From sequence record OZ240615.1: a DNA stretch of 64,000 nt; one strand, written 5' to 3'. The notes below the pieces were generated by a model that made no database searches, was not told where the DNA came from, and worked only from the letters and a program-made list of their open reading frames with translations. The position numbers were made by a program, and so were the translations under genes. This document shows, piece by piece, positions 1 through 64,000 of this stretch (position 1 is the first letter of the stretch; each line of letters opens with the position of its first letter).

Positions 1-587
1 GCTTTAAACTGAACATGCGCTCTGATCCCGTCAAATAACGCATAGTACATATCTGTTTTCTTCGGCTTGAGACTTCCTGATTTTTTGAAACGTTTCCCGT
101 TATCGAGTACTGGTACGTTGATCTCACGCTCTGCGCAATACTCACTGATAGTGGGTAAGAAAGGATCGATACTAGAGAGGCAATTCGTGGACGTTCCCCG
201 ATAGAAAATCTGACCGCCGATAATATCAACATTTTTAATCAGGCAGTCGTAAAGATACTCGCCTAACCATGACATCAACCGCCCGTGCTGCGAGAAACTG
301 TCAATTCCGTTTACTTCGGTCTGGTACCGAATCCCACCCCAACCTTTAGGGTTGACCATGCGAACGATATACGTATCGTTGCTTTCTACGTATTCCGCAA
401 TGGACAACCAGTAGTAATTCAACGCTTTAGCAGAAGTGATGACGTGATGAAGTTTACAATTCGGACTATCGGATCCGCGTACTATCCGGTGAAACAAATT
501 GTTCTCGGCGTGACCCGCTTTGATCACCATCTCCGGAACCAGAGGGTGAACGTTGTAGTGATTTTTAGTGCTAGGTAAAATAATCAT
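1..587 (-). CDS. Hypothetical phage protein, truncated by window edge (MIILPSTKNHYNVHPLVPEM...)
   Basis: Not in the ORF track. Translated by hand: ATG at 587 with AGGAAA upstream, no stop codon down to base 1. Confidence 0.75.
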   Translation of the reverse strand, partial: MIILPSTKNHYNVHPLVPEMVIKAGHAENNLFHRIVRGSDSPNCKLHHVITSAKALNYYWLSIAEYVESNDTYIVRMVNPKGWGGIRYQTEVNGIDSFSQHGRLMSWLGEYLYDCLIKNVDIIGGQIFYRGTSTNCLSSIDPFLPTISEYCAEREINVPVLDNGKRFKKSGSLKPKKTDMYYALFDGIRAHVQFK

Positions 588-661
588 CGTGCAGTTTCCT
601 TCTTCGTGACCAGTTAGTGGCCCGTTACGTTAGATAAGAGAATTTTAGATTCTCAGTATAG

Positions 662-686
662 AGTGTAGAGACTAAGTCTCTACACT
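662..686. promoter_or_regulatory. 11-bp perfect hairpin just downstream of a putative early promoter
   Basis: agtgtagagac-taa-gtctctacact; no U-tract on either side. Confidence 0.6.
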
Positions 687-689
687 GAA

Positions 690-705
690 GTGATATAGGC
701 GTTAA
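690..705 (-). promoter_or_regulatory. Putative early (virion RNAP) promoter motif
   Basis: Minus strand TTAACGCCTATATCAC, matches the 7-site consensus. Confidence 0.7.
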
Positions 706-1235
706 TTAACTTGGGTCTCGGTATCCTTCACGTAAAACCCGGTTTCAATTAACAAAGAAAACCCAACAGCAGAAAGTTCAACTTGTTCACTACCATTCGC
801 AATAACGTTGATACAACCATTTAAATGCTCAACGTTAATTCCTCCGTTGACATGAATGAACGCTTTTTCGATTATTCCCGGAATATTGACTTCAGTTCCA
901 TTTTTTAAATCGAGAATTCTGAAGTTGCGTTCTGTGTTTTTAACGGCTGGAAAATAAGGGTACGGGACAACGACGTGGCCGGCATATAGTAGTTCATTAT
1001 CGTTACCATATTTGTTATAGCGGATAAGGACTTGGTCGACGCAAGCCTTGACAATAAATCGCATCCGCGCTTCTTCAACCGGCATTGTTGCGCACGCCAG
1101 GCTGAAAAGATTAAAACCGTCAGCGTTATCGGATTTAAAGAAAACGTCATTTCCTGTTTCAGGAATACCTGTAACAAAAAGATCCTGATTTTCTTTAGTG
1201 ATTTTAAAGTCCAACTTCTTGATATCGGTAAACAT
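702..1235 (-). CDS. Hypothetical protein
   Basis: 177 aa ORF tiling the minus-strand operon. Confidence 0.8.
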   Translation of the reverse strand: MFTDIKKLDFKITKENQDLFVTGIPETGNDVFFKSDNADGFNLFSLACATMPVEEARMRFIVKACVDQVLIRYNKYGNDNELLYAGHVVVPYPYFPAVKNTERNFRILDLKNGTEVNIPGIIEKAFIHVNGGINVEHLNGCINVIANGSEQVELSAVGFSLLIETGFYVKDTETQVN

Positions 1236-1247
1236 AATTTTATACCC

Positions 1248-1532
1248 TTATTTTTTAAGTCCGACGAAAAGGTCGGGGTGATGTTTCTTACCGTAATTAA
1301 GCGCGTAATCCCAATTAACGTAACGTTTATTAGACATATACGTCGACCGAACTAACGCCATTAATAAGCGTGGCGGATAGACTTCATTGCAGAGTGAGAT
1401 CAATAAATTTTCTATTAATGGTTTATTTTCTTTATTTAGTACCAGCCTCATGAGCGTTCTTGCTGCTTCTCGTTCAGTGATAGTTCCCGCTGCTATCTCG
1501 CGCATTAGAACAGAAAGAAAATCATCAGACAT
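1248..1532 (-). CDS. Hypothetical protein
   Basis: 94 aa ORF, in operon. Confidence 0.75.
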   Translation of the reverse strand: MSDDFLSVLMREIAAGTITEREAARTLMRLVLNKENKPLIENLLISLCNEVYPPRLLMALVRSTYMSNKRYVNWDYALNYGKKHHPDLFVGLKK

Positions 1533-1549
1533 ACCCGCCCCTTTAAGTT

Positions 1550-1987
1550 TTACTCGACGTTACTGTACTGATCACCCACCCATACTACAGGTTTTAAAAG
1601 ACCCCTGCCGATTTCCTGCTCCCGATCTTTCTGTTTATCCTCGTCAGAAAAATCGTCAATGCGCATTAACCTATTCGATGCCAAAAGGTGATTTCCTTTA
1701 TTTCCCTCTAAACTTTCATAGTGAATAATTTTAGGGGAAAATGTACGCACGCCTTCGTCAGTGTTAAAACCTAGTATAGCTGATGTACTAAGTTCCCCCT
1801 CCAACAACCATAGTGTATCCGTTGCGTCCCCTGTAGCGCAGATCTTCTGATCGTGGTTTATAAAGAAGGTACAGATTTTTTCGTTTTTAGGTATTAGCTC
1901 AACAACCCTGACTGTTTTCCCGACGTTATCAGGGTGATCGGGATCACTGATCACGAGCGCTAAACAACCCGCCTCGATTGGTTTCAT
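1550..1987 (-). CDS. Hypothetical protein (N-terminal KOW/SH3-like IEAGCLALVI..VGKTVRVV segment)
   Basis: 145 aa ORF, 4-nt overlap with upstream gene. Confidence 0.75.
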   Translation of the reverse strand: MKPIEAGCLALVISDPDHPDNVGKTVRVVELIPKNEKICTFFINHDQKICATGDATDTLWLLEGELSTSAILGFNTDEGVRTFSPKIIHYESLEGNKGNHLLASNRLMRIDDFSDEDKQKDREQEIGRGLLKPVVWVGDQYSNVE

Positions 1988-2364
1988 GCGCGTTTCTCCT
2001 GTGTAAGGAAATATTCGCGTATTCCCTCAGCTAACGGACCAAAATCGGATACCAACTGTAACAAAGCCAGTTGGTCATCGGTCTGCCGTAGTCGTTCTAA
2101 CCCGATACGCGGTGGCGTTAACCCTACCTCAGTCAGTTCCAGTTTACCGAGGTATATCTTTGTCTGCCCTCGATCGAGAAACGCGTGAAAGGACAATTCC
2201 GGCCCAGTAGCAAGAATCAGCCCATCAAAGGGATTCTTCCCGCTATACACGCTTTCCCTCTGAAAATGGAAAGACGCTGCCACTTTCTCGCCTTCCCCTA
2301 ATTCCTTTTGACAGTGTTTTAACCAACGTTCAGTCAATTCCGCTTCTTTGAATTTAAATTCCAT
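1984..2364 (-). CDS. Hypothetical protein
   Basis: 126 aa ORF, AGGAG RBS. Confidence 0.8.
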   Translation of the reverse strand: MEFKFKEAELTERWLKHCQKELGEGEKVAASFHFQRESVYSGKNPFDGLILATGPELSFHAFLDRGQTKIYLGKLELTEVGLTPPRIGLERLRQTDDQLALLQLVSDFGPLAEGIREYFLTQEKRA

Positions 2365-2389
2365 ACCGACTCCTTATTAAACAAAATAA

Positions 2390-2417
2390 AAATATAGGGA
2401 CAAACGTCCCTATATTT
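2390..2417 (-). terminator. Intrinsic terminator
   Basis: aaatatagggac-aaac-gtccctatattt, followed by a T-tract on minus. Confidence 0.8.
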
Positions 2418-2429
2418 CAGTACGTACTT

Positions 2430-4118
2430 TTAGTAGTGGCGCGTCAGCGAATAACGCACGGTCGTGCCGTCCGCCATTTCAGCAACCAGATTGAAAGGTC
2501 CAGTGCTACGATAGATTTCAACACCGGTGTTCCCAGGGATTTGAATCCCTGCCGCAACAGAACCTTCCACTTCTTCCAGCTTATTCGCTTGGGAGAACGC
2601 TTCAACAACGCGACGAACATCGCGGAGTTCATGCGTCAGCTCTTCGGCAAACAGCGCAGATTGGTTTGAATTTTTGTCCTTAAATCCTTCGAGGACTAAA
2701 ATCATACCATGATCTGGAGTGTTGTACGTGAAGGTCTCTTTCCCGCCCCACGCTTGCGGAGAGAGGGTGATCCCAACCACTTTTACCGGACCCGTTGCAT
2801 CCGTCCAATTCATCAGACGAGAACCACCTTGGTAGCTGTAGCAAGAAACGGAGTTGCGCTTCTCTTCCGAATCCCAGCGATGGATAGGCTTGGCATCGAC
2901 AACCGCGCGATCTGTCATTTGAACGGTGTTGAATCTCGAATAGCCCGCGTTGTGGAATTCGACGGCCAACGATTGCGCCTTAGGTAAGACCTCCACCATA
3001 AATTGCATTAGGGAAATCGCACCGCCGTCAACAACCCGTTTCGCAGGGGCAACTTTCTCTTCTTTGGTTTTCAGGCCATCGAAGATGCTACCGACTTCTT
3101 CCGTCTCTTTTGCCGTCGCAGTCGGCTGCCATACCCATTCCTGAATATCGCTCACCAACGCGAAACGACGGCGGAACGCGGATTCGATCCCGAGCGTTTT
3201 CACTAACGTTTTCGCCTTTTCCAACTGTTCCTCAGTTGGAGCTTCAGTGGCGCGCATGTAGTTAACACCTTCAATGCTTTCACGGAATTTACGAATCGCG
3301 TATTGTTCGTGACCGCTTTGAATGTCGTCCATCAACACGCCGACAACCGTGGTGTGGAAATGAATGATGTCTTTGTTGTCAAAGTTCATCGCTTCCCACA
3401 CCAAGTTGTTTTTGATGTTGTTGTTTTTGGTAGCATTGAACTCGCGATGGAGTTTCGCCCAGGTTTTAAACCGGTTGGCGAATTTGGTGATATGTTTCAA
3501 TTCACCGTGTTCGAACAGTTCAACAGCCCGCTGCACTGTTTCAGGTGCCCAGCGTGTCAGGCCACTGCGCAGGATACGGACCAGTTCACGCCCTTCTGCT
3601 TCTTTACCTAAACGCTCTTCGTCGTTATCGTAAGTAAAGATCAGCGCAGTTGATGCGCAGTTCAGTTTACCGTTGAAGTGGCGGAATTTACCGGAATGCT
3701 TCAGCGAGTAATCGGCGACGTTCTCCACGACGATGTCGGTTACCGGGCAACGGGCGATAATACGGTTCAATGCCTTAACCATCGCGTATGCGTTGGTGTG
3801 CGGTTCGCCCTCTGCTTCGATATCAATATCGAAAGCCAGGCTCTTAGCTACACCGTCGTCGATGGTCACATACTGACCGAATTTATTCAGCCAACGTTCA
3901 CAGGTTTTACAGGTGTACTGTTGACGCTGCTCTTCCGGAAACAGGCTCAGGTAATGTTGATACAGCGATTTACCAGTGCTGGCTTCAACATCGACTTTAT
4001 AAATATCGTCATCGATATCGAAAAGAGAAAGGTTGTGCTCAATAATATCAACCAAAGAATCGTAAAAACGATCTTCAGCGACAACAGTTTCATTGGAAGC
4101 TACAATTTGTTCAGACAT
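2430..4118 (-). CDS. Conserved large hypothetical phage protein
   Basis: 562 aa; contains RQQYTCKTCERWLNKFG (CxxC) and RRFA..DI motifs that I recall from a family in large phages and bacteria. Confidence 0.85.
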   Translation of the reverse strand: MSEQIVASNETVVAEDRFYDSLVDIIEHNLSLFDIDDDIYKVDVEASTGKSLYQHYLSLFPEEQRQQYTCKTCERWLNKFGQYVTIDDGVAKSLAFDIDIEAEGEPHTNAYAMVKALNRIIARCPVTDIVVENVADYSLKHSGKFRHFNGKLNCASTALIFTYDNDEERLGKEAEGRELVRILRSGLTRWAPETVQRAVELFEHGELKHITKFANRFKTWAKLHREFNATKNNNIKNNLVWEAMNFDNKDIIHFHTTVVGVLMDDIQSGHEQYAIRKFRESIEGVNYMRATEAPTEEQLEKAKTLVKTLGIESAFRRRFALVSDIQEWVWQPTATAKETEEVGSIFDGLKTKEEKVAPAKRVVDGGAISLMQFMVEVLPKAQSLAVEFHNAGYSRFNTVQMTDRAVVDAKPIHRWDSEEKRNSVSCYSYQGGSRLMNWTDATGPVKVVGITLSPQAWGGKETFTYNTPDHGMILVLEGFKDKNSNQSALFAEELTHELRDVRRVVEAFSQANKLEEVEGSVAAGIQIPGNTGVEIYRSTGPFNLVAEMADGTTVRYSLTRHY

Positions 4119-4172
4119 GTCTTTTCCTATTTTGCAAAATAAGGGGTTTTGTTCAGAGTAATTCTAACGGGT

Positions 4173-4766
4173 TTATTTTCGGAACAGATTTAAAAATCGG
4201 GTAAGTAAAGAAGGGCGAGATTTCCGCATAACTTCAGCCCAGTACGCGCCTTCATCGACAGGGGTTTTATCGGTAGCAGATGCATAATCGGAATAATTGG
4301 CGGCAGTGGTATATTCATCGGAGGTCGTGTATCGATTAGGGTCCGCGTACGTCTTTCGCTTTTCCTGTTTAGCGTCCTGCAGCCGTTGTCGCTGTACTGC
4401 CTCTTCAGCGATATAAGTATTTTTATTACGCATGAAATCCATCAGTGAGGCTAAAGCCAATTCCGCGCGCGCGGTGGAATTGTAGGTGATGGAGCAATTG
4501 TTCACGTTCCGCCCATCGTTCGTTTGGAAACGGACTAGACCATCACCGTTTGACAAAGTGAACACTTCATTAGTGACCACATTCAGCGAAGCAACCGGGA
4601 CCGCTATTGTAATAACGTCGCCCATAATTTCCAACTGGGTGCCGTTATCGATTATTATCCAAAAACGATTTTCCACCTGTTGAACCAGTTTCCCCAAAAA
4701 GTCCGTTCGCTCTGGAATGACCGCACCGTTTTCGTTAGGGACGTCACTACGAATGTTATCTTGCAT
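4173..4766 (-). CDS. Hypothetical protein
   Basis: 197 aa ORF. Confidence 0.8.
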   Translation of the reverse strand: MQDNIRSDVPNENGAVIPERTDFLGKLVQQVENRFWIIIDNGTQLEIMGDVITIAVPVASLNVVTNEVFTLSNGDGLVRFQTNDGRNVNNCSITYNSTARAELALASLMDFMRNKNTYIAEEAVQRQRLQDAKQEKRKTYADPNRYTTSDEYTTAANYSDYASATDKTPVDEGAYWAEVMRKSRPSLLTRFLNLFRK

Positions 4767-5124
4767 GAGGAAGCTCCGGGGTTAGATCGCCAACTTTAAG
4801 AACGGTAACAGCGTGATTCTTTTTATCGTACGGGACAAAGGCAATACAGAAGTAGCGTTCTTCTTGCATCAGTTGAACAACTCTCCCTTCTGATTTAATA
4901 TCCTTCCCTTCCCACTTGACTGCCGTGAAAACTTCGTCGAAGGCAAATACTAAATTTCCTTCTGGCTCTTTCCATTCTGCCTCGGTTTCGCTAGCGATGA
5001 CGATCTTAACATCACCAACGTAGAAGAATCGTTTTCCGTTGCGAATATAGAAAGTTGCTTCCGCATCGCGAAACGGTTGGAAATCAATAAAATCCATTTC
5101 CTCAAGAATAAACGTCTTCGCCAT
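4756..5124 (-). CDS. Hypothetical protein
   Basis: 122 aa ORF overlapping the neighbour. Confidence 0.8.
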   Translation of the reverse strand: MAKTFILEEMDFIDFQPFRDAEATFYIRNGKRFFYVGDVKIVIASETEAEWKEPEGNLVFAFDEVFTAVKWEGKDIKSEGRVVQLMQEERYFCIAFVPYDKKNHAVTVLKVGDLTPELPHAR

Positions 5125-5127
5125 AGC

Positions 5128-5457
5128 TTAATCCGCCAGATCAATAATTTGCTCGGTAAAAGGGAACCGGTTCGCTAACAACTCCATACAGGTTCCTACC
5201 GAATCGCCAATGAAATAGTAGTCGTAAAGCATCCCGCTCGTATGACGGTGTTTGACGTGTAGTATCAGTCCTTTACGATCGGCTGCGTAAAAGTCATTAA
5301 ACCACGTAGAGGTGATGTACTCACCTACACCAAACACAGCCCGTAAATAATCTTTCACCGTCATCTGTTCATTTTCCGGGAAAAATCCAAACGACTTTAT
5401 CTCGAACAGTTCAAAGCGATGTTCTAATTGCATGTTAACTCCCTCGTTAAAGGCCAC
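5128..5457 (-). CDS. Hypothetical protein (true start may be the internal MQLEH)
   Basis: 109 aa ORF; GAGG precedes the internal ATG. Confidence 0.75.
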   Translation of the reverse strand: MAFNEGVNMQLEHRFELFEIKSFGFFPENEQMTVKDYLRAVFGVGEYITSTWFNDFYAADRKGLILHVKHRHTSGMLYDYYFIGDSVGTCMELLANRFPFTEQIIDLAD

Positions 5458-5464
5458 AAAAAGA

Positions 5465-5488
5465 CTCCTGAGGCAATAACCTCAGGAG
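5465..5488 (-). terminator. Hairpin, probable terminator
   Basis: ctcctgagg-caataa-cctcaggag, then T-rich on minus. Confidence 0.7.
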
Positions 5489-5494
5489 ACCGTA

Positions 5495-6271
5495 CTATTT
5501 ACGCTTTTTCTTTTTGGATTGCCCAGAAGCGTGTTTAGACACGCGTTTAGGGCGTGCCGGTGGCGCGGTGAAAAGGTTGCGTTTTCCGCCCATACTGAAC
5601 CCGCCATTGAAAGAGAAGCTGGTCTGGAACTCTGAGGGCAGGGCTTCTTTAAACTTGGTTTTCCACGCCAGACGCAGCGCTACGTGATTAACCTGAAATG
5701 CCCCTTGAACAAACCAGTCGCCCGGGTTACGCTCAATCAGCGTTTTCCCGCCGTAGCTTGCAGTGACGGTGTTCTCTTCTTGGCTGACAACAATACTGAC
5801 AACCGGGTGTTCGATCGCTGGTTTTTCTGCATTGACCAGCTCGGAAGCACTGTCTAATTCGATGTGCTTCGTTGAAAGATCCGCAGGGGTAATTTCGTGC
5901 CGATAATATTCACCGGGGTTGTCATCAACTTCAATCCCTTTCCCGAATCGTCCGGACTGAGAATGATTTTGTACCTTTTTGGTATCAGGGATAAATGCGG
6001 GTTCGTCTACGTAAATAAGACGACTCTTTTCTTTTGGTGTTTCTGCTGCAGGTAGTACTAATCTATCGTACGGGGAACGTACATGGAAATTGAAAGGTTT
6101 TAACTCGCGACCATCGCCCTGTACGCGTTCTAATTCTTCTTCAGAAATAAACGCCGGGTCATCTACCGGAATGGTCAGTCGTGTTTGCCCGCGGCCGAGA
6201 ACGTTGTGTTTTTCCGCGAGAGTTTCAGCGGTGATCACGCCTTCTACAGCTTCGATTTTTTTACTTTCCAT
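5495..6271 (-). CDS. Hypothetical protein with basic C-terminus
   Basis: 258 aa ORF ending in SKKKKRK. Confidence 0.8.
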   Translation of the reverse strand: MESKKIEAVEGVITAETLAEKHNVLGRGQTRLTIPVDDPAFISEEELERVQGDGRELKPFNFHVRSPYDRLVLPAAETPKEKSRLIYVDEPAFIPDTKKVQNHSQSGRFGKGIEVDDNPGEYYRHEITPADLSTKHIELDSASELVNAEKPAIEHPVVSIVVSQEENTVTASYGGKTLIERNPGDWFVQGAFQVNHVALRLAWKTKFKEALPSEFQTSFSFNGGFSMGGKRNLFTAPPARPKRVSKHASGQSKKKKRK

Positions 6272-6297
6272 TTTATTTTCCTTCTTTAAGAAAATGA

Positions 6298-6630
6298 TTA
6301 ACGACGACGTTTTACTTTGATCGGTTTAGCGCGTACCTTCTTCTTCGGTAACGGTCGACCTTTGGCGTGCTTAGAAACACGGATCGCTTCTAATTTCTCG
6401 ATTTCATAATCGATAGTTTCCCCGCTGTCGTCAGTGATTCGGTTCAACACGGTAATGTCAATGTGTTTTACCTTCACCTTTAATAACGGGAAATGTTTCT
6501 GAAAGATCTCTGCCAGAGTGTCAAAGTTAATGGTCGATGTTTTTGGATCCACTGCTTCACGGAATAAACTGTGATGAAGAGAGTGGCCTTGAGTTCTGGC
6601 AGAAAGGGTGTTCTTAATCCGTTCTTTCAC
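6298..6630 (-). CDS. Hypothetical basic protein
   Basis: 110 aa, GGAGG RBS, GTG start, K/R-rich tail. Confidence 0.8.
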   Translation of the reverse strand: MKERIKNTLSARTQGHSLHHSLFREAVDPKTSTINFDTLAEIFQKHFPLLKVKVKHIDITVLNRITDDSGETIDYEIEKLEAIRVSKHAKGRPLPKKKVRAKPIKVKRRR

Positions 6631-6667
6631 AGGTTATCCTCCCTGTCGTTTTTATTAAAAGTTGGTT

Positions 6668-6671
6668 CATA
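6668..6671 (-). promoter_or_regulatory. Putative late-type promoter (TTATGAAC)
   Basis: TATG between a terminator T-tract and the next gene; short motif. Confidence 0.35.
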
Positions 6672-6696
6672 ATCGAGTTACCAAACTAAAAAATAA

Positions 6697-6724
6697 ATTG
6701 AGGGGATCCGAAGACCCCCTCAAT
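6697..6724 (-). terminator. Intrinsic terminator with UUCG tetraloop
   Basis: Minus strand attgagggggtc-ttcg-gatcccctcaat plus T-tract. Confidence 0.85.
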
Positions 6725-6726
6725 CG

Positions 6727-7200
6727 TTAATTTACCAAATAGAAGATAACGTCTTCAGCGAGCGTAAAGTTGGTGAGCAGGGACTCATAAGTCTTGTCCC
6801 GACGTACGCGGCTAAAATAAAAATACGCTTCGTCTACGTAAACGTGCGTAATGGGGTGTTTTCGGTACGCAGCGGTATAACCCTGTTCGTACGGTTTTCC
6901 GACGATGACCCTTAAGTCTTGTGGTATTACCCCAGCGTTACGCGTAAACCGAGACAAAAGTTCTTCTTTCATTTCACTCGTCGGGAATAAGATGAGTGAG
7001 TGGGCGGGGTCTTTTTTAGCCCGTGAAAATATCCACTCGGTCTTTCCTGTTTGCCGCGTTGCAGTAAAGCCAATAGTGCGACACTCTCGAAGTAAAATCG
7101 GTCGTCGCCAATCACAACGTTTGGCCTGTTCAGAATTCTCTGAGATAAGCGTCTTTTCTAATACCTGCGCAATTGATTCAAAATCGTTTTTATTTGCCAT
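6727..7200 (-). CDS. Stand-alone P-loop NTPase-like domain
   Basis: RQTGKT (Walker A-like) and VYVDEA (Walker B-like) in 157 aa. Confidence 0.6.
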   Translation of the reverse strand: MANKNDFESIAQVLEKTLISENSEQAKRCDWRRPILLRECRTIGFTATRQTGKTEWIFSRAKKDPAHSLILFPTSEMKEELLSRFTRNAGVIPQDLRVIVGKPYEQGYTAAYRKHPITHVYVDEAYFYFSRVRRDKTYESLLTNFTLAEDVIFYLVN

Positions 7201-7218
7201 GGTGTATTTTGCCTTTTG

Positions 7219-7569
7219 TTACAGTGAATGGAACCAGCCTTCATTATCTGGCTCCGAAGAAAACTCAAAGTTCACAAATTCTTTCCCTTTTGCAAACTCT
7301 GCAAAGGTATCCGTACCAATCCAAAATCCCCGGCGTTTCAACTCATATTGGTCGCCATTTAAACGAAAAGATACTTTCCCTTCATTAGCGTCAAACTCCG
7401 CGTCAATCCAATCGCCATCAGTCATTCCTTTAAACGCAGACGTAAAACGAAAGAAGCCTGACTTATACAGACTACCGATTAGTTTCCCGCCTCGTGAATT
7501 ACCAATATTTTTTGGCGTAGAAAGAAAACGAAGGTTGTTTAAATCTAACTTCATCCTCTCTCCCCTCAA
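7219..7569 (-). CDS. Hypothetical protein, paralog of 25935..26330 and 27493..27915 (likely start 7554)
   Basis: IDAEFDANEGKVSFRL ... EGWF motif shared. Confidence 0.75.
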   Translation of the reverse strand: MRGERMKLDLNNLRFLSTPKNIGNSRGGKLIGSLYKSGFFRFTSAFKGMTDGDWIDAEFDANEGKVSFRLNGDQYELKRRGFWIGTDTFAEFAKGKEFVNFEFSSEPDNEGWFHSL

Positions 7570-7892
7570 TCAAGAAACTCTATTGAAAAAGTCCCTTCTT
7601 CTCGATTATAACCCACGAAAAAACGGACACCATTGGCTTTCAAGATATTACTCAAGGCAACAACCGCGGTTGGCGAATCGTCGCGGCCAAACAACGGGTT
7701 TGAAATCGTATTCTGTAATTCCCAGAAAGGGTCACCCGATTTCTTTTTTCGTTTCCAGCGAGAACGAAAGGTAACCGGTTGTTTTTGCCAAAGGTATAAC
7801 GGTCCTTTATTCGTTTGGACTGTCAACGAACGAATAAAGGTTGCGCCCGTATATTCTTTGCCAAATAGAAACGTTTTTATTTTTCCCAACAC
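7566..7892 (-). CDS. Hypothetical protein
   Basis: 108 aa ORF. Confidence 0.7.
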   Translation of the reverse strand: MLGKIKTFLFGKEYTGATFIRSLTVQTNKGPLYLWQKQPVTFRSRWKRKKKSGDPFWELQNTISNPLFGRDDSPTAVVALSNILKANGVRFFVGYNREEGTFSIEFLD

Positions 7893-8126
7893 TTATAGCT
7901 CCTTAGAAACTGATTTCGTCAGTGTCTGAATTTGCTCCAGAACACAGAGATCGTTTTGAATAGATTCGACACTGATACCGTAGAAATGCGCTATTTCCTC
8001 AGTACGCATTCCGTTCTTGACGCCTTGTTGAATGAGTTTAGCAATACTCGGATTTTCTATCTTTGCGAGTAATGCGTCGAAGTTGTTGAGGTAATCCTTA
8101 TACGCGTTACGATCCATTAGAAACAT
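7893..8126 (-). CDS. Small HTH-like protein
   Basis: GMRTEEIAHFYGISVESIQNDL helix-turn-helix pattern. Confidence 0.6.
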   Translation of the reverse strand: MFLMDRNAYKDYLNNFDALLAKIENPSIAKLIQQGVKNGMRTEEIAHFYGISVESIQNDLCVLEQIQTLTKSVSKEL

Positions 8127-8496
8127 CCTTTAAACGGCTTCTGGCAATGTCAGACCAACCGTGTTCACGAAAAAGACGGTCTAAAGTGGCGCTATACTCG
8201 TTTATTTTTGCCTGCAGCTCAATAGCCTCTGCAATTTTAACAGGGTCGTCAGGAATCAGAAAATCTTCTCTGATCAAAAACCAACCAGATAACCCCTCTA
8301 TTTTGACGACGAGGGAGTCAGGTAGCCCGACTCTTTTAACTCCGGGTACCCGATCGACTTCTTTAAAAACTTTCGTTACAAAAGGCGTAATATTAATAGC
8401 CTTTATACCCGTCCAGGTTTTACCAATTTTTCTTACTTTGGAAATCGTATCAGTGACGATAACTTTGTTCATAATCTTTTCCTCTTTACTCGCCAT
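8107..8496 (-). CDS. Hypothetical protein
   Basis: 129 aa ORF. Confidence 0.75.
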   Translation of the reverse strand: MASKEEKIMNKVIVTDTISKVRKIGKTWTGIKAINITPFVTKVFKEVDRVPGVKRVGLPDSLVVKIEGLSGWFLIREDFLIPDDPVKIAEAIELQAKINEYSATLDRLFREHGWSDIARSRLKDVSNGS

Positions 8497-8498
8497 TA

Positions 8499-8942
8499 CT
8501 ATTTCCTCACCTGAATACTATTAACCCACTTCTCATCCTCAGTTATTGGATAGAACTCCGTCGTTTTAATTTTACCGATTAAAGATAACCAACGTAAATA
8601 CGTTTCATCATCTACAAATAAAACCGCATTTTTTCTTTGATTAAATTCATCAGGGATTACCCTACTAATCCCCTGCGTAGGAAACGGAAGAGATTTGATT
8701 AACCGCCGTTGGTTAACTTCAATCTTTACTTGCTCTAAACCTCTACGAGCTTCTTCGAGTGTGGGTATATAACCTGTCTCAGCACTGACAAACGGATATA
8801 TTTCGGGTAGATTAAAATATCTTAGTTTTTCCTTCTTCGTCCAGTTTACTTTTCGATCTAGAAAAGCAATAATCGATTTGTCAGTAAAACCGAGAATAAA
8901 TCCTAATCTAGTGCAATGGCGTAAATTACCCAGATTTAACAT
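8499..8942 (-). CDS. Hypothetical protein
   Basis: 147 aa ORF, TAATG-coupled to upstream gene. Confidence 0.75.
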   Translation of the reverse strand: MLNLGNLRHCTRLGFILGFTDKSIIAFLDRKVNWTKKEKLRYFNLPEIYPFVSAETGYIPTLEEARRGLEQVKIEVNQRRLIKSLPFPTQGISRVIPDEFNQRKNAVLFVDDETYLRWLSLIGKIKTTEFYPITEDEKWVNSIQVRK

Positions 8943-9916
8943 TACACCTCCTTATTCAACCCAGAAACGATAGTGGCACGGATCCATTTGAATTTCAACT
9001 TCCGTACCCCATTGACAACAGGTCCTACCCAGTAACCGTGCCAATGGGCACGACGAATATGCGCTGCTCTTCCGTAGGTCTTTTGCCCTTTCTTTCGTTG
9101 CTCCATTTCTTCGAGGTAATCAAACCCTACTGGAAACTTACGATGCGCATTCAGGAAACGCAAACTGTAGTGTTTACCCGAACGTTTCATTTTGGTTAAA
9201 CGAAAGGTGTTACGGAAATCAGCAGCGTCTTGTCGGTCATATTCCTGCGCGACGAACAAAGCTACATTCAACAGCTTAGTGTAAGTTTCACGATATCCGT
9301 CACGCATCAAAATATCTGCTGCGGCTTCTGCGTCAAGGTTGTGCTCCTTTGCAGCACGAATAATCGTCGGGTCTGAAGCAATAACTTCTTCCAGCGTCAG
9401 TCCTTCATCGAATGGAAAGAAGAGCGTTTGCGGGAATCCACCATCGTTATACGGGTAAACAATAGTCAGCCCTTCTTTCCCGCTCCAATGCGTAACAGTG
9501 GAGAGGAAAATCCCTTCAATGAGCGGCTCCTCCGGGAGGGGGTGTTTGATAGGGCACGCTGAAAGGTTGACGTACCCCGTCCAATGAGGAATGGTTTTCA
9601 GAACGGTTAGCGGCAATTTACCGTTGAACTCGGAGTCCAGCACATCTGCCAATAATTCAGAAGGGATTTGATATTCCGGTTTCGTGATTTGCCAGCAGTA
9701 GGTCATACTCGCGTGCCAGAACATTTCCCGGTAGTATGGATTATTGAAATCGATTCCCTTTGGGAACCCTTTGTTTTCACCCCATATTTCCAACGGGTAA
9801 AAATACGGTGGAATTTCTCCTTTCGTTTCCGTAAGGATGCGATTGAAGAAATCTTTTGCGTCCCACGCCCTCAAGCGCGGGAGTAAGGTTTTTTCTACGG
9901 TTTCAAGAATGTTCAT
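8942..9916 (-). CDS. AcrVA2/FinQ-family protein (putative translation-dependent mRNA-downregulation / anti-defence factor)
   Basis: 324 aa; C-terminal AHIRRAHWHGYWVG..KLKFKWI..TIV resembles AcrVA2 PHIRRGHWHGYWQG..FRVRW..VFV; WQITKPEYQI..LP.W.GYVNLS resembles AcrVA2 WRNTLGIYQL..LPDWCVYVDIS (recalled, not searched). Confidence 0.7.
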   Translation of the reverse strand: MNILETVEKTLLPRLRAWDAKDFFNRILTETKGEIPPYFYPLEIWGENKGFPKGIDFNNPYYREMFWHASMTYCWQITKPEYQIPSELLADVLDSEFNGKLPLTVLKTIPHWTGYVNLSACPIKHPLPEEPLIEGIFLSTVTHWSGKEGLTIVYPYNDGGFPQTLFFPFDEGLTLEEVIASDPTIIRAAKEHNLDAEAAADILMRDGYRETYTKLLNVALFVAQEYDRQDAADFRNTFRLTKMKRSGKHYSLRFLNAHRKFPVGFDYLEEMEQRKKGQKTYGRAAHIRRAHWHGYWVGPVVNGVRKLKFKWIRATIVSGLNKEV

Positions 9917-10466
9917 GGAATCTTTTCTCCATTCCTTCGTCTACATGCCAACAAAACAGAGAGAAAAAATGCTCTTCCATAGATTGCGGCAATAATGAGA
10001 AATTAGCGGGAGTGACGATATTGTATTTTTTCTTGTTCGATAGAGCGACGATAAAATGACTCTTAGTAACTCTGACCGAAACAATCTCGTGGCCATACAT
10101 CTTATTAATTTGTTTGCCATCTCTTATTCGGAGCCCGACAATTCCTTGCCCTATGCGTAATCCATTTTTAGAGGAAGGGACAACCCAGTCCCCTTGACGT
10201 TTTTTGAAGAAATTCCACCAAAGGCTCACCGGGATAAACCAGTGAGCATCTTTAAGATTTCTTCCCGTATGGTAAGAGATAGCCTCGTACATTTCCTTTT
10301 GCGTTAAAGTCGTCCCCTCTTGGTCAGGGGTATTTATTTTTACTCCCATTTTTTCAGAGTAAACAAACATGATGATAGAGTTATCGCGAAGAAATAAATT
10401 TTCGCTTACCCACTTACCGTACTCTATCTCTAACTCAAGAACTTTTTCTGCTGTACTCTTTTCCAT
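9903..10466 (-). CDS. Hypothetical protein
   Basis: 187 aa ORF. Confidence 0.75.
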   Translation of the reverse strand: MEKSTAEKVLELEIEYGKWVSENLFLRDNSIIMFVYSEKMGVKINTPDQEGTTLTQKEMYEAISYHTGRNLKDAHWFIPVSLWWNFFKKRQGDWVVPSSKNGLRIGQGIVGLRIRDGKQINKMYGHEIVSVRVTKSHFIVALSNKKKYNIVTPANFSLLPQSMEEHFFSLFCWHVDEGMEKRFHEHS

Positions 10467-10492
10467 CTTTTACCCGATCAGTGCTAATTACA

Positions 10493-10681
10493 TTAGATGT
10501 CTAACGTGGGGTTCCACCAAGTAGCAAGTCTGTCCAAATCTTTGACCACTTTGGCAGCCTGCCTTGCCGGGATACGGTACTTTCTGGCTACCCGGCGTTT
10601 TGCGCTTTGTACAGTAGTCATGCAGGTGGAAAGGTCGTAGGTGACCAAGTTATCTATTTTCTTGCGTAAAGATTCTTTCAT
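10493..10681 (-). CDS. Small basic hypothetical protein
   Basis: 62 aa, TAATG coupling. Confidence 0.7.
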   Translation of the reverse strand: MKESLRKKIDNLVTYDLSTCMTTVQSAKRRVARKYRIPARQAAKVVKDLDRLATWWNPTLDI

Positions 10682-10941
10682 TACATTTTTCCTTTAATGG
10701 TTTGGTATAACCGATCGAGGTTGTCACTGATGAGTTTCCCACGCGAAATAGTAATCGGCTTAGTCCTTGAATCGTAAAAGGTTATTTCTAATACGACGAA
10801 CGGAATCGTCCCGAGCCGCCCTTTAAAACTACGGTCTACAATAGACCGCCGAATCGTTTTAATATCGCGAATGAATAAGCAATAATAATTTTCTCCGTCA
10901 GTAATATCCACTTTCCCATTAAGTACCGTAAAGTTTGGCAT
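10681..10941 (-). CDS. Hypothetical protein
   Basis: 86 aa ORF. Confidence 0.7.
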   Translation of the reverse strand: MPNFTVLNGKVDITDGENYYCLFIRDIKTIRRSIVDRSFKGRLGTIPFVVLEITFYDSRTKPITISRGKLISDNLDRLYQTIKGKM

Positions 10942-10950
10942 AGTTTTCTC

Positions 10951-11274
10951 TTAGTGAAATAATTTGATTAAAGGAACGGTAACAGACAGAGTTTTTTTCG
11001 GTTTATTTCTGTGGTTTCCAACGCCAAACGCCCTTAGTTTAACGCTGTCTTCCGTGTGGAAACGAAGCGACTGTAAATCCAGTAACATTCTTTCGACAGC
11101 CCGCTCATTAGCTCTCGACCAAGTCAGAGTCGCAACGGTCTGACCGTTAAGAAGAGTTTCAAGACAAACTTGGTAAGAGTATTCTTTTTTTATATTTTCT
11201 TTAACTATTTGCTCAATAGCGACTATCAGCCCCTGAAAAGCAGGAACCTCTTCTAAGCGAGGAACGCGTTTCAA
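10951..11274 (-). CDS. Hypothetical protein
   Basis: 107 aa ORF, GGAGG RBS. Confidence 0.7.
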   Translation of the reverse strand: MKRVPRLEEVPAFQGLIVAIEQIVKENIKKEYSYQVCLETLLNGQTVATLTWSRANERAVERMLLDLQSLRFHTEDSVKLRAFGVGNHRNKPKKTLSVTVPLIKLFH

Positions 11275-11276
11275 GC

Positions 11277-11783
11277 TTAACCTCCGTAACTGTTATCGAA
11301 ACCAAAAGACGCCCCCTCGATAACGAGAATGACTTTACTTTCCGGCGGATAAATGACATCCAGCGCCGCTCTGATTTCTTCGTTCACGTTAAATCTGGCT
11401 TTAATGCAACCACAGATATTTTTCATTAATTCCTTACTTTTATTTTCATTGAGCATAATTCGAACAATGAGATCGGCGTCATCGTCAATAGATGCTTGCG
11501 TCTCAATCCCATCGGTTTCCACGTTATATTCGAAGCGAACGTTGTCCGCCGAAACGTTATGAACACTAAAACCTTCTGGTACCGTATGGTATTCTACGCC
11601 AGACGAAATTAGCGCGACAATTTTCTCGATTTCATCGCGAGAGATTTTACAAACTTCCGCCTTTAAACGCTCAATGGCTTCTTTTTCACTGTTTCGGTGT
11701 TTTTGAATAGCGTCAAGAGCCATAGGGGAAGAAACGAAACTTTTGATCACTTCTGCGATTTTTGACGGTTCAGTGGATTTCAT
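11277..11783 (-). CDS. Hypothetical protein, first gene after an early promoter
   Basis: 168 aa ORF, AAGGA RBS. Confidence 0.8.
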   Translation of the reverse strand: MKSTEPSKIAEVIKSFVSSPMALDAIQKHRNSEKEAIERLKAEVCKISRDEIEKIVALISSGVEYHTVPEGFSVHNVSADNVRFEYNVETDGIETQASIDDDADLIVRIMLNENKSKELMKNICGCIKARFNVNEEIRAALDVIYPPESKVILVIEGASFGFDNSYGG

Positions 11784-11846
11784 GATATTTTTCCTTTTGT
11801 TGATTTCAGAACAATTAAAGAGTGAATGTTTTTCTACTTCATTAAG

Positions 11847-11862
11847 GTGATATAGACTTTAA
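11847..11862 (-). promoter_or_regulatory. Putative early promoter motif
   Basis: Minus strand TTAAAGTCTATATCAC, between terminator and operon start. Confidence 0.75.
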
Positions 11863-11885
11863 ATGTAATCGAAACAAAAAATAAA

Positions 11886-11913
11886 AGAGAGAGGAGGGGT
11901 TCCTCCTCTCTCT
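11886..11913 (-). terminator. Intrinsic terminator
   Basis: agagagaggagg-ggtt-cctcctctctct plus T-tract. Confidence 0.85.
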
Positions 11914-11918
11914 GTGTG

Positions 11919-12278
11919 TCAGTGAAAAAAGCGATAAGACCAAACCCCCAACCAGACTGACGCCATTACCAAAGTAAAAATATTTAACATTACGCCAAGC
12001 ATAGTTGCAAAAGTATTTTTCTGGTATTGACGCCGGTGGATTAAGTATCCGGGGTAATAGAGTACCCAAAGGAAACTCGGCGACTTCCCGGTTTTGTTCC
12101 CCACGACAAATTTATCCATCGCAATCAGATAAGTTATCCAGAAGAAATAAACGACAGACATCAGCCATAGCGAATTAAAAGGCCAGAGGGTAATAATGGG
12201 ATGATAGGCCCAGAGAAAATAATAACCGAAGGTGAGCAGATAGCCGAGCAGGAAAAAGAAATTCTTCATTGCAGGCAC
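11919..12278 (-). CDS. Small multi-pass membrane protein, paralog of 31976..32383
   Basis: 3-4 hydrophobic segments; D...PSFLWVLYYPGYLIHR motif. Confidence 0.8.
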   Translation of the reverse strand: MPAMKNFFFLLGYLLTFGYYFLWAYHPIITLWPFNSLWLMSVVYFFWITYLIAMDKFVVGNKTGKSPSFLWVLYYPGYLIHRRQYQKNTFATMLGVMLNIFTLVMASVWLGVWSYRFFH

Positions 12279-12733
12279 TGCGTAGAAAAACCACGAAGGA
12301 AGCGAAAGATATCTTCCCGGGTTTTTAGATCAGTTAACTCTTGCCACGGCGCTTCTTTCCAGAACTGAACCGAAAGAGAATAGTGATTGATGCAACCCGC
12401 GTAACTGTCAACGTAAACGTTTAAACGGATAGCGAAGATACTAGAGAGTCGCGGAGTTTTGATCGGTAAACGAATGATAAAATTAGCGTAGGTACCAACG
12501 GTCGTCTCGAGGTAAGTTTCCGAAAAAAATTCCAGCTTCGGAAAATAATGCGGGTCGATATAGGGTGCTTTCAGAATGTTGTTGCCACCACCCAACCAGT
12601 TTGCGGTATCTTTCAGGGATCGCAAGAACAGTTGTTTATTCCGTTCAGGAAAATCAGAGCGCTCCAGTTTAACGAACCCTAATAATTCTTTACCGAGAAC
12701 AACTTTTGTATCAAATTTCATTATTTTCTCCAA
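12266..12733 (-). CDS. Hypothetical protein
   Basis: 155 aa ORF. Confidence 0.75.
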   Translation of the reverse strand: MEKIMKFDTKVVLGKELLGFVKLERSDFPERNKQLFLRSLKDTANWLGGGNNILKAPYIDPHYFPKLEFFSETYLETTVGTYANFIIRLPIKTPRLSSIFAIRLNVYVDSYAGCINHYSLSVQFWKEAPWQELTDLKTREDIFRFLRGFSTQCLQ

Positions 12734-13029
12734 ATTAAGGGGATTGTAAACCTAGAAGGGATTTTGCGATGTTTGAGTTTAGCTTTTGCTTTATCGGAAC
12801 AAACGATGCTCAACTCAACACTTTCAGGCAGAAGAAGGTCCAGTCGTTTAATTTTCTCAACCAGACCTTTCACTGAGACCGGATCGCATGAAGTAACGAC
12901 TCCCCCACCAATGACCCTGTTATCTAGCAATAAATTGCTTTGCAGTTTGATAGGATCTAAAGTATTCTGGACATCTATTACCCACTTTTCAAGACCGGGT
13001 ATTTTATGGTAATCGGGGAGTGTTTTCAT
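12721..13029 (-). CDS. Hypothetical protein
   Basis: 102 aa ORF. Confidence 0.7.
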   Translation of the reverse strand: MKTLPDYHKIPGLEKWVIDVQNTLDPIKLQSNLLLDNRVIGGGVVTSCDPVSVKGLVEKIKRLDLLLPESVELSIVCSDKAKAKLKHRKIPSRFTIPLIWRK

Positions 13030-13033
13030 TTTT

Positions 13034-14737
13034 TTATTCCTTTGGTTTTTTACCGGTGATGCGCAATGTGACAGGTTGCCAAATACCGCGTTCGGTGGCA
13101 GCGTGTTCTGCGCGTTGTAGAATAGCCGCTGTATCTGGCCATTCTGTAATAACAGGAAGAACTTCTTTGAGAGGGATGTCCATTTTCAGTTCATCTCCCT
13201 CAAACCACGCTTCACTGTTATCCGCTAACCATTCCGAATTATCAATGGTAACAGCGATTTTTTGATCCGCTTTTCGAGCAAGGTTATCCACGAGGATGTC
13301 GGCATATCCGGTAAGGAGTTCGCGGTTTTTCACCGACTCTTCGGAACTGAAAACTCGCCCAGAATGAATCGACCAGAACTCCGCGCCAAAGTGGGCGTAA
13401 CCGCTAACCTTACGCTCTCCTTTAAGGCCGGACGAACCAAAGAAGCGAATAGCCGGGGAACTTAAAAAAGCTCGCCAGCGCATTGCGTCGCGTAAAAGGT
13501 CGGTAGAAAGCGGCTTTAATTTAAAGCCATCGGGGTCTTTAACATACTCGCCATCTAACGTCTGGCGGAAGTATTCGATGTCTTTTTCGGTTAAAGGTCT
13601 GAGAGTTACTGAGCCGCCGCTGTTCTTCAGATCAACGACAAGTTCGCCGGCTTCCTTTTTACTGATGGTTCCGGTTCCTGGATCAAACCCATAAATTACC
13701 GGCGCAGGAGAATTGTCTTTCTCCGCCCGCAAAGCACGATTTTCCGATTGCTTTTGAGTCAACCGGTCATCCGTTGTTTCTTTCTCCAGCTCTGCCAAAG
13801 CCTCTCTTGCAGCGACAACTTGTCGTTGACGGACCAACTCTTCACGGATAAACTCCTGAAGTTCCTCTGACGTTTCTGTTAGCGAGATGACGTAGCGATC
13901 GTTCTTACTGGGGGTATCCTTCAGATAAAATCCTAGCGGGTTATTAAACTCATTATGAAAAATAACCGATATGGTGTCGCCAACGGATTTAACGCTGATT
14001 TCCTTAATCGGCCCGTAATAATCTTGACCGTTCAGCGTTTCATAAAGCGACCGAATTTCATCCTCAATATCTTCATTGAGTTGCGCTTTAGGGTAAGGAG
14101 CAGTCATTCCCGGCTCCATTATTCCCCAGTCCCACTCTACGATCTCTTTTATTTCCCGAGGTACTCTATTGGACAAGTTGTCCTGTAACGATCTGATTGA
14201 TTCTTCAGTCGCCAAAATAACATGATCGCTACCGGGGAGGATTACCCCTGCACGACCTTCTAAACCCAGGTAATCTTTTACCAGTCTACGTGTGTCGAGG
14301 GTAAATGAATTTGGCCCGCATTCGATAATCGGGTTAAAACCCACAGCGCTGATCTTTCTGCGAAGGTCAGCGAGTTCCTGAGCCATCCGACGAACTTCGT
14401 ACATGAATACGGTACAGCCAGCGGGTTGCGTAGGGAGATTCTGGTAGTATTCAATACGGCTCAGGGGGAGTTGGTCTTGTTTGTCCATTTCAACCTCAAT
14501 GAGTTTGTCTAATAATGCGATTTCGTTGTAAGCACCAAATACTGTTTCTAATTCGTATTTGTACTTGTTAATTTGCTCAATGGGAAGTTTACCGTAGAAG
14601 ATATAATCAATATCGTCTTTCGGTTCGCAAACGACGCCACCGAGCGCTTCGATGCGTTTCACGTATTGTTCGCGGGTAAAACGACTAAACTCACCGACCA
14701 GCGCAATGTTCATCTTTTCTAAGCTTTCACCTGACAT
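13034..14737 (-). CDS. Multidomain protein with N-terminal BRCT-like domain
   Basis: IALVGEFSRFTREQYVKRIEALGGVV..DIDYIFYG resembles a ligase/RFC-type BRCT; 567 aa. Confidence 0.65.
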   Translation of the reverse strand: MSGESLEKMNIALVGEFSRFTREQYVKRIEALGGVVCEPKDDIDYIFYGKLPIEQINKYKYELETVFGAYNEIALLDKLIEVEMDKQDQLPLSRIEYYQNLPTQPAGCTVFMYEVRRMAQELADLRRKISAVGFNPIIECGPNSFTLDTRRLVKDYLGLEGRAGVILPGSDHVILATEESIRSLQDNLSNRVPREIKEIVEWDWGIMEPGMTAPYPKAQLNEDIEDEIRSLYETLNGQDYYGPIKEISVKSVGDTISVIFHNEFNNPLGFYLKDTPSKNDRYVISLTETSEELQEFIREELVRQRQVVAAREALAELEKETTDDRLTQKQSENRALRAEKDNSPAPVIYGFDPGTGTISKKEAGELVVDLKNSGGSVTLRPLTEKDIEYFRQTLDGEYVKDPDGFKLKPLSTDLLRDAMRWRAFLSSPAIRFFGSSGLKGERKVSGYAHFGAEFWSIHSGRVFSSEESVKNRELLTGYADILVDNLARKADQKIAVTIDNSEWLADNSEAWFEGDELKMDIPLKEVLPVITEWPDTAAILQRAEHAATERGIWQPVTLRITGKKPKE

Positions 14738-14752
14738 TTATTTACTCCTTTG

Positions 14753-15526
14753 TTATCGAACCATTTTACGGCACTGTTCCGGTGTGAAACCTTTCTCCAT
14801 GAGATCGGCCACCATGATTTCATGTTGCATTTTGTACTGCTCAAACAACACTTTTATCTCAACAACAGTACCCGCGCTGTCTACTAGTTTAACCGTGAAA
14901 GATTCTTCGTTGACGGCGTACGTATTGGTTACAAAGAGCTCTTGTAACGCTTTTAAAATCAACCCCATTAGAAAGAAGTTGGGTAAATCCAGAAACAGAT
15001 CGTGGTACTCCGTAAGTCCCTTGCCCCAACGATAATAAATATCAAGGACGTCTACGTTTGGCCCAGAAAAAGATATCGGCCCACCTTCGTTTTTCTTTAT
15101 CGTGATCACGTTCTGTTTAAGTATAACCTCCTTAAAGAAAACTTCATTAAACAAAGCGCGGTCGTAATGGTAGGGAAGAATTTTAATTTGGAAGCAGGAT
15201 TCCAAATCCTCTCCGGGTAATTCGTTGACCATAGGGTACATGGCACGTTCCCAGTAACTATTTTTATCGTCACCTACTTCTTTTACGGTGTCGAGATAGG
15301 AAAGCCAACCCCGGAGAATGGAGTCAAACACGGGATTAGCGAAGAAGTCAGGGATAGTTGTTACTATCTTCTCCAACCTGTCAAGGAATGCTCCGGTCAT
15401 CTCAAGTGGGTCAGTGTGTTCTCTATTCTCGTCCGGATCAACATCTGTTTGCGCTAATAAATTAAAGTCCATCCCTTCCGCCTTGTTTAAATTAGAACCA
15501 ATCCTCAATGACCCTTTCCAGGTCAC
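14753..15526 (-). CDS. Hypothetical protein
   Basis: 257 aa ORF. Confidence 0.8.
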   Translation of the reverse strand: MTWKGSLRIGSNLNKAEGMDFNLLAQTDVDPDENREHTDPLEMTGAFLDRLEKIVTTIPDFFANPVFDSILRGWLSYLDTVKEVGDDKNSYWERAMYPMVNELPGEDLESCFQIKILPYHYDRALFNEVFFKEVILKQNVITIKKNEGGPISFSGPNVDVLDIYYRWGKGLTEYHDLFLDLPNFFLMGLILKALQELFVTNTYAVNEESFTVKLVDSAGTVVEIKVLFEQYKMQHEIMVADLMEKGFTPEQCRKMVR

Positions 15527-16055
15527 CTACGCTACTACTCAACCATTTCGTTTCGTCCGTCCATTCTGTCCAAGGTTGAACTTCGTCTAACAAAGAACAA
15601 TCTTTACGCACTTTGATAACGGAAAGATCGAGATTAAAAACAATCTCGTGTTGAGTCAGTTGCAAATAGAAGATCCCTGTCTGCGATTCTTCATCCCAGT
15701 AGGTCCCGCTGGAGTAGGGTAACGTAGACCCCTCTTCATTTTTTCCTTGAATCCCTTCATCCCAAAACCGCTTTACCCATGGGCCAGTTTCATCGAGATC
15801 TCTTTCAGCCCTGTCAGAAAAATCAATGAAGGTAAACTGCCACCGAGAAATGAGTTTTTTCATTTTCTCAACGAGAACTTTTCGGGTCAGGGGCTCTTCT
15901 GCAAATGTAGGCGAATTAAAGAGTGGTTCTTCTTTCCGTTCCATTTGCTCACGAATTTTCCCAGTGAGATCCCAGCGCTCGGTATGCTCCGCCAATTCAC
16001 TTAGAATCTCGTCCACTACTTCACGAGTGAGTACAACCACTTTATCGTTAAACAT
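15492..16055 (-). CDS. Hypothetical protein
   Basis: 187 aa ORF. Confidence 0.8.
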   Translation of the reverse strand: MFNDKVVVLTREVVDEILSELAEHTERWDLTGKIREQMERKEEPLFNSPTFAEEPLTRKVLVEKMKKLISRWQFTFIDFSDRAERDLDETGPWVKRFWDEGIQGKNEEGSTLPYSSGTYWDEESQTGIFYLQLTQHEIVFNLDLSVIKVRKDCSLLDEVQPWTEWTDETKWLSSSVGDLERVIEDWF

Positions 16056-16057
16056 CT

Positions 16058-16360
16058 TTAGAGCACCTTATTAATCAAATACAGTTTCACCCGGACAATA
16101 ACTTCATGACAATAGTCGTTATCAGAGATCGCTTCTAAAGCAGAACATTCGATAGCAGTAAGAATCCTTCTTGGTTGCCACCCGCCTGCCAACGCCGCAT
16201 CAATGAATCCCGTCCAATCAATAGTGAATCCTGCGTTAAATATTTTACCTACTGCGATATCTAACGGCAAACCGTGAGTAGCCACCAGGAAGAACAATTT
16301 ATCTCCCGAGAACAAATTATTTTTCATTTCGCAATTTCCCTCCGATTGCATCGATTTCAT
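16058..16360 (-). CDS. Small protein with an alanyl-tRNA-synthetase-like motif
   Basis: SGDKLFFLVATHGLPLDI...G..IDWTGF resembles AlaRS G..AF.LYDTYGFP.D....G..VD..GF. Confidence 0.5.
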   Translation of the reverse strand: MKSMQSEGNCEMKNNLFSGDKLFFLVATHGLPLDIAVGKIFNAGFTIDWTGFIDAALAGGWQPRRILTAIECSALEAISDNDYCHEVIVRVKLYLINKVL

Positions 16361-16844
16361 CCATCAAGGGCTTCAGTGCATAAAGGCCCTCAATCGCTTC
16401 TAACGAATGTTCTGCCCGTAACCGAGACACACTCTCACGATGACGTTCAAACCACTCAGCGTCCGTTTCAGGGACTTCTAAGATCTCCCACCAACGTGCA
16501 GTAGATTTCTTTTTCCTACCGAACCGTTTCCCTTCGCGAAGCTCTACTTCTTGAATAACAAAACGACCTCTCCCGGTGACTACCTCCTCTGGCTCACTGA
16601 TCGGAGAGTATTCTTCGGTGACGTTACCTACCCACAGCTCCTTGAAATTGATTTCCCAACGGCATCGACTGCCCCAAGCAAAATAAATCCCGGTGGTTTC
16701 GATTAAAATAACTTTGCCATTTTCAGAGGTAAATGATGCCGCCGGGGAAACGCCTCGTCGGAACCAAGTGCGGCTACCAATGATTAACATTTTACCGTGT
16801 TCACTGGAGACAAACGAGGCTAAGATCATTATTTTATTCTCCAC
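16317..16844 (-). CDS. Hypothetical protein
   Basis: 175 aa ORF. Confidence 0.75.
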   Translation of the reverse strand: MENKIMILASFVSSEHGKMLIIGSRTWFRRGVSPAASFTSENGKVILIETTGIYFAWGSRCRWEINFKELWVGNVTEEYSPISEPEEVVTGRGRFVIQEVELREGKRFGRKKKSTARWWEILEVPETDAEWFERHRESVSRLRAEHSLEAIEGLYALKPLMDEIDAIGGKLRNEK

Positions 16845-17203
16845 ATTCTGCGGGCTATACGTCGCTCTGCCGGACTCGTTGGCTCATGACTGCCAGTATT
16901 GTAAACGTCGAATAAATAATCACCTGTACCTTCTTCTATTAAAATCTTTCTTCCTGAGCGAAAAAATTCTGCGCGAGATTTTCGCTCATGGTCGTAAACA
17001 CTTTCTATTTCCTCTACCGAGACACCAAAAACCGCACCCAGTTCTTCTAAACGCAAACCGGAGGAAATTGCTTTTTCAATGTCGACCCCGATGAGCCTCT
17101 CCGAAATTTCGAAGCGCTCCTGTCTGTGCCGGTCCATCATTTCATGCTGCGCCTTAACAAGACGACCCAAGCTGCTGTCCCAAAAATCGTCGTAGTTTGA
17201 CAT
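16829..17203 (-). CDS. HTH-like protein
   Basis: GLRLEELGAVFGVSVEEIESV. Confidence 0.6.
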   Translation of the reverse strand: MSNYDDFWDSSLGRLVKAQHEMMDRHRQERFEISERLIGVDIEKAISSGLRLEELGAVFGVSVEEIESVYDHERKSRAEFFRSGRKILIEEGTGDYLFDVYNTGSHEPTSPAERRIARRMWRIK

Positions 17204-17205
17204 TT

Positions 17206-17610
17206 TTATTCTCCGGTATCCATTGCGCCTTGGATGAGATTATCGAGTTCCACAAATTCTTCAAATGTGGTATGTAAATCCATAGACCCCGACATTTGGT
17301 AGTTACGGAAATTGCGATACCGCTGCTCTTGGTCGGTAAGGGGAGTGTATTCACCTCTCCCCTTTTTAATTTCCATTTTATAAATTTTTCGGCGATTAAG
17401 GCTCGTCAAAATACTGTCTTGAAGAGCAGTCAAACGTTGGATGGTGATGGTTTTATCTGTTACCCGAAGCCGTGTGTCTTGTAAAGAAGATAAATTGTCA
17501 CCGTTCGGCGTCACGATAATTAAATTAGGACGAGAGGCACAAAACTCACGGATTCTTTTCAGGAGACTTGTCAAAGACTCATCATTCATTTTGTTTTCCT
17601 CAGGTGCCAT
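17206..17610 (-). CDS. Hypothetical protein
   Basis: 134 aa ORF. Confidence 0.75.
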   Translation of the reverse strand: MAPEENKMNDESLTSLLKRIREFCASRPNLIIVTPNGDNLSSLQDTRLRVTDKTITIQRLTALQDSILTSLNRRKIYKMEIKKGRGEYTPLTDQEQRYRNFRNYQMSGSMDLHTTFEEFVELDNLIQGAMDTGE

Positions 17611-17831
17611 TGTACAATGATTTCTTCGTAAAGTTTATTTGCTGATTCTTGGTCGTGAAAATGAAACCACTCGAAATTGCTGGGGTTGGAATAATAAAGT
17701 ACCCCGATGGACGGTTTAGATTCACCCCAGAGCGGGAAATGCTTTTGAATAGGTGGCGTGACATGTACCAATTCATCGAAATTGACGACACGGTCATTGA
17801 TCACAATTTTCTTTAGGTTAGTATCGGCCAT
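17586..17831 (-). CDS. Hypothetical protein
   Basis: 81 aa ORF, GGGGT RBS. Confidence 0.7.
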   Translation of the reverse strand: MADTNLKKIVINDRVVNFDELVHVTPPIQKHFPLWGESKPSIGVLYYSNPSNFEWFHFHDQESANKLYEEIIVQWHLRKTK

Positions 17832-17857
17832 GTTATGACCCCCTTGTTAAGAGTGAA

Positions 17858-18196
17858 ATGAATATGAGACTGGACGACGGTATTCTAACTTTCTTTTGCC
17901 CGGGTTGCGAGACTACCCATTCTGTTTCGGTCGAACCAACTGACCCTTGTCACTGGACGTGGAATGGGTCGTTAGAGAAACCGACATTATCTCCGAGTGT
18001 TTTGACCCGCTCCGGTCATTACGTGGACGGCAGCCACGGTTGCTGGTGTAACTATTACACCGCGCACCCGGAAGAAGAAGTTGTCTTTAAGTGTTATCGC
18101 TGCCACAGTTTTATCCGCGACGGCAATATTGAATTCCTTTCTGACTGCAGCCATAAATTGGCAGGGCAGACTGTTCCTTTAGATCCATTAAAGTGA
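17858..18196 (+). CDS. DUF6527-like Cys/His-rich protein
   Basis: FFCPGCETTH..WTWNGSLEKPTLSPSVL..CHSFIRDGNIEFLSDCSHKLAGQTVPL is the typical family pattern; one of two plus-strand genes. Confidence 0.8.
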   Translation: MNMRLDDGILTFFCPGCETTHSVSVEPTDPCHWTWNGSLEKPTLSPSVLTRSGHYVDGSHGCWCNYYTAHPEEEVVFKCYRCHSFIRDGNIEFLSDCSHKLAGQTVPLDPLK

Positions 18197-18208
18197 TATA
18201 GGCGTGAA
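18193..18208 (-). promoter_or_regulatory. Putative early promoter motif overlapping the stop codon of the plus-strand gene
   Basis: Minus strand TTCACGCCTATATCAC. Confidence 0.7.
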
Positions 18209-18232
18209 ACAGGGTCGATACGACCCTGTTTC
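18206..18232. terminator. Hairpin between convergent genes, probable terminator
   Basis: gaaacagggtcg-ata-cgaccctgtttc. Confidence 0.75.
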
Positions 18233-18243
18233 CGTTTGTGCTA

Positions 18244-19635
18244 CTAACCCACTTTTTTCATAGTAGAATAACTGACCGCTTCCACGGGTTTAGTGACATC
18301 ATATTCCCGTAAGGCAATTTCAAAGGTCTCAGGGCTATGTTTATTTAACATGAACAACGCCTGTACTGAGGCACCCGGTAAAGGCGGGAAAGGAACTGGA
18401 CTACGGGGTTCTGCATCAGGAAACGCCATTTTGAAGAAGCGACGAATCTCTTTGTCCCCCAGAACTTCAACCTCTACACGAATGTCAATTCTACCGTCCC
18501 TTAGAATTGCATCGTCCAGTTTCTCAGGGTGATTCGTGGTCAAGAACACAATGACATCATTCAGACGCATTACGCCATCTAGTGCGTTGAGAAAATCAGA
18601 TAAACTCCCATTCAGGTATTCGTCCATTGCCTTGTCGTCTGATTTCGTTTCTTCCAATGTCCCCGGTACCCCGTGAGGCATTTCGATAACATTCAACCCA
18701 GACGACTCTTTTTCCTTTTCTTTTAATTCAACTATTGTCTTTTCTTTACTGCGTGCTTTCGTAAAAGAGTAAGTATCAATATCCTCGATGATGACAACAC
18801 CACCCGCCGCGCGCTGGAATAATGCCTGATACTGTAATCCGCCACTCGGTTTAAGGGTATGAATGTTACGACCTAAAGCTCCGGCCAGTGCGGAAATAAG
18901 ACTGCTCTTACCAGTACCAGGCAGCCCATAGAGCAATACTGTAAATTTATAAGGTAATCCCCGCGAATGGTACCACTCTTTACTCCGACTAAATTCAAAG
19001 ACGGGTTCAATCAATCCTTTTTGTACATTATCAGTAACAACAATAGTATCCAGGCTCCGCTTAGGGAGACGACAGAGGTATTCCCAGTTGGCGGTATTGT
19101 TGACAAACGCACCGACTGTGTTTTTGGTGTCGCTTTTCACCATGAACGCATCCATCAGTTCGAGTATCGCCTTATGGCTCCGCCCAAACTTACTGATACT
19201 CAACCGATATTTAGAAGCATTAGACGCATTGGCGTCTATTTCAATGATTTTAAATACAAAGAGCGTACCGCGATAGAAAAAGAAATGAGAACCCACACCC
19301 GGACCTACCGCGCCGTCCGTCCCACTACTTTCCCCATCGATAGTAATCGTTCTGCTCCAGTGAAACCAACTGTTCAATGAGAACCAATTAAGGAAAGCAG
19401 TGTACTGCTCTGAGTTATAGTTAGTCCAGTTGGTGCTGGCAGTATTGAAAATCAAACTGGTAACGAATTGCCTTTTAACCCACTGAATCACCGCTTTGGG
19501 GGTTTTGATTAAACCCCAACCGATTGCGCCTGAGACAGCCAAAGAACTCGCAGTAACAATCGCGTTCTGTGCCATGGGGTAATCTTTAAAGTTAGACAAT
19601 ATATGGTCGTAAAACGACATTAGCTGTTCAAGCAT
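18244..19635 (-). CDS. BCS1-like membrane AAA+ ATPase
   Basis: N-terminal TM segment; EWYHSRGLPYKFTVLLYGLPGTGKSS (Walker A), VVIIEDID (Walker B), LSDFLNALDG, TTNHPEKLDDAILRDGRID (SRH). Confidence 0.9.
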   Translation of the reverse strand: MLEQLMSFYDHILSNFKDYPMAQNAIVTASSLAVSGAIGWGLIKTPKAVIQWVKRQFVTSLIFNTASTNWTNYNSEQYTAFLNWFSLNSWFHWSRTITIDGESSGTDGAVGPGVGSHFFFYRGTLFVFKIIEIDANASNASKYRLSISKFGRSHKAILELMDAFMVKSDTKNTVGAFVNNTANWEYLCRLPKRSLDTIVVTDNVQKGLIEPVFEFSRSKEWYHSRGLPYKFTVLLYGLPGTGKSSLISALAGALGRNIHTLKPSGGLQYQALFQRAAGGVVIIEDIDTYSFTKARSKEKTIVELKEKEKESSGLNVIEMPHGVPGTLEETKSDDKAMDEYLNGSLSDFLNALDGVMRLNDVIVFLTTNHPEKLDDAILRDGRIDIRVEVEVLGDKEIRRFFKMAFPDAEPRSPVPFPPLPGASVQALFMLNKHSPETFEIALREYDVTKPVEAVSYSTMKKVG

Positions 19636-19701
19636 TGATAATCTCCGTTACACTGGTCTGGTCGTAGCATAAGGTTACATTCCGCCGTAAAAAGCAAAAA
19701 A

Positions 19702-19729
19702 AAAAGAGGAGGGAAACCCCTCCTCTTTT
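19702..19729 (-). terminator. Intrinsic terminator
   Basis: aaaagaggaggg-aaac-ccctcctctttt with long T-tract. Confidence 0.85.
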
Positions 19730-19732
19730 AGC

Positions 19733-19897
19733 TTATTCTAAATCGTTGAGTTCCTGACGCACGATCTTTTTATTGATACGACGCTCGGCGCGGTGAGTGA
19801 GCAACTTGGAGTACGGTCCCGGAATAGTCGGATTACCTGGGCGCGCGCTCCAATATTCTTGGCTCTGAGCCTTACTGCCGCGTTTGGTTCTTGCCAT
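19733..19897 (-). CDS. Small basic phage protein (54 aa: MARTKRGSKAQSQEYWSARPG...LTHRAERRINK...)
   Basis: Missing from the ORF track; GAGGA RBS; stop abuts the terminator; EYWS.RP and THR.ERR recall a phage small-protein family. Confidence 0.75.
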   Translation of the reverse strand: MARTKRGSKAQSQEYWSARPGNPTIPGPYSKLLTHRAERRINKKIVRQELNDLE

Positions 19898-19956
19898 CTT
19901 TTGAGTCCTCGAGTTGAAGTATGTAATCGAGGACGGACTTGAAAGTAATGCATAGC

Positions 19957-20340
19957 TTACCCCGCTGTAAATATTAAGAGTTTCTGATCGAAGTCAAAGT
20001 CTTGATGCCGAGCCATCAAAAAAGTTGAGAGTCCTTCATAGTCGTTCCATCGATCGTCGTTCTGTTCATTGCTACACGCAATAATTTCAGAAACAATCAT
20101 TGGGATATCTTCCTTACTAACAACCCACGGACCCAGTTCGTCGTTAGGGCAGATATTAACCCGTGCCATAATTTCAACTAGTGTACGCTGATTCTTCCAC
20201 GTCGCTAGCCTTTTAGGTGCCACCGCGTCGTCATCGAAAACTTCGTCGTATTCAAGTGTTTTCCCTACACCATCTTCGCCTGTAACCGGTTCCGGTACAG
20301 TCTCTTTATCGACCGAATAAAACGTGAGATAAAAGCCCAT
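19957..20340 (-). CDS. Hypothetical protein
   Basis: 127 aa ORF. Confidence 0.8.
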   Translation of the reverse strand: MGFYLTFYSVDKETVPEPVTGEDGVGKTLEYDEVFDDDAVAPKRLATWKNQRTLVEIMARVNICPNDELGPWVVSKEDIPMIVSEIIACSNEQNDDRWNDYEGLSTFLMARHQDFDFDQKLLIFTAG

Positions 20341-20706
20341 CTATTCCCCTCCCCAGAAATAGGTTAAGATTGAATCAAAGTCAGCAATCTCCCAGAAAGT
20401 ATCCAATTCAAGCCACGAGTCGATAATATCTAAGGGACCTTCTTTCATCCATTTGTCCAGTAACTCCCGAATCTCTTCGCCTGTTAAAACGAAGTGTATT
20501 CCTGGACGAGGGAGATTGTATTTGGCTTGTACCAGTTTATGAAAATCTTCTGCCTGTACCCCGCTGATCCCTCTCATCGCTAACACCGGACCAAGGTGAT
20601 GGCCGTAGGTTAAATACTGACGTGTCTCTCCTGTCTCAGTCTCGTAGGTAGCGATCTTTTCAGGAATAACACGGTCACGCTGAAATTCTCTGAGCTCAAC
20701 GAACAT
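20341..20706 (-). CDS. Hypothetical protein
   Basis: 121 aa ORF. Confidence 0.8.
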   Translation of the reverse strand: MFVELREFQRDRVIPEKIATYETETGETRQYLTYGHHLGPVLAMRGISGVQAEDFHKLVQAKYNLPRPGIHFVLTGEEIRELLDKWMKEGPLDIIDSWLELDTFWEIADFDSILTYFWGGE

Positions 20707-20711
20707 AGTCT

Positions 20712-21185
20712 TTAACCCTCAAACCGATAGACGATAATTTCAAAATCAGTATCCGAAAAAGCCCGCTTGATATTTTCGCTCACGCGCTCCCAGTCACCAC
20801 CTGCTAACCCGCACCCCAATAGAGGGAAACCGACTTTTAAAACCTTCCCTTCCTTTTTCAGGATAGAGGCCATTAGTTTCAACGCCAGATAAAGAGCAGC
20901 GTAATGGGTTTTATAGTCAGGGTGCGAATGTTCGTGATGAAATTGACCGCAAAGATTGAACCCCCATTGATTCTCATTTTTAGCAGCAGTTAACTTCCCC
21001 AAACGCTTGTTGTAGGGTCGTTTATCGGAGAAGTAAGATTCCGCTAACCAAGGCAATGCTTCGAATATTTTTACAGCAATACCGCTCTTAGCGATCCCGA
21101 AGCAATTGACTTGGTGGGCTATGACGTCGACTTCCTTATTAAGAAAAGCGTCAATCAAATCCCCTTTTATTTCAGTGTATTTCAT
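20712..21185 (-). CDS. Macrodomain protein (Poa1p/DarG-like ADP-ribosyl hydrolase)
   Basis: GDLI..IAHQVNCFG..KSGIA..NLCGQ..FPLLGCGLAGGDWERV. Confidence 0.9.
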   Translation of the reverse strand: MKYTEIKGDLIDAFLNKEVDVIAHQVNCFGIAKSGIAVKIFEALPWLAESYFSDKRPYNKRLGKLTAAKNENQWGFNLCGQFHHEHSHPDYKTHYAALYLALKLMASILKKEGKVLKVGFPLLGCGLAGGDWERVSENIKRAFSDTDFEIIVYRFEG

Positions 21186-21203
21186 AGCCCGCTCTCGCCG
21201 TGG

Positions 21204-21821
21204 TTAATTGATGATGAATTTACATTTTTCGAGGTGGTATTCTTTATCGCCAAAGCAGAGTTTCTTAACGTAATCCGGACGAGGGAGATTAACGTTCTCC
21301 GTGTAGGCGTTATGGGATACTAACGACTTGTTAACGACTTCGCCTTTGTTGTATTCAACGAGCCGACCGGGGAATTCTTGGGAAAAACCAAACCCCGAGA
21401 ATTTCAATTTTACATGCGAATGAAAAGAGAGATTTCGCCAACCTGGGAATTTCAACCCTTTCACGTGGGCGGCGATAAAACGAATCAACGCAGTGTAAAC
21501 TTTACCCAGTTCACCCGTGGTAATGACTTCGTCTTCGTTACCGAAACGGAAGATTACTTTGGAATCGTGACCATCTTTATTACGGTACCAGTCGACGACA
21601 AAACGAGAGTAGTAACCGTAGAGACCATTCTCTGGCGTACTGCGGTTACGATAAGACTGCGCCGTATCAGAGTCGTACCGGTAGCACGTATTATGCTCAA
21701 AAGGCTGACCCCGTCTGAAACCGATGAACTGCGCGAGCTGGACCGCCTGGATTAATGTCAGGTGTACGACCGTACCTAACTTGTTAGTAAGAATAAAGAT
21801 AGGACTTGAAGCTGTTTTCAT
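21204..21821 (-). CDS. Hypothetical protein
   Basis: 205 aa ORF. Confidence 0.8.
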   Translation of the reverse strand: MKTASSPIFILTNKLGTVVHLTLIQAVQLAQFIGFRRGQPFEHNTCYRYDSDTAQSYRNRSTPENGLYGYYSRFVVDWYRNKDGHDSKVIFRFGNEDEVITTGELGKVYTALIRFIAAHVKGLKFPGWRNLSFHSHVKLKFSGFGFSQEFPGRLVEYNKGEVVNKSLVSHNAYTENVNLPRPDYVKKLCFGDKEYHLEKCKFIIN

Positions 21822-21826
21822 TCGTT

Positions 21827-22189
21827 TTACTCCTTATGAAACGGATTATAATCAAAAGCAATGATCGTTTTTTCTTGCCCTTTCGGAGACCATGGCCTAA
21901 CTGAGAAATTAAATGTACCTTCGGAAGATCTCTCAACAAGTTCCTTCAAAGCAGGGGACGGTTTTATTTCGGCATAGATTCCGTCTTTCTCCCTATAGAA
22001 GTCCATCGCTATCCCTGCATATTGACTTTCATCAATAGTTAACCACCTGCGGTTAGCATCATCTGGCATAAGACGTAAAATACTAGGTGATTCAATTTCC
22101 CCAATGACTTTTCCCCGTAGCATTTCAAGGCGGCGAATAATTTCATCTTCGGTAAACCCATGAGTATCGGCTATTTTAATAGTGAGCAT
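21827..22189 (-). CDS. Hypothetical protein, possibly a degenerate prohead-protease-like fold
   Basis: GEIESP..RWLTID..FSVR loosely resembles T4 gp21-type GEL.HP..R...I...S.R. Confidence 0.6.
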   Translation of the reverse strand: MLTIKIADTHGFTEDEIIRRLEMLRGKVIGEIESPSILRLMPDDANRRWLTIDESQYAGIAMDFYREKDGIYAEIKPSPALKELVERSSEGTFNFSVRPWSPKGQEKTIIAFDYNPFHKE

Positions 22190-22201
22190 GATATTTTACC
22201 T

Positions 22202-22609
22202 TTAATTAAAATTGAACACCAATCGTTCAGCACCGGATTCTTTGAGGGTCTTTAGTTGTTCGAACCACCACTCACCAAGATGTTCCCGCCAACTCGCCGT
22301 TACGCCTTCTCCTTCAGGAAGAGTACCTCTTCCACTATCTCTACGATCTTCTACGAGCATATCGTAGTCAAAGTCCAGTAACGCTTTGACATCCAAGGTA
22401 TAATTATAATCGCAATCGTAACTGATAGGTTCCCCTGCCTTTTCCCAATTATAAGGCAAAACAGGGACAGCAGAATAGTTCCTTACATCGGCGAGCCAAC
22501 CGTAAATAAAGTAGTTCTGGAAATCAAACCACTCTGCTCCTCCGGAAATAGTCTCCCATTCCCCTTCTTTGTTTTTCTTCTCAAACCGCCCATCAATATA
22601 ACTGCCCAT
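22202..22609 (-). CDS. Conserved hypothetical phage protein
   Basis: QNYFIYGWLADVRN and RLVFNFN resemble the MGCDIH..RNY.LF..LA.VRN family. Confidence 0.8.
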   Translation of the reverse strand: MGSYIDGRFEKKNKEGEWETISGGAEWFDFQNYFIYGWLADVRNYSAVPVLPYNWEKAGEPISYDCDYNYTLDVKALLDFDYDMLVEDRRDSGRGTLPEGEGVTASWREHLGEWWFEQLKTLKESGAERLVFNFN

Positions 22610-22612
22610 GAT

Positions 22613-23830
22613 CTAATCTCCGTAGTAATAACTGAAGGTGAAGGTAAACCCGTACTTGGTGTATTCCGGTGAAATATGGAAGATCTGTGCGGGTTTACTT
22701 TCCTTCATCGCGGGGATACGTTCTTTTAATGTATCTAGTGCGATGTCCACTTGGGTGTTACTTAGTTCAGAAAGAGTTATTTTCGCACAATAGGTAGCGG
22801 CGAATATATCTTTTCTATTCCAGCCGACCGCGTGAGAGACTGATTTACCGTCGTCCCAGTCTTTAACATAGTGGCGAAGTGTTTGTTCCGTAAAAGACAA
22901 GTCTAACTTCGGTACACTGACCATCTTTTCTTTAATTAATGAGACTAGTGCCCGAGTCAACGTACTTAAAGAAACCTGTTGTACTTGATCGCTGGCGCCC
23001 GAATTTAATTTTCGGATAAAATGGCCAATGAGTTGAGGGAGTTTATTGATCATTTTATTAAAAATAGTATCGTTAGGTGGTTTTACGGGAGGGAAGCAAA
23101 TTGACAATATAACTTTATCCCGATTACCCCCAATTCTTTCCACAGAGTATTCCGCGTAGAGCGAACCGTCTTCCCCGAAAGAAAGTTCAACGTCCTTTCT
23201 AACAGCTGAGGAACCTATCACATCTCGCGCGTCATCAAAAGTGATACTATAGGCTATCGGGGAAACGTTGTTATCTTTGCTCCGCCGGTAATTTGTAAGG
23301 GCACTAGTAACCGCGAGGTGCGGGGCGTTGAGGTCCTCTAGGGTAGCGACGATGTCTTTCATTTTAGTCTCCTGTTTATTACTGAGGGAATTATCGACGA
23401 AGGTAAAAATAGCTTCTATTTCTTCGACGGGATTAATAACATGACTACGGCTCATGTACGAGGTTATTAACCTATTTAGTTTTTCGATCAGTTCTTTTTC
23501 TGAGGCAACACCCACGTAACCTTTTTTCTGCCACTCAAAACGAATATCGAAATGAATAGAGTAGCGATCATTGTCAGGAAGTACTGGTCTTGTAAAATGA
23601 GTGACAGTACCGTCTTTAATTACAATATCGATACAAACCTGATCTATCGCGCCGCTAATGAATTTTGGAACACTCCAGCTATATTCTAGCTCAGGATTCG
23701 GGGTAGTGGGTTCGCAAGACAGTGTAAATTTCGGGAAAGGAGAATAACTGACATTGGCTTTAAATAAATAAAATTTACCTGCTTGAAAATCTTTAACAAT
23801 TGAATCGTTCTGACCTTTTGAATAGTTCAT
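22613..23830 (-). CDS. Hypothetical protein
   Basis: 405 aa ORF, GAGGT RBS. Confidence 0.85.
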   Translation of the reverse strand: MNYSKGQNDSIVKDFQAGKFYLFKANVSYSPFPKFTLSCEPTTPNPELEYSWSVPKFISGAIDQVCIDIVIKDGTVTHFTRPVLPDNDRYSIHFDIRFEWQKKGYVGVASEKELIEKLNRLITSYMSRSHVINPVEEIEAIFTFVDNSLSNKQETKMKDIVATLEDLNAPHLAVTSALTNYRRSKDNNVSPIAYSITFDDARDVIGSSAVRKDVELSFGEDGSLYAEYSVERIGGNRDKVILSICFPPVKPPNDTIFNKMINKLPQLIGHFIRKLNSGASDQVQQVSLSTLTRALVSLIKEKMVSVPKLDLSFTEQTLRHYVKDWDDGKSVSHAVGWNRKDIFAATYCAKITLSELSNTQVDIALDTLKERIPAMKESKPAQIFHISPEYTKYGFTFTFSYYYGD

Positions 23831-23857
23831 TTTGTCACCTCACTCTTTTACCGTAAT

Positions 23858-23883
23858 AGAGTCGGAGGAGTTCCTCCGACTCT
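23858..23883 (-). terminator. Hairpin, probable terminator
   Basis: agagtcggagg-agtt-cctccgactct. Confidence 0.7.
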
Positions 23884-23889
23884 TAGGTT

Positions 23890-24198
23890 TTATTTTGGTC
23901 TTACACGTAGTTCGAGTTTCACTTTGCCGATAGAATCATTCTCAATGGCAATACTTCGCCAGAGACCGATCTCCCCGCCATAGGCGTAAAAGTAGATCTC
24001 GCGTTCAAGAATGTCGAAGAGTCGAGTAACCGCCCTCTTCTCATCTTCGTTGAACTCAAAGCATGGATCAAGCGATTTTTCTCGATGTACCTTTACGTTT
24101 TGAACCAGTTCTACAGCATCGTTAAATTCTGTAGAAACTAGTCCGGCGTGAACGGCGTTATGTACGTAAACTACTGTCTCCAGTACACAGGTCGTCAT
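23890..24198 (-). CDS. Hypothetical protein (start reassigned to MTTCVLE)
   Basis: ATG at 24198 is TAATG-coupled to the upstream small ORF. Confidence 0.75.
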   Translation of the reverse strand: MTTCVLETVVYVHNAVHAGLVSTEFNDAVELVQNVKVHREKSLDPCFEFNEDEKRAVTRLFDILEREIYFYAYGGEIGLWRSIAIENDSIGKVKLELRVRPK

Positions 24199-24329
24199 TA
24201 GATTACTCCACCCCAAACGATCGCTGCTGCAAATAACCACCAACCCCAGCTATGGTCCCCGTGAAAGAAACCATAGCCCCCAATACCAATTAACACCAAG
24301 CTTAAAATTCCGGCCATGAAATATTTCAT
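24198..24329 (-). CDS. 43-aa two-helix membrane protein (MKYFMAGILSLVLIGIGGYGFFHGDHSWGWWLFAAAIVWGGVI)
   Basis: Missing from the ORF track; ATGA overlap with the thyA stop and TAATG overlap with the next gene. Confidence 0.75.
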   Translation of the reverse strand: MKYFMAGILSLVLIGIGGYGFFHGDHSWGWWLFAAAIVWGGVI

Positions 24330-25711
24330 ACCGACACCTCTATTTTAATCGCAGGGTGGTGTTTGTATTCCGTGAAGTTGAAATCCTCAAACGTGAGATC
24401 AAATAACCCTTTCTTCGGAATCTCCGAGTTGTAGTAATGCTCAGAACGAACAAAACATTCTACTGGTTTATACGGCTCACGAGTAAGCTGTAATTTCACT
24501 TCCTCGATCTGGTTAAGGTAGATATGGACGTTAGTCAGATTACCAACCAACTGTTTTGGCGCCATCCCCAATTCATGAGAAAACGCTAAGAGCATGAACG
24601 CGTAGAACGCCTGATTGTAAGGTTCGCCGACGGGTAAATCCACAGAACGCATTGAGTACTTCAGACTCAACCACTGCGTAGGGACATGATTCTCAGTAAG
24701 CCACTCCGCTTTACGTTCCGTCGACATCTTAGGTTGATTACAATGTTCTTCTGCGTAGCAGTCGGACATGTGGTCTTCCCAGAGATCTTGGAAATACGGA
24801 TTAGCGTTATTCGCGCACCAATCCAAACGCTCGCGCAGCGTCATCTCTTCCACGTAGAACTCCACGAGGAAATGACAGGGAGTGAGGCACGGTTTTCCGT
24901 TGATAACGTTTTCCTGCGGTGTCACCTTTACCGTCTTAGTTCGCGGTACTCCGTGACTGGCCAGAAAATCTTCGCAGTTATCGGTCTTACCGTGATCTTC
25001 CAGGCGCGGCCAGAAGATCGCATAAAGGTCCGGGCTGTGGGTTTTTAAATGTTCCCACATCTCGTCACTACTGAGAGTAACTTCTTTCGTTTCCTCTGGC
25101 ATCCAGAGCGGGTTCCATGCCGAGATGAGAATCCGGCGGGATTCAGGGTTGTTCCGCAGAAGATCTAAAACGTATCCGACTTGATCAACACCTTTCTTCT
25201 TAAGCGGATCTTCTGAGAAGTTTCGCCAGGCGCTACCATACGGCGCATTCAGATCATTTGCGTGATGTGCGATTACCGAGCGTGTACGCGGTACGTTATG
25301 CGAATCCAACCACACGTGACCCTCTTCGACTGGGCGAATAGAGATCTTCTTACTGAAGAACTCGATGTACGCATCTTCGTTGTTTTCTTCCAGCCAACGC
25401 AAGCGCTCGTAATTCTCCAACTCCACTTCCGTAGAGACGTTTTCTTTCAACCGCCACGGCGCCCAGAAATCTCCTTTCCCGTCCTCAGTGATCATCGACT
25501 CCATATGGAGCTCACCGTTAAGGATAGAACGGAACTCTCGCCAAGCCAGTTTACGAGAAACAAACTTTGTGGTGAGTAACGGGAACTCGCCTTTTGATAG
25601 ATCGTATTTTAATCTGGCATCAAAAATACCGATAGTCCCTGTCCCGGTACGATCGCCACGCACTCGCCCTGTTTCCAAAACTTCCTGGAGTAATTCAAGG
25701 TACTGTTTCAT
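24326..25711 (-). CDS. thyA: Thymidylate synthase with three large insertions
   Basis: DRTGTGT, FPLLTTK, SRRILISAWNP, catalytic PCH, MRSVD, PYN (Asn indicates dUMP specificity), H.Y.NQ; 461 aa versus about 264-320 typical. Confidence 0.95.
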   Translation of the reverse strand: MKQYLELLQEVLETGRVRGDRTGTGTIGIFDARLKYDLSKGEFPLLTTKFVSRKLAWREFRSILNGELHMESMITEDGKGDFWAPWRLKENVSTEVELENYERLRWLEENNEDAYIEFFSKKISIRPVEEGHVWLDSHNVPRTRSVIAHHANDLNAPYGSAWRNFSEDPLKKKGVDQVGYVLDLLRNNPESRRILISAWNPLWMPEETKEVTLSSDEMWEHLKTHSPDLYAIFWPRLEDHGKTDNCEDFLASHGVPRTKTVKVTPQENVINGKPCLTPCHFLVEFYVEEMTLRERLDWCANNANPYFQDLWEDHMSDCYAEEHCNQPKMSTERKAEWLTENHVPTQWLSLKYSMRSVDLPVGEPYNQAFYAFMLLAFSHELGMAPKQLVGNLTNVHIYLNQIEEVKLQLTREPYKPVECFVRSEHYYNSEIPKKGLFDLTFEDFNFTEYKHHPAIKIEVSV

Positions 25712-25941
25712 TTTTTCTCATTCTCCCCTATTTCAGTTAATTTCAACATCAAGTTATTGCGTGCGTTTAGCATGGTCTGTGTATTTTTAAAACCTATGCG
25801 CAGTTCACCACCGGAATAGAAGAGAACTTTAAAAAACGCATAATCGTTTCGGTCTTCTGGCCATGCCGGTCCAACAAACTTTATGTCGTTTAGATCGATC
25901 ATAAAACTTTGATCTTCACCATCGAGTATCGTAGTTAACAT
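25708..25941 (-). CDS. Hypothetical protein
   Basis: 77 aa, overlaps thyA start. Confidence 0.7.
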   Translation of the reverse strand: MLTTILDGEDQSFMIDLNDIKFVGPAWPEDRNDYAFFKVLFYSGGELRIGFKNTQTMLNARNNLMLKLTEIGENEKK

Positions 25942-26330
25942 TCACTTTCCTCAGTAAAGATTTTATCGATGTACGGTTTTTTATTGACCGCAACAAATTT
26001 ACCAGTAAACCACCCGTCGGAGAGACGAACAATCCTGTAATAAAACATCCGATTAAAACGCGTGCCGTTACGGCTAGTAATCAAATTTGTGATTGCCGCA
26101 GGTAGGCAAAAGGCACCCGACATGATTTTTCTATCGTACCCTTTTCCTACCCGGAACCGAAACTCATCAGTGATCGGATCTAGCTCGAAGTCGATCGATG
26201 AGTATAATTCCGGTTGTAGGTCCCGGAACCCGGCGGAGAGATAACAACTTCCGCCTGGCGTTAAGCGAAGATAGACGGTCTTTTGTTTCGGTGGCCGCTT
26301 GGGAATATTGTCGAGTTTCTCAAAAGTCAT
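25935..26330 (-). CDS. Hypothetical protein, paralog of 27493..27915 (start reassigned to MTFEKLD)
   Basis: VYLRLT..CYLS..IDFELDP..EFRFRVG..DGWFTG. Confidence 0.75.
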   Translation of the reverse strand: MTFEKLDNIPKRPPKQKTVYLRLTPGGSCYLSAGFRDLQPELYSSIDFELDPITDEFRFRVGKGYDRKIMSGAFCLPAAITNLITSRNGTRFNRMFYYRIVRLSDGWFTGKFVAVNKKPYIDKIFTEESEC

Positions 26331-26835
26331 CTGGGTTCGGTCCAAATTGGAAAGGTGGGAAGAAGTTAATAACCATTTCGACTTTTTCTTTGTCAATAAA
26401 GAACTTCCCAACTTCGTTATAGCCCGGGTCAAGGGAGTCGACGAGTCTTTCTTTAAAATACTCGCAAACCACATCGCTGTGTTTCATTTCACTGATGGCG
26501 GAGACTCTCAGTATAATTTCGCCTTCAATTTTGTTGATGTGGTAATTCACGGTGTACCCACGCAGCGCGGTGTTGATTTCTCCAACATGGAGTGTTTCGG
26601 CGTAGAAGCTAGAATAGCCAAATTGACCATCCCAGTTTTCTTTTAGAATTAGTTCGAATTTCTCCTCGATACTGCGCAGGATTTGCCTAAAATCTTTTTC
26701 AAGTTCAGGAATTACTTCTCTTTTACGCTCTTCTAATTCATCAACGTAAAGGAAAAGATCTTTAAACTTATTCCCTCCGCGAGTAGAGAGTTCTTTTCCT
26801 TTTTTCAAAAACCAAAATATTTGATCGAGTTTCAT
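26320..26835 (-). CDS. Hypothetical protein (start MKLDQIF)
   Basis: GGAGG RBS before ATG at 26835. Confidence 0.75.
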   Translation of the reverse strand: MKLDQIFWFLKKGKELSTRGGNKFKDLFLYVDELEERKREVIPELEKDFRQILRSIEEKFELILKENWDGQFGYSSFYAETLHVGEINTALRGYTVNYHINKIEGEIILRVSAISEMKHSDVVCEYFKERLVDSLDPGYNEVGKFFIDKEKVEMVINFFPPFQFGPNPDDF

Positions 26836-26878
26836 TTTTATTCCTCCGTAATTTATCAAAATAAAACAAGACGGAATA

Positions 26879-26906
26879 AAAAGAGAGGGGGATTCCCCTC
26901 TCTTTT
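26879..26906 (-). terminator. Intrinsic terminator
   Basis: aaaagagagggg-gatt-cccctctctttt. Confidence 0.85.
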
Positions 26907-26939
26907 CTATTTACCCGTGCGAGTGTTTACTTCTTAGTT

Positions 26940-27434
26940 TTACCCGTAAATTTCATCGTATTTTGTTACGTAGCTTTTACCAAAAATTATTTCTTCGTGC
27001 TCAGCGGGGTCTTTTTTCCAGTATAGTTCATCAACTAACTGAACAGCACGATTAAACGAGCTGGCACGATAGAGAAGAAATTTCTGTACACTTTCCGGAG
27101 GAGGGTACTTGAAGAAAATAGCGACGGCGTCAAAATTACCACGGCCACTAGAGTAATCAAGTTTGTTATTCAATGGCCAGATCCCAGCAATATTTTCATA
27201 TCCTTCTTCCCCTTCGTATTTAGCATTATCAATCACCCAAATGACGTCAACTTCAGAGAACCCTTTCTCTTTATAATTTTCCATAAATCCCATCGACGGG
27301 ACAATGCTAAACGGAAGCGCGTACGGTAACCCTTTCTTAGTTCCGTTCTGGACTCTCCCCGTTAACCATGCGCCTAGTTCTCTTTCAAAATTACCTGCGT
27401 ACTGATTAGTCTCAATAACGAATGCGTAAGACAT
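26940..27434 (-). CDS. Conserved hypothetical phage protein
   Basis: FVIETNQYAGNFERELGAWLTG motif recalled from large phages. Confidence 0.8.
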   Translation of the reverse strand: MSYAFVIETNQYAGNFERELGAWLTGRVQNGTKKGLPYALPFSIVPSMGFMENYKEKGFSEVDVIWVIDNAKYEGEEGYENIAGIWPLNNKLDYSSGRGNFDAVAIFFKYPPPESVQKFLLYRASSFNRAVQLVDELYWKKDPAEHEEIIFGKSYVTKYDEIYG

Positions 27435-27492
27435 TTTATTTAGTCCTCATTGATGGTTTTCTTCTAGAGGATATTACCAATTTTGTTTTCTA

Positions 27493-27915
27493 TTAACCTT
27501 TCCCCGACAGCCAACGGTCGTTAGGGCGAATAAAGGTTTGGAATACACCATACCACCATCCATCTTCTTTTTGTACCGGCTGGAAGTACGCTGAGCGTCG
27601 CATTGACCCGACCTGATTCTTACCGACGTTAATAATTCTCAAATACCAGATAGTTCGCAAGACCGCAGTAGGGAGTTGAAACTTACCGTTTACTAAAGGA
27701 CGACCGTAATTCTCCCCTACCCGAAAACGAAACTCACCGTTTTCGGGGTTGTATTCAAAATCGATAGTATTGTTTTTCTCGCCCTCTAAACCCAAGAGAA
27801 ACGTTTTTGACAATGAGCAGTCTGCATCACGTGACAGTCGAATGTAAGGTACTGTATAGACCTGCTCACGTGGTGGTTTTGAAGTGGGAGTATATGGAAT
27901 CTTGATAAAAGGCAT
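27493..27915 (-). CDS. Hypothetical protein, paralog of 25935..26330
   Basis: PYIRLS..CSLS..IDFEYNP..EFRFRVG..DGWWYG. Confidence 0.8.
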   Translation of the reverse strand: MPFIKIPYTPTSKPPREQVYTVPYIRLSRDADCSLSKTFLLGLEGEKNNTIDFEYNPENGEFRFRVGENYGRPLVNGKFQLPTAVLRTIWYLRIINVGKNQVGSMRRSAYFQPVQKEDGWWYGVFQTFIRPNDRWLSGKG

Positions 27916-27945
27916 GTAATTCTCCTTGACTAAAAAATAAAAGAA

Positions 27946-27969
27946 TAGAGGGGAATTAATTCCCCTCTA
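27946..27969 (-). terminator. Intrinsic terminator
   Basis: tagaggggaa-ttaa-ttcccctcta plus T-tract. Confidence 0.8.
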
Positions 27970-27974
27970 CATTA

Positions 27975-28352
27975 TTAGCAGACGATCGAATCAACGAACA
28001 GTGCGGTATTGCTGCGAGTCGGCTGAATTTGCTTTTCGATCGTCGGGAAGAATTTACCAGCGGCGTTAATGAAAAGAAACGCAGTATCTTTCTCGCCACG
28101 ACCTACTTTCTCAGCCGAACGTACGCTGACCGGGAAAGGAACAATATTGACCTGAGTGATTGCCGCCGGGCCGAGATAAATGTCGACCATTTCTGTAAAC
28201 TTTTTACGGGTCGCTGGGTCACCGTAAACCTTAACCGTTTTCCCCTTGACCAGGTTATTGAGAATGAACGCTGCGTAGTGAAGTAGCGCTGTATTGTTGA
28301 AAGTACCGGTAACGCGGATCGATTGAATTCGTTTCATTTCGTGAACACCCAA
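27975..28352 (-). CDS. Hypothetical protein
   Basis: 125 aa ORF. Confidence 0.75.
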   Translation of the reverse strand: MGVHEMKRIQSIRVTGTFNNTALLHYAAFILNNLVKGKTVKVYGDPATRKKFTEMVDIYLGPAAITQVNIVPFPVSVRSAEKVGRGEKDTAFLFINAAGKFFPTIEKQIQPTRSNTALFVDSIVC

Positions 28353-28891
28353 TAAACACTGTAGAAGTTGATCGCATGAATACCAGAAGGGAGGGTATCG
28401 AGTTCCCCTAGATCATCAGGGTCAATAAGGTTGACCTTTAACCCTGTCGCCAACAAACGTTTCAGATTGTAAGCCACGGCTGTCTGAGGAATCCGAAACG
28501 TAATCGCTTGTTGGTTTCTGAAGTGACTAACCAAGTCACGCGGCGTATCTCCTAAACGTTCTAAATACTTAGCGAATGTTTCGCCATCTAGCCCGTCTAA
28601 CGACCACTGCCAAACAATACCGTCTGCCGCAACAATACCTACCCCTTTATAACGATACGGTTTTTGGTATTCCCCCCATTCGATATTTCCCGGCTGAAAG
28701 CAAGATTTGTAATCTGTGATCTCCAGTTCTTGGCCGACTTTTGCTTCATCAACCATTTCAGCAAAAGCAGGAAGAAGAATAGTCTCGCCGGCTGCGTTTT
28801 TGGCATGGGCGACAATTTCGCCTTCAACAAGCCCATAAGCATCCGCTGCGTAAACACCTCGTTCAAACTTTAATTTTATCTGCTGGGTCAT
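28334..28891 (-). CDS. Hypothetical protein
   Basis: 185 aa ORF, ATGA overlap with kptA. Confidence 0.8.
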   Translation of the reverse strand: MTQQIKLKFERGVYAADAYGLVEGEIVAHAKNAAGETILLPAFAEMVDEAKVGQELEITDYKSCFQPGNIEWGEYQKPYRYKGVGIVAADGIVWQWSLDGLDGETFAKYLERLGDTPRDLVSHFRNQQAITFRIPQTAVAYNLKRLLATGLKVNLIDPDDLGELDTLPSGIHAINFYSVYWVFTK

Positions 28892-29457
28892 TCTTTCTTT
28901 TCCTCTATTTTAAAACAGCCAACCGGAACGTGCCTGACTAACCATACTCCGTTCAACGCTTTGTAGAACGTGTAGCCAAGTTCAATTAATTTCTCGGCAT
29001 CTACGCTCAATACCACGAGAGAACCTTTCTTAGCGTAACGTAGACCCACTAATCGCGCCGTCTCAATGTGATCGGTCAAATGAACAAATTGTCTGGATTG
29101 CGGATTGAGTCCATTCTCAAAAATGCTCTCCAAATTACCCGATGCGGTGCCGTGGTACAAAACGCTGGGAGGGACCTCTTTGCTAAAAGACATTTCATTC
29201 ACTGGGAAAGAATGTCCTTGTACTGCCCTGATTGCCGAAAGGTCTTTGGAGAGACTGAAGCGCTTCTTGTCGTCTGTTTCAACGACGTACATTAACTCCT
29301 CTAAACTGACCTCTTTTTTCTGCTCACTGAAAGCAGCAATAAGATCGTCGAGTTTTACATAACCAAATTCATCAGGCGTTAATTTCAATGCCTGAGGGCG
29401 ATGACGTAAAACAAAACAGAGCGTTTTAGACAGTTTAATTGGGTCATTCATTAGCAT
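28888..29457 (-). CDS. kptA: RNA 2'-phosphotransferase (KptA/Tpt1)
   Basis: LSKTLCFVLRH, DDKKRF, IRAVQGHS, LYHGT, GL.P..RQFVHLT, NGVWL; catalytic Arg/His residues are present. Confidence 0.93.
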   Translation of the reverse strand: MLMNDPIKLSKTLCFVLRHRPQALKLTPDEFGYVKLDDLIAAFSEQKKEVSLEELMYVVETDDKKRFSLSKDLSAIRAVQGHSFPVNEMSFSKEVPPSVLYHGTASGNLESIFENGLNPQSRQFVHLTDHIETARLVGLRYAKKGSLVVLSVDAEKLIELGYTFYKALNGVWLVRHVPVGCFKIEEKKE

Positions 29458-29962
29458 GAATACTCTTGTTAATGTAAATATTCCACCCCGGACTCACCCA
29501 TACTGGAATTTTAAAACCTAAATGGTCTTCTTCTCGATAACCCCAATCTTCCCTTTTAGTAAATGAAAAGAAACGATCGCGATCAGCTCTCAACTTATCG
29601 TAATAGGCAAACATTTTGTGATCAATTGCCTCTGCTTTATATTTCGCATAGAGCCATTTGCGATACTGCGCTTCCATTTCATTGTATTCCACCGGCTCAT
29701 ACCCAGAAAGAATCGTCACACCACCAGTAACGTTTTCTGGGTAACACTGGAGTCCATCCCAAATAGCGGGAAGGGGGATAAAGTCACCTAGTTCCCAAAT
29801 ATCGAACATAGGTGTCAGAACAGAGCGTGGCTCATCCGGGCAAACACTGAATGTTGCGTTACGGAAAGCGGCTTCTTTATCTTCAGCGGCAATTAATAAC
29901 ACCGTCGCTTCTTTAGACTCAGGAAGATCGTAAAACTTCTCACTCGCCAGAAACAGCTTCAT
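29444..29962 (-). CDS. Hypothetical protein
   Basis: 172 aa ORF. Confidence 0.75.
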   Translation of the reverse strand: MKLFLASEKFYDLPESKEATVLLIAAEDKEAAFRNATFSVCPDEPRSVLTPMFDIWELGDFIPLPAIWDGLQCYPENVTGGVTILSGYEPVEYNEMEAQYRKWLYAKYKAEAIDHKMFAYYDKLRADRDRFFSFTKREDWGYREEDHLGFKIPVWVSPGWNIYINKSIHANE

Positions 29963-30668
29963 TGTTATTCCCCTGCGCAGTTAAGCCAAAATACTGACAG
30001 TTATCCTGCGCGATTACTTGGTATTTTTTAGCGTGCGTCGCGCCACGCAAGGTATAGAACTTGAGATTGGCGATATAGTCAATATTCCTTTTCGTAAACT
30101 CTTCACGTGTCTGCCCAAACCGAACACCTATTTCTTGGTACAGCCCGTTAAAGATATCTTCGTCCAGGTAAGACATCGCGTATAACTGATCGGCGTCCCG
30201 GATAATGCCGAATAAATAACGCATAGTAGTTCCGCCGGGGTACTGTGGGAACGGATCACCAAAGTCGTAATGGGTGAACCCGATCAATAACGTAACCAGT
30301 GTTTTATTAACTTTGGGAAATGCTTGCCAGAATCCTAATCGTTCAATTTGCTCTAAAGCGTGCCCAATGTTCTTCCAATCGTCCTTCTCTCCTTGATGGC
30401 AGAAGTCATGGAGGAAACCGGCAACTACGGCAGCCTCAATATCTTCTTCACTGATCCAATATTGACTATGAACAGCGGATTTAAGAAGGTAACCCGTTAG
30501 TACGCCAACGCCAATTAGATGGCGTGTAGAATGATACGGGCGTCCGATGTTGTGTTTATCCACCCACTGCATCATCCCGTTGTACCGATTAAAGAATTGA
30601 CGACCCCAAATAGGATCGAATTCCACTAACGAATACGTTTCCCAGAAGTTTGAAAATTCACTGTTCAT
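29940..30668 (-). CDS. HD-domain metal-dependent phosphohydrolase, class I PDE-like
   Basis: PYHSTRH ... AGFLHDFCHQG ... IRDAD. Confidence 0.8.
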   Translation of the reverse strand: MNSEFSNFWETYSLVEFDPIWGRQFFNRYNGMMQWVDKHNIGRPYHSTRHLIGVGVLTGYLLKSAVHSQYWISEEDIEAAVVAGFLHDFCHQGEKDDWKNIGHALEQIERLGFWQAFPKVNKTLVTLLIGFTHYDFGDPFPQYPGGTTMRYLFGIIRDADQLYAMSYLDEDIFNGLYQEIGVRFGQTREEFTKRNIDYIANLKFYTLRGATHAKKYQVIAQDNCQYFGLTAQGNNNEAVSGE

Positions 30669-31374
30669 TGTTTACCTCGTGGTAAGCCATATTGACCGCC
30701 TTTAACGTTTTAACGATCATTTCAGAATCAAATATGGTCTGGTTCCAGTTACGGTGAGTGGCGACGTAGAATTCGTGTTCCTCGGGCGTAAACTCAATAT
30801 AGAAGCTGTGGTCAGCATCAACAAGGGCGGAAATTTTATTAGTGGCAGCACAGTAGAGAACTTTAGTACCCGCTAACTCAGAAATACGTTTAAGTTTATC
30901 CGGGTTAATTAAAGGGTGTGCTAAAAACGACCCTACTGTCCCCTTAAACGGGAGAATATTCATTTCGCCGTTAGAGGAGTCCGTCGGTCCCAGGTATTTC
31001 CTCACCGCAATCTGACAATATTCTTCGACCTGATTACAATATACTTCCATCAACTCTTTCGGAACTTCGAAGAGTTTTTTCTCCAGGCGGTCGATTAATC
31101 CATTTGTCATAATCTCGTCGTTGCGAATCAAGACCATCGGAAACCATTTCTGCAATAAACAGAAGAATCGAGGGTCCACTCCATGATTCGTTAAATAACT
31201 AACGAACTCGGTGGTTCCAATACCTGCTATCCAACCAAAAGGTTTATTAGTACCGGGCGGGATAAAGTCTTCGTCTGACCAAAAAGCGCGAAGATAATGT
31301 TGATCGCGACTGAGCGCCTGAACAAAGAAAGTAAATTCTGGTTTAAGATTTAAGAAACGTTCGATGAGCTGCAT
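30658..31374 (-). CDS. Hypothetical protein
   Basis: 238 aa ORF. Confidence 0.8.
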   Translation of the reverse strand: MQLIERFLNLKPEFTFFVQALSRDQHYLRAFWSDEDFIPPGTNKPFGWIAGIGTTEFVSYLTNHGVDPRFFCLLQKWFPMVLIRNDEIMTNGLIDRLEKKLFEVPKELMEVYCNQVEEYCQIAVRKYLGPTDSSNGEMNILPFKGTVGSFLAHPLINPDKLKRISELAGTKVLYCAATNKISALVDADHSFYIEFTPEEHEFYVATHRNWNQTIFDSEMIVKTLKAVNMAYHEVNNEQ

Positions 31375-31862
31375 TAGTTATTCTCCAGATGGATACGAAT
31401 TTTAAAATCAACAAACGGTGTAATCTCTTGTCCATTGAGTAAGAGGGGCGTGGTGTAGTCAGTTATTATTCTAAACGCCCGTAACTCAAAACCAATGATT
31501 ATGGTGAAATCAACCACCGCACCTTCTCTGAATACAGAGAATGTTTCTCTGGGAACATTCCCTAACCCAGTACTACGGAGAATCATCTCGTTAGTACTTA
31601 CGAATGTTGCAGTGATAGGTGAGTCGCTTTCCGGGTCTTTCCATAAACGACTCACCGAAAGGACTTCGATACTAGTAATTCTCTTGTTGTCTGGAACAAT
31701 ATTTTTCAGTTTGTGGATACGGTCGTCTGAGATCGTTAAATCGAAGAAAGGGACGTCAGCATTTTCAAGTTTTGGGTCGTTCAATAACCTTTGAGTTTCC
31801 TTTACTTTAGCACTATCGCTGAGATTACTAGCCATGATTCTTCGAATATCGTCAAGTAACAT
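31374..31862 (-). CDS. Hypothetical protein (start reassigned to MLLDDIRR), first gene after an early promoter
   Basis: AAGGAG RBS; the longer ORF-track start runs through the terminator and promoter. Confidence 0.8.
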   Translation of the reverse strand: MLLDDIRRIMASNLSDSAKVKETQRLLNDPKLENADVPFFDLTISDDRIHKLKNIVPDNKRITSIEVLSVSRLWKDPESDSPITATFVSTNEMILRSTGLGNVPRETFSVFREGAVVDFTIIIGFELRAFRIITDYTTPLLLNGQEITPFVDFKIRIHLENN

Positions 31863-31894
31863 CTTGTTCTCCTTTAATTTTCCTCTACATCTAA

Positions 31895-31910
31895 GTGATA
31901 TAGACTTGAA
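31895..31910 (-). promoter_or_regulatory. Putative early promoter motif
   Basis: Minus strand TTCAAGTCTATATCAC with upstream T-tract. Confidence 0.75.
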
Positions 31911-31940
31911 AACGAATCGAAAAAAAAACAATACAGTAAC

Positions 31941-31970
31941 CTCTCCCTCTGGCCTAGGCCAGAGGGAGAG
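31941..31970 (-). terminator. 30-bp perfect palindrome, probable terminator
   Basis: ctctccctctggcctaggccagagggagag. Confidence 0.75.
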
Positions 31971-31975
31971 TACGG

Positions 31976-32383
31976 TTACAGTTGTACGCCTAACGCTGCT
32001 GCAACGATGACCGCAACGAAGATCGAGAGAATACCGGAAAGGATATACCAGACAAACCACAGGCGGGAGTTACCGTTGCGATTCTGGCGCTTGTAAATGT
32101 AGACCGGTGCGATCAACCACCACCAGGCAGACGGAACGAAAGCACCTTCTTTTTTCAGTGACTCACGGTCGTAGACGAACCACACGGTAAACAGCACCAG
32201 CGAGATCAGCCAGCCAATGGACGGCAGCGCGACCTGAATCGCAGTGAAGATCGGTTGTGAGAAAATGATGAAGAGCATGAAGAACGGCGTCATCAATTGA
32301 GGCAGGGTGCCTTTCTTGAAGAAGATGTGGCCGTTGTTATCGCGGAACTGATTATCGTTCAAATTGATGGTATCGGTAGACAT
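31976..32383 (-). CDS. Multi-pass membrane protein in its own transcription unit, paralog of 11919..12278
   Basis: 4 hydrophobic segments; YDRESLKKEG..PSAWWWLIAPVYIYKR. Confidence 0.85.
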   Translation of the reverse strand: MSTDTINLNDNQFRDNNGHIFFKKGTLPQLMTPFFMLFIIFSQPIFTAIQVALPSIGWLISLVLFTVWFVYDRESLKKEGAFVPSAWWWLIAPVYIYKRQNRNGNSRLWFVWYILSGILSIFVAVIVAAALGVQL

Positions 32384-32450
32384 ATATTGACTCGCTTATG
32401 TAAGTGTGTTTAAAGGATAAATTTAAGTTTACTGCCTCGATTACATAGTA

Positions 32451-32466
32451 GGGATATAGATGTCAA
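32451..32466 (-). promoter_or_regulatory. Putative early promoter motif (one mismatch)
   Basis: Minus strand TTGACATCTATATCCC. Confidence 0.65.
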
Positions 32467-33011
32467 ATTTGTTTGATATCTAAGCCGGGGACAGGTATTT
32501 CACGGAAAGCGCATTCATTCTCTACTACTGCCCCTAAACCGCCTTCGACGTAAACAGTCTTTAATCCGCGTTTCTGATACTGGCGTTTACCGATAGGGGT
32601 CTCTGCCATACTGTCATTAACGAAAAGAAGAAATATTCTTTTCCCATCAAAGTCAGTGTAGAGAGAATAGTCCGTTTCGAGTCCTTCCACTTCGCCGTCC
32701 TCGGCGAAACAGAAATCGACAACACCCATGGATATTAACCAGAAGAGGCGCTTGTACTCCCTCAGAAGTTTCAAGTCATCGAGAAGTATTTCCCCAGGCT
32801 GGTTGATCTTTTCTACAATACTTACATCGATCAACTCGGCGTTAGGATCTTTGGGGTCATACAGGTCAGAAAGCAATTCCCATACTTCATCCCTTCCAAC
32901 AGCCACAAAAAGATATTGACCGCTATTTTCATCGTACATGACCTTTACACAGTCTTTCTCGATCAGGTTTAAAGCCGTACGATACTTTTCTAACAAAGAT
33001 TCGTTTTCCAT
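32463..33011 (-). CDS. Hypothetical protein
   Basis: 182 aa ORF. Confidence 0.8.
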   Translation of the reverse strand: MENESLLEKYRTALNLIEKDCVKVMYDENSGQYLFVAVGRDEVWELLSDLYDPKDPNAELIDVSIVEKINQPGEILLDDLKLLREYKRLFWLISMGVVDFCFAEDGEVEGLETDYSLYTDFDGKRIFLLFVNDSMAETPIGKRQYQKRGLKTVYVEGGLGAVVENECAFREIPVPGLDIKQI

Positions 33012-33443
33012 TTAATTCACCTCAATTTGCATAAAGTTTTGTCTTGCGTTTACGTAGATATCAAGTTGGACATCATCCCGAGTACAGTAGTCAAAGAAAT
33101 CAAACTTTGACCCGAAGAAACGATACAAACTGCCCCAACCTCCGTAATTGTCAATATGCTGAGAAAATTGTTCAAAGACGGCAAAAACTCTATCCGGGTC
33201 ATCATTGGATTCTGTATCCTCCGCACTGTCTATACAGCAAGGATCAATATACATCTGATACGCTTGCTCCGCAAAGGAGTGATGAAGAATATCCCCGGCG
33301 TGTTTAGAGTCCGCATTTTCAGACGTACAAACCACCGCCCAGAAAAGCGCCGTCATGACATTTTCTCTGTCCTCTGTACGTTCAATCCTCCGTAGCCCTA
33401 TTGCCAATCTTTCCGGAATTTCAACTATGAAGGTCTTCTCCAA
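33012..33443 (-). CDS. Hypothetical protein
   Basis: 143 aa ORF. Confidence 0.8.
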   Translation of the reverse strand: MEKTFIVEIPERLAIGLRRIERTEDRENVMTALFWAVVCTSENADSKHAGDILHHSFAEQAYQMYIDPCCIDSAEDTESNDDPDRVFAVFEQFSQHIDNYGGWGSLYRFFGSKFDFFDYCTRDDVQLDIYVNARQNFMQIEVN

Positions 33444-34560
33444 TTTCTTTTACCCTCAATACAAAATAGAAATGACCTTCTGTTGCGAGATTATGCGGAT
33501 TGCCCTCTATAATACAATCGTTCCATATCTGGAGGTCGTAATTACTTTCTTTCTCGATGATTTCCACTGGCTTTCCGTAATCAGAGAAAAAGTTAAACAA
33601 ATTCTCTTTTACGTAAATCAGGAGTTTATCGCCGTCAAGGTCAACCCCCGGTTTCTTCAATTTTAGCTTAAGGATAAAGTCATTTTTATCCAATTCAAGA
33701 ACCGCGTTGGCAACAAAATCTTGACCCTGCGTTAGATCAATTGTTGATTTTCCTTTCAACTCCTTGACAGTGATATTTTTCAGAACTGTCTCCGAAATGT
33801 AATCGGAAATTTTACGAGAGAAGAAACCGATGCTGTCAATATACTCTTTTTCTAGCTGTGTTTTCATTTCCTCGCTGAATGACAGGAGTTGTTTATAAAC
33901 ATCCGCTGGCGTCCCTTTTACCGAGAATTTATTTACATACGCCCCGGCAGAACAAAGAACGATTTCATCGATTCTTTTTTCCCTGTCGCGGAAAATATCC
34001 CACGGGGAATAAAGAATATTAAAGCTCCGGTCATCGCTTAGTTTTTCGCTAAGCCACATCATCCAACCGCGCAAAAGTGTTTTACGGTTATCAGTATAGG
34101 AACAATAACCGTACTCTGATCTACTACTCGATGAAAAACCGTACATCTTGGTTTTAACTTCCGTCAGGTACCTGACCTCATTATCCCAACCGTCAATTTC
34201 AACTACCAGTACAATACGGTAAATTCCCATAAAGTCACGATGAAGAAAAACAGAAACAGAGTTGAGCGAACTACTTACACGCGCGATAACTGTATTTTCT
34301 CCCCTGACCAACATACTTTCCTTTCTTGATAATCCCTCCTGAAGATTTTTAAGGATCTCGTCGTTAGGTAACAAAGATTGGAGAAGATCTTTCTCTACTT
34401 CTTTTTTGGTCTTCAACCAATATTCATCTGGGTTTTCAATTTCACGGGCGGACTGTGAGGGGTCTTTTTTCTTTTTACCCGGATTGAGACCTTTATAAAC
34501 ACAGAAGAGAATGATGGCGATAAAAATGCAGAACATGGAAATACCAAATGTATCAATCAT
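33421..34560 (-). CDS. Hypothetical protein with N-terminal membrane anchor
   Basis: 379 aa; hydrophobic residues 5-22 followed by a K-rich stretch. Confidence 0.8.
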   Translation of the reverse strand: MIDTFGISMFCIFIAIILFCVYKGLNPGKKKKDPSQSAREIENPDEYWLKTKKEVEKDLLQSLLPNDEILKNLQEGLSRKESMLVRGENTVIARVSSSLNSVSVFLHRDFMGIYRIVLVVEIDGWDNEVRYLTEVKTKMYGFSSSSRSEYGYCSYTDNRKTLLRGWMMWLSEKLSDDRSFNILYSPWDIFRDREKRIDEIVLCSAGAYVNKFSVKGTPADVYKQLLSFSEEMKTQLEKEYIDSIGFFSRKISDYISETVLKNITVKELKGKSTIDLTQGQDFVANAVLELDKNDFILKLKLKKPGVDLDGDKLLIYVKENLFNFFSDYGKPVEIIEKESNYDLQIWNDCIIEGNPHNLATEGHFYFVLRVKEIGEDLHS

Positions 34561-34760
34561 TTTTTATTTTCCTTTGAGAATTCAACAAATTCCCCGGCGA
34601 ATTGGACCAGTTCAGCGCCATTAGGTTGCATATCGGCGTTCAGCATACCTGCAGCCACCAAGACGTCATAAAGCGCTTCTGCTAACAATTTGCGCTGATG
34701 GAAAACTTCGTTCGGGTCGGTATCTGGAAGATAGACTTTAGACATGTTAAAACTCTCCAT
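34557..34760 (-). CDS. Small hypothetical protein
   Basis: 67 aa. Confidence 0.7.
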   Translation of the reverse strand: MESFNMSKVYLPDTDPNEVFHQRKLLAEALYDVLVAAGMLNADMQPNGAELVQFAGEFVEFSKENKK

Positions 34761-34765
34761 TAGAA

Positions 34766-35170
34766 TTAGTGTTTGTTGTTTACTACTACGGACGCCTTCT
34801 CAGGATCGGAATCATGCGCCACGATAATCTCCCCGATATCTTCACGGAAGGCGTAATTCAATGTTGTCGATAACGCGTCATTGTGAATGATATCGATTAC
34901 ACCGCTTTTCTCGTTCTGAGTTTGAATGGTTAAGTCAATACTTTCCCATTCAACGATATCCAACTCACGGTTAGACGACATAAACCAAATGTTATCACCT
35001 ACGCCGTCCTTTGTATCTGTGAAAACGGCCAAGTAACGTTCATTAGGGATAAGGTGAGTAAAGCGATCGCTGGCAATCCAGAACGGGATAAGTTCGTTAC
35101 CGAATCTCAATACGAGATTGGCTTGCTCGCCTTTGTCATTAACGGGAACTTCATCAGGTTTCAATTCCAT
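34766..35170 (-). CDS. Hypothetical protein
   Basis: 134 aa ORF. Confidence 0.8.
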   Translation of the reverse strand: MELKPDEVPVNDKGEQANLVLRFGNELIPFWIASDRFTHLIPNERYLAVFTDTKDGVGDNIWFMSSNRELDIVEWESIDLTIQTQNEKSGVIDIIHNDALSTTLNYAFREDIGEIIVAHDSDPEKASVVVNNKH

Positions 35171-35180
35171 TTCAATTTCC

Positions 35181-35528
35181 TCAATGTAAATATTTTTGAT
35201 TCGGTGGGGTAAAGTAAATTGTTACTGGAGGGTCGTTATTAAAAATAACATCCAGGACCGCACTCGTACTTGTATTTGAAACAACTTTAACCCAAGTAAA
35301 TGTATAAGCTTCGTGCTTATTTAACTCGTTGAGAATGGAGGCCATTTCTGACTTTCCAATATTATCAAGGCAACAAAGAGGGTTGTAGATAATGTTGGTT
35401 TCCGTTTCTTCTCGCGGATACATTAAGAGGTATACTTTGCCCACTTCCATTCCACCAGGTCCCTCTTTTACAGATGAGAAACGATAAACAAGGTCTCTCC
35501 CGTGTAAACTGAAAATATTCTGATTCAC
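35181..35528 (-). CDS. Hypothetical protein (start reassigned to GTG at 35528)
   Basis: GGAGGT RBS; the ORF-track start overlaps the terminator. Confidence 0.7.
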   Translation of the reverse strand: MNQNIFSLHGRDLVYRFSSVKEGPGGMEVGKVYLLMYPREETETNIIYNPLCCLDNIGKSEMASILNELNKHEAYTFTWVKVVSNTSTSAVLDVIFNNDPPVTIYFTPPNQKYLH

Positions 35529-35569
35529 GTTTCTTACCTCCCGTTTCAGATTAAGCGAATGGAAAATAA

Positions 35570-35597
35570 AAAAGGAGAGGCGAAAGCCTCTCCTTTT
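35570..35597 (-). terminator. Intrinsic terminator
   Basis: aaaaggagaggc-gaaa-gcctctcctttt. Confidence 0.85.
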
Positions 35598-35611
35598 ATT
35601 CAGCGATAGGG

Positions 35612-36124
35612 TCAATGAACAATCTTAATGAGAACTTCATTAATCGAACACAGAACCGAATCATCTTTACGGTTATTGGCGTAAAAATACGCGTATTCAT
35701 TCCCTTCGTCGTCAGGAAGTACCGTGAAGGAAATGTCAGCCGCAACCTCCAGCCCAGTATAGAACCAGCCCGTAGAAAGTTTCCCTGGGACCAAATCTAC
35801 TCTTAAAGCCATAGGTATTAAACTGTCGTAACCACCTATCGCTTTAACTACAGTCACGCAATTTAGTCCGGGGACCAGGGTCTGGTTATTTCGATGTTGT
35901 TCAGAAATATCCCCTAAAGTATGGGAATGAGACTGATGTTGGAATAACGTATAAGTGGCAACGTCACACGAGAAAGCCCCTTTATAGAGTTCATCGTTTT
36001 TTAACTCAACACCAGGCGGGAGCGGATAGATCTTCATCATAACCACACCTCCTGTATTAGAGAGCGAACTGGTCTTCAGTAGCGACCTTATTTCTTCAAC
36101 GGTCATTTCCTTTATTTCGGGCAT
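35612..36124 (-). CDS. Hypothetical protein
   Basis: 170 aa ORF. Confidence 0.8.
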   Translation of the reverse strand: MPEIKEMTVEEIRSLLKTSSLSNTGGVVMMKIYPLPPGVELKNDELYKGAFSCDVATYTLFQHQSHSHTLGDISEQHRNNQTLVPGLNCVTVVKAIGGYDSLIPMALRVDLVPGKLSTGWFYTGLEVAADISFTVLPDDEGNEYAYFYANNRKDDSVLCSINEVLIKIVH

Positions 36125-36140
36125 TTGTTTCTCTCTGTTT

Positions 36141-36590
36141 TTAATTAGCAGGCGGTGGGTTGTTTTTCAGCCGATTTGCTTCCATTACCGGTAAATTAGC
36201 CTCAGTTGGGACGTAGATAACCTGATTCTTGGTTTGCTGTAAACTGTCTACCCAAAGGTAACGTAGATACGCTTCGTTATTCTTCAGGCTGTCACCGATG
36301 ATCTTGTTGGCCCGTGCTACGCCGCCAGCACGAATGACTTCTGCTTCGGCTAAGCTTTTAGCTGACTCTTTCTTAGCCTCCGCCTCCTGCACAGCTATTT
36401 GGCGGTCTTGAGTGGCCTTCATCAGCGCGGCCTTACCTGCCATACCCTGCTGCCATACGTTGTAATACGGGCAGCCTGCCATGAGTAGTACAATAAAAGC
36501 CGCAACTCCGATTGCTACCCATTTACCTACTTTCTTCAACAATGCTTTCAGTGTCTCATTGTCGGTGTCGGTGTTATTGTAATAGCGCAT
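36141..36590 (-). CDS. Membrane-anchored coiled-coil protein (resembles the SPFH/band-7 C-terminus)
   Basis: TM segment plus AEAEVIRAGGVARANKIIGDSL..YLRYLWV..IYVPTEANLP, a common phage family. Confidence 0.75.
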   Translation of the reverse strand: MRYYNNTDTDNETLKALLKKVGKWVAIGVAAFIVLLMAGCPYYNVWQQGMAGKAALMKATQDRQIAVQEAEAKKESAKSLAEAEVIRAGGVARANKIIGDSLKNNEAYLRYLWVDSLQQTKNQVIYVPTEANLPVMEANRLKNNPPPAN

Positions 36591-36841
36591 TATTTTTCCT
36601 GTTTAGTTAAGGTTAGTGGTTCACGCGCCATAACTTCATTGACGGTTACTGTTAGACCGGACTGCGCAAGGATTGCAACCACCTCTTCGGCGCGTTCCGT
36701 GGATACGTCAGGTTCGCCGGCTATTTGATTGAGTGTTGTCTCAATGCAGTATTTATTCAGTAATTCTGAAATAAGTTTACCGATGGAGCTTTTACCCGAT
36801 CGTGCCGGGCCGATTATATTGATCGTAATTTCGTTTTTCAT
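36590..36841 (-). CDS. Small protein with a P-loop-like motif
   Basis: GPARSGKS in 83 aa; too short for a complete NTPase. Confidence 0.65.
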   Translation of the reverse strand: MKNEITINIIGPARSGKSSIGKLISELLNKYCIETTLNQIAGEPDVSTERAEEVVAILAQSGLTVTVNEVMAREPLTLTKQEK

Positions 36842-36868
36842 TTTGTTTTCCTGTTAGGTTAAACTAAA

Positions 36869-37558
36869 TCATTTATTGGTTTTGGTGATATACCATTTCC
36901 AAAGGCCGTAGAACGCGTTCATCAAGAACACCGCCCATTGCGCAACCTGCGCCCATGAACCCGGCTGATCGAGTGCTGGAATCACCCAAAGGTAGATCGT
37001 GACGCAATTGATGATAATCCAGAGGATCCATTGCTCTGGCTGTTGTTTGATCATCATCCACATGGCGATGAGGGATGCGACTAAACAGAACGCATCCAAC
37101 GCAGGGAACGGATCTTGCGTTGTTTTGAGGTATTCAGTCAATCCGTACCAGAAGACAACCCCGACGACGAAATAGAGAATCACATCGCGTAACGTAATTC
37201 TTTTTACGGCAACGTCCGCTTTCGCTGGCGTTTTACCCAGATCTTTCGTCCAGTAATAAATACCGATGAATTGCATGGGTAGATAAATAACGTTTAGCGC
37301 TGCGTTCGCGTAGAGGCCGGTATTGTACGAAACGATACCGTACGTGATTACACCAACGGTTCCCCAGTAGTAATTGGAGACACGACCTTTCGCTACCAGA
37401 ATAACGCAGATCACGTTAGTCAGCGCCGCCGTAAATTCAAGTGGGCTGGCGCTCCAACTACCAGCGCCCACTAAGATCAACGCAATGATCAGCCAAAGGT
37501 ATTCGACTTTCTTCCAGTGCGCAAAGTCAGTGAACGTTTTCATTACAAGTGAGTTCAT
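36869..37558 (-). CDS. pnuC: PnuC nicotinamide riboside transporter
   Basis: EFTAALTNVICVILVAKGRVSNYYWG, Y.PMQFIGIYYW, PALDAF, QWILWIIIN; multi-TM. Confidence 0.92.
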   Translation of the reverse strand: MNSLVMKTFTDFAHWKKVEYLWLIIALILVGAGSWSASPLEFTAALTNVICVILVAKGRVSNYYWGTVGVITYGIVSYNTGLYANAALNVIYLPMQFIGIYYWTKDLGKTPAKADVAVKRITLRDVILYFVVGVVFWYGLTEYLKTTQDPFPALDAFCLVASLIAMWMMIKQQPEQWILWIIINCVTIYLWVIPALDQPGSWAQVAQWAVFLMNAFYGLWKWYITKTNK

Positions 37559-37561
37559 TGG

Positions 37562-38035
37562 TTATTCCTCGAGGTTAATGCGGCGAAGGATGTAAGGACG
37601 GATGTCTTGATTTCCTGTACGGAATTTATCAACGATGATACTGATGCCGTCTGCGCCCTCATAAACGAAAACAGACATATCGGCTTCGTTGTCGATACGC
37701 AGCGACGTATGATATCTGCTGAAATAATCATCGGGATTATCAGGGAAGCGATTCTTGTTCATCGGTTGCTGATAAAACATGATAATTCCACCAACCTCGG
37801 CGACTTCCCGAGTTTCTCGCAGCAATGTTAAGACCTCGTACTCATTCTCACCGGTTGTACGGTTAGGTGGGATATAGACGTCCTGAGGCGTTTCCCCTTC
37901 CATGCAGAATAATCCAGCGATCTTTTGTGCAACGTCAACTTGGTTGGTTTCACTGATCGTTTTGATGATCACCAACCCGCCCTTTTGGAAAAGTCCAGTT
38001 TGACGGAAAATAGCGTTAAGTTCAGAGATTTTCAT
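37562..38035 (-). CDS. Hypothetical protein between nadR and pnuC
   Basis: 157 aa ORF, ATGA overlap with nadR. Confidence 0.75.
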   Translation of the reverse strand: MKISELNAIFRQTGLFQKGGLVIIKTISETNQVDVAQKIAGLFCMEGETPQDVYIPPNRTTGENEYEVLTLLRETREVAEVGGIIMFYQQPMNKNRFPDNPDDYFSRYHTSLRIDNEADMSVFVYEGADGISIIVDKFRTGNQDIRPYILRRINLEE

Positions 38036-39231
38036 TGATCACCCCAATTTAAGCCATTGTCAATACTTTCAACCATTGACCAATCGCTATCAAATTCACC
38101 GCCGCTTGCAGCAGGTGGGAATTTCCCCGGCTCTTCTGAAATATTCCAATCAATGCGAGTATTTCCGGATAACATGTTGTCGATCGCTACCCGGGCTTGA
38201 TCCAGGCGTTCTTTGTACGAGTCACCTGTAATATAGATCGTCCGACCCCGAGGAGTTTGGTTTTTAAACTCCAGGAGCATTTGTTGGAATAACCCGTCAG
38301 TTTTCTCTCGATCCGGATTTAAGCGCAAGCCGTCATCGACCCACGGGACTTCAGGTGACAGTATCAGAACAAGGTCGTAATGTTCTTCGGCTGCGATGGC
38401 GGAGACGATAGAGTTAGGCTTACCTTCGTACAGACGATGGTAATACTCCGTGACGAACGCGTTGGTATCGACGAAACAAAGTCGATTAGAGGTTCGTAAC
38501 GCTTCCTCCTCCAACTCTTTGTGGCGGTACGCGATCAATGGGTAGTCAGAACTACGCAGCGTTAACTCAGAGCCCGCTAAGACGGTTTCACAGTACGTAC
38601 GACCGTACTCTTCTACCCAGCTGGTATTATAGAGTTTAGCCAAGTTCTTGACGAGACTACTTTTTCCCGCGCTCTCGACACCCATGACGACAACCCGCAG
38701 GCAATAGTCCTTACGGACAATACTGGGGAGATATTCCCAGTTGGCGTAAAGGTTATCACGTACTTTAGTTGCCGAGATAGGAACACGAGTACGTTCACTG
38801 TCAACGATGACGTGCTCAACAAAACCGAGGTGAGTTTTGTATTTCTCATCGTAATCCAGTTCGCTACTGAAGATTGCGATAGATTGAGCTTGGCTGTGTT
38901 TAGCAGCCAGTTTCCCTGCCTCGCTGAAAATCTTTGCCCCTAATAAAGCGGCGTATTCCTGCCAGCCGTTAGGATATTCCGGCACCGAAGCTTCGTCGAT
39001 GAAATCGATTGTGACGTGCTCGGTATCGGCGTAGGTTTGCTGTAGCCAGCGCAAACGGTTTTTGAAGTTCAGTACCTGCTGATCGCGCGGGGATTGTTTA
39101 TCCAACCAACGTTGGTCGTGAGATAATACCACGAGGACGTGTTTCGATTGGACAGCAGCTTCTGTAATTAGGTTGATGTGCCCCAAAGTCAGGGGTGCAA
39201 ACTTACCGATGACGACGCCTAAATCAAACAT
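38032..39231 (-). CDS. nadR: NadR-like bifunctional NMN adenylyltransferase / nicotinamide riboside kinase (no HTH)
   Basis: GKFAPLTLGH (HxGH-like), ISATKVR, GVESAGKS P-loop, EEYGRTY, FVDTNAF, PWVDDGLR. Confidence 0.92.
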   Translation of the reverse strand: MFDLGVVIGKFAPLTLGHINLITEAAVQSKHVLVVLSHDQRWLDKQSPRDQQVLNFKNRLRWLQQTYADTEHVTIDFIDEASVPEYPNGWQEYAALLGAKIFSEAGKLAAKHSQAQSIAIFSSELDYDEKYKTHLGFVEHVIVDSERTRVPISATKVRDNLYANWEYLPSIVRKDYCLRVVVMGVESAGKSSLVKNLAKLYNTSWVEEYGRTYCETVLAGSELTLRSSDYPLIAYRHKELEEEALRTSNRLCFVDTNAFVTEYYHRLYEGKPNSIVSAIAAEEHYDLVLILSPEVPWVDDGLRLNPDREKTDGLFQQMLLEFKNQTPRGRTIYITGDSYKERLDQARVAIDNMLSGNTRIDWNISEEPGKFPPAASGGEFDSDWSMVESIDNGLNWGDQ

Positions 39232-39250
39232 TGACTTTCACCTCTTAAAT

Positions 39251-39562
39251 TCAAGCGAAATGATGATACAAACGATGTAAGTGGTAACCTTTGTAGTTCA
39301 TCGCGGTGAAGCCTTGTTCGTTCTTTACCACGATTTTGGCTGCGTAATCCTCCATCAAAAGGAAATCGCGCCCTGACTTAGAAAGAATATCGCCATCATA
39401 AACCGGGCCATCAACAATCAATTGGTTCATGGTACCGATAACATGCCCGACATCTTTGCGTTCGAGTAACATCGTCACGGTTTTCTCTAACTCAGCCGCG
39501 TACGCCAGATCGCTTTCTTCTTCGTTATCAAGATTGCAGATTTCGATAATGGTGTTCAACAT
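39251..39562 (-). CDS. Conserved hypothetical phage protein
   Basis: GPVYDGDILSKSGRD..EQGFTAMNYKG motif. Confidence 0.8.
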   Translation of the reverse strand: MLNTIIEICNLDNEEESDLAYAAELEKTVTMLLERKDVGHVIGTMNQLIVDGPVYDGDILSKSGRDFLLMEDYAAKIVVKNEQGFTAMNYKGYHLHRLYHHFA

Positions 39563-39574
39563 TTTCTTTTCCTC

Positions 39575-39970
39575 TTATTCTTCAGTCCAGGGATGAATTT
39601 CCCAGTTACGTACTTTATACTTACGATTCTCAAATTGTCGGCTACGAATGTAAACATCGACCTTGAGGCTGGTTGCGGTTGGCACTAAAAATATAACGAG
39701 ATGCGCGGGTTCATTTTGATAAACTTCCGCAATTGAAACAAACGCAGAGAAAGGGAGCGATTGCTTTTCTGCACGCCGGAAGTTATCGTACAGTAGTCGC
39801 ACTGCGCGGCGAGCGAACAGTTGATCATGGTACCAGCTATGCCGAATACTTTTCCTTCCTGCCTTTAATTTCAAAAAGAACAGGCGTTTTTCCGCCCAAG
39901 GTAAAAGATAACCTACCCCCGTGAGTGCACCTGACCAGAACACCCACGATAGCGTTTTAAATAAGCCCAT
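39575..39970 (-). CDS. Hypothetical protein with N-terminal hydrophobic segment
   Basis: 131 aa ORF. Confidence 0.75.
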   Translation of the reverse strand: MGLFKTLSWVFWSGALTGVGYLLPWAEKRLFFLKLKAGRKSIRHSWYHDQLFARRAVRLLYDNFRRAEKQSLPFSAFVSIAEVYQNEPAHLVIFLVPTATSLKVDVYIRSRQFENRKYKVRNWEIHPWTEE

Positions 39971-39978
39971 AATTCTCC

Positions 39979-40212
39979 TTAATTAACGGGCGGTTTCTTG
40001 AAAGGATTATAGATATTCAGATACCAGATTAACCCCACGAAGATACCGATACAGATAAAAGGCCATGCGATACCAATCGTCAGCACCTTCCACATTTTCA
40101 TCCGTAAAACTACCCGACGATATTTTGGATTAACAATAGGTTTCCAAACGATCATCAGGAAAACCGCCAACCAAATAGCGCCGCCAGAAAAAGCGAGTAT
40201 TGCGAGGTCCAT
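39979..40212 (-). CDS. Small two-TM membrane protein
   Basis: 77 aa, two hydrophobic helices. Confidence 0.75.
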   Translation of the reverse strand: MDLAILAFSGGAIWLAVFLMIVWKPIVNPKYRRVVLRMKMWKVLTIGIAWPFICIGIFVGLIWYLNIYNPFKKPPVN

Positions 40213-40221
40213 TTTCTCCTC

Positions 40222-40782
40222 CTAAAATGTATTGTTATTTGACGTCCAGTTTTTGTCTTCTGGGAATTCAACGCCAGCAAAAACTTCACTAACTAATGCT
40301 GGGATTATTTTAATTAAATCTTCCTCGATGTTCTCCCAATGCGCGCAATGGAGAGCATGAAGTTTACGGTATGCTACGCCGCCAGAATTTGTCATGGTGA
40401 TATTTAGTGTTCTGACGAGGTCCCTGATAGGGCAAATATCGAACCATCCGTTCTTCGCCATTCTGTCGAATTCGATAATCTCTTTGTGAGCCACACTCCT
40501 TTTAAAACTATCGTCACCAGGGTTGGGCCAAGAAATGGCGCGGGTAATGGGGTGAAGATCATTAAATGGGTCAATCGTCTTGAGGAAGAGTTCTCGGGTT
40601 TTATTATCTTCCGGCAGAACTCTTTGGACGACAGTGGGTATTTGCTCTGGGACAGCGGGTAAGGCAACCGGACTAACCTGTTCCTTTTGTTCGATAACTG
40701 GGCTCTGCGCTACCGGAGGGGAAAGAAGAATCTCTTTATCTTTCCCCGTAGCGATAACTATACCGAAAATTTTAATTAGCAC
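40222..40782 (-). CDS. Conserved hypothetical phage protein
   Basis: FDICPI..YRKLHALHCAHW..IP motif. Confidence 0.8.
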   Translation of the reverse strand: MLIKIFGIVIATGKDKEILLSPPVAQSPVIEQKEQVSPVALPAVPEQIPTVVQRVLPEDNKTRELFLKTIDPFNDLHPITRAISWPNPGDDSFKRSVAHKEIIEFDRMAKNGWFDICPIRDLVRTLNITMTNSGGVAYRKLHALHCAHWENIEEDLIKIIPALVSEVFAGVEFPEDKNWTSNNNTF

Positions 40783-41043
40783 TTATAACCCCTTTACTGA
40801 GAATTGCTTTAAACCGTGACGATAATGAACCCGATTCTTAAGTCTGCCGCCCAAATCAACACATCGACGAAAACGTGCGTTTAACAACGCCCTTCCGCAA
40901 CGCCTCCCGCCAAAAAAATGAATTCCAGAATCGATCCCGTCAATATACTGTTTACCGATTTTAATCAGAAACAAATGGTTTTTAGTAATCGAACTTTGTT
41001 TCAGTAAAGACCTTTGCTGTTTTAAACATTTCTTCAATGCCAT
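40783..41043 (-). CDS. Basic hypothetical protein (start MALKKCL)
   Basis: GAGGGA RBS before ATG at 41043. Confidence 0.6.
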   Translation of the reverse strand: MALKKCLKQQRSLLKQSSITKNHLFLIKIGKQYIDGIDSGIHFFGGRRCGRALLNARFRRCVDLGGRLKNRVHYRHGLKQFSVKGL

Positions 41044-41053
41044 ATTTCCCTCC

Positions 41054-41179
41054 TTATTCCAAGGAATTATAGAGCTTCTTACAGATTGCAAAGAATACCC
41101 TGAGAATAGCGCCGGAGATATACCACGCGCCGCCGTAACAAACAATGACAAAAATAAGAATTTTCCATTCAACGGGCAT
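41054..41179 (-). CDS. 41-aa single-TM protein (MPVEWKILIF...)
   Basis: GGAGGT RBS; follows the terminator. Confidence 0.7.
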   Translation of the reverse strand: MPVEWKILIFVIVCYGGAWYISGAILRVFFAICKKLYNSLE

Positions 41180-41212
41180 ATTACACCTCCGGTATTTAAG
41201 AAATAAAATAAA

Positions 41213-41240
41213 GAGAGGGAGGGAAAATTCCCTCCCTCTC
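41213..41240 (-). terminator. Intrinsic terminator
   Basis: gagagggagggaa-aa-ttccctccctctc plus T-tract. Confidence 0.85.
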
Positions 41241-41243
41241 CGG

Positions 41244-41879
41244 TCAGTATAAGTTTTCTGAGTACAACTCGTCGTTAATGATAACAACATCGGGGCGCGT
41301 TGCATTAATCTGCCCGGCGTGTTTCGCGATGATAAAGGCGTCTTCACGATTCCAATAACGATCCCACTGGTCAATAAAACCTTGTCCTTCACCGTGCGGG
41401 AATTTAATCTCCGGTTCACCTGCTAGTTTCCGCAAACGCTTTATTTCGTCACCGATAAGGTGTTGAAGATTACTACCGTGGCGAGCGGAAGGGATAACGA
41501 GTTTTTCAACAGGCTTCATTCCACGGCCTTCCTGTAGAATGTCTCGTGTGCTCACCTCGCCCCAGACATTAGCGGCAGAGACAATCCGAACCTGAACAAA
41601 AACCCCGGGAGAAGGTTCGTGGACGCAGATCGCAGGAAGAGCGTTTTTCTCTTCTTCCGACAGTACCTCGCTCTCTGTGTAACCTCTCTCTTTACGGAAA
41701 TGAGATTCCGCAGTCTGCACTGAAGCTAGAATATCCCTTGCGAACGCTCGCGCTTCTTCGATAGTATAATCCCGACCATTCAGAAGTCCGCCGACATTAA
41801 TGACTTTGTCCTCTTCAGTATCGTAATCGCGTACCGTTACCGAAGAGTAATCTCCCCGGTGAGAAAGGTGAATAGTCAT
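41244..41879 (-). CDS. Conserved hypothetical phage protein (two-domain)
   Basis: C-terminal SARH..QGFIDQ..YWNREDAFIIA..GQI..LYSENLY motif. Confidence 0.8.
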   Translation of the reverse strand: MTIHLSHRGDYSSVTVRDYDTEEDKVINVGGLLNGRDYTIEEARAFARDILASVQTAESHFRKERGYTESEVLSEEEKNALPAICVHEPSPGVFVQVRIVSAANVWGEVSTRDILQEGRGMKPVEKLVIPSARHGSNLQHLIGDEIKRLRKLAGEPEIKFPHGEGQGFIDQWDRYWNREDAFIIAKHAGQINATRPDVVIINDELYSENLY

Positions 41880-42169
41880 TTTTTATTTACCTCGCGGGTC
41901 AGTTGCCGAAAACTGAGTCGTTGCCCCAGTTTGATCGTACGGATGGGGAGTTCGATCGAACCGCAGGCGTTAGCCACAATCGTTCCCGTTGGTGTCCCTA
42001 CGACCGCGGTGAACTCATCGGGTTCTTTTTCGATTAAGTTAGCTGCAGCCAAAAAGAGTGCGTCATTGCTCGCTATCAGGCGCAATTCAGACTCATTAAT
42101 GATATCGCCGATATACGGATATTTTGTGTCCTCAATCGGCTGAGTTTTGCTGACCTTTTTAGCGATCAT
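41876..42169 (-). CDS. Hypothetical protein
   Basis: 97 aa, 4-nt overlaps at both ends. Confidence 0.7.
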   Translation of the reverse strand: MIAKKVSKTQPIEDTKYPYIGDIINESELRLIASNDALFLAAANLIEKEPDEFTAVVGTPTGTIVANACGSIELPIRTIKLGQRLSFRQLTREVNKK

Positions 42170-42600
42170 TCTTTACCTCCGTCAATGACAGAGAACGGAT
42201 TGGCTTTTTTCATCGGGGTAACGTTGTCCGTCGAAGTTACTGGATCAACTTCCTCTTTCCCTGTGATCACAGGGTACGGCAGCGGTAAATTCTGGTCGCT
42301 GGTATCCGGGTTGAGGACAACGCGTACTTTATCCCATGAAAAAGTGTCGCTGGCGAGTCGACCGCCGAATCGACCCTCGAAAAATAACCCGTCATCAAAA
42401 GATTGTAGCTGGCAGGAATGCGGAGAAATGTTGAGTACTAAATACTCGTATCCCTCGACGTCGGGTGTGGGTTTAATAAAGCTCCGTAAAATGGGGTTAG
42501 TACTGATACATTTACCATTAAGGGCAATAAAAATTCGGTTCCCTTGATCACAGTGCCATTTATAAGCTGCGTCGAAAAGTGCTTTGTTCAGTGAGGACAT
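42166..42600 (-). CDS. SspB-like (ClpXP adaptor) protein
   Basis: LFDAAYKWHCD, LVLNISP, LFFEGRFGG, flexible tail ending FSVIDGGKE; resembles SspB LLRAFYEWLLD, IVLNIAP, VRFNARFGG. Confidence 0.7.
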   Translation of the reverse strand: MSSLNKALFDAAYKWHCDQGNRIFIALNGKCISTNPILRSFIKPTPDVEGYEYLVLNISPHSCQLQSFDDGLFFEGRFGGRLASDTFSWDKVRVVLNPDTSDQNLPLPYPVITGKEEVDPVTSTDNVTPMKKANPFSVIDGGKE

Positions 42601-42624
42601 TTGATTCTCCTTGGATTGGTTTCA

Positions 42625-43140
42625 TTAGGGTGATATAGTCTTCAAAATGCTTCGAGTCTCTTCCCAGAATTGGACTAACCATTCCCCACTCTTAGGCGTC
42701 ACTACTTTGACGTTGTCTTCCCAAACCCTCGCGCCCTTCTCCATTCGCCAGTCCCCAAAAACGTAGTAATGTGTAAAGGGTAATTCTGACGCAATAAGCG
42801 CGTTGTATTGGTGGCGGTAAGCGTTGAGTTTTGCGAGATTGGCAGATTTAATAATCGAGAGAAAATCTGGGTGCTGAATAATCTCTAATTTCTTACCGAA
42901 CGCTTTGGCTTCATTCCCCCACAATCCGCGAAGGTATTGATGTTTGAAGCCTGTTTTCGCGTAGTACCAAAACCCCTCCATACTTTCAAAGTTTCCGTAT
43001 TCGGGATGCTCAAATGGCGTGCGAGGAAAATGCGAAAGAAAGAAGCCCAGTCGGTTCTTTGACTTGGAATAAATGTTGATGTGGTCGATGCCATCATTGT
43101 TTGGGTCGAAAGTCATCAGGTGCCACCTTATTGTACGCAT
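42625..43140 (-). CDS. NADAR/YbiA-like protein
   Basis: LSHFPRTPF..GNFESMEGFWYYAK, EAKAFGKKL, IKSANLAKL resemble NADAR LSNF..F..Y.SVEHYY.A.K, EAK.LGR, M...L.AKF. Confidence 0.55.
   Translation of the reverse strand: MRTIRWHLMTFDPNNDGIDHINIYSKSKNRLGFFLSHFPRTPFEHPEYGNFESMEGFWYYAKTGFKHQYLRGLWGNEAKAFGKKLEIIQHPDFLSIIKSANLAKLNAYRHQYNALIASELPFTHYYVFGDWRMEKGARVWEDNVKVVTPKSGEWLVQFWEETRSILKTISP
42630..42645 (-). promoter_or_regulatory. Putative early promoter motif driving the SspB-like gene
   Basis: Minus strand TTGAAGACTATATCAC inside the 3' end of the upstream ORF. Confidence 0.7.
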
Positions 43141-43372
43141 AAGTTTTACGGAGGATATACTTTCTCATCGGTCCCCAATAATTATTTTCGATGCGATAGA
43201 TTAAGTGTAATTGTTTGATGTTATAATCGAACCACCTCTCCGCTGTATCAAGAAATAAAAGAATAGGAGACATTAATTTACGCGCTTTAATAATTTTTCT
43301 TTTACTTGTCCACGTGACTTTAACCAAGACCTGGCTCAATAATGCATTCAAATCACTGTTGTCTATCGCCAT
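43094..43372 (-). CDS. Hypothetical protein
   Basis: 92 aa ORF. Confidence 0.65.
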   Translation of the reverse strand: MAIDNSDLNALLSQVLVKVTWTSKRKIIKARKLMSPILLFLDTAERWFDYNIKQLHLIYRIENNYWGPMRKYILRKTYAYNKVAPDDFRPKQ

Positions 43373-43373
43373 T

Positions 43374-43601
43374 TCAGAACCCCGGGGTTGATATCCAAAA
43401 CCAAACTTCTTCGTAAATACGAAAAAACGTTGGCCACAAGAGTAGAGCTGTTCCCACTACGCATACGAGATTGATCATTTTCTTCTTTAGGGGTAATGGT
43501 CGAAATAAATCAACAATAGAGAACACCACCATAAGAGCAAATATTAACGCGACAAAAAGTAAAATCCACTCTCCAAAAATATTTTGCGGGTAAAGGTTCA
43601 A
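43374..43601 (-). CDS. Small two-TM membrane protein
   Basis: 75 aa hydrophobic. Confidence 0.75.
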   Translation of the reverse strand: MNLYPQNIFGEWILLFVALIFALMVVFSIVDLFRPLPLKKKMINLVCVVGTALLLWPTFFRIYEEVWFWISTPGF

Positions 43602-43611
43602 TTCTCTTTCC

Positions 43612-44019
43612 TTATCGCCAGTAAATGATCAAGTACCCTATTAGCGCTAGCGCTGTAATAATAGAGGCTATGAACCTTTCATTACGCAAAAAACCACCTT
43701 TTGTTTTTACCGCTGAAAAGGGCGGTTTCCCCTCGTTGAGCCGTGTCACGATTGTCTCTACTTCGTGATAGTAGTTCTCATACCGTTCAGAAATTCCTTT
43801 CTCATCGTAGAGTAAGTCATCCATTTTATACCTTAACGGCAGAAAATTACGTGACAGAACATAACCGTCGTTATCTTTTATTATCGCCCACTTCGGTTCA
43901 ATGGAAGAACTGGTACGCGGGAACAGTTTAATATCAGGGTTTCGTTTTGCTGCGACGACATAAAACTTAGGTTCTTTACTCTCCGTTATCTTTATATCCC
44001 CACCAATTATTTCCACCAT
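43612..44019 (-). CDS. Hypothetical protein with C-terminal TM
   Basis: 135 aa. Confidence 0.75.
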   Translation of the reverse strand: MVEIIGGDIKITESKEPKFYVVAAKRNPDIKLFPRTSSSIEPKWAIIKDNDGYVLSRNFLPLRYKMDDLLYDEKGISERYENYYHEVETIVTRLNEGKPPFSAVKTKGGFLRNERFIASIITALALIGYLIIYWR

Positions 44020-44435
44020 ACCGTTATCCCCTGATGAATGAGAAAACCGACAGAAAAAAGAAAGCCTGCTGATAGCATTCCCGCCACGACTTGTAATACC
44101 GGGCTTTGATTGAAAACCGCTTTAGCTTGATTCCATCGAGTGCTACCAAAGTCTATTTCAAAACCACTGATCACCCGATCATTCAGGTCTTTAGCCGCTT
44201 TCTCTGCGCCGGATTTAACGGAATAAATGGTTAATCGGTCTTCGCCAAGTGCGTCCATCATTTTACCATGATCGCCGATATAACAAAGCGGTAACTCATT
44301 GTTTGAGATAGGGATATCGTTGATGTTTACGATAATCCACTTTCCCCGGACTTGAGGATGTTCAATCACCCGAAAGAATTTTCTTTCGATATAATAAAAC
44401 TGAGGGCCCGAAGGCCCTCTTTTATTTTTTGCCAA
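44007..44435 (-). CDS. Hypothetical protein with C-terminal TM
   Basis: 142 aa, TTG start with AAGGAG RBS. Confidence 0.7.
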   Translation of the reverse strand: MAKNKRGPSGPQFYYIERKFFRVIEHPQVRGKWIIVNINDIPISNNELPLCYIGDHGKMMDALGEDRLTIYSVKSGAEKAAKDLNDRVISGFEIDFGSTRWNQAKAVFNQSPVLQVVAGMLSAGFLFSVGFLIHQGITVWWK

Positions 44436-44453
44436 AGGACAATCTCCTTTAGA

Positions 44454-45077
44454 TTACTTAACGCCGGAAGAACCCCAGCCGCTATCGCCGCGTTCAGAAG
44501 ACGCGCTGAAAGACTCGACCTCTTTCAGCGCCAGATGCCATACAGGGACGACAACGAGCTGACTGATACGATCGCCCGGGTTGACGGTGAACGGAACGTC
44601 TGAGCGGTTCCAGAGCGGTATGCCGATGGTTCCGGTGTAATCGCTGTCAATGACCCCGGTCAGGTTTCCGAGAACGATGCCGTTTTTGTACCCTAACCCA
44701 GAGCGCGGATGGGTATTCAGCATGAAGTTCGGGTTATTCAGGTGAATGGCCACACCGGAGGAGATCATCTTACATTCGCCCGGGTTCAGTACCACCGGCG
44801 CATCGATGGCTGCACGCAGATCGACTGCCGCAGAACCGGGCGTGGCGTAATCCAGTTTACCCCATTCGTTTTCGTAACGCGGGTCATGGTAGATAATTTC
44901 AGCGGGAACGAACTGACGCGGGTCAGGCTTATCAACGCGGAAACGTTGGGCTGTATCAATGGTATTCCCTAATTGAGACTGGTGTACCATCCCGCCTGTC
45001 TCTGTCTTAAAGTAACGCAGGACTTCATTTGGTTCAGACATGTTAAACTCTCTTAGATTGTTGCGGTGATTATTCAA
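44454..45077 (-). CDS. dut: Trimeric dUTPase (start may be MSEPNEV)
   Basis: GSAAVDL, PRSGLG, GVIDSDYTG, GDRISQL, RGDSGWGSSG (all five motifs). Confidence 0.95.
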   Translation of the reverse strand: MNNHRNNLREFNMSEPNEVLRYFKTETGGMVHQSQLGNTIDTAQRFRVDKPDPRQFVPAEIIYHDPRYENEWGKLDYATPGSAAVDLRAAIDAPVVLNPGECKMISSGVAIHLNNPNFMLNTHPRSGLGYKNGIVLGNLTGVIDSDYTGTIGIPLWNRSDVPFTVNPGDRISQLVVVPVWHLALKEVESFSASSERGDSGWGSSGVK

Positions 45078-45109
45078 ACAAAGTCTCCCTACCGTTGAAA
45101 AATATAGCC

Positions 45110-45133
45110 GGGAGAGGGAATTACCCCTCTCCC
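45110..45133 (-). terminator. Hairpin, probable terminator
   Basis: gggagaggg-aattac-ccctctccc. Confidence 0.7.
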
Positions 45134-45140
45134 TAAACTA

Positions 45141-47210
45141 TTATACGGTTTCGTAGTCGGCAATCTGACGACTGGTGTAAATGAACTTATACGGGTTGGG
45201 TTTGCTGTATTGTGCCACCGCCCCGACGGGGGTGTTGTACAGCTGAATTTCCCCAGAGCCGTATGACGCGAAGGTTAACTTGGGGCCATTATCACTGGAA
45301 CAACTGTAGAAGAACGACACTCCGCGTCCGTAGACGTTACTACCCACGGTGTCTTTACCGATGGCGTAAAGCGCGCCACGTACGGTGTCGGTTACCTGGT
45401 TGCCACTCACTACGGATTCAAAATGAGCGACGTAAGTATCCAGACCGTACTCCTCGATCGGGTACCCGTCAACATTACGGTACGTAGACTGGAAACGGAT
45501 CCCTGTGACGCCGGTAGTGACAAGAGAACCTCGTTTGGCGCCCGTACCGTTACCGTAGTGATTTTCTATCGTACAACCAACCTCGAGGAAAGTCCCTTTG
45601 ACACCTAACGAAATAGTTTGCCGATCCGCGCTGTGATGAGTCCCGTAAGTAAACCCATTGGCAAAATTACAGTTTTGCACGAAGACTTCCGCGCCGTGGT
45701 TATTTAAGCACGCGCTGCCACAGGTTCCGGTAACGTTAATCCCTTTCGCCCAGAGCGACGGTTTCGCGTTCAGAATAATACTTTCCGCGCCGACCCCTAT
45801 GTCAGTGTCGTTTATCGCAATATTCTCAAGGTAAACACAACTGTTCCCGGTGACGTTCAACCCGCTCCCGGTCGCCACCACTTTAAGGTCGCTATCAGGT
45901 TTACGACTGTTCGATGTCTGTACCAGTATCGCAGACGAGGTAACGCAGTAAGACCCCGGCGTAGTGACAACGGTACTCGGACCATCAACCAAAGTTAACC
46001 GTTTAGGGAGCCCTTTGTCATCCAACACCCCGTAGTCAAGAACTCCGGCGACTGACAAATCGCTAGACAAGTACTGATAAACGGTGGTGCTATCGGAATA
46101 CAGTGACCAGTTAGTGATCGAGAGATTACCCGTCAAGATAGGTTTGGTTGCCCCTTCACCGATAACTGTCAACGTTCGGTCAGCAATCGTTTTTCGTACG
46201 AAAAGCGGGGTAGTGCCTTTAACGATAATTGTACTGGCTGCCGGCGTTTTATCTAGTGCCCCGTTAAGTGTTTTCAGCGGAGCAGAAGAAGTCCCCTCGT
46301 TATTGTCTGCACCTAAATTGCCGTCGACATAGTAGGTGACACCAAACGGATAAAACCACTCTGCCAAATCCAGATCGGTACTGAATCGCATTAAACCTTG
46401 GGATAACGCCCCAGTGTATTGGAACTTATCCTTGAGCGAATCAAATACCGCGGGAAGTTTCGGAACGCTGTTTAAACAATTGTTCGCGTTATCGTACGAG
46501 GTTTCGTAAGACGGCCCCGTTAGTTCCAGTAATTGACCGCTTCGGAATCGCGCGACGGTTGTTTCTGCTGATAGTGCAGCAGACGTCAACGATTGAGTGC
46601 TGTCGTTACCCAGAACGATCCCGGTGTGACTAGTGGTAGGCAGGAAAGAGCCCTGTTTGCCCACCACAAAATTCTCACCATTGATGCGACTCTTACCTGA
46701 AAGAGTAAAAGTTTTTCCATCGGACTGGTAGAGCTGATACGATGATCTTACCCAGTCGCGTATGGTGGACTCTTGTCCGAAGTACACTTCTAAAGATCCT
46801 GTGTACATCAATGAGGTTGAAACGGTTTTGACCGTGTATACCCCAATAGTGGTGGTAAGTGCGGTGGGATTGAAAGATTCTCGTAAGATATCCGTCATGT
46901 CTAACTGAAGACCGTAATAACTATTCAGTCGATTGACGATATCCTCTGTGGTGAGTATCCCGGCGGTAGACATGAACACAATGGGTTCTGGAATGACTTT
47001 CGACAACGGTACTCGATCGTATTCGAAGATAGCCGAATCGCGATAATCTCCGTTGTCTGTCGCTACGGCAGTGATGCGCGTATTAAACTCTCCACCTGTG
47101 ATGGCAGTGAGGTTGATGAACTCCAGATCGGAGTCTTTGAAAAACGCGTCGTATTGCGTATTGAGCTGGCGTATCAGGAGCGCTTTGCTCTTTAAGGAAA
47201 AGTCGGTCAT
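45141..47210 (-). CDS. Virion fibre/tailspike-like protein: phiKZ-like N-terminal anchor plus beta-helix C-terminus
   Basis: NT..T...Y.R..L..V N-terminus, SL.YTGSL; YYVDGNLGADNNEG..PLKTL beta-helix cap. Confidence 0.75.
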   Translation of the reverse strand: MTDFSLKSKALLIRQLNTQYDAFFKDSDLEFINLTAITGGEFNTRITAVATDNGDYRDSAIFEYDRVPLSKVIPEPIVFMSTAGILTTEDIVNRLNSYYGLQLDMTDILRESFNPTALTTTIGVYTVKTVSTSLMYTGSLEVYFGQESTIRDWVRSSYQLYQSDGKTFTLSGKSRINGENFVVGKQGSFLPTTSHTGIVLGNDSTQSLTSAALSAETTVARFRSGQLLELTGPSYETSYDNANNCLNSVPKLPAVFDSLKDKFQYTGALSQGLMRFSTDLDLAEWFYPFGVTYYVDGNLGADNNEGTSSAPLKTLNGALDKTPAASTIIVKGTTPLFVRKTIADRTLTVIGEGATKPILTGNLSITNWSLYSDSTTVYQYLSSDLSVAGVLDYGVLDDKGLPKRLTLVDGPSTVVTTPGSYCVTSSAILVQTSNSRKPDSDLKVVATGSGLNVTGNSCVYLENIAINDTDIGVGAESIILNAKPSLWAKGINVTGTCGSACLNNHGAEVFVQNCNFANGFTYGTHHSADRQTISLGVKGTFLEVGCTIENHYGNGTGAKRGSLVTTGVTGIRFQSTYRNVDGYPIEEYGLDTYVAHFESVVSGNQVTDTVRGALYAIGKDTVGSNVYGRGVSFFYSCSSDNGPKLTFASYGSGEIQLYNTPVGAVAQYSKPNPYKFIYTSRQIADYETV

Positions 47211-47225
47211 TTTAAAATGCCCCTG

Positions 47226-49265
47226 TTAAGCGGTATAAATAAACTGGTACGGCGTCAATACTTGCGTGGCCGGTTTCGATCCAATATCCGTGTCGAACAA
47301 TGCGATCTTCCCTACCGAATTCGGTGTAAAGGAAAACGCGCTGTTGTCAGTTTTACAGCTCCAGTATTGCGCTGCTGCGCTATTAAGGGAGTTTGCCCCT
47401 ACGCAGTAGTGCGAAAGGTTACCGAGTGTGTTCGTTACAGAAGTAGACTGGCACGCGATGTTAAGAGAGAACGTCCCTTCTCCGGAGTCATTGACATGAT
47501 TACCGTCACAGGCGGTGTACGTCGAATTAATACGGAGGATCGTTCCGTAAGAAGCCAAACGCGATGCTGAGGACGTATGATTTCCATCAAAGCCGCAGTA
47601 GCTGACAGTAGCACGATTCTCAATAACCCAGTACTTAACATTCATGGACGGGAGTACACGGTCGGTAGAATAACGGAAACCACCGGCGAAACCAAACTGA
47701 GCGATGCAATTCTGATGCGCGACGTTATAACCATAACTCCCGAAAGACGGGTCTTTAAATGTCCACCCAAAGGTACACTGCGACATGTAAAGATAACCGT
47801 ATGCGCGAGGGACGGTCATGTCCGCAATGAAACCGTTGTAGGAGAGATCGAAGTTACATTTCTCCATAAACACATTGGCACTATCAGCGACCGAACCCGA
47901 CAGAGTTTTAGCAATCAGGTAAACATTCGTATCCGGCTTACGATTATCCGAGAGATGGACATAAACTCGACCGTTGGTATTGTCAACGTAGAAAGAGTGC
48001 GGAGTATTCGCGCAATCCACCGCGGATGTTTTTGCTAATAGTCTCCCGTACCCGGTAACCGAAGAAACTGTTTTATCTACCAACGTGGCAATGTCAGTCG
48101 CTGACGTATACCAGGTATTCGCATCGTAACCCGACCAGTTAGTGGTTTGGCGACTGGAGGTAAAGACAGGATTGCTGTCTCCGTAGCCTACGATATCCAC
48201 TGTCCGGTTACGGATTGTTTGCGTCCAACCTGAATCGGCGTCGTAGTAGGCATCGCTATAACCCTTAACACGAATCACGCGGGCGGCGGGTAACGCATTG
48301 AGCGCACGTTTAAATGTTTTAAACGCTGTCGCTGCGGTTGTACCGTCGTTAGTATCCACGCCGGTTTTGATATCGACATAATAGACAGTGCCTGTCGCGG
48401 CGCGTTTGGTTGTAACATCAAAAGTGAGGTTGTAGCTCAAAACACCCGCATTCAGTGCCGCAGTAATTCCTAAAGTTTCCGGGATCGCAGAAAGCTGGGA
48501 TGGCACTACTGGCATTTTGGGCAATAGCGCGCCGGTATTATCGTAAGACGTTTCCCCATTTAATCCCAGTATCTCCACTAAACGGTTATTCCGAAAACGC
48601 GCTAAGAGTTTATTTGTCGTGCTTTTATAACTGTTACTCGGAATGACTTTACCGGTCGGTGACAAATACAACGCAGTGATGCCGTTTCGTTGTGCAAGGC
48701 TTCTGGAGACATCGACTACATTACGACCGTTAATTGTCCAGTGACCGCCCATGTAATTGATAGTGCTGTAATCCGCCGCTACCATAAATTGCAACGCATT
48801 AAAGTAACTATATACCGCGTCCTGGGTACCCAGATAGATAGTTACGCTACCTGTATAAACCAGATGGTTATCGGCAACGCTAAGTGTAATTTTCCGTACA
48901 CCAGGGGCCACGTCATCAGGGCGATAAGGACCGTCAACAATGTCAGTACTGGTCAACGCCAGTTCATATTTTTGGTTGATGTAAGGAATAAGGTCAACGA
49001 GACGTGAAAGTGCGAGGTCTTCCAATTGGCAATAGGGTCGCGCTAAAAGCTTCTTGAAGCTCAGGCGATTATATTGTACAGCAACCCCTAAGGATTGCAA
49101 AGAAGAACCGTTGGAGAGTGTTATGGAAGTATTCAGTCCATTAATCACGGTTGTGTTAGTAGCGGGCGTCCCTAACGAGATTGTGGAGATCGTATAGTTC
49201 GTACCGTTCGCTTCATTAATCAGATCGATCGCGATCTGTTTTGGGGTCTGTTTCAGATCAACCAT
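47226..49265 (-). CDS. Virion fibre/tailspike-like protein, tandem paralog of 45141..47210
   Basis: LIDLIN..N-type N-terminus, YNRL, VYTGS; YYVDIKTGVDTNDG..AFKTF. Confidence 0.75.
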   Translation of the reverse strand: MVDLKQTPKQIAIDLINEANGTNYTISTISLGTPATNTTVINGLNTSITLSNGSSLQSLGVAVQYNRLSFKKLLARPYCQLEDLALSRLVDLIPYINQKYELALTSTDIVDGPYRPDDVAPGVRKITLSVADNHLVYTGSVTIYLGTQDAVYSYFNALQFMVAADYSTINYMGGHWTINGRNVVDVSRSLAQRNGITALYLSPTGKVIPSNSYKSTTNKLLARFRNNRLVEILGLNGETSYDNTGALLPKMPVVPSQLSAIPETLGITAALNAGVLSYNLTFDVTTKRAATGTVYYVDIKTGVDTNDGTTAATAFKTFKRALNALPAARVIRVKGYSDAYYDADSGWTQTIRNRTVDIVGYGDSNPVFTSSRQTTNWSGYDANTWYTSATDIATLVDKTVSSVTGYGRLLAKTSAVDCANTPHSFYVDNTNGRVYVHLSDNRKPDTNVYLIAKTLSGSVADSANVFMEKCNFDLSYNGFIADMTVPRAYGYLYMSQCTFGWTFKDPSFGSYGYNVAHQNCIAQFGFAGGFRYSTDRVLPSMNVKYWVIENRATVSYCGFDGNHTSSASRLASYGTILRINSTYTACDGNHVNDSGEGTFSLNIACQSTSVTNTLGNLSHYCVGANSLNSAAAQYWSCKTDNSAFSFTPNSVGKIALFDTDIGSKPATQVLTPYQFIYTA

Positions 49266-49306
49266 TTCAATTCTTCCCTCAATTTACGGGGCGTGAGAAG
49301 TGCATT

Positions 49307-49310
49307 CATA
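49307..49310 (-). promoter_or_regulatory. Putative late promoter (CTATGAAT)
   Basis: TATG about 42 nt upstream of the fibre gene, after a terminator. Confidence 0.45.
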
Positions 49311-49354
49311 GAAAGGTTTTAGGGGTAAAAAGAAAAATGGCGACAGGTGAAAAT

Positions 49355-49386
49355 AAGGAGAAGAGAGCAAAAGCTCTCTTCTCCTT
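49355..49386 (-). terminator. Intrinsic terminator
   Basis: aaggagaagagagc-aaaa-gctctcttctcctt. Confidence 0.85.
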
Positions 49387-49395
49387 TAATTTACA

Positions 49396-49797
49396 TTATT
49401 CGTCGTCTTCGAAGTCTTCCGGTCCAGATTGGTAGTCGTCGTCTTCGTCGTCTTCGTCAAAATCATCGAGGTCTTCTTCATCGAGAAGATCCGGATCGGT
49501 CTCTTCGAGGTACCAGTCGTTATCGGCCAGTAACGCATTGAAAGAATCGCTACCCGCTTCGATTAACGCTTCGGTGACGGCCCCGGAATCGTTTTCGGTA
49601 ACACTCACAACGGTGAGGTCTTCCCCGTCAACGCTTTTGTCGGCGACGTCCGGTTTGTACAACTCGAATCCTATCTGAGCGTTAACTGTTTCCAGTGTTT
49701 CAGAAAGATCCAGCGGATCGACGGGACGACCGTTTTTATCGGTGACTTCGAACGTTTCTTCTTCGGTATTGAATTTCAGGATTGTGCGGTGGGTCAT
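49396..49797 (-). CDS. Highly acidic hypothetical protein
   Basis: 133 aa with D/E-rich C-terminal tail. Confidence 0.85.
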   Translation of the reverse strand: MTHRTILKFNTEEETFEVTDKNGRPVDPLDLSETLETVNAQIGFELYKPDVADKSVDGEDLTVVSVTENDSGAVTEALIEAGSDSFNALLADNDWYLEETDPDLLDEEDLDDFDEDDEDDDYQSGPEDFEDDE

Positions 49798-50123
49798 TTC
49801 CAGTCCTCTTGTTTACGTTTAAGGAAAAGTGCATCGATTACCTTGAGATCAATGGCGATCACTTCGGTATCGGCATGGGGTTGTAAAAAGTAAAGCGATA
49901 GGGTTTCGGTGTCCGTCAATTTTCCAACGACATTAAAAAGAACACCATTAACCATTCCACTAACGCCGGTTTTAAGGTTTAGGGCAACGATTAATTGTCG
50001 TCCTAATAGGTCACAATTATTTCCAGGGTATTCATTTTTTAACTTAAATAAAACACGGGAAATCTTTTCTTGCCATTTCGGGATGACAAGCTGTAAGAGT
50101 TCGGTTCGAGTGAGAGCTAACAT
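49794..50123 (-). CDS. Hypothetical protein
   Basis: 109 aa, AGGT RBS. Confidence 0.75.
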   Translation of the reverse strand: MLALTRTELLQLVIPKWQEKISRVLFKLKNEYPGNNCDLLGRQLIVALNLKTGVSGMVNGVLFNVVGKLTDTETLSLYFLQPHADTEVIAIDLKVIDALFLKRKQEDWK

Positions 50124-50237
50124 ATTTTTACCTGGTGTGATTTTTCTTCATAATAACTTTGAGTTATTTTTGATGTTTTTAGGTCAGGAAAAAATGAAGG
50201 GTTATTGGTATGTGAACACCAAAAACTAACAAGGTAA

Positions 50238-50459
50238 ATGACAAAGATGAGTCTCGCAATTATTCCTACTACAGCACAAAAGATCGTGGAAATTACTCGT
50301 AGCAAAATCGACCCAAATGCAGTAACGTTAATTTTTGAAGACGGTAAAAACGAAACCTTTCTGGATTGGTTTGTTCAGAAACACAAACCCGCAGTAGGTC
50401 GTTTCTTGGCGAAAGACGTGGAAGGATTTACGCACGTCATCGACAGTATTGAAGCTTAA
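50238..50459 (+). CDS. Small conserved-type phage protein on the plus strand
   Basis: AAGGT RBS; ends at a bidirectional hairpin; WFVQKHKPAVG resembles the W..KH.P.VGGY phage motif. Confidence 0.7.
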   Translation: MTKMSLAIIPTTAQKIVEITRSKIDPNAVTLIFEDGKNETFLDWFVQKHKPAVGRFLAKDVEGFTHVIDSIEA

Positions 50460-50470
50460 AGCAAGATACA

Positions 50471-50502
50471 GATTGGTGAGGGGTTAATTCCCCTCACCAA
50501 TC
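50471..50502. terminator. Bidirectional terminator between convergent genes
   Basis: gattggtgagggg-ttaatt-cccctcaccaatc. Confidence 0.8.
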
Positions 50503-50813
50503 TACTCTATGTTTGTATTTAAAACGTCTTGCTCGGAATAGAACTTATCTTCTACTACGCTGTCAAACGCCATAGAACGCATCAGAAGCGATTCAACTGG
50601 TCTATGGTAATAAACCTTATTATCCCAGGGAGGAAGCAAATCAGAGAGCAATAAGGCAGCTTCCGTGACCAACGGTAAATTGTCATCTGGGACAAAAGAA
50701 AGTGCTTCGTCCAATGCTTCGAGCAAAACATGACGAGGGGTAAACATTGCGTAATCATCCTTATTAAAAAGAATAAGGTGAGGACCGAAGTCCCCACGCT
50801 CATTTGTCTTCAC
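50502..50813 (-). CDS. Hypothetical protein after an early promoter
   Basis: 103 aa, GTG start. Confidence 0.7.
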   Translation of the reverse strand: MKTNERGDFGPHLILFNKDDYAMFTPRHVLLEALDEALSFVPDDNLPLVTEAALLLSDLLPPWDNKVYYHRPVESLLMRSMAFDSVVEDKFYSEQDVLNTNIE

Positions 50814-50894
50814 TGAATGTCTCGTTGTTAACCGGCACTGTGAGAAACGGTTAATTAGGAGTTTCCGAGGGTGTCTTATTTCCTCATCACACTA

Positions 50895-50910
50895 GTGATA
50901 TAGATGTGAA
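50895..50910 (-). promoter_or_regulatory. Putative early promoter motif
   Basis: Minus strand TTCACATCTATATCAC. Confidence 0.75.
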
Positions 50911-50922
50911 AAAAGGTGGGAA

Positions 50923-52701
50923 TTAGAGAGGGGTCAGTTCTTCTAATCTAACTTCTATTGAACGAGTCGTTGCTGTCGGAGCGGTCCCGAACTCAATGTT
51001 AAAAGACGTAACCGATTTACCTGCTAGTAATGGTCGAACCGTGGTCTGATAATCCGGTAGAATAGAAACTATTCTGTAGTTAGTATTCAAAACGGTTGAA
51101 GGTAGATTAAGCGAAAAAATAGTAGTTGTTCCATCACCCGTGATAGTATATGTCCGCGTGATTTCAGTTACATAGCCTATATTACCTGTAACCGAAAGGT
51201 TTGTTTTAGTGGCTCCGCCATAATTTATTTTCCCATCGCCAGTGGAATCGGAGAAATGATTGTTTTTAATCATCGAATCGGCAATGGTTCCGCTGGCGCC
51301 AATCGAGATATCATAACCGCTATTATTTAAAAAGGTGTTGTTTAAAATATCGATTTGATAACAAGAGGAAAGGTTAGTTTGAATATCGATCCCTTTCCCT
51401 GTACTTGTTTTAGTTGTTCCGGTTTCGTTATCTAAGTAATCTGCTTTAAAAGAACCTATAATAAAACAGTTTATGATTTTTAAACCTACAAAACCGGAGC
51501 AATAAATTCCTGATCCGCAGTTGTCAATGATAACATTATTGAATTCACAATAAGTTAGAGAACCCAATGAACCGATTCCGGATCGTTTACAATTTTTAGA
51601 TGTAAAATTAGTTATGGAGCATTTTACAATATTATTTTCACCTAAATACGCGCCGTCCTGACAGTTATCTGCGGTACCACCATCCAATTTAGCGTTATAA
51701 CATCCGTTGAAATCAACACCGTTATCGACACAGTTTTTAACGTACGGATTACTAACCAGATGGTCCTGGCACTTACCATTGGCGATTCCAATGAAACCGG
51801 CCGTATTGACAGTATCTGAGATAGATTTACATCCCACGGTTCGACCTAAAGAATCAGCTCGAAACTTAATACCGTTAGAATCAACGTTCTCAATAATGTT
51901 TTCTGAAGAAATGTGTTCGATACAATTCGTAACGTATTGTCCGCAAGATGTTTCAACAGCACCACCCTTGATTTGATGGATATAATTTCTTCTGCAGAAT
52001 GTGCGGGTTGTATTCTCAAAGTATGCGCCGTTAGCAACAAAATTAACGATTTCAATATCTTCCAAAACCGCCCCAGTAACTCCAACAGCGCTAAACGCGT
52101 AATGTTTACTTGACGAAGTTAAGTCGCCAGTAATCTTTCCCTTTTTATTCACGGATTTAAGAACGGAATAATTGGAGGCAATGAACATATGACCCGTGCT
52201 GTTTACTTTTTTAGTTACAGTGACCCCAGGTAAGACTACTAATGTAATATTTTCTGGTATAACAAAACTATCAACAATGGCATCAATATCAATCTCGACA
52301 GTATTATTAATTTTTGATGCCTTGGAACAAAGAACAGATAAAAGACTGGTAATGTCGGTATTCGGTGAGGCGTAATCTGAAACTTTTGGAGATAATTTGT
52401 TAATGGAGGAAAGAACTTTTGATTGATTTAACGCCGGATTAATATTGAAACTCCCAGTGGAAGTAACCAGATTAGCGCTCCCGTCTGGGTTGAAGCTAAT
52501 GGAACTAAAAATACCACTGGCGGTTCCTTTGTCCCATATTGTTTCTGTATTGGGATGAAAAAGAATTTTACTTTGATTAATACTGTTACCTAATTCTAGA
52601 TATTCGACCTCCGCTTCTGTCACACCATAAATTCTTGCTAAAGTATTTTTGTTTGTTATCACAGCGGCACTGCCACCTGGTTGTACTAAACGATCTAACA
52701 T
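50923..52701 (-). CDS. Tailspike with CBA120-TSP-like N-terminal docking domain and right-handed beta-helix
   Basis: QPGGSAAVITNKNTLARIYGV..EV resembles CBA120 TSP1/3 GSTG..TNKQAVARHFGV..EV; repeated parallel beta-helix rungs (NC.DNGVD, NC.DGAY). Confidence 0.8.
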   Translation of the reverse strand: MLDRLVQPGGSAAVITNKNTLARIYGVTEAEVEYLELGNSINQSKILFHPNTETIWDKGTASGIFSSISFNPDGSANLVTSTGSFNINPALNQSKVLSSINKLSPKVSDYASPNTDITSLLSVLCSKASKINNTVEIDIDAIVDSFVIPENITLVVLPGVTVTKKVNSTGHMFIASNYSVLKSVNKKGKITGDLTSSSKHYAFSAVGVTGAVLEDIEIVNFVANGAYFENTTRTFCRRNYIHQIKGGAVETSCGQYVTNCIEHISSENIIENVDSNGIKFRADSLGRTVGCKSISDTVNTAGFIGIANGKCQDHLVSNPYVKNCVDNGVDFNGCYNAKLDGGTADNCQDGAYLGENNIVKCSITNFTSKNCKRSGIGSLGSLTYCEFNNVIIDNCGSGIYCSGFVGLKIINCFIIGSFKADYLDNETGTTKTSTGKGIDIQTNLSSCYQIDILNNTFLNNSGYDISIGASGTIADSMIKNNHFSDSTGDGKINYGGATKTNLSVTGNIGYVTEITRTYTITGDGTTTIFSLNLPSTVLNTNYRIVSILPDYQTTVRPLLAGKSVTSFNIEFGTAPTATTRSIEVRLEELTPL

Positions 52702-52721
52702 GTGAATACCTCAAAAAAAGT

Positions 52722-52743
52722 AAGGAGAGGTTCCCCTCTCCTT
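52722..52743 (-). terminator. Hairpin, probable terminator
   Basis: aaggagagg-ttcc-cctctcctt plus T-tract. Confidence 0.7.
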
Positions 52744-52752
52744 GATTGTATT

Positions 52753-55700
52753 TTAAGAATGACCTAACGCGTCCATTAAAGATTGCAGTTGTTGACGTTG
52801 TTTCTCCATCTCACGTCTGACATAAGCTGCTTCTAAAGCTAGACACTCTTCCATGCGAACCATCCAAATATCCCCTGCCTCGCGAGCCTCTTGAACGACT
52901 GAACCAGCCTCGTCAAGAATCTCTTCTTGGTCGTCCCAACTGTCATAAATCAGAATTCCGTATTTCGTTGCATCAAGCCCAGCTAACTCGAATGCCTCTT
53001 TGATATCTTGAGCAACAATACCAAAATGGACACGGGCTTCGTCTGCGCCCTTTGCTTCGATCGCGGATTTCAATTTCCATTGACTAAAGCCGATTGTACC
53101 CCAGACGTCAAGAACTTCATCAGGGATAGTTTCGATGAAGTCTTTAAGGCGTCGGTCAGAAACAACGGTGACTGCGTTTTGAGAATAAATGTTATTCGCT
53201 GTTTTGTCTACTGCGCCAACGTTAAAAGTGGACGTGTTACTAAAGGTAATATTTCCGCCAAAGACGTTGTTTGCGGCATTGTACCCAATAGACGTACCAT
53301 AAGCGTTTATTGTAGCCGTACTAGAGGTTCCACCGTTAACAAAAAACTCCAACGTTCTAGTGTTAACAGTTGTTGCACCGTACCCAAACCGAATCCGCGT
53401 TCCGTTTAACGATATCTCACCATCGACTGTAAGTTTTCCTGTTTTATAGTCTTGGTAATATGTCCGACTTGAGAGTGTTGTCTGACTAATGGAGAGAGTA
53501 TCTCCTACTGAACCAACTACAGCGTCAAGGATATATTGTCCGCTAAGTGTACCAGTTGCATTCACGATACGCTTATGAATCCGTGTTTCGCCTGTGTAGC
53601 TAGTCGACGAACCACTGACGATATTCAGCGGTATTCCCATGAAAACATAAGGTTTATATTCTGCGGGTACTTCAATAGTTGTCCGGCTATTCGTATTGTC
53701 GACAGACACTATATTTACAGAGAAATTCTTCGCGAAGTACGACCCGATAGTGTTTCCGCCTTTTACAAGTAACGGGAGATTATTGTACCCATAATCCTCG
53801 TAAAAAGTCGTACCGAACTTATAATCCGGGTTAGCACGTTGATGAGCAATCCACGGATTAATCAGATCCCCTGGCGCGAAGATTCCGCCGCCAACCTTCT
53901 TAAACAGATTATATTTAAAACCGTTTGTAGGTTGCACATTCCCCCAGATACAGCGATCAGAACTTTCAGGGATGTAGCTCAGGCCGGTAGGGAATACTGG
54001 AATACCACCGGTGAATGCTTGAACAGACTTCAGGACTATAGGGGTACTGTCAGGGATAGTGAACTGTAATGACTGCTGACTACCCGAAGTGCCTACACCA
54101 TCGTTGTTATTCCATTTCAGATTTTGAATAATCGCCATTTTGTAGCCATTACCAAAATCTATTGCCATCTCTGCTTTGGCGATAAAAAGGTTGTAATTAT
54201 AACCACTGTCTGTAGTTAACTGATCAATATTTGCCGTTTGCCACAGCACAACATTGTCCAAGTCAAAACTTCCGGTAAGGTCTTTGTACCAAATGCAAAT
54301 GTTGCTGTGAATCGCAGGTGACAAAACAGGTAACTGTAGAATGCCATTCGCAGCCAGCAACCCATACGGAGAGAACATTTCCTTGGTGGTTTTTTGCCCG
54401 CGAAGCGAATCAACGTCAGGTGGGTTCGGGTAAGTAGTGTTCGTGGCGTACATGACGCCATATGTTCCGTATTTGAAATCAAACCCGCCATGAGGAAATG
54501 CCCCTACATCAGGAGTTGGACTACCTAAACGCACGAAATCGATACCGTTGGTTGACGGGTAAGAGCCGTATCCAGCGGGAGGAACCCAGTTTTCGTTTTC
54601 GTCGTAGTATCCAAACGCACCCGCCTCGAAGGTCAAATACTTATACGTCCTGTCCGGGCGATACTGCGAACCAATACAGTCGATATTTAATCCGAAACCT
54701 TTCTCGTTGCCATCGTTCCACCACTTGTTCAGGATAGTGACGTAGGAAGGTGTATCTTCCATATAGCACGCGGAGTAGACAGAGCCACGCGCAGCGGTAG
54801 CGATAACAGACTTATTCGGTTTACGCTCGGTAGGATTGTACGCAGGGATACTGAGATACGTACCTGAGCAATGGAAGCCATGACCTGTTTCGATTAAAAA
54901 GTAGTCACACTGCTGGCCGCTGACTGAACTTGCCCATCTACCGTTGTTCGAAATAGTCCCGCCAATCCACTGGCACCAGTCAATATGCAGTCGCACGCAG
55001 CAATAACGTGCTGTACTGATATACATATTTTTGAATGTACAGCCGTAGAAGTTGCCAATTTTCTCAGGGAGGACGCTAGATTTGTACGGAATGATATCGC
55101 TAGACATCACACCATCTTCATCAATGCGAACCTGCATCCCGACGAGGTTAACTCTAAAGTTCTCTATCCGAATATCTTCGAACGAACAATACCATGGGTT
55201 GAGAGCCAAAACACCTACGCCGGCAGTGCAATCCGTATCAAGCGTTCCGGGAACATGATCACCAATGATCTTCCCGCCGGTCATCTTGATGAATCCAAGA
55301 CTTACTGACTCCCAGTAGAGTTTGTTTCCTAGCGCCGTATAGACCTGCTCGACATCTTCTACAGAGTGCTCGAAGCCGTTAAGGTATTCACCAGTCACCT
55401 GGAATTTTCGAGACGCGCTGGCTTTTACGTAAATCGTAGATGCACCAAGATTATAAATGACGTTCGAACGCAGCTTCGCAGCCTCTTTCCCGATACGCCA
55501 TAAACCAGAGGTAATATTGAACGTAATAACACTGTAGGTACTTTGTCCGTTAATATTGTTATTTGTTTGCATCCATAAAGGTAGCGTATTAATGATCCCA
55601 TTAATAGCCTGGCCTAAGCATACAAAATCGTCTGTGTCCAATTGGGCTTCTGTATAATCATCAACTTCTTTCGCGCCATTAGCCCTAGGATCAATTACAA

Positions 55701-56694
55701 ACGAGCTATCTTCAAGTTGTATTTGGTACTCAACACCGTTGGCGTTATAGACTTTACCCTCGGTGATAACATGAGTACCCGCTTTTGCTGTATCGATATT
55801 ACCTGTTTTTTTCCACGAGCCCGCGCCCCCGTCATCCTCTACGTAGAACCCTCTCGTTTTAAATCTTTCAACTTCACTCTTCTGGGTTAAAATATCTAAT
55901 GTACAAGCAAGCCATTCACCTAAACCTTCACGTAATGTCTGCCCGGTGCCAAGAAGAATAAGGTCCGTACCTTCACCGTTAGAGGCGCTAGAAAGTTTAT
56001 CTGCATTTATTTTCTTTTCCAGTTCACTTTGAACTGTTCCGCCGCCCAGCACCCCGATATTACTCGCTCCATTAGGGGCGCCATATGTCGCTAAGAACGC
56101 TTCGTTAACCTTCTCTACGTCGTCGCTACCAAAGCAGATCGCTACTACGGTTTGATTTTCTTTTACTGGTGTAGCGAGTTTAAAACTCAACGCATTGCCG
56201 GCAACTAATTCAAATCCGACGTCTTTGAATTGACGCAAGCCATCAACGTAAACTTCCTGGACTGAGATATCCCCAGTCAGCGGAACAGTAAAGGTTTGCT
56301 CACCGCCATTACTCAGCCCACCGTTATAAACCCACTGAACAATCGCTCCCTTATCTTTCAAAGCTTTGTTCAATAAAGCGTAGGTCCCGTAGGTAATTTG
56401 TTCGCCTTCGCTATTAAGCAAAGGAGTGGCGCCCGATCCGGCATTCACCCACCCTTGTACGTGTTCTTTCGTAGCGTCGGTATAAACGAAAAAGGTATCG
56501 CCGTTGACTGTGTTAGCGACGCCGCTGGCAGTATCGCTATAGGCATTTTCAAACAGGATACTTTCACGCAATTTTTTGAGCGTGACTTTATAAGTATCAT
56601 TCTCTTCTTTGACTTGTGCGATGGGAATAAACCCATTCTCAGAGGCTACCGACAACGCCGGTAATTCGGTAATTTTTAAACTAGACTTATCCAT
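52753..56694 (-). CDS. Large tailspike/fibre with XD-like docking domain and C-terminal S74 intramolecular chaperone
   Basis: VSDRRLKD..RVHFGIVAQDI..YG (peptidase S74); WVYNGGLSNGGEQTF..VYVDGLRQ (XD-like); 1313 aa. Confidence 0.85.
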   Translation of the reverse strand: MDKSSLKITELPALSVASENGFIPIAQVKEENDTYKVTLKKLRESILFENAYSDTASGVANTVNGDTFFVYTDATKEHVQGWVNAGSGATPLLNSEGEQITYGTYALLNKALKDKGAIVQWVYNGGLSNGGEQTFTVPLTGDISVQEVYVDGLRQFKDVGFELVAGNALSFKLATPVKENQTVVAICFGSDDVEKVNEAFLATYGAPNGASNIGVLGGGTVQSELEKKINADKLSSASNGEGTDLILLGTGQTLREGLGEWLACTLDILTQKSEVERFKTRGFYVEDDGGAGSWKKTGNIDTAKAGTHVITEGKVYNANGVEYQIQLEDSSFVIDPRANGAKEVDDYTEAQLDTDDFVCLGQAINGIINTLPLWMQTNNNINGQSTYSVITFNITSGLWRIGKEAAKLRSNVIYNLGASTIYVKASASRKFQVTGEYLNGFEHSVEDVEQVYTALGNKLYWESVSLGFIKMTGGKIIGDHVPGTLDTDCTAGVGVLALNPWYCSFEDIRIENFRVNLVGMQVRIDEDGVMSSDIIPYKSSVLPEKIGNFYGCTFKNMYISTARYCCVRLHIDWCQWIGGTISNNGRWASSVSGQQCDYFLIETGHGFHCSGTYLSIPAYNPTERKPNKSVIATAARGSVYSACYMEDTPSYVTILNKWWNDGNEKGFGLNIDCIGSQYRPDRTYKYLTFEAGAFGYYDENENWVPPAGYGSYPSTNGIDFVRLGSPTPDVGAFPHGGFDFKYGTYGVMYATNTTYPNPPDVDSLRGQKTTKEMFSPYGLLAANGILQLPVLSPAIHSNICIWYKDLTGSFDLDNVVLWQTANIDQLTTDSGYNYNLFIAKAEMAIDFGNGYKMAIIQNLKWNNNDGVGTSGSQQSLQFTIPDSTPIVLKSVQAFTGGIPVFPTGLSYIPESSDRCIWGNVQPTNGFKYNLFKKVGGGIFAPGDLINPWIAHQRANPDYKFGTTFYEDYGYNNLPLLVKGGNTIGSYFAKNFSVNIVSVDNTNSRTTIEVPAEYKPYVFMGIPLNIVSGSSTSYTGETRIHKRIVNATGTLSGQYILDAVVGSVGDTLSISQTTLSSRTYYQDYKTGKLTVDGEISLNGTRIRFGYGATTVNTRTLEFFVNGGTSSTATINAYGTSIGYNAANNVFGGNITFSNTSTFNVGAVDKTANNIYSQNAVTVVSDRRLKDFIETIPDEVLDVWGTIGFSQWKLKSAIEAKGADEARVHFGIVAQDIKEAFELAGLDATKYGILIYDSWDDQEEILDEAGSVVQEAREAGDIWMVRMEECLALEAAYVRREMEKQRQQLQSLMDALGHS

Positions 56695-56740
56695 TTCGGT
56701 ACCTGTATAGTCTGGGTAAATAAGAGGGTATCTAGATCGT

Positions 56741-56744
56741 CATA
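56741..56744 (-). promoter_or_regulatory. Putative late promoter (TTATGACG)
   Basis: TATG immediately after a terminator, about 47 nt upstream of the fibre gene. Confidence 0.45.
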
Positions 56745-56752
56745 AAAACACA

Positions 56753-56783
56753 ATAGAGAGAGGGCTTTACGCCCTCTCTCTAT
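56753..56783 (-). terminator. Intrinsic terminator
   Basis: atagagagagggc-tttac-gccctctctctat. Confidence 0.85.
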
Positions 56784-56796
56784 GCAAAGGAGTTAA

Positions 56797-56946
56797 TTAT
56801 GACCCTTCTTCAAGAACGGTCTCTTCTGGGGTTTCCTTCCAACCTACGTTTAAGAATGCCTCAACGTATTCTTCAGGTATACTAATGTAATCTACTGAAT
56901 ACCCATCGATCTCTTCAGCAGTTCCCTTAATAAATAACTTTTTCAT
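56797..56946 (-). CDS. 49-aa acidic protein coupled to a tailspike gene (MKKLFIKGTAEEIDGYSVDYISIPEEYVEAFLNVGWKETPEETVLEEGS)
   Basis: Missing from the ORF track; starts 1 nt after the tailspike stop; V...L..GW..TP motif recalls a phage small-protein family. Confidence 0.75.
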   Translation of the reverse strand: MKKLFIKGTAEEIDGYSVDYISIPEEYVEAFLNVGWKETPEETVLEEGS

Positions 56947-56947
56947 T

Positions 56948-58744
56948 TTAACTCCAAATTAACGTAATAACTGCATTGCCGTAATCACTCTTAACGAATA
57001 AATATTTAGTCCCTGCCGTATTATTAGTGAAGTTATAAGACAAAGATCCATAGGCCGCGGAAGCGATGATGTGCCCATTAGTCGACCCACCGTTGGAAAT
57101 TTCAACCCCCGATGTTCTTGTTGCTACATTAACTGTCGTCAGATTAGTTTGTGCGGTGTCAGAAAAGAGTTGCATTTCGACTATTCCCGCACTAGAATCG
57201 ATAACAGCGGTGTTGTTCGGTTTGAAGAAAGACAGAGAAACGCTAATTGCACTCCCTGTTGTTGCAGTGAGGCTGGCAGTAAAACCTAAGTACCCAGCCG
57301 GTCTAAAAATAGACCGCGGATGGTTTAAACCGGTAATCACTACGTCAGGTTTTCTACCAAAATAGTAATTATCGACAACCATAATGCCGCCATTATCGCC
57401 ACCAGATGTATAACCACCGATAAAAGCTCGGATGTCACCACCGGTACTGGAGGTCAGGAAATAGTTTTTCGAAACGATTATCCCTTGAGGGTTGAGGAGT
57501 CCATTTTTACCTTCTATTCTTAATGCCTGGCCATTAGGTGAAGAGAATGTATTTCCTTCAATAACCGACGTGTATACACCCATTAGGTTCATACCGTTAC
57601 GGTAATTACCATCAACAAGGTTGTTGGTAATGTTCATTCCACTTGCTGCCGTACCTCGACCGTAAGCAAGAATGCCTATACGCTTATTATTTCTACAGTC
57701 GTTACCTGTGATTAAAGGACCTGTACCATTACCCGATGCGAATAAACCGTCGACACCGTTATAATTGGACTTGTTGTTTATAAACACAACCTGAGAAGAT
57801 CCTTCAAACATGTCAATGCCGTTATTACTGTTATAGCAACAAATATTATTTCTAATTTCCCCGGCATCGGCATAGCCAAAACCTAATCCGATATAACCAT
57901 TACCACTCGCTTCAGCATTTGAAACATTAACAATTCCTGCCGAATGGGATTTCGAGTAACAAAACAACCCGGACCATCCATTATTATTGAATTTGTTTCT
58001 CCCTATAAATTCAATAGACCAAGCTTCTTCGGCGTTCCCGATTACGAAACCGTTATTACCGTTCTGATCTTTAGTAAAATATTGACCGGCATCGTACGTA
58101 CCCGTACCACCGTCTTGTAATGTTGGTTTAGTTCCGTCATTTACTAAAGTAATGGCGTTACCAGAAATCGATAGTATTTTAAATTTAGAGTCACCAATCC
58201 AAATAAGATCATTAGCTGCAAATCCCGTTGAATCAGTAACGCTGACAACGTAGTCTGTTGAAGTATCAATAGCGTTGACGCAAGTTGTTCTTTGTAACTT
58301 TCCGTTATTGGAAAATTCACAGTTTTCTAATATAACCTTTGCCTGTCCTACAAAATTCTTTCGCCAAACACGTCCACCGTACCGATAAAACCCATTCGCT
58401 GAGAAATTGCGTATTTTACACACACCGGTGCTTTGATTGATGTAAAATTGACAACCGGCATTAACGCTCCCAGTGGTGGGTATAATATTAATTCCGTCGA
58501 CATCCGCACAGTTAAAGGTTATAAAACGACTAACTGGGTAGACCCCACCGTTTCCTCGTAATTGTAAGTTGTTATCCGTAGCAAAGGCGTCTGCTGCAAT
58601 GAGGGCGTCTGACCAATCTGAATCTGAAGTTATTTTACTTTCGAACATTTCAGGAGTGACGTAACGTATTGCACTATCAATATCTGCGCCGTTCCTTAAT
58701 AAGGAAGCTGTACTACCCTGCGGCCTGTTAAAATCGGTCAACAT
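56948..58744 (-). CDS. Tailspike, right-handed beta-helix
   Basis: RPQGST N-terminus, YVTPEMF, Asn/Gly-rich rungs (NN..NG..G). Confidence 0.85.
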   Translation of the reverse strand: MLTDFNRPQGSTASLLRNGADIDSAIRYVTPEMFESKITSDSDWSDALIAADAFATDNNLQLRGNGGVYPVSRFITFNCADVDGINIIPTTGSVNAGCQFYINQSTGVCKIRNFSANGFYRYGGRVWRKNFVGQAKVILENCEFSNNGKLQRTTCVNAIDTSTDYVVSVTDSTGFAANDLIWIGDSKFKILSISGNAITLVNDGTKPTLQDGGTGTYDAGQYFTKDQNGNNGFVIGNAEEAWSIEFIGRNKFNNNGWSGLFCYSKSHSAGIVNVSNAEASGNGYIGLGFGYADAGEIRNNICCYNSNNGIDMFEGSSQVVFINNKSNYNGVDGLFASGNGTGPLITGNDCRNNKRIGILAYGRGTAASGMNITNNLVDGNYRNGMNLMGVYTSVIEGNTFSSPNGQALRIEGKNGLLNPQGIIVSKNYFLTSSTGGDIRAFIGGYTSGGDNGGIMVVDNYYFGRKPDVVITGLNHPRSIFRPAGYLGFTASLTATTGSAISVSLSFFKPNNTAVIDSSAGIVEMQLFSDTAQTNLTTVNVATRTSGVEISNGGSTNGHIIASAAYGSLSYNFTNNTAGTKYLFVKSDYGNAVITLIWS

Positions 58745-58774
58745 TATTAATACCTCAAAAAGAAAAGTTTAGTT

Positions 58775-58778
58775 CATA
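58775..58778 (-). promoter_or_regulatory. Putative late promoter (CTATGAAC)
   Basis: TATG after a terminator, about 31 nt upstream of the tailspike gene. Confidence 0.45.
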
Positions 58779-58782
58779 GAAA

Positions 58783-58812
58783 AATTGAGAGATGGGGGCC
58801 CATCTCTCAATT
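58783..58812 (-). terminator. Intrinsic terminator
   Basis: aattgagagatggg-gg-cccatctctcaatt. Confidence 0.8.
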
Positions 58813-59010
58813 TTATATTATCTCAGTTTTAAGCAGGGGCAGCGATCAGCGTTTTTCATTCCATGTCGAGGTTTGTGCTCTCCTGACCATTAGCTGGGTT
58901 CTTCGTGAACCTTTACTTTTCTCGCTACAAACGATATCCTTTAATCTTTCTTCATTACCAAACAACACTAAAAGAAAAAAAGAGAAAAGATATCAGCTTT
59001 TAACCATGGG

Positions 59011-60813
59011 TCATTTAACCTTAACGTTACCAGAACTATCTTTATAAATCCCACCAACGTCAGAAGGCACAGTTGTCGATATACCAGAGAATGTCAGCGT
59101 GTTTTGTGCGACTACAGTGGCTGCACTAATTGACTTACTGCCATTCACTACGACATTTAACCCGCACTGAATGCCGTTATATTGGGTAGAGTTTATTTCT
59201 AGTAAATCGGTACTAGGGACAGTCCCGGTAATAATGGTACCCATACCACTAGTACCATCTATACCTAAATCCCCTTGTAACCTCATGAAACCTCTTCCGG
59301 TAGAATTAATGAAGTTAACAAATTTCACACCGTAAATATAAGCATCAACTCGATAGGTTTTTACCTGGGTCGTACTGTCGCCGATTTCGAATGCGTGGAC
59401 CTGCGTTGCAGTAGTCCCATTTATTGGCGCCCCGACATACCCTTGGAATGTGTTTGCATCATTAAGGAAAACTACCGCCGCTCCGGGCTCCCAGTTTGAG
59501 TAAACTCGAGTATTGGTAACGGAGTTCCTTGCGCCTACGAAACAAATCTGTGCACCGGCGGCGCCTTCGAAATGACAGTTTGTAATTAAACTATCGTAAG
59601 AAGCTAAGTAAAGACCATACCGTACTCGGTTTTTGTAATAGGTCGTTAATTGCGAATCGCCGCTTTGCCATACGTGGAACTGATCTCCACGAGTACCGCC
59701 GCCACCGCCAAAACGAATACCGTCATAGGTTTTATGGGCTTTTAGGCCGGCGTTCCTGACAACGAACTTATCGGAATGGTTGTCAGAAGACCCGCCAATC
59801 ACAATACCGTCCTCACCCACCATATCTACACGAATGTCGCTATAAAGTGAAGGTGCGCCGTAACGAATAGTTGTGGTACTTTTACCGCCGGCCTTTAGTC
59901 CGATCCCACTACAGTACCCCGCCCTTATCCCTTTCAATTTCGTCCCAGTACCCCAAACCTTCAAAGCGCATTCATGAACGTTTGTGGTATCATCCGGTCC
60001 TCCCCAACCGCCTTCGATAATGATGTTCTCGATCGTTACTGATTGAACTTCCGCTGATGCGTTAGTTATCGATAAATAATCACCGGTAGGCGCATCTTTA
60101 GTTTTGACTACGGCATCGCTCCAACCGTTAAGTGCAACAATTTTAGTGAGATTTTCTACGCCGAAAATTCTAGCGCGAGAAGGAATGATAAAGACGGACG
60201 AAATCGCGTATGTACCCGTTAACTTTAAAGGCAGGTTAAGGGAGACAGAATAGTCTGCTGCCATCTGAAGCGCTAAAATATCGTCAGTGACTCCGTCTCC
60301 TTTTGCACCGAAGAACTCCGGCGTAACGTAAAGATCAACTACCCTTTCCCACCAGAAGTCGCTACCTGCAACAATAATTTTTTTATTATCATCAGGAGGG
60401 GTCCCAATTTTACCTATAAAGTCACCACCGCCGGTATTCAGGTCGGCGTAATAACCTTTAACGCGAACCGTTTGTCCGTTGTACAGAGGTTTAAACTTTC
60501 TGAGGTCAGCAATCGTCGCAATAGAAACGATTGTCAACGCTGCAGGTAACGCCACACCCTGAAATATTCCTTTATCAGTCGTTATCGTCGCCACGGTGCC
60601 GCTGATATTGATTCCTGAAACAACACCCGTGACAGCACTGACGCTGAAGATTTCTTTTGATGCTGGATCAACAGCGAAAGAAAAATTGGTTAAGTCTACA
60701 TTTTTATCGAGTGCGGTAATAGTACTCAATGGAATGTTTAATAACTGAGAGAACACTTCTGCGCATGACTGTATGGACGTACTTCCACTTGGCTGAATAA
60801 AATTAGTTTGCAT
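59011..60813 (-). CDS. Tailspike (pectate-lyase-3-like beta-helix depolymerase)
   Basis: QPSGST N-terminus; IATIADLR..VRVKGYY..GGGDF; VTPEFFGAKGDGVTDD..ALQ.A. Confidence 0.88.
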   Translation of the reverse strand: MQTNFIQPSGSTSIQSCAEVFSQLLNIPLSTITALDKNVDLTNFSFAVDPASKEIFSVSAVTGVVSGINISGTVATITTDKGIFQGVALPAALTIVSIATIADLRKFKPLYNGQTVRVKGYYADLNTGGGDFIGKIGTPPDDNKKIIVAGSDFWWERVVDLYVTPEFFGAKGDGVTDDILALQMAADYSVSLNLPLKLTGTYAISSVFIIPSRARIFGVENLTKIVALNGWSDAVVKTKDAPTGDYLSITNASAEVQSVTIENIIIEGGWGGPDDTTNVHECALKVWGTGTKLKGIRAGYCSGIGLKAGGKSTTTIRYGAPSLYSDIRVDMVGEDGIVIGGSSDNHSDKFVVRNAGLKAHKTYDGIRFGGGGGTRGDQFHVWQSGDSQLTTYYKNRVRYGLYLASYDSLITNCHFEGAAGAQICFVGARNSVTNTRVYSNWEPGAAVVFLNDANTFQGYVGAPINGTTATQVHAFEIGDSTTQVKTYRVDAYIYGVKFVNFINSTGRGFMRLQGDLGIDGTSGMGTIITGTVPSTDLLEINSTQYNGIQCGLNVVVNGSKSISAATVVAQNTLTFSGISTTVPSDVGGIYKDSSGNVKVK

Positions 60814-60830
60814 TTATTTTTTCCTTTAAC

Positions 60831-60859
60831 AAAGGCTAAGAGAATTAATCTTAGCCTTT
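60831..60859 (-). terminator. Hairpin, possible terminator
   Basis: aaaggctaaga-gaattaa-tcttagccttt. Confidence 0.65.
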
Positions 60860-60868
60860 TATTTTAGA

Positions 60869-63415
60869 TCAATCTATCGCCTCAATTTCAATGGAGAAGT
60901 TATATTGGTTTAAAGTAACCGCCCCGGAAGTACCTTTAATGTTGAGATCGAAACCTTGGTTGGAAGTTGTAGAATAAGTATTATCAGCTAAGGAATCGAC
61001 ATTAGAAACATTAATTGGTTCAAAGACTTTGTTTTTTACAGTTACGGTAGATGTGGCTGAATCGAAAGTTACAGCAGGTAATGAATCGGTCCTGGTAGTG
61101 ACGCCGGCGTTATTGGCGTTGGGCAGGTTAATTATAAACTCTTGCTGCGCAGTACTTGAAATATCTGAGCGTAAGGTAACTTTGTATCTATGCCATGGCA
61201 ATAAAGATCGTACTCTAACTACGTTATCTACGCCTTTATAAATTACACCGGTTAATTTACATCTAAGACCTTTGGTCCTCACTATCGATTCACCAACTCT
61301 GGTGGGATGGGACGTCCCATTACCCGCAGCCGCCTCGGCTAACGCCAACCACGGACGAATAGTCAAAGAGGTAGTTGTATTGTCGAGTGGGATCGATGCG
61401 GTAAATTTATAATTTATACAATCTAAGTTAACCCAACCGCTGTTGCCTAATTTTTTAACGAGTCTTGTGCTTTGAGTTGAGGAACTCACGGAATTTCCAT
61501 TAAACCCATCGTAACGGAAAAGCGCTTTTCCGTCTATATTAGCATTGTTGCTAACGAGAATCGCAGTACTATTCCCGCCCTGCTCAAACCAACCGCCCAT
61601 GTCAATATAGCAATTGTATAAACTATCGGCGCGAGTACCGTCGCCAACGTAAATCGCAGTTGACGTGTCGGTGATACCGTGCTGAAAGTAAAAATTAGAG
61701 ATATTGGCGCCGTAAAAAGAGAGAGTTTGCCAATCTGTAGATGTTGGGTTTGAATGGAACCAAATTCCTTTTGACGACGTCCGGAGAACAACGTTGTCTA
61801 TAATAGCAACCTCTGTCCATCCTAAATCGTTGTAGTAGTCAATACAAGTACCAGTTGTATAATCTCGTATAACGGAATCTTTTACTGTTCCGCCGTAAAA
61901 ATCCGAAAAACGTACAAAGGCTATAGCGTTTGCATTTCCTACCACAGTGAAATTCTTTAAAGTGACTTTGTTAAGGAGAGATTGCGCTTGAGACTGTCTT
62001 TTGAATGTTATCCCTATATTACTACCGGTGTGAGTTATCACCGGCGATATTCCTTTAGTGGCCATACCCGGCCCTTCGATAATAATCTCATTTGAGGAGT
62101 TTATGAAAGTTAGCCCGCCATTTAATGTATAACCTAGCGGACCTAGTGATGGGATAACAACCCTTTTCTTTGCCGTTTTAATACAAAAGTTAATAGCGTT
62201 CGTTAAAGGCGTATCTATTACCCCGCCATCAACTAGGCCAAAAGAAACCAAATCAACGGTGTCGGAAATATTCACTCTTTCCCAATAGAACCCACTCCCA
62301 GCAGCGACGGTTCCGCCATCGTCAGTTCCTGTCCCTATATGCCCAATGAATTGACCCCCACCCGAAGTACTCCCACTGTAATACCCCTTCAGGTTTACTT
62401 TCTCGCCTTCAAAATTAGGTCTTCTGTTTCTGAGATCATCGAAGGAGTTTACGCCGTAAAACCCCTGAACTACTTGCTCCAGGCTCACGCCGTAAGAAGT
62501 GTTCACTTTGGTAGCGCCAGTTGTTTGGCCTAGCGTTAAGAGAACCTCAGCCGGTGTCCCTGATACCTGTGCGGTAATAATTGAGCGAGATCCGCCAAGA
62601 ATCACTTCAACGACGTCGTTCGCATTCAGCGCTTTCGAAAGATTAATTTTCAGGCCGGTGCTATCGACTTCGTAGTGTTTATTCAGAACTTGTTTTGAGC
62701 CGTTGATGTAAATGGCAGGAACCGTACTGAACGTCCACGGCGGGGTAAGCGATGTTTCTCCGCCAACAGCTGCACCGTCGTTGTACAACCACGTGACATT
62801 AACGTAGTCAGTAATCCCTGGTTCCACAGGCGTCACAGGAGTACCTGGGTACGGTCTGACGTAGAAGACAACGAAAGCCCCGGCGGTTAATGCGCCTTTT
62901 AATTTTACTTTGTTCGATAACCGATCGAACGTATAGTTCAACCCCTTGAACTGATGTCCACCATTCAAGAACATCTCTGAGACATCAAAGCAGTCGAACG
63001 GTAACGTGATCTCTGTCTCACCGCCGTTAGCAGAACCGTTGTTATACAGGTAGCTAACGTATGACGTATAGGAGCCAAATTTACCATCAGCCATCATTTT
63101 CCCGGTGCCGTAGATAACCGGTGTATTGTCTTTATAAAGGGCTGTGGCAGAGGCACCGTTGACGTTAGTAAACGCAGCGACGTAGAACTGACTCTCGTCG
63201 GTATAGACGTAGAAGACTTCATCTTTGACAGTGGCCGCAATGCCTTCTGCGAGGGTTTCGTAAGCGTTTTCAAAGAGAAGGTTAGATCGAAGATTATTTA
63301 GGGTGGTACGGTACGTTTCCTTTTCAGCTCCTGCTACTGCCACTGGCAATAGAGCGGATTCTGGAACAATACCCTTACTCGAAAGTTCGGAAATTTTTCT
63401 TGTGTCATTGGCCAT
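60869..63415 (-). CDS. Tailspike hub with two XD-like docking domains (start reassigned to MANDTRK)
   Basis: Two repeats, YLYNNGSANGGETEITL..MFLNG.HQ and WLYNDGAAVGGETSL..IYINGSKQ; then a beta-helix body; GAGGT RBS. Confidence 0.85.
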   Translation of the reverse strand: MANDTRKISELSSKGIVPESALLPVAVAGAEKETYRTTLNNLRSNLLFENAYETLAEGIAATVKDEVFYVYTDESQFYVAAFTNVNGASATALYKDNTPVIYGTGKMMADGKFGSYTSYVSYLYNNGSANGGETEITLPFDCFDVSEMFLNGGHQFKGLNYTFDRLSNKVKLKGALTAGAFVVFYVRPYPGTPVTPVEPGITDYVNVTWLYNDGAAVGGETSLTPPWTFSTVPAIYINGSKQVLNKHYEVDSTGLKINLSKALNANDVVEVILGGSRSIITAQVSGTPAEVLLTLGQTTGATKVNTSYGVSLEQVVQGFYGVNSFDDLRNRRPNFEGEKVNLKGYYSGSTSGGGQFIGHIGTGTDDGGTVAAGSGFYWERVNISDTVDLVSFGLVDGGVIDTPLTNAINFCIKTAKKRVVIPSLGPLGYTLNGGLTFINSSNEIIIEGPGMATKGISPVITHTGSNIGITFKRQSQAQSLLNKVTLKNFTVVGNANAIAFVRFSDFYGGTVKDSVIRDYTTGTCIDYYNDLGWTEVAIIDNVVLRTSSKGIWFHSNPTSTDWQTLSFYGANISNFYFQHGITDTSTAIYVGDGTRADSLYNCYIDMGGWFEQGGNSTAILVSNNANIDGKALFRYDGFNGNSVSSSTQSTRLVKKLGNSGWVNLDCINYKFTASIPLDNTTTSLTIRPWLALAEAAAGNGTSHPTRVGESIVRTKGLRCKLTGVIYKGVDNVVRVRSLLPWHRYKVTLRSDISSTAQQEFIINLPNANNAGVTTRTDSLPAVTFDSATSTVTVKNKVFEPINVSNVDSLADNTYSTTSNQGFDLNIKGTSGAVTLNQYNFSIEIEAID

Positions 63416-63457
63416 TGCAAGAAACCTCATTGTCGGCAATAGGGCTGTAAAAATAGT

Positions 63458-63461
63458 CATA
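63458..63461 (-). promoter_or_regulatory. Putative late promoter (CTATGACT)
   Basis: TATG right after a terminator; its ATG is the ORF-track start, but the RBS supports 63415. Confidence 0.45.
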
Positions 63462-63470
63462 GGAAAACAA

Positions 63471-63500
63471 ATAGAGAGGGGCCGAAAAGCCCCTCTCTAT
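63471..63500 (-). terminator. Intrinsic terminator
   Basis: atagagaggggc-cgaaaa-gcccctctctat. Confidence 0.85.
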
Positions 63501-63609
63501 GATTAATTCTAATGACATGATTATTCGACGGTTCTGATTAATTCTTCTGTTTAAATTCAAACAATTACATAAGTGAGAATAATCAGTTTCATTTTCGTTA
63601 GTAAAATTC

Positions 63610-64000
63610 CTATTGAACGAATGTCTTTACTGGACCGAGATAAATTGAACCAGTAGTTTGATAGTGCCGCAGTCCTACATGTACAGTTGCTGCACCAGGG
63701 GGGACCATAACATTACCTGAGCACTTAACTGGATTGGCCGATGACCCGGTTGTACCAGAGAGGTTAGTTCCGATAACGTTATGTGAGATCTCTACGCCAT
63801 CAATGTCATAAAACGTATAACCGAAATAAATACCACCGTTTGTAGCTGATAAATTGGTCCAGTAAAGCGTAGTCGCCAGGTAAAGAGTTTGTCCGGCGGA
63901 ACAGCGTATTTTCTGCCCGAATAGTGTGGTCAAACCACCCGTTGCGTAAGTACCCGTGATTTTCGCGGCCGGCCCGATAGGACTACTGGCATCGTAGGTG
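63610..64000 (-). CDS. C-terminal part of a probable tail fibre (CBM/jelly-roll-like end), truncated by window edge
   Basis: Frame open to the window end (..TYDASSPIGPAAKITG..); YFGYTFYDIDG..G..VPPGAATVHV resembles carbohydrate-binding module ends. Confidence 0.7.
   Translation of the reverse strand, partial: TYDASSPIGPAAKITGTYATGGLTTLFGQKIRCSAGQTLYLATTLYWTNLSATNGGIYFGYTFYDIDGVEISHNVIGTNLSGTTGSSANPVKCSGNVMVPPGAATVHVGLRHYQTTGSIYLGPVKTFVQ

Follow-up and report, generated by a model that had tools for sequence, protein, structure and literature searches.

Klebsiella phage vB_KpM_Centimanus (Maaswegvirus, Chimalliviridae) encodes a genuine and well-conserved member of the AcrVA2/FinQ family. The gene was found in a stretch of 64,000 nucleotides from sequence record OZ240615.1 (hereafter the window), where it forms an intact open reading frame with an ATG start (Table 1). 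The same CDS is present in the public record as CENTIMANUS_00290 (CAM8750893.1), labelled "hypothetical protein". The assigned start is supported by a GGAG sequence 10–13 nt upstream of the ATG and by the invariance of M1 across all homologues. An earlier sequence-only reading of this DNA had described a protein of 324 amino acids and quoted several strings from it, and all of them are located in this open reading frame: YCWQITKPEYQI corresponds to residues 73–84, IPHWTGYVNLS to residues 109–119, AHIRRAHWHGYWVG to residues 285–298, and KLKFKWI to residues 305–311. That reading had also taken the source to be a nucleus-forming jumbo phage. Centimanus indeed belongs to the nucleus-forming family Chimalliviridae, and shell and tubulin proteins are encoded by phiKp24, a relative with 96% identity. 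The phage is obligately lytic and cultivable, and is already part of a therapeutic cocktail.

Membership in the family is indicated by sequence, profile, fold and motif alike, which bears out the AcrVA2/FinQ-like identity first proposed for the protein. When the single sequence was searched against 177,635 PDB sequences with phmmer, AcrVA2 (7ci1_A, 323 aa) was matched in two collinear stretches with an E value of 1.1e-5. A profile built from nine sequences matched AcrVA2 in the PDB at 5.4e-20, with residues 73–320 of the query aligned to residues 75–318. The match is not confined to the C-terminal motif, because AcrVA2 was still the top match (7.3e-4, residues 78–144 versus 79–144) when this motif was removed by restricting the profile to residues 1–270. 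The comparison of predicted folds, which had been suggested as a check together with the profile search, gave the same answer. Using the AF2 model (pLDDT 76.7, pTM 0.81) as a Foldseek query, the only PDB matches at E ≤ 0.001 were 7ci2_A, 7ci1_B and 7ci1_A. These AcrVA2 chains showed E values of 2.3e-10 to 8.4e-10, a probability of 1.0 and TM scores of 0.48–0.53, and the next PDB match had an E value of 0.17. The moderate TM score of ~0.5 may originate from the domain orientation and from the low-confidence loops of the model (residues 230–256 and 279–284). In BFVD, the model matched phage proteins that belong to the family but are uncharacterised (E about 1e-13). Plasmid genes annotated as "protein finQ" were also detected by tblastn over residues 75–312, with E values of 7e-9 and 4e-8.

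Relatives at 92, 84, 70, 50, 49 and 44% identity carry the PF26125 (AcrVA2-like) tag. The NCBIfam scan of the protein gave no match. The copy of Pfam-A used here gave no match for the query, nor for the relatives that are already tagged PF26125, so this copy apparently lacks the model and the empty scan is no evidence against membership. The PADLOC-DB defence models showed no match at E ≤ 0.1 to the protein or to four of its neighbours.

Table 1. Features of the AcrVA2-like gene of Centimanus and of its transcription unit in the window.
Feature	Position	Strand	Remark
AcrVA2/FinQ-family gene (PF26125 "AcrVA2-like"), 324 aa, intact	8942..9916	-	Open reading frame, homology, fold, dN/dS
N-terminal helical region, residues 1–72	9701..9916	-	Clade-conserved; AcrVA2 profile match begins at residue 73
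Family-wide conserved block, residues 73–120: W75, Y82, P102, P110, W112, Y115; P85	9557..9700	-	
C-terminal four-strand beta module, residues 285–318: H286-x-R288-x-x-H291-W-H293, G298, W311	8963..9064	-	
147-aa orphan gene	8499..8942	-	ATG overlaps the AcrVA2-like stop codon (TAATG)
187-aa orphan gene	9903..10466	-	14-nt overlap between its end and the AcrVA2-like start
62-aa orphan gene	10493..10681	-	Third member of an unusually conserved three-gene block
Promoter-like 10-mer TCTATATCAC, following a T-rich tract	11847..11856	-	Candidate phage-RNAP (early-type) promoter
Strong intrinsic-terminator-like hairpin, 12-bp stem with 7 G-C pairs, T run	11876..11913	-	Upstream edge of the unit
Strong terminator-like hairpin, 13-bp stem and T run	6696..6725	-	Downstream edge of the ~5.1-kb unit

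The residues known to matter in AcrVA2 are kept in the Centimanus protein. In AcrVA2, W79, H286, R288 and H291 are needed for mRNA down-regulation (Marino et al.). The equivalent of W79 is W75, whereas H286, R288 and H291 are aligned residue for residue to the AcrVA2 residues of the same published numbers, which are lower by one than those of the PDB chain. Among 155 diverse rows of the family alignment, the shares of the C-terminal residues are 99% for H286, 100% for R288, 100% for H291, and 99% each for H293, G298 and W311. The module that holds them, with predicted strands at residues 285–288, 291–297, 306–312 and 315–318 in the AF2 model, is conserved more strongly than any other part of the protein, and the mean share of the commonest residue over residues 285–300 is 0.80 in the same rows. 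The family-wide block at residues 73–120 aligns to residues 79–126 of the AcrVA2 chain, and W75, P102 and P110 in this block are each kept in 99% of the rows. An exception is P85, which occupies the position of D89 in AcrVA2. This position is Asp in 71% and Pro in 6% of the rows, and is thus variable within the family and not a defining residue for membership. The D89A mutant of AcrVA2 shows only a moderate loss of function.

The N-terminal region differs from the rest of the protein. Three helices are predicted in and around it by the AF2 model (residues 3–18, 21–30 and 60–78), and the nine-sequence profile detected no AcrVA2 sequence match in residues 1–72. The mean share of the commonest residue in this region is only 0.20–0.25 across the 155 family rows, whereas it reaches 0.80 for residues 1–45 in the seven-row close clade. 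Residues 1–72 are conserved within the Klebsiella-phage clade and not family-wide, and are a candidate specificity region.

The best-characterised relative, AcrVA2, comes from a Moraxella bovoculi prophage (7ci1/7ci2). It binds the N-terminus of nascent Cas12a, and the resulting loss of cas12a mRNA depends on translation (Marino et al.). According to an editorial summary of Marino et al. 2026, it uses its C-terminal part to associate with ribosomes and polysomes, and a host enzyme is recruited. AcrVA2 also binds peptides of mature Cas12a, but this causes no inhibition (Marino et al.). The two proteins are of almost equal length (a 323-aa chain versus 324 aa), both are phage-borne, and W79, H286, R288 and H291 of AcrVA2 all have their equivalents in the Centimanus protein. 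On the other hand, their identity in the structural alignment is only about 15–17%, residues 1–72 are unrelated in sequence, and D89 is replaced by proline. The carrier of the present gene is a lytic chimallivirus, and its neighbours are all orphans, with no acrVA1-like gene among them. Cas12a is not known from the host genus Klebsiella. The target of the Centimanus protein therefore probably differs from that of AcrVA2.

FinQ, which inhibits fertility and is encoded by IncI-type plasmids such as R820a, is an enterobacterial member of the same family, and the finQ-annotated matches are found on Enterobacter and Serratia plasmids. It shows about 27% identity with the Centimanus protein, and is plasmid-borne whereas the latter is carried by a virulent phage. 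FinQ inhibits F transfer by lowering the level of tra mRNA, and its target is not Cas12a but an operon of a co-resident plasmid; in older literature, it is described as a cause of Rho-independent transcription termination. Further homologues (22–28% identity, different gene neighbourhoods) were detected by tblastn at E values of 1e-4 to 7e-22 in Chimalliviridae and other Enterobacterales jumbo phages, including Alexandravirus, Risingsunvirus, Seoulvirus/SPN3US-like phages and Erwinia phage Special G, where the product is named "putative protein FinQ". ORF43 of Shewanella phage Y11 is an uncharacterised homologue of the same family. The homologue in phage RisingSun is labelled "putative mycothiosynthase", which is a clear mis-annotation.

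The family as a whole is large. Its profile matches 3,967 clusters at 50% identity, and tblastn found a homologue in 85 of 50,697 phage records and in 447 plasmid records, 393 of which are conjugative. Marino et al. described some 1,800 homologues, which are carried by plasmids and "megaphages" and typically occur where Cas12a is missing, and proposed that they have other targets. AcrVA2-like proteins of huge phages had been noted by Al-Shayeb et al. (2020). Together with the existing Pfam AcrVA2-like family, these reports indicate that the novelty of the gene was overstated in the sequence-only reading. Neither the family nor its occurrence in huge phages is new, and the Centimanus copy adds no new kind of system.

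The AcrVA2-like gene is part of a unit of ~5 kb that consists of small orphan genes and lies between two strong terminators. The upstream hairpin ends the preceding gene, and the equivalent site in FBKp24 is annotated as "terminator". The promoter-like 10-mer sits within the 135-bp gap that follows this terminator. Five matches to its consensus, TCTATATCMC, occur in the window, where 0.13 would be expected, and every one of them is on the minus strand. In jumbo phages that encode their own RNA polymerases, early promoters are marked by conserved AT-rich motifs ~10 nt in length (PMC7598289), and by analogy the motif at 11847 may be active early. Between 11886 and 6725, the minus strand has no strong terminator-like hairpin. 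The promoter and the uninterrupted operon that had been postulated for the gene are thus consistent with the recurring 10-mer and with the lack of hairpins in this interval. A sigma-70 promoter scan of the coding strand gave only 9-of-12 matches, which has little meaning because the phage has its own RNA polymerases. A tRNA scan of the whole window gave none.

The AcrVA2-like gene overlaps both of its neighbours. The TAATG overlap and an AAGGAGG sequence just upstream of the ATG of the 147-aa gene suggest that the two genes are translationally coupled; the 147-aa gene is present in FBKp24 but absent from MJ359. The product of the 187-aa gene is 89% identical in MJ359 and has only three homologous clusters among 5.8 billion proteins, all from the same phage group. 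We considered this gene as an obligate partner, and rejected the idea because the two genes do not lie side by side in L007 and L008, the relatives at 50% and 44% identity, respectively. The 62-aa protein is 95% identical in MJ359 and 62% in L007, with a dN/dS of 0.02. Searches of the neighbouring genes against PHROGs, Pfam and PADLOC gave no informative match, and since all of them are orphans, the gene context yields no functional hint.

The gene has evolved under strong constraint. Its dN/dS is about 0.06 against MJ359, where the synonymous sites are almost saturated (pS 0.68), and 0.05 against FBKp24. Its product shares 84.5% identity with that of MJ359, whereas the flanking genes of the operon are 36–61% identical or missing there. 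Recent horizontal transfer was examined as the source of the conservation of the three-gene block, and was rejected in view of the pS of 0.68 and the dN/dS of 0.06. A similar level of nucleotide conservation is seen in roughly a third of the surrounding 25 kb; given this and the saturated synonymous sites, purifying selection is the simpler explanation.

Taken together with what is known of its relatives, the Centimanus protein probably functions as an AcrVA2/FinQ-family protein, is expressed from a phage promoter in the ~5-kb unit and silences the mRNA of one cytoplasmic protein other than Cas12a. We infer the mRNA-silencing mechanism, the early timing and the kind of target by analogy. A phage-specific promoter would produce a transcript of ~5 kb with small accessory genes, including the AcrVA2-like gene. 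As in AcrVA2, the C-terminal beta module (H286-x-R288, H291, H293 and W311) would join translating ribosomes and, once bound there, trigger the loss of the mRNA under translation. The clade-specific N-terminal part and the variable middle part would recognise one particular protein by its N-terminal peptide as this emerges. Tubulin autoregulation in mammals, an analogy drawn by Marino et al., follows a similar logic, in that a nascent N-terminal peptide is read on the ribosome and the corresponding mRNA decays; it shares no homology with the AcrVA2-like protein and serves as an analogy only. The target is very unlikely to be Cas12a, and would most likely be a host or rival-element protein that is active in the cytoplasm. 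The DNA of chimalliviruses is shielded, but their mRNAs are translated in the cytoplasm and are exposed there. A more specific and only tentative version of this proposal, which we regard as improbable in its full detail, is that the protein of the Maaswegvirus clade is a ribosome-level counter-defence which removes, during translation, the mRNA of an immune protein of the host that is either directed at RNA or translation or induced by infection, and that residues 1–72 perform the recognition.

The same silencing activity could instead be directed at a rival mobile element, such as the transfer genes of a plasmid, a prophage or a co-infecting phage. It would then amount to FinQ-like competition between elements or to superinfection exclusion, as the effect of FinQ on tra mRNA and the many homologues on conjugative plasmids would suggest, and Marino et al. 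cast the family as a mediator of conflict between mobile elements. However, blocking conjugation would be of little gain to a strictly lytic phage, and the gene is kept across several jumbo-phage genera with different hosts, which is better explained by a target common to the hosts than by a sporadic plasmid. We therefore consider a rival-element target unlikely. It is less likely still that the protein serves host take-over or the timing of the phage's own programme by shutting off one housekeeping host protein or early phage protein during its translation. The gene lies among small orphans downstream of an early-type promoter motif, where take-over genes are typically located, the strong purifying selection and the conservation above that of the neighbours would fit a stable target outside an arms race, and tubulin autoregulation is itself a self-regulatory circuit. 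In contrast, both of the studied family members, AcrVA2 and FinQ, act on genes of another genetic element, and the patchy spread of the family in phage records indicates that the AcrVA2-like gene is accessory among jumbo phages and not core.

Retention of the fold and motif with a changed activity, for example binding of a mature protein or of the ribosome with no loss of mRNA, appears very unlikely. The proline in place of the Asp found in most of the family, the clade-specific 72 N-terminal residues and the binding of mature Cas12a peptides by AcrVA2 itself could be taken in its favour, but no near-invariant position is lost, H286, R288 and H291 included, and the defect of D89A in AcrVA2 is only moderate. 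Least probable is a true anti-CRISPR activity against Cas12a as in AcrVA2. Homology to AcrVA2 is the argument for it; the low identity, and a phage nucleus that already shields the DNA from DNA-targeting nucleases, argue the other way. Klebsiella pneumoniae has type I-E and IV-A systems and is not known to have V-A, which also counts against such an activity. The homologues reported by Marino et al. typically occur where Cas12a is absent. We do not file the AcrVA2-like protein as an anti-CRISPR.

AcrVA2 is the only known example in the bacterial world of the silencing of a single gene through recognition of its nascent polypeptide. The family is large and has one well-established target, Cas12a, and the F tra genes are known as a target in outline only. 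The label "hypothetical protein" could be replaced for CENTIMANUS_00290, and the orthologues in FBKp24, MJ359 and the KpLz group could be re-annotated in the same way. An intact and constrained copy in a cultivable lytic Klebsiella phage offers a tractable setting for a second kind of target, and a way to ask what a nucleus-forming phage must still switch off in the cytoplasm. If the counter-defence reading were true, the target class would be unlike any shown so far for the family.

The AcrVA2-like gene of Klebsiella phage vB_KpM_Centimanus is preceded by a GGAG sequence 10-13 nt upstream of its ATG, and its start methionine coincides with the start of every close homologue. All strings that a sequence-only reading had quoted from the 324-aa protein are found in the translation of the gene. 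The window is the final 64 kb of the phage record (OZ240615.1, 299,730 bp), in which the CDS is annotated as CENTIMANUS_00290, 'hypothetical protein'. The phage is classified as Maaswegvirus centimanus in the family Chimalliviridae, and genes for a nucleus-shell protein and a tubulin have been reported in its relative phiKp24 (FBKp24), which is 96% identical to Centimanus. Therefore, the earlier description of a jumbo, nucleus-forming phage is correct, with the caveat that nucleus formation is deduced from genes and taxonomy. The minus strand carries 88 of the window's 93 crude ORF calls, the GC skew is negative nearly throughout, and a scan of the whole window found no tRNA genes.

Features of the AcrVA2-like gene, its protein and the surrounding unit
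Feature	Position	Strand	Description
AcrVA2-like gene	8942..9916	minus	intact ORF, ATG start, 324 aa; 84.5% identical in MJ359, dN/dS 0.06
YCWQITKPEYQI	query residues 73-84		translation
IPHWTGYVNLS	query residues 109-119		translation
AHIRRAHWHGYWVG	query residues 285-298		translation
KLKFKWI	query residues 305-311		translation
187-aa gene			89% identical in MJ359, dN/dS 0.17
62-aa gene			95% identical in MJ359, dN/dS 0.02
Terminator-like hairpin	11913-11876	minus	12-bp stem and T run
Terminator-like hairpin	6725-6696	minus	13-bp stem and T run
Promoter-like 10-mer TCTATATCAC	11856-11847	minus	in the 135-bp gap after hairpin 11913-11876
TCTATATCMC copies	11847-11856, 31895-31904, 32451-32460, 37869-37878, 50895-50904	minus

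Searching all PDB sequences with the query alone gave a match to AcrVA2 (7ci1_A, 323 aa), the anti-Cas12a protein of a Moraxella bovoculi prophage, at E = 1.1e-5 over two collinear stretches (74-123 versus 79-126 and 274-317 versus 275-316). With a profile of the query and eight homologues from a 5.8-billion-protein collection, the match is a single alignment of query residues 73-320 with AcrVA2 75-318 (E = 5.4e-20). The similarity is not confined to the short C-terminal motif: a second profile, built from residues 1-270 only of the query and of seven homologues from phage DNA references, gave AcrVA2 as the best PDB match (E = 7.3e-4, 78-144 versus 79-144). The outcome that the sequence-only reading had set as a refutation, a lack of any significant profile match beyond this motif, was thus not seen. 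The AlphaFold2 model of the query (mean pLDDT 76.7, pTM 0.81) matches only three AcrVA2 chains in the PDB (E = 2.3e-10 to 8.4e-10, probability 1.0, TM about 0.5), and the first match beyond them appears at E = 0.17. In a viral structure library, it matches uncharacterized proteins of Erwinia, Dickeya, and uncultured phages. A tblastn search against plasmids detected homologues in 447 records, 393 of them conjugative, and the matches include genes annotated as 'protein finQ' (E = 7e-9 to 4e-8). Homologues at 44-92% identity carry a precomputed PF26125 ('AcrVA2-like') tag. Our Pfam-A scan did not find PF26125 even for these tagged homologues, and the copy used apparently lacks that model; therefore, its null result does not exclude recently added families. 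The PHROG of the query, phrog_6160, is annotated as unknown function.

In AcrVA2, the H286A, R288A, and H291A mutations abolish down-regulation of Cas12a mRNA with binding intact, W79A also abolishes down-regulation, and D89A impairs function moderately (Marino et al.). The PDB chain numbering of AcrVA2 is that of the paper plus one, and this offset was used in assigning equivalent residues. In both the single-sequence and profile alignments, W75, H286, R288, and H291 of the query correspond to W79, H286, R288, and H291 of AcrVA2, whereas D89 is replaced by P85. For a family-wide alignment, 154 diverse relatives were added to the query (the eight homologues and the best 50%-identity cluster representatives). 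R288 and H291 are present in 100% of the 155 rows, and W75, P102, P110, G135, H286, H293, G298, and W311 in 99% each; position 85 is Asp in 71% and Pro in 6%. By the mean share of the commonest residue, the most conserved segments are 285-300 (0.80) and 73-120 (0.54), and the least conserved are 1-72 and 121-230 (0.19-0.25). Within the close Klebsiella-phage clade, residues 1-45 reach a share of 0.80, indicating that the N-terminus is clade-specific rather than disordered filler. The sequence of the metagenomic protein P0001 (92% identical) follows that of the query almost exactly as far as the HWH motif, but most positions of the tail behind it (C-terminal 30 residues) differ, which suggests that the last strands were exchanged locally or have changed rapidly.

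The dN/dS value of the gene is 0.06 against MJ359 (pS 0.68) and 0.05 against FBKp24; strong purifying selection acts on the gene, which is no relic. It belongs to three adjacent genes that are conspicuously conserved relative to phage MJ359 (window 8942-10681 versus 2858-4975 of the MJ359 locus L002), whereas the remaining genes of the unit are 36-61% identical there or absent. The start of the AcrVA2-like gene and the end of the 187-aa gene overlap by 14 nt, and at the other end its stop codon shares TAATG with the start codon of a 147-aa gene, which has AAGGAGG just before it. No Pfam, PADLOC, or useful-level PHROGs match was obtained for the neighbouring genes. Relatives of the 187-aa gene are confined to the Centimanus phage group. 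We rejected this gene as an obligate partner because it is not adjacent to the AcrVA2-like gene in more distant relatives. Separately, MJ359 gene 314 (L002 6297-6770), a homologue of the small orphan gene of the unit at window 6727-7200 (61% identity), is annotated as 'terminase large subunit', which is implausible for a protein of 157 aa.

Between positions 6500 and 13500, the minus strand has no strong terminator-like sites other than the two hairpins in the table, and these enclose 13 small, closely packed genes. The upstream hairpin corresponds to an annotated terminator in FBKp24. An AAA ATPase gene lies directly upstream of the unit terminator in FBKp24 (locus L003, 401-1753) and MJ359; in Centimanus, different small genes lie there, at about 11919-13030, including a 119-aa hydrophobic ORF. 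The sequence-only reading had placed a putative early promoter at 11847. A promoter-like motif does sit there, and its role as the early promoter of the unit is a candidate assignment, proposed because a review of jumbo phages that encode RNA polymerases describes, for each, its own conserved AT-rich motif, about 10 nt long, that precedes the early operons (PMC7598289). The consensus TCTATATCMC (TCTATATC[A/C]C) occurs five times in the window, all on the minus strand, against 0.13 expected, and a sixth near-copy lies around position 690. The copies are mostly intergenic with a T-rich tract upstream, and the phage's own RNA polymerase may use this motif as a promoter.

The family is large: among 1.84 billion representatives, the profile matches 3,967 clusters at 50% identity with E <= 0.001, and 2,237 of these reach E <= 1e-10. 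Of 50,697 phage records, 85 have a homologue, nearly all from jumbo phages of Enterobacterales. These include three genera of Chimalliviridae (Maaswegvirus, Risingsunvirus, and Seoulvirus) and Alexandravirus, which is not placed in that family. Gene neighbourhoods of the homologue vary among the jumbo-phage groups. On a metagenomic contig (SRR27841372_5929, L008 1-5978), the gene for a 44%-identical relative adjoins an HTH_3 gene, a BubE-domain gene, and five tandem DUF7941 paralogues, a context very unlike that in Centimanus. Among annotated homologues, gp231 of Erwinia phage Special G is named 'putative protein FinQ', and gp126 of Erwinia phage RisingSun (L005 4935-5936) bears the name 'putative mycothiosynthase', apparently in error.

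Marino et al. found that AcrVA2 binds Cas12a at its nascent N-terminal peptide and brings about a loss of Cas12a mRNA that depends on translation. According to an editorial summary of their 2026 paper, AcrVA2 is associated with ribosomes and polysomes through its C-terminal part, which recruits a host enzyme. The Centimanus protein has the conserved C-terminal module in full and has lost none of the residues known to be essential in AcrVA2, and for this reason the same mechanism is most likely. In this view, a conserved module would act as the effector on the ribosome side, and a variable part of the protein would provide recognition. We moderately favor a family member that works by this mechanism on a target other than Cas12a, and assign smaller shares to the rival explanations. 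Klebsiella is not known to carry type V-A systems. For this reason, and because the phage nucleus shields DNA from nucleases such as Cas12a and AcrVA2 homologues typically occur without Cas12a (Marino et al.), the target is almost certainly not Cas12a. The protein may instead act on a host defence, on a rival element, as FinQ does, or on a target of host take-over.

The family, its Pfam entry, and its presence on 'megaphages' or huge phages are already in the literature, and so are the finding that it usually occurs where Cas12a is absent and the suggestion that different targets are silenced by other members. What is new is limited to three points: the naming, the constraint together with the probable early unit, and the clade-specific N-terminus with the proline at the D89 position. 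The Centimanus gene and its orthologues in FBKp24, MJ359, and the KpLz group can now be named. The strongly constrained AcrVA2-like gene probably lies in an early unit of Centimanus, a cultivable, obligately lytic phage that is part of a therapeutic cocktail.

Follow-up and report, generated by a model that had tools for sequence, protein, structure and literature searches.

The window analysed here, 64,000 nucleotides of sequence record OZ240615.1, gave a 100% match and makes up the last 64 kb of the genome of vB_KpM_Centimanus, a Klebsiella jumbo phage. This FBKp24-like phage encodes chimallin (PF25677, E = 1.9e-18) and an annotated PhuZ and is a nucleus-forming jumbo phage, a chimallivirus. 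Five enzymes acting on NAD+ or ADP-ribose had been predicted for a 23-kb stretch of the window. The five genes (macrodomain, KptA, PnuC, NadR and NADAR-like) were all found at the predicted positions on the minus strand (Table 1), with the correction that PnuC is a transporter and not an enzyme. Another 44 genes lie among the five, and none of the 37 scanned against Pfam (seven short ORFs left out) contained an NAD+/ADP-ribose domain. ThyA and dUTPase, both of nucleotide metabolism, are encoded within the same gene block.

Table 1. Genes and hairpins of the 23-kb stretch, numbered by position in the window.
Feature	Position	Strand	Size	Description
Macrodomain protein	20712..21185	-	157 aa	ALC1-like class, SCO6735/BT1257 subtype by sequence; Gln81 at the DarG/TARG1 catalytic Lys position
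Palindromic G+C-rich hairpin	23858..23883	.	11 pairs	Intergenic, flanked by one gene with its end at 23890 and another with its start at 23830; consensus scan only
Terminator-like hairpin	27945..27970	-	11 pairs + T-run	Downstream of the KptA gene block
KptA/Tpt1 RNA 2'-phosphotransferase	28888..29457	-	189 aa	Intact Tpt1
HD-superfamily 'phosphohydrolase'	29940..30668	-	242 aa	Lies two genes upstream of KptA, with which it shares a run of overlapping genes
Terminator-like hairpin	35570..35597	-	12 pairs + T-run	Closes the putative NadR-PnuC unit
PnuC-type nicotinamide riboside transporter	36869..37558	-	229 aa	Predicted NARP3 transporter component
ORFan between nadR and pnuC	37562..38035	-	157 aa	Start overlaps the nadR stop
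NadR-like bifunctional enzyme, HTH-less	38032..39231	-	399 aa	NMN adenylyltransferase + ribosylnicotinamide kinase; predicted NARP3 enzyme component
Terminator-like hairpin	41212..41241	-	13 pairs (8 G-C) + T-run	Strongest of the region; between the putative NADAR-like and NadR-PnuC units
Divergent NADAR/YbiA-fold protein	42625..43116	-	163 aa from the likely start	Longest ORF extends to 43140

NadR was recognised by two Pfam domains, CTP_transf_like (3.4e-6) and AAA_28 (2.7e-30), and by phrog_3462 (1.5e-124). It was classed as lacking the HTH domain because its alignment to the NCBIfam NadR model begins at position 65 of 411. The top PDB match was 9x6f/9x6h (2.1e-139), the NARP3 enzyme Bas30_86, and T5-like phage S116 encodes a NadR with 60% identity to the protein. 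PnuC matched PF04973 (1.9e-44), phrog_1880 (1.1e-57), TIGR01528 of NCBIfam above its cut-off (5.8e-36) and PDB entry 4qtn (1e-29). It is about 48% identical to the PnuC of the T5-like phage module and, with 94% identity in relatives, is the best-conserved gene of the region. Judged by sequence, NadR and PnuC constitute the published NARP3 NAD+ salvage module, which in the case of Bas30_86/87 restores NAD+ against Sir2-HerA and DSR1 (Sci Adv 2026, PMC13464706). PnuC would import nicotinamide riboside, which the kinase domain of NadR would convert to NMN and the adenylyltransferase domain to NAD+. In this way the module may refill an NAD+ pool emptied by NAD+-depleting defences, a function demonstrated for the Bas30/T5-type module, which is 60% identical. 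The ORFan between the two genes gave no match in Pfam, PHROGs, NCBIfam or PADLOC, has just five homologue clusters, all of at least 65% identity, and yielded an unusable AF2 model (pLDDT 39). It is missing from KpLz-2_45, where nadR and pnuC are adjacent; it is clade-specific and stands outside the core module.

The macrodomain of the window remained below the threshold of Pfam Macro (E = 0.0015, 19 bits with a cut-off of 22), and was found by phrog_335 (5.6e-41), by the macro half of DarG models (2.6e-12 and 5.8e-12) and by the OARD1/TARG1 structures in the PDB (8e-7). A profile of its family (A2) matched 2fg1 (1e-27), 2afc (1.1e-27) and SCO6735 (5e3b, 3.7e-24) in the PDB, with TARG1 (5e-19) and DarG (about 7e-18) at lower ranks; Poa1p-type phosphatase structures matched the family at 7e-16. 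Residue N27 is invariant in the family (26/26), H24, N77 and Q81 are each conserved in at least 90%, and identity to relatives is 81–82%. Based on these similarities the protein is assigned to the SCO6735/BT1257 type. In SCO6735, Gln85 is essential and the enzyme cleaves ADP-ribosylated thymidine in DNA; macrodomains of this type reverse thymidine ADP-ribosylation by DarT2 (PMC9411070), as do those of the DarG2/AdfM type (PMC13309987). The Gln-type macrodomain of the window would most likely strip ADP-ribose from DNA thymidine, acidic protein residues or phosphate ends.

Outside the window the genome encodes a second macrodomain, CENTIMANUS_00136, which matched structures of DarG (5.5e-20 and 1.4e-18) and retains, in alignment, the counterparts of DarG N22 and K80. 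The two macrodomains could be aligned over just 45 residues, at 31% identity. By its sequence CENTIMANUS_00136 is a Lys-type, DarG2/AdfM-like macrodomain and the candidate AdfM-like anti-DarTG2 factor of Centimanus.

The NADAR-like protein gave no match in Pfam, NCBIfam or the PDB by plain sequence comparison and fell in phrog_652 and phrog_11222, neither of known function. Its start is more likely at 43116 than at 43140, since the former is the deposited start and is preceded by a Shine-Dalgarno sequence, which the ATG at 43140 lacks. A few of its 98 homologues are labelled YbiA, N-glycosidase or PF08719, the last label occurring on one of them. When a family profile of 73 sequences was compared with the PDB, the sole matches were NADAR 8bau (1.8e-4) and YbiA 2b3w (0.011). 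In a Foldseek search of the PDB, the three best matches of the AF2 model (pLDDT 95.1) were YbiA and two NADARs, and its BFVD matches outside its own family were mostly NADAR-annotated proteins. Residues D16, G17, H20, E55, K79, H124 and Y125 are invariant in all 73 sequences, and the protein is 87% identical in relatives. Phage NADARs (AdfN) reverse guanine ADP-ribosylation by DarT1 and are anti-DarTG1 factors (PMC11825919). Based on the modelled fold, the protein is a candidate AdfN-like ADP-ribosyl N-glycohydrolase. Judged from this fold and from a Glu, a Lys and a His that never vary, its most likely reaction would be cleavage of the N-glycosidic bond in ADP-ribosylated DNA guanine, as with those factors.

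KptA matched PF01885 over its full length (2.9e-42, positions 4–176 of 177), phrog_5470 (5.2e-56), an NCBIfam model under the equivalog cut-off (3e-58) and, by alignment, PDB entry 7kw8 (7.2e-42). Residues R18, H19, R66 and R121 are located in motifs identical to those of solved Tpt1 enzymes, for which the active-site tetrad has been defined (PMC6333775), and identity to relatives is 83–87%. The enzyme would spend NAD+ either to remove RNA 2'-phosphates or to ADP-ribosylate 5'-phosphate ends. A role in RNA repair, as originally proposed, found no partner gene: no RNA ligase or 2H phosphoesterase was found near KptA, and no RtcB homologue in the Centimanus genome. The HD protein encoded upstream matched phrog_16069 (7.1e-23) and, weakly, PDEase_I (3.5e-4), and its PDB matches were confined to the HD motif and weak. 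No homologue of it was found near KptA in other lineages, between which the neighbours of KptA differ.

Strong hairpins between the genes divide the five into four putative transcription units, although these terminators are consensus matches and Centimanus uses its own RNA polymerases, so that the consensus may not mark the true units. The hairpin at 23858 putatively separates the ThyA block from that of the macrodomain. Four of the six NAD+/ADP-ribose units of the genome fall within 22.4 kb, and a NARP1-like Prs/Nampt pair is located 6–9 kb before the window. In a scan statistic this clustering reached p ~0.02 against a uniform genome and p ~0.15 when the units were confined to the ~135 kb of accessory-gene blocks; the proximity is therefore no greater than the layout of the genome gives.

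All 13 records of the clade retain the five genes, with their order unchanged; by identity to two distant relatives these genes rank 1st to 16th among the 49 of the region. From this presence and rank in sequence comparison the five genes are considered functional. The conserved order makes a functional link compatible with the within-clade data, in which 40–43 of the 49 region genes are likewise conserved. Outside the clade the subsets differ. T5-like phage S116 has only NadR and PnuC of the five. Erwinia phage Ea35-70 carries KptA, the NADAR-like gene and, directly adjoining the latter, a Lys-type (DarG2-type) macrodomain gene; NadR, PnuC, Nampt, Prs and a Gln-type macrodomain were not found in it, the best match to the window macrodomain being its Lys-type protein (26% identity, E = 4e-4). 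The adjacency in Ea35-70 and the above-chance co-occurrence of Macro and NADAR in DNA viruses (PMC9503650) indicate that coupling of these two families elsewhere is real to some degree. Among phage records the macrodomain family was counted in 1441 and KptA in 98, with 514 and 772 for the other families.

The 23-kb stretch is probably an assembly of four independent, separately transcribed modules touching NAD+ or ADP-ribose, each of a kind already described. It is part of a long minus-strand block of small accessory genes, and the concentration of such genes in the block, together with vertical inheritance within the clade, probably accounts for their proximity without their being a unit. Of the original interpretation, one part was retained: sequence or fold places each gene in a family for which a role in counter-defence or ADP-ribose biology has been published. 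This covers NARP3 against NAD+ depletion, AdfN and the macrodomains, except that the window macrodomain is not the AdfM-like gene. The activities given for the five proteins are predictions from family and fold.

Alternatively, the genes could provide metabolic self-sufficiency, NadR-PnuC and the Prs/Nampt pair keeping NAD+ high for the needs of the phage, including those of KptA, in a long infection, while the hydrolases clear by-products. PHROGs classes NadR and PnuC as auxiliary metabolic genes, KptA is a consumer of NAD+, the nucleotide-metabolism genes share the block, and a 2024 study reportedly described jumbo phages with independent NAD+ synthesis and utilisation systems. This explanation is nevertheless unlikely, as a close NadR-PnuC homologue rescues phages specifically from Sir2-HerA and DSR1 (PMC13464706) and anti-DarT roles have been demonstrated for phage NADARs and DarG-like macrodomains (PMC11825919, PMC13309987). 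The metabolic and counter-defence readings are compatible with each other.

The original prediction was that the five genes may act as one programme, which would replenish NAD+, remove ADP-ribosyl marks and mend RNA; in this reading they are co-selected and co-expressed, and the Tpt1 by-product passes to the macrodomain. The ordered presence of all five throughout the clade among the best-conserved genes, the Prs/Nampt pair close by and the Macro-NADAR coupling are in its favour, and ADP-ribose-1''-phosphate is indeed a macrodomain substrate, in line with the Poa1p-type structure matches. The four hairpin sites, the interspersed genes, the insignificant clustering within accessory blocks, the ~15-fold differences in family distribution, the subsets in S116 and Ea35-70 and the lack of a ligase or 2H enzyme to complete RNA repair argue against it. 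Moreover, Tpt1 consumes NAD+ and releases a cyclic phosphate, on which a further enzyme has to act before the macrodomain can (PMC9503650, PMC6333775). A single programme is thus distinctly improbable.

Very improbable is a reversible, phage-run modification in which KptA ADP-ribosylates 5'-phosphate RNA or DNA ends and the Gln-type macrodomain erases it: the 5'-phosphate activity is described for Tpt1/KptA enzymes in two reports (PMC10415124, PMC12678800), no RNA ligase giving sense to a repair role was found in the phage and both genes are conserved clade-wide, but 7.7 kb separates the two and the hairpins place them in different putative units, Ea35-70 has KptA without a Gln-type homologue, and the family counts diverge.

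Several known systems are close to these modules. A "NAD+/ADP-ribose network of large phages" was published in 2022 by Iyer, Burroughs, Anantharaman and Aravind (PMC9503650). Their survey already covered jumbo-phage KptA, salvage built on NadR, and the co-occurrence of Macro and NADAR in large myoviruses. RNA ligases and 2H phosphoesterases, with which it associates KptA, were not found near the Centimanus gene. As in NARP3, a NadR that lacks the HTH and combines an NMNAT with a kinase domain is followed downstream on the same strand by a PnuC-type transporter. The Centimanus NadR is longer than the 9x6f chain (399 against 357 aa) and has an insertion inside the protein and ~45 additional C-terminal residues, the clade-specific ORFan separates the two genes, and the carrier of this module, known here from its sequence, is a jumbo chimallivirus and not a T5-like siphovirus.

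The window macrodomain resembles SCO6735/BT1257 in its Gln at the catalytic Lys position, an Ala at the TARG1 Asp position and the conserved H24 and N27, differing as a phage protein of low identity to the solved bacterial ones. With AdfM (PhiKZ gp104) and DarG2 (PMC13309987) it has the ALC1-like class in common, the AdfM phage likewise being a chimallivirus, and DarG models were its best named matches in the defence and NCBI libraries; unlike these proteins it has Q81 in place of the catalytic Lys. The NADAR-like protein shares the YbiA/NADAR fold with AdfN (T4 gp30.3, AdfN-Bas32, AdfN-Bas60; PMC11825919, PMC11125620) and the DarG1 NADAR antitoxin. Its invariant Glu corresponds in the alignment to the Glu conserved among NADARs, with an invariant Lys in the next helix, its invariant His is consistent with the marker His of gp30.3-type phage NADARs, and like AdfN it is a small stand-alone protein of a large myovirus. 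It differs in being beyond the reach of PF08719 and in the Lys at Glu+7 (catalytic, mutated in T4 AdfN), which is kept in just 22 of the 73 family members. The Centimanus genes thus add further members to known kinds, each of the four modules having been described before as a kind.

The window comes from Klebsiella phage vB_KpM_Centimanus, here Centimanus: its positions 28000-44000 match positions 263730-279730 of record OZ240615.1 (299,730 bp) with 100% identity, and it forms the final 64 kb of that record (window positions are record positions minus 235,730). Centimanus is a nucleus-forming jumbo phage, since its genome encodes chimallin (PF25677, 1.9e-18), a tubulin annotated as PhuZ and multisubunit RNA polymerases in split form. 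It forms a clade with 12 further records. FBKp24, which has been reported as a nucleus-forming jumbo phage, shows 94% DNA identity to Centimanus, and KpLz-2_45 (genus Siatvirus), LPKP23, MJ359 and six "Serratia phage Kp*" records show 77–79%. A cluster of tRNA genes (Asn, Gly, Gln, Tyr, Arg, Leu, Met) is located outside the window, with one further tRNA labelled tRNA-Stop(tta) by the depositors; no tRNA genes were found in the 64-kb window.

The genes for the macrodomain, KptA, PnuC, NadR and the NADAR-like protein sit in a block that comprises 49 annotated minus-strand genes and spans approximately 19.9–45.1 kb. Beyond these, ThyA, a dUTPase, a protein of the HD superfamily, one resembling NfeD and a short ORF with a P-loop can be recognised in the block. 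Of the two distant relatives, KpLz-2_45 lacks nine of the 49 genes and LPKP23 lacks six. Because several are absent from both, the block turns over quickly around conserved enzymes; one of the ORFs that neither relative carries is 405 aa long. The thymidylate synthase, 81% conserved in the relatives, is matched by Pfam in two stretches and therefore carries a large insertion compared with ordinary ThyA.

Features of the accessory block and of related loci in the Centimanus genome (window coordinates unless marked as record)
Feature	Position	Strand	Remark
Macrodomain gene	20712-21185	-	
ORF	22613-23830	-	absent from both distant relatives
Palindrome	23858-23883		intergenic; pattern match
ORF	24198-24329	-	absent from both distant relatives
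Thymidylate synthase gene	24326-25711	-	461 aa
ORF	25708-25941	-	absent from both distant relatives
Gene region	26320-27434	-	absent from both distant relatives
Hairpin and T-run, 11 pairs	27945-27970	coding strand	intergenic; pattern match
KptA gene	28888-29457	-	
Hairpin and T-run, 12 pairs	35570-35597	coding strand	intergenic; pattern match
P-loop ORF, 83 aa	36590-36841	-	directly 3' of pnuC
PnuC gene	36869-37558	-	
ORFan, 157 aa	37562-38035	-	between nadR and pnuC; start overlaps nadR stop
NadR gene	38032-39231	-	
Hairpin and T-run, 13 pairs	41212-41241	coding strand	intergenic; pattern match
NADAR-like gene	42625-43140	-	likely start 43116 (Shine-Dalgarno, deposited start), not 43140
Hairpin	45110-45133		intergenic
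tRNA cluster	record 116612-121483		outside window
Second macrodomain gene CENTIMANUS_00136, 148 aa	record 132246-132692	-	outside window; Pfam Macro 7.8e-10
Prs-family gene overlapping downstream Nampt-family gene	record 227059-229676	-	6-9 kb before window start

The five gene identities given in the original prediction were borne out, that of the NADAR-like gene at the superfamily level. NadR contains an adenylyltransferase and a kinase domain (CTP_transf_like, AAA_28). Its residues 2–354 align to Bas30_86 (PDB 9x6f, 2.1e-139), the protein of its best PDB matches, 9x6f and 9x6h (identified as Bas30_86 in PMC13464706). The match to the NCBIfam NadR model NF005988 begins only at model position 65 of 411, at NadR residue 3, so that the protein is without the N-terminal HTH domain. 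PnuC was recognised by PF04973 (1.9e-44), by TIGR01528 above its cut-off and by PDB 4qtn (1e-29). The pnuC gene lies downstream of nadR on the same strand, with no strong terminator-like hairpin (≥10 pairs) between them. By analogy, the NadR-PnuC pair of Centimanus is a NARP3 module, which would restore NAD+ there as Bas30_86/87 does: that pair takes up nicotinamide riboside, turns it into NAD+ and saves phages from Sir2-HerA and DSR1 (PMC13464706). A NARP3-type system had already been raised as an idea in the NARP1/2 paper.

In KpLz-2_45, nadR and pnuC are directly adjacent; in Centimanus an ORFan is interposed, and adjacency is thus not strict. This ORFan has no family match and is restricted to the clade, with only five close homologue clusters; KpLz-2_45 lacks it, the LPKP23 copy is 65% identical, and the fold of the ORFan product is not predictable (AF2 pLDDT 39). 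It was treated as a probable insertion and not as a third NARP3 component. The small P-loop ORF on the other side of pnuC, absent from both distant relatives, shows weak matches to AAA_18 and to the N-terminus of cytidylate kinase, and could represent either part of a kinase or a small protein that binds NTPs. In Salmonella phage S116, a T5-like carrier of NARP3, an NAD-dependent DNA ligase is annotated in two pieces, together with two genes annotated as Sir2; on these annotations, NAD+-using phage enzymes accompany NARP3 in that lineage.

The window macrodomain falls below the Pfam threshold, yet matches phrog_335 at 5.6e-41. As a single sequence it matched TARG1 structures at 8e-7 and DarG models at about 1e-12 (residues 14–154). 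When its family profile was compared with the PDB, the best matches were 2fg1 (BT1257, 1e-27), 2afc (1.1e-27) and SCO6735 (5e3b, 3.7e-24), while TARG1 and DarG (about 1e-18) and the Poa1p-type phosphatases (7e-16) scored weaker. The active-site Asn (DarG N22, AdfM N23) is present as N27, invariant in 26 of 26 family members. At the position of the catalytic Lys, known as K80 in DarG and K78 in AdfM of PhiKZ, this protein has a Gln: Q81 aligns with TARG1 K84 (equivalent to DarG K80) and A128 with TARG1 D125, a mapping of TARG1 and DarG residues made with hand-counted chain-index offsets, which agrees with the structure-based statement in PMC9411070. The Gln is kept in at least 90% of the 26 members, and the solved SCO6735/BT1257-type proteins share the Gln column. 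These features place the window macrodomain in the predicted SCO6735/BT1257 type of ALC1-like macrodomains. In SCO6735 the replacement of Lys by Gln85 is likewise found, and this residue is essential; SCO6735 removes ADP-ribose linked to thymidine in DNA and strips the modification from proteins as well (PMC9411070). Judged by sequence, the swap in Centimanus is exactly that situation.

A second macrodomain protein, CENTIMANUS_00136, is encoded elsewhere in the genome and is only distantly related to the first. Its best PDB matches are DarG macrodomains (5.5e-20 and 1.4e-18), and the residues that align with DarG N22 and K80 are both kept. This protein is likely the Centimanus orthologue of AdfM, the published chimallivirus anti-DarTG2 factor, which has the catalytic Lys (PMC13309987). 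The window macrodomain was ruled out for this role by its Gln at the Lys position and by the better candidate.

KptA is a full-length, two-lobe Tpt1 protein (PF01885 positions 4–176 of 177, 2.9e-42) matching 13 Tpt1 structures in the PDB, best 7kw8 (7.2e-42). R18, H19, R66 and R121, mapped by motif position, lie in motifs identical to those of 7kw8 and make up a tetrad, Arg-His-Arg-Arg; its counterpart in CthTpt1 is R18/H19/R68/R121 (PMC6333775). KptA is usually proposed to repair RNA in concert with a ligase and a 2H phosphoesterase (PMC9503650), and the original prediction also assigned it to RNA repair. This role found no support, as no ligase or 2H partner was found near KptA in Centimanus. 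The ORFs flanking KptA contain no H-x-T/S pair of 2H motifs, its neighbours have no RNA-repair domain in Pfam, and the HD-like neighbour was matched at the HD-superfamily level only. Erwinia phage Ea35-70 carries an RtcB-like ligase, of which no homologue is present in the Centimanus genome. An annotated polynucleotide kinase lies 78 kb from KptA and has no Pfam match. Around KptA in three other phages, 2H motifs, a ligase and shared neighbours were likewise sought, again without result. Of the five roles, that of KptA is least certain, and it may lie in end healing with help from the host's enzymes or in 5'-phosphate ADP-ribosylation.

Plain-sequence searches with the NADAR-like protein returned nothing in Pfam (E up to 0.01), NCBIfam, PADLOC or the PDB (phmmer), and its NADAR identity therefore comes from searches by family profile and by fold. 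A 73-sequence profile run against the whole PDB matched only NADAR 8bau (1.8e-4) and YbiA 2b3w (0.011). The AF2 model (pLDDT 95.1) gave 2b3w, 8bau and 8bat (YbiA and two NADARs) as the top three Foldseek matches in the PDB, and in the viral structure library BFVD the matches beyond its own family are mostly annotated as NADAR. The protein is thus predicted to have the YbiA/NADAR fold. A few of its 98 homologues are labelled YbiA, N-glycosidase or PF08719, the last of these on one only.

Seven residues (D16, G17, H20, E55, K79, H124 and Y125) are invariant in all 73 family sequences. In the alignments to 8bau and 2b3w, E55 pairs with their conserved Glu; a Lys seven positions after this Glu, K62 in the window protein, is found in 22 of the 73 members. 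In T4 AdfN, E36 and K43 are the catalytic Glu and Lys contacting ADP-ribose. The charged residue of the last core strand is Glu in YbiA, Asp in DarT-linked NADARs and His in the phage gp30.3 type; H124 lies at a predicted strand, at a position that the HMM alignments with 8bau and 2b3w do not reach. Phage NADARs (AdfN) strip the ADP-ribose added by DarT1 from guanine in DNA and so counter DarTG1 (PMC11825919).

In Ea35-70, also a chimallivirus, a DarG2-type macrodomain gene is directly followed by one for a 293-aa protein (Ea357_151 and Ea357_152). The N-terminal 120 residues or so of this protein are a NADAR-like domain, 43% identical to that of the window, and the C-terminal half of its RAY orthologue is labelled DprA-like. 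The locus is a Macro-NADAR neighbourhood, perhaps with a SLOG part. The DprA-like gene of Centimanus gave no match to the C-terminal half of the Ea35-70 fusion (E 0.48 or worse).

The reading of the five genes as one co-ordinated programme, put forward in the original prediction, is judged unlikely from the hairpins, the clustering, the neighbouring genes and the outgroup distribution. Four intergenic sites, the three hairpins with T-runs and the palindrome (table), separate putative units holding the NADAR-like gene, NadR with PnuC, KptA and the macrodomain. Terminator-like sites exceeded shuffles (17 against 7.5, and 27 against 19). Matches to sigma-70 promoters were not enriched (27 found, 33 expected) and were set aside. 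In the 37 of the 44 other genes that were scanned with Pfam, no NAD+/ADP-ribose or RNA-repair domain was found. Four of the six NAD+/ADP-ribose units of the genome fall within 22.4 kb, which has p ~0.02 on a uniform genome and p ~0.15 when the units are confined to accessory blocks, estimated here at about 135 kb. The five genes are kept throughout the clade with identities of 81–94% (median of the block 71–74%), ranking 1st to 16th of 49, and these high ranks indicate purifying selection on each of them. Clade-wide retention says little on linkage, because 40–43 of the 49 block genes are kept too.

The four separating sites and the hairpin at 45110-45133 resemble one another as members of one family would (stems rich in G/A, a short loop of A/T, then a T-run), and may be the standard terminators of Centimanus.

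Outside the clade the families behave independently, as seen in record counts by genus and in two fully checked outgroup genomes. The macrodomain occurs in 1441 phage records, NadR in 772, the NADAR-like family in 514 and KptA in 98; the 13 Klebsiella and Serratia records of KptA are exactly the clade. No neighbours of KptA are common to four lineages. Ea35-70 has KptA, the NADAR-like homologue and a Lys-type macrodomain, and is without NadR, PnuC, Prs, Nampt and the Gln-type macrodomain. Near-equal counts for Salmonella records (NadR 174, NADAR-like 175, macrodomain 163) suggested co-occurrence in T5-like phages, but this was rejected as S116 has only NadR and PnuC of the five families. A patchy, uncorrelated distribution, named in the original prediction as evidence against it, is therefore found beyond the clade in the subsets of S116 and Ea35-70, but not within it, where all five persist.

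Just before the window lies a Prs/Nampt gene pair sharing the gene order of NARP1 (Adps and Namat); NARP1 and a true PRPP/Nampt route are both possible for it. Relatives of the Prs-like protein occur in 1,578 phage records. With this pair and NadR-PnuC, Centimanus may carry two NAD+ reconstitution pathways. It is conceivable, though we think it improbable, that the modules are coupled metabolically and not genetically, in a closed loop recycling ADP-ribose to NAD+ through two reconstitution pathways. In such a loop the two macrodomains and the NADAR would free ADP-ribose from DNA, RNA or protein; this ADP-ribose and the ADP-ribose cyclic phosphate of KptA would feed the NARP1-like pair, and NadR-PnuC would add imported riboside.

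The analysis gives a group of clinically relevant Klebsiella jumbo phages a checked annotation and identifies a probable NARP3 module in a nucleus-forming phage. It also rescues a predicted NADAR-fold family (phrog_652 / phrog_11222) overlooked by standard domain models. Judged by sequence, Centimanus has two ALC1-like macrodomains of different catalytic type, and only the one outside the window is DarG2/AdfM-like. Thematically related genes in the accessory block of a jumbo phage call for data on expression and distribution before they are read as an operon-like programme. The viral NAD+-ADP-ribose network was already described in 2022 from a survey of 21,191 viral proteomes, including KptA in jumbo phages, NadR/NadV salvage and the way Macro, NADAR, SLOG and Nudix occur together in large myoviruses (PMC9503650). 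Since that survey, experimental tests of NARP3, AdfN and AdfM have followed. The five-gene set is therefore a correct list of genes of known kinds in a new phage.

Follow-up and report, generated by a model that had tools for sequence, protein, structure and literature searches.

Hub and satellite tail spikes of a Klebsiella jumbo phage as probable parts of a branched docking network

Introduction

Docking of one phage spike onto another, through an N-terminus that engages an XD domain, has been demonstrated experimentally. In phage CBA120, TSP1 and TSP3 dock on XD3 (PMC11414711), and XD2 of TSP4 pairs with XD2 of TSP2, a contact between hubs rather than with a satellite (PMC11414711). Experiments likewise place gp63.1 of G7C on gp66 (PMC6872550), the gp38 peptide of KP32 on gp37 (PMC13352976), and gp48 of Shigella phage B2 on gp49 (PMC11654681; PDB 9D84). 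XD1 of both T4 gp10 and CBA120 TSP4 binds no partner (PMC10253068), and the presence of an XD alone thus does not imply a docking site.

The branched design for capsule recognition is not new, as it was published in 2022 for phiKp24 (PMC9700779), a close relative of the phage examined here. Ouyang et al. (2022, PMC9700779) presented a hyperbranched tail-fibre model for phiKp24 (vB_KpM_FBKp24, Maaswegvirus) and showed branched fibres by cryo-ET. Of the phage's 14 RBPs, 11 are active depolymerases (PMC13385381). Here we describe a related spike cluster and compare its modules with those of the systems above.

Results

The stretch of DNA analysed (the window, 64,000 nucleotides) is the final 64 kb of OZ240615.1 (299,730 bp), Klebsiella phage vB_KpM_Centimanus (100% match), a relative of phiKp24. 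The window carries the tail-spike gene cluster of a Klebsiella jumbo phage, with the following features.

45141..47210, minus strand: second DUF7941 fibre (CENTIMANUS_00359), 98% identical to its phiKp24 counterpart
47226..49265, minus strand: DUF7941 fibre (CENTIMANUS_00360), conserved, with a Pfam DUF7941 N-terminus (E 3e-19)
50923..52701, minus strand: satellite C (CENTIMANUS_00365, 592 aa); leader MLDRLVQPGGS, TD1-like head (residues 1-90), beta-helix
52753..56694, minus strand: hub 2 (CENTIMANUS_00366, 1313 aa); putative anchor, one XD, large receptor-binding body, S74 chaperone
about 52756-53160, minus strand: C-terminal S74 intramolecular chaperone of hub 2 (Peptidase_S74, E 4.6e-12)
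56110-56349, minus strand: XD of hub 2, XD3-like, matching B2 gp49 116-194 (E 4e-9)
56356-56694, minus strand: putative anchor of hub 2, homologous to that of hub 1
56797..56946, minus strand: small acidic ORF (CENTIMANUS_00367, 49 aa) between satellite B and hub 2
56948..58744, minus strand: satellite B (CENTIMANUS_00368, 598 aa); beta-helix (Beta_helix, E 2e-11) immediately behind the leader MLTDFNRPQGS
59011..60813, minus strand: satellite A (CENTIMANUS_00369, 600 aa); leader MQTNFIQPSGS, TD1-like head of ~90 aa, neck module, pectate-lyase-like beta-helix
60869..63415, minus strand: hub 1 (CENTIMANUS_00370, 848 aa); putative anchor, XDa, XDb, neck module, beta-helix depolymerase
62573..62821, minus strand: XDb of hub 1 (residues 199-281), XD2-like by HMM and fold match
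62831..63079, minus strand: XDa of hub 1 (residues 113-195), XD3-like by HMM and fold matches
63080..63415, minus strand: putative anchor of hub 1 (residues 1-112), 32% identical to that of hub 2
63610..64000, minus strand: end of another fibre gene (C-terminal 129 aa), its frame open to the last base and cut by the record end

The fibre cluster extends beyond the window and the end of the record, with at least five further fibres, two of which are cut by the assembly; three fibres at the start of OZ240615.1 each bear the anchor. An estimated 3 kb is absent from the assembly between the end and the start of the record, an apparent assembly gap that could conceal a further XD or leader. At the position matching 63610..64000, phiKp24 and LPKP23 encode anchor-only fibres, and phiKp24 has unrelated small ORFs at the position of CENTIMANUS_00367 and after hub 1.

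Hub 1 corresponds to gp306 (RefSeq gp107) of phiKp24, with 70% identity over residues 1-609, and hub 2 to gp301 (RefSeq gp112), with 90% identity confined to residues 1-234. The longest ORF of hub 1 begins at 63460; the start at 63415 taken by the earlier note is preferred because GAGG lies 9 nt upstream of it and the paralogues agree. The full-length model of hub 1 resembles the beta-helix tailspike depolymerases Depo32, DpK2 and CBA120 TSP2 and TSP4 (Foldseek E ~1e-9), and many metagenomic relatives share its N-terminal region (315 aa) at 95-97% identity. A BLASTP alignment of hub 1 with hub 2, which takes in the anchor, is 32% identical across 164 aa (E 4e-25) and yields the shared consensus read previously, KI.EL .. 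TY..TL..LR...LFENAY .. F.VYTD. Seven copies of this anchor occur in the Centimanus genome, both hubs included, and it is absent from all three satellites. The earlier count of two anchored hubs therefore understates a system in which seven proteins carry the module.

The anchor profile has no relative in PDB, Pfam or Atlas and does not match the N-terminal structure of CBA120 TSP4; the AF2 model of the hub 1 anchor is unreliable (pLDDT <50). Its assignment as a virion anchor consequently follows from position and conservation only, and on these grounds we suggest that this module of ~112 aa attaches its protein to the virion.

HMMs built from the hub repeats themselves place two XD repeats in the hub 1 product (residues 113-195 and 199-281; E 3e-43 and 1e-40) and a single one in the hub 2 product (residues 116-195; E 2e-36), as the earlier note had read. 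Searched at the protein level, the full 299,730 bp of the record yield three XDs, confined to the hub 1 and hub 2 genes. Their sequences match Shigella phage B2 gp49 (E 1.5e-26), CBA120 TSP2 (E 2e-16) and residues 1-335 of TSP4 (E 1e-11), and their fold matches 7REJ (Foldseek E 5e-9). The XDa model (pLDDT 70-90) superimposes on the gp48-bound XD of B2 gp49 (residues 123-191; 9D84) with a VIA Z of 13.1, an rmsd of 0.9 Å and 36% identity, and on XD3 of CBA120 TSP4 (residues 261-335) with a VIA Z of 12.0 and 42-44% identity. XDb aligns best with XD2 of TSP4 (residues 187-250; VIA Z 9.4, rmsd 1.3 Å). No XD2-like domain was found in hub 2, whose sole XD is XD3-like. The XDs are strongly conserved. 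Sequence and model comparisons together identify the hub repeats as T4 gp10-like XD domains and as true homologues of the CBA120, G7C and B2 docking domains.

The satellites share an 11-aa leader with the consensus M-x-x-x-[LF]-x-[QR]-P-x-G-S, present as first noticed at the three spikes beginning at 50923 (MLDRLVQPGGS), 56948 (MLTDFNRPQGS) and 59011 (MQTNFIQPSGS). Among 230 M-starts in the window with at least 100 aa downstream, three have [QRK]PxGS within the first 15 aa, and these are exactly the three satellites. Written as a degenerate DNA pattern and run over all 299,730 bp, the leader matches exactly the three satellite starts (~0.3 expected by chance; no matches in a reversed-sequence control).

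Satellite A is homologous to satellite C over its N-terminal 89 aa (hhalign probability 94%, E 1e-7), and residues 1-88 of satellite C match G7C gp63.1 (4QNL, E 6.7e-5), CBA120 TSP3 (5W6F, E 1e-3) and B2 gp48 (9D84_A, E 1e-3). Satellite B has the leader peptide only, without the TD1-like head of satellites A and C; it shares its first ~12 aa alone with its phiKp24 counterpart, and a PDB sequence search with it gave no match. The leader of satellite A is unchanged in 7 relatives. For each satellite class, the first 8-11 residues are invariant in 7 phages and the remainder is swapped. The five receptor-binding bodies, compared among themselves, display no similarity, and unrelated Klebsiella phages carry their homologues, with 45-58% identity.

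Gene order follows the modules. The hub with two XDs precedes two satellites and the hub with one XD precedes one. Of 7 related genomes, 6 have this arrangement, and the Centimanus spike cluster is syntenic with that of phiKp24. In MJ359, two satellites follow a one-XD hub, and a strict 1:1 stoichiometry thus fails there. The earlier proposal of about three docking sites for three satellites agrees with the counts of three XDs and three leaders; the XD2-like character of XDb and the arrangement in MJ359 speak against it.

The two more fibres noted earlier at 45-49 kb have DUF7941 N-termini. They are 27% identical to each other; CENTIMANUS_00360 is 99% identical to its phiKp24 counterpart, and an HMM domain search of it found no anchor, XD or leader. 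By their N-terminal sequences, the DUF7941 fibres are assigned to an attachment class separate from the anchor and leader spikes.

Discussion

A branched spike network, in which satellites dock on XDs and bodies are swappable, is probably the best explanation of these observations. Homology, counts and synteny support it well. The homology of the modules, their number, order and conservation are shown, whereas it is inferred that satellites physically dock, which XD each of them takes and what the anchor does. On this view, a Klebsiella jumbo myophage of the phiKp24 type would encode here part of its receptor-binding apparatus, assembled from exchangeable modules. Two trimeric hub spikes would be fixed to the virion by the N-terminal anchor of ~112 aa; behind it would come T4 gp10-like XDs, a pair in hub 1 and a single one in hub 2, and last each hub's own depolymerase body. 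The satellites would be depolymerase spikes that begin with the 11-aa leader, followed in two of three by the TD1-like head of ~90 aa, and each satellite trimer would dock N-terminus first onto one XD trimer. The most likely pairing would set satellite A on XDa, the peptide-only satellite B on XDb, and satellite C on the hub 2 XD. Recombination may exchange the C-terminal bodies while the docking modules stay constant, and this stretch could thereby yield five different capsule specificities. The Ackermannviridae/G7C-style network put forward in the earlier note agrees with module homology, counts and gene order and is incomplete, as the cluster and its anchors extend further and one satellite has the leader peptide alone.

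The assignment of XDb is where a different arrangement has most to offer. Only the XD3-like domains, XDa and the hub 2 XD, might hold satellites, with XDb serving as a spacer or making a hub-hub or other contact and satellite B attaching elsewhere. XDb is indeed closest to CBA120 TSP4 XD2 (Z 9.4), which pairs with TSP2 XD2, XD1 is partnerless in T4 gp10 and TSP4 (PMC10253068), and a TD1-like head is present in satellites A and C but not in B. We nevertheless regard this arrangement as unlikely: hub 2 offers no XD2-like partner for XDb, the satellite B leader is of the same class, invariant in 7 phages and directly behind hub 1, a bare conserved peptide suffices in KP32 for docking on a T4 gp10-like domain (PMC13352976), and three XDs stand against three leaders genome-wide.

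Somewhat less probable again is the model published for phiKp24 (PMC9700779), in which hub 1 alone would sit on the baseplate, with hub 2, the anchor-only fibres and the other fibres hanging on hub 1 or its branches. Although hub 1 has the most XDs and the most conserved N-terminal region, the genome has three XDs for at least nine other fibres, and the canonical XD-binding N-terminus is limited to the three leader proteins. Moreover, besides hub 2, at least five proteins have the hub 1-type anchor, which argues for an attachment site of the hub 1 type and not for docking on the hub 1 XDs.

Finally, it is most improbable that the XDs are mere spacers, all spikes attaching independently to the baseplate and the leader acting as a baseplate-binding or assembly/chaperone signal, for although a jumbo baseplate is large and docking in the phiKp24-like group is inferred rather than directly observed, the XDs with which XDa shares 36-44% identity were solved or demonstrated in complex with such N-termini, and the conserved hub-satellite adjacency and count would be left without explanation.

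Comparison with known systems

Read as a branched network with XD-docked satellites, the Centimanus cluster shares elements with several described systems. RaK2 and phiK64-1 (Alcyoneusvirus) are likewise Klebsiella jumbo phages in which XDs and TD1/D1 heads assemble many depolymerases (PMC10253068). RaK2 differs in having one primary fibre, gp528, with five XDs and a lineage-specific anchor (PMC10253068), whereas Centimanus has few XDs and an anchor multiplied over many fibres. In KP32, compared by description (PMC13352976; Latka et al. [quoted passage not shown]

The hub 1 XDs are collinear with residues 104-281 of B2 gp49 (E 1.5e-26), XDa falls on the gp48-bound XD at 0.9 Å, and the satellite C head matches both G7C gp63.1 and B2 gp48. 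In contrast, G7C (gp66/gp63.1) and B2 (gp49/gp48) are N4-like podophages that pair one hub with one satellite, and B2 gp49, an adaptor, has no enzymatic body (PMC11654681), whereas the Centimanus hubs are predicted to be depolymerase spikes themselves.

CBA120 TSP1-4 (Plattner et al. 2019, as summarised in PMC11414711) resemble the Centimanus spikes in having XDs on two hub spikes and two satellites with TD1-type N-termini and a QPxGS leader, with XDa similar to TSP4 XD3 and XDb to XD2. Unlike in CBA120, each Centimanus hub appears to have its own anchor, so that an XD2-XD2 link between hubs would be unnecessary. Hub 1 also lacks XD1 and has its XD3-like domain before the XD2-like one, a third, peptide-only satellite is present, and Centimanus is a 300-kb jumbo phage outside the Ackermannviridae.

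phiKp24 is the nearest match. Its gp306 and gp301 have T4 gp10-like domains, its gp304, gp303 and gp300 have the three Centimanus leaders, gene order is identical, the N-terminal modules are 90-97% identical and the DUF7941 fibres 98-99%. The receptor-binding bodies of hub 2 and of all three satellites, in contrast, are replaced in Centimanus. Whereas the published phiKp24 model groups fibres by N-terminal length and places all of them on gp306, Centimanus has three N-terminus classes (anchor, leader and DUF7941) and only three XD sites.

Organization of the fibre cluster

The 12.5-kb stretch of the earlier note (50923-63415) matches Klebsiella phage vB_KpM_Centimanus (OZ240615.1, 299,730 bp) at 100% identity, and phiKp24 (vB_KpM_FBKp24) is its nearest relative among described phages. 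Centimanus is a myovirus from sewage that belongs to the Leicester-UTI1 cocktail; nine depolymerases are attributed to it (PMC13436347). It is one of the six phages of a cocktail tested against ESBL Klebsiella urinary infection in mice (PMC13436347). The cluster lies near the end of the window, which is also the end of the record (record position = window position + 235,730), and its genes are all on the minus strand. They are transcribed in the order hub 1, satellite A, satellite B, a 49-aa ORF, hub 2, satellite C, four small genes and two DUF7941-headed fibres. Hubs are spikes with an N-terminal anchor followed by one or two XD domains, the putative docking sites; satellites are spikes that open with a short leader peptide.

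Genes of the cluster and associated hairpins (window positions)
60869-63415, minus, hub 1
59011-60813, minus, satellite A
56948-58744, minus, satellite B
56797-56946, minus, 49-aa acidic ORF between satellite B and hub 2
52753-56694, minus, hub 2
50923-52701, minus, satellite C
47226-49265, minus, DUF7941-headed fibre
45141-47210, minus, DUF7941-headed fibre
63471-63500, 60831-60859, 58781-58814, 56753-56783, 52722-52743, 50468-50505 and 45110-45133, GC-rich hairpins

The start of hub 1 at 63415, as the earlier note had placed it, is preferred over 63460, where the longest ORF begins, because a GAGG precedes the ATG at 63415 by 9 nt and this start agrees with the alignment of the paralogues. 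At the positions equivalent to the 49-aa ORF, the close relative phiKp24 carries unrelated small ORFs of 64 and 97 aa. A strong GC-rich hairpin with stems of 9-16 bp follows almost every fibre gene in the window. These hairpins may be intrinsic terminators, and phiKp24 has annotated terminators at several matching places; perhaps they also mark the boundaries of cassettes for module exchange.

Both fibres that the earlier note had proposed at 45-49 kb are present and carry DUF7941 N-termini. A search for a relative of the DUF7941 fibre in the PDB found none. The two fibres (45141-49265) share 98-99% identity with the corresponding fibres of phiKp24 and adjoin spikes whose bodies have been exchanged; they resemble a conserved core component more than variable readers of the capsule.

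Two hubs carry three XD domains

Two XD repeats in the product of 60869-63415 (residues 113-195, XDa, and 199-281, XDb) and one in that of 52753-56694 (residues 116-195), proposed previously from the sequence, are recovered here with both sequence and fold matches in the PDB. All three share the core W/Y-x-Y-N-x-G-x-x-x-G-G-E. Searched against the PDB with phmmer, hub 1 matches gp49 of Shigella phage B2 collinearly across both repeats (E 1.5e-26), a 1086-aa tail fibre (9D80, E 4.6e-26), CBA120 TSP2 (E 2e-16) and residues 1-335 of CBA120 TSP4 (E 1e-11), and the hub 2 XD matches residues 116-194 of gp49 (E 4e-9).

When hub 1 residues 1-315 are modelled with AlphaFold2 (AF2), confidence is reached in the two XD repeats only (pLDDT 70-90), and the top Foldseek match of the model is TSP4 1-335 (E 5e-9). 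Compared one by one, XDa superimposes on B2 gp49 123-191 (9D84_B; VIA Z 13.1, rmsd 0.9 Å over 69 aa, 36% identity) and on the XD3 domain of TSP4, residues 261-335 (7RFO; VIA Z 12.0, 42-44% identity), and XDb on the TSP4 XD2 domain, residues 187-250 (7RFV; VIA Z 9.4, rmsd 1.3 Å); the T4 baseplate chain 5IV5_A is a weaker fold match, with a VIA Z of only 5.6. The 9D84 chain covers as much of gp49 as the C3 cryo-EM map resolves in a co-purified gp48/gp49 complex (PMC11654681).

A whole-record protein search places XDs in the hub 1 and hub 2 genes only. The domain order is anchor, XD or XDs, neck and beta-helix, which places the XDs between the presumed attachment module and the predicted enzymatic body of a trimeric spike. 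Judged from sequence, from the modelled fold (a beta-sandwich of about 70-80 aa) and from position, the hub repeats are T4 gp10-like XDs, predicted to dock partner spikes.

A shared anchor and three leader peptides

Over their first 164 aa, hub 1 and hub 2 are 32% identical (E 4e-25), and this alignment gives back the consensus of the roughly 100-aa shared hub anchor reported in the earlier note. The module, about 110 aa long, occurs in seven copies in the record, and phiKp24 carries it on seven clustered fibres.

Anchor copies in the Centimanus record
Hub 1
Hub 2
CENTIMANUS_00002 to 00004, three fibres at the record start
Record 210155-212776, 873-aa product, outside the window and far from the cluster
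Record 201320-201943, 207-aa product, outside the window and far from the cluster

The 207-aa product consists of hardly anything beyond the anchor itself. A profile built from 13 anchor sequences has no credible match in the PDB and none in Pfam, a search of the ESM Atlas returned no relative (scores all < 0.9), and in two runs of AF2 monomer modelling the anchor does not fold (pLDDT below 50). For these reasons we infer, rather than observe, its role in attachment.

The satellites begin with MQTNFIQPSGS (A), MLTDFNRPQGS (B) and MLDRLVQPGGS (C), and these leaders align with MISQFNQPRGS, the start of CBA120 TSP3. The leader motif M-x-x-x-[LF]-x-[QRK]-P-x-G-[ST], written as degenerate DNA and run across the 299,730-bp record, matches the three satellite starts only, compared with none in a reversed control and about 0.3 expected by chance. 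The (Q/R)PxGS leaders noticed earlier on the spikes at 50923, 56948 and 59011 are thus unique to them in the record. The observation as a whole, XD repeats, anchor and leaders, is real and far beyond chance.

Behind the leader, the satellites differ. In its N-terminal part (residues 1-88), satellite C matches G7C gp63.1 (4QNL, E 6.7e-5), CBA120 TSP3 (5W6F) and B2 gp48 (9D84_A; both E 1e-3). A word search supplied only three homologues of this head, which leaves its alignment thin. With hhalign, satellite A proves homologous to satellite C over the initial 89 aa (probability 94%, E 1e-7); the satellite A head has no direct PDB match, and it is through satellite C alone that it is linked to the class of about 90-aa TD1/D1 head domains. 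Satellite B lacks such a head, its leader passing at once into a beta-helix.

Conserved candidate docking parts and exchanged bodies

Fibres were classified with HMMs and the leader motif in seven related genomes (Centimanus, phiKp24, LPKP23, KpYy_2_45, KpSz_1, KpLz-2_45 and MJ359). All seven have a hub 1 with two XDs and, behind it, one satellite of class A and one of class B; six have a hub 2 with one XD and a single class-C satellite behind it. The exception is MJ359, where two class-C satellites come after a hub 2 with one XD. The MJ359 segment (PQ182779.1, 13569-20633) encodes class-C leader satellites of 601 and 803 aa.

In all seven phages, every satellite class keeps its first 8-11 residues unchanged and the XDs hardly vary, and the sequence behind the leader is replaced. 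The Centimanus cluster is syntenic with that of phiKp24 and highly identical to it in the N-terminal modules. Satellite B of the two phages has only about 12 residues in common, and hub 2 shares 90% identity with its counterpart up to residue 234 (residues 1-234) and no relationship beyond. Such a pattern is expected if docking falls to the leader and the XD, which stay fixed, and the bodies behave as cassettes that can be exchanged.

The predicted bodies fit the right-handed parallel beta-helix of capsule depolymerase tailspikes. Pfam assigns Beta_helix to satellites B and C; satellite A has a pectate-lyase-like match of 24.3 bits, just under the curated cut-off of 27. Hub 2 ends in an S74 intramolecular chaperone (Pfam) and matches PHROG tail-fibre families. 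The full-length model of hub 1, of low confidence (mean pLDDT 57.7), matches beta-helix depolymerases of Klebsiella, Acinetobacter and CBA120 (Depo32, DpK2, CBA120 TSP2/4; E ~1e-9). Pairwise, the five bodies show no mutual similarity, and their closest relatives occur in unrelated small Klebsiella phages, at 45-58% protein identity and, for hub 2, about 80% DNA identity. Five different capsule specificities, as predicted in the earlier note, are plausible for Centimanus. In phiKp24, 11 of 14 RBPs have been shown to be active as depolymerases (PMC13385381).

The hub 2 body (53271-55628) has about 77-81% DNA identity to spikes of small unrelated Klebsiella phages, among them vB_Kpn_K38PH09C2, phi1_146046 and FBKp34, a sign that a receptor-binding cassette was recently exchanged horizontally. 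The satellite B body (56948-58744) has a 45% identical relative in the Stenotrophomonas jumbo phage BUCTxx100 and 47% identical relatives in the 157-kb Klebsiella phages K751, T751 and T765.

Proposed docking of satellites on hubs

Docking between such parts is established in other phages. CBA120 TSP1 and TSP3 attach by their TD1 heads to XD3 of TSP4 and TSP2, whose XD2 domains pair with one another, and the virion anchor is on TSP4 only (PMC11414711); in G7C, the gp10-like region of gp66 is bound by the N-terminus of gp63.1 (PMC6872550). Incorporation of KP32 gp38 is abolished by deleting either its 29-aa conserved peptide or the branching domain of gp37 (PMC13352976). The XD1 domains of T4 gp10 and of TSP4 have no binding partner (PMC10253068).

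From homology, count and synteny we conclude that each satellite trimer would dock on one XD trimer. Hub 2 XD with satellite C is the safest of the predicted pairs, since an XD3-like domain would there meet a TD1 head. The XD3-like XDa most likely holds the TD1-headed satellite A; XDb, which is XD2-like and for which hub 2 offers no XD2 partner, most likely holds the peptide-only satellite B. A strict one-to-one rule is broken by MJ359: either its two class-C satellites compete for a single docking site, or the rule is not strict.

A larger set of anchor-bearing fibres and a possible bouquet

At the window end (63610-64000, minus) a fibre gene is cut by the end of the record, leaving the C-terminal 129 aa, and the record begins (1-913, plus) inside another fibre gene, with frame 2 open from base 2; the product is a paralogue of the C-terminal part of hub 2 (44% identity to residues 934-1080). 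At the same position phiKp24 and LPKP23 have complete divergent, anchor-only fibres, so that a stretch estimated at 3 kb appears to be absent from the Centimanus assembly; it seems to contain two 5' ends that encode anchors, together with a divergent promoter. A 2200-aa 'tail fiber' at the record start was considered as a docking scaffold and rejected; it carries neither XD nor anchor and is a transglycosylase/hub-like virion protein.

The network of two hubs and three satellites described in the earlier note is correct in outline, upheld by homology, count and synteny, with docking predicted; it is incomplete, as at least seven fibres carry the anchor. With at least seven anchor-bearing fibres and three XDs, the module counts are at odds with the published single-stem model, in which everything is mounted on the counterpart of gp306 (hub 1). 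A set of parallel anchored fibres that bears three side branches is the better fit. We tentatively suggest, at somewhat less than even odds, that the phiKp24-like 'hyperbranch' is mostly a bouquet: at least seven trimeric fibres attached in parallel to the virion through one anchor family of about 110 aa, with branching confined to three XD and leader pairs.

If true, attachment would be multivalent and would depart from the single stems modelled for CBA120 and RaK2 and published for phiKp24, and the question becomes how members of one anchor family are directed to baseplate sites, separate or common.

The host range of Centimanus is probably set by these spikes, and a division into docking parts (anchor, XD and 11-aa leader) and exchangeable capsule-specific bodies would explain host-range differences among its relatives.

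Comparison with known systems

The cluster is not itself an Ackermannviridae TSP gene cluster, the kind to which it had been likened. The Centimanus anchor profile finds no TSP4 N-terminus; the Ackermannviridae TSP cluster has the order XD1-XD2-XD3, whereas Centimanus has only an XD3-like domain followed by an XD2-like one; and the Ackermannviridae backbone is lacking, Centimanus being a 299.7-kb phiKp24-like jumbo phage. Cryo-ET has shown 'hyperbranched' tail fibres on phiKp24, and the model drawn for them places T4 gp10-like docking domains in gp306 and in gp301, the latter the counterpart of hub 2 (PMC9700779). The design of the cluster is essentially that published for phiKp24 and the Ackermannviridae, found here in a sister phage; since the architecture has been described before, the discovery is a modest one. 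The tally of three XDs, three leaders and at least seven anchors offers a concrete correction to test against the single-stem phiKp24 model.
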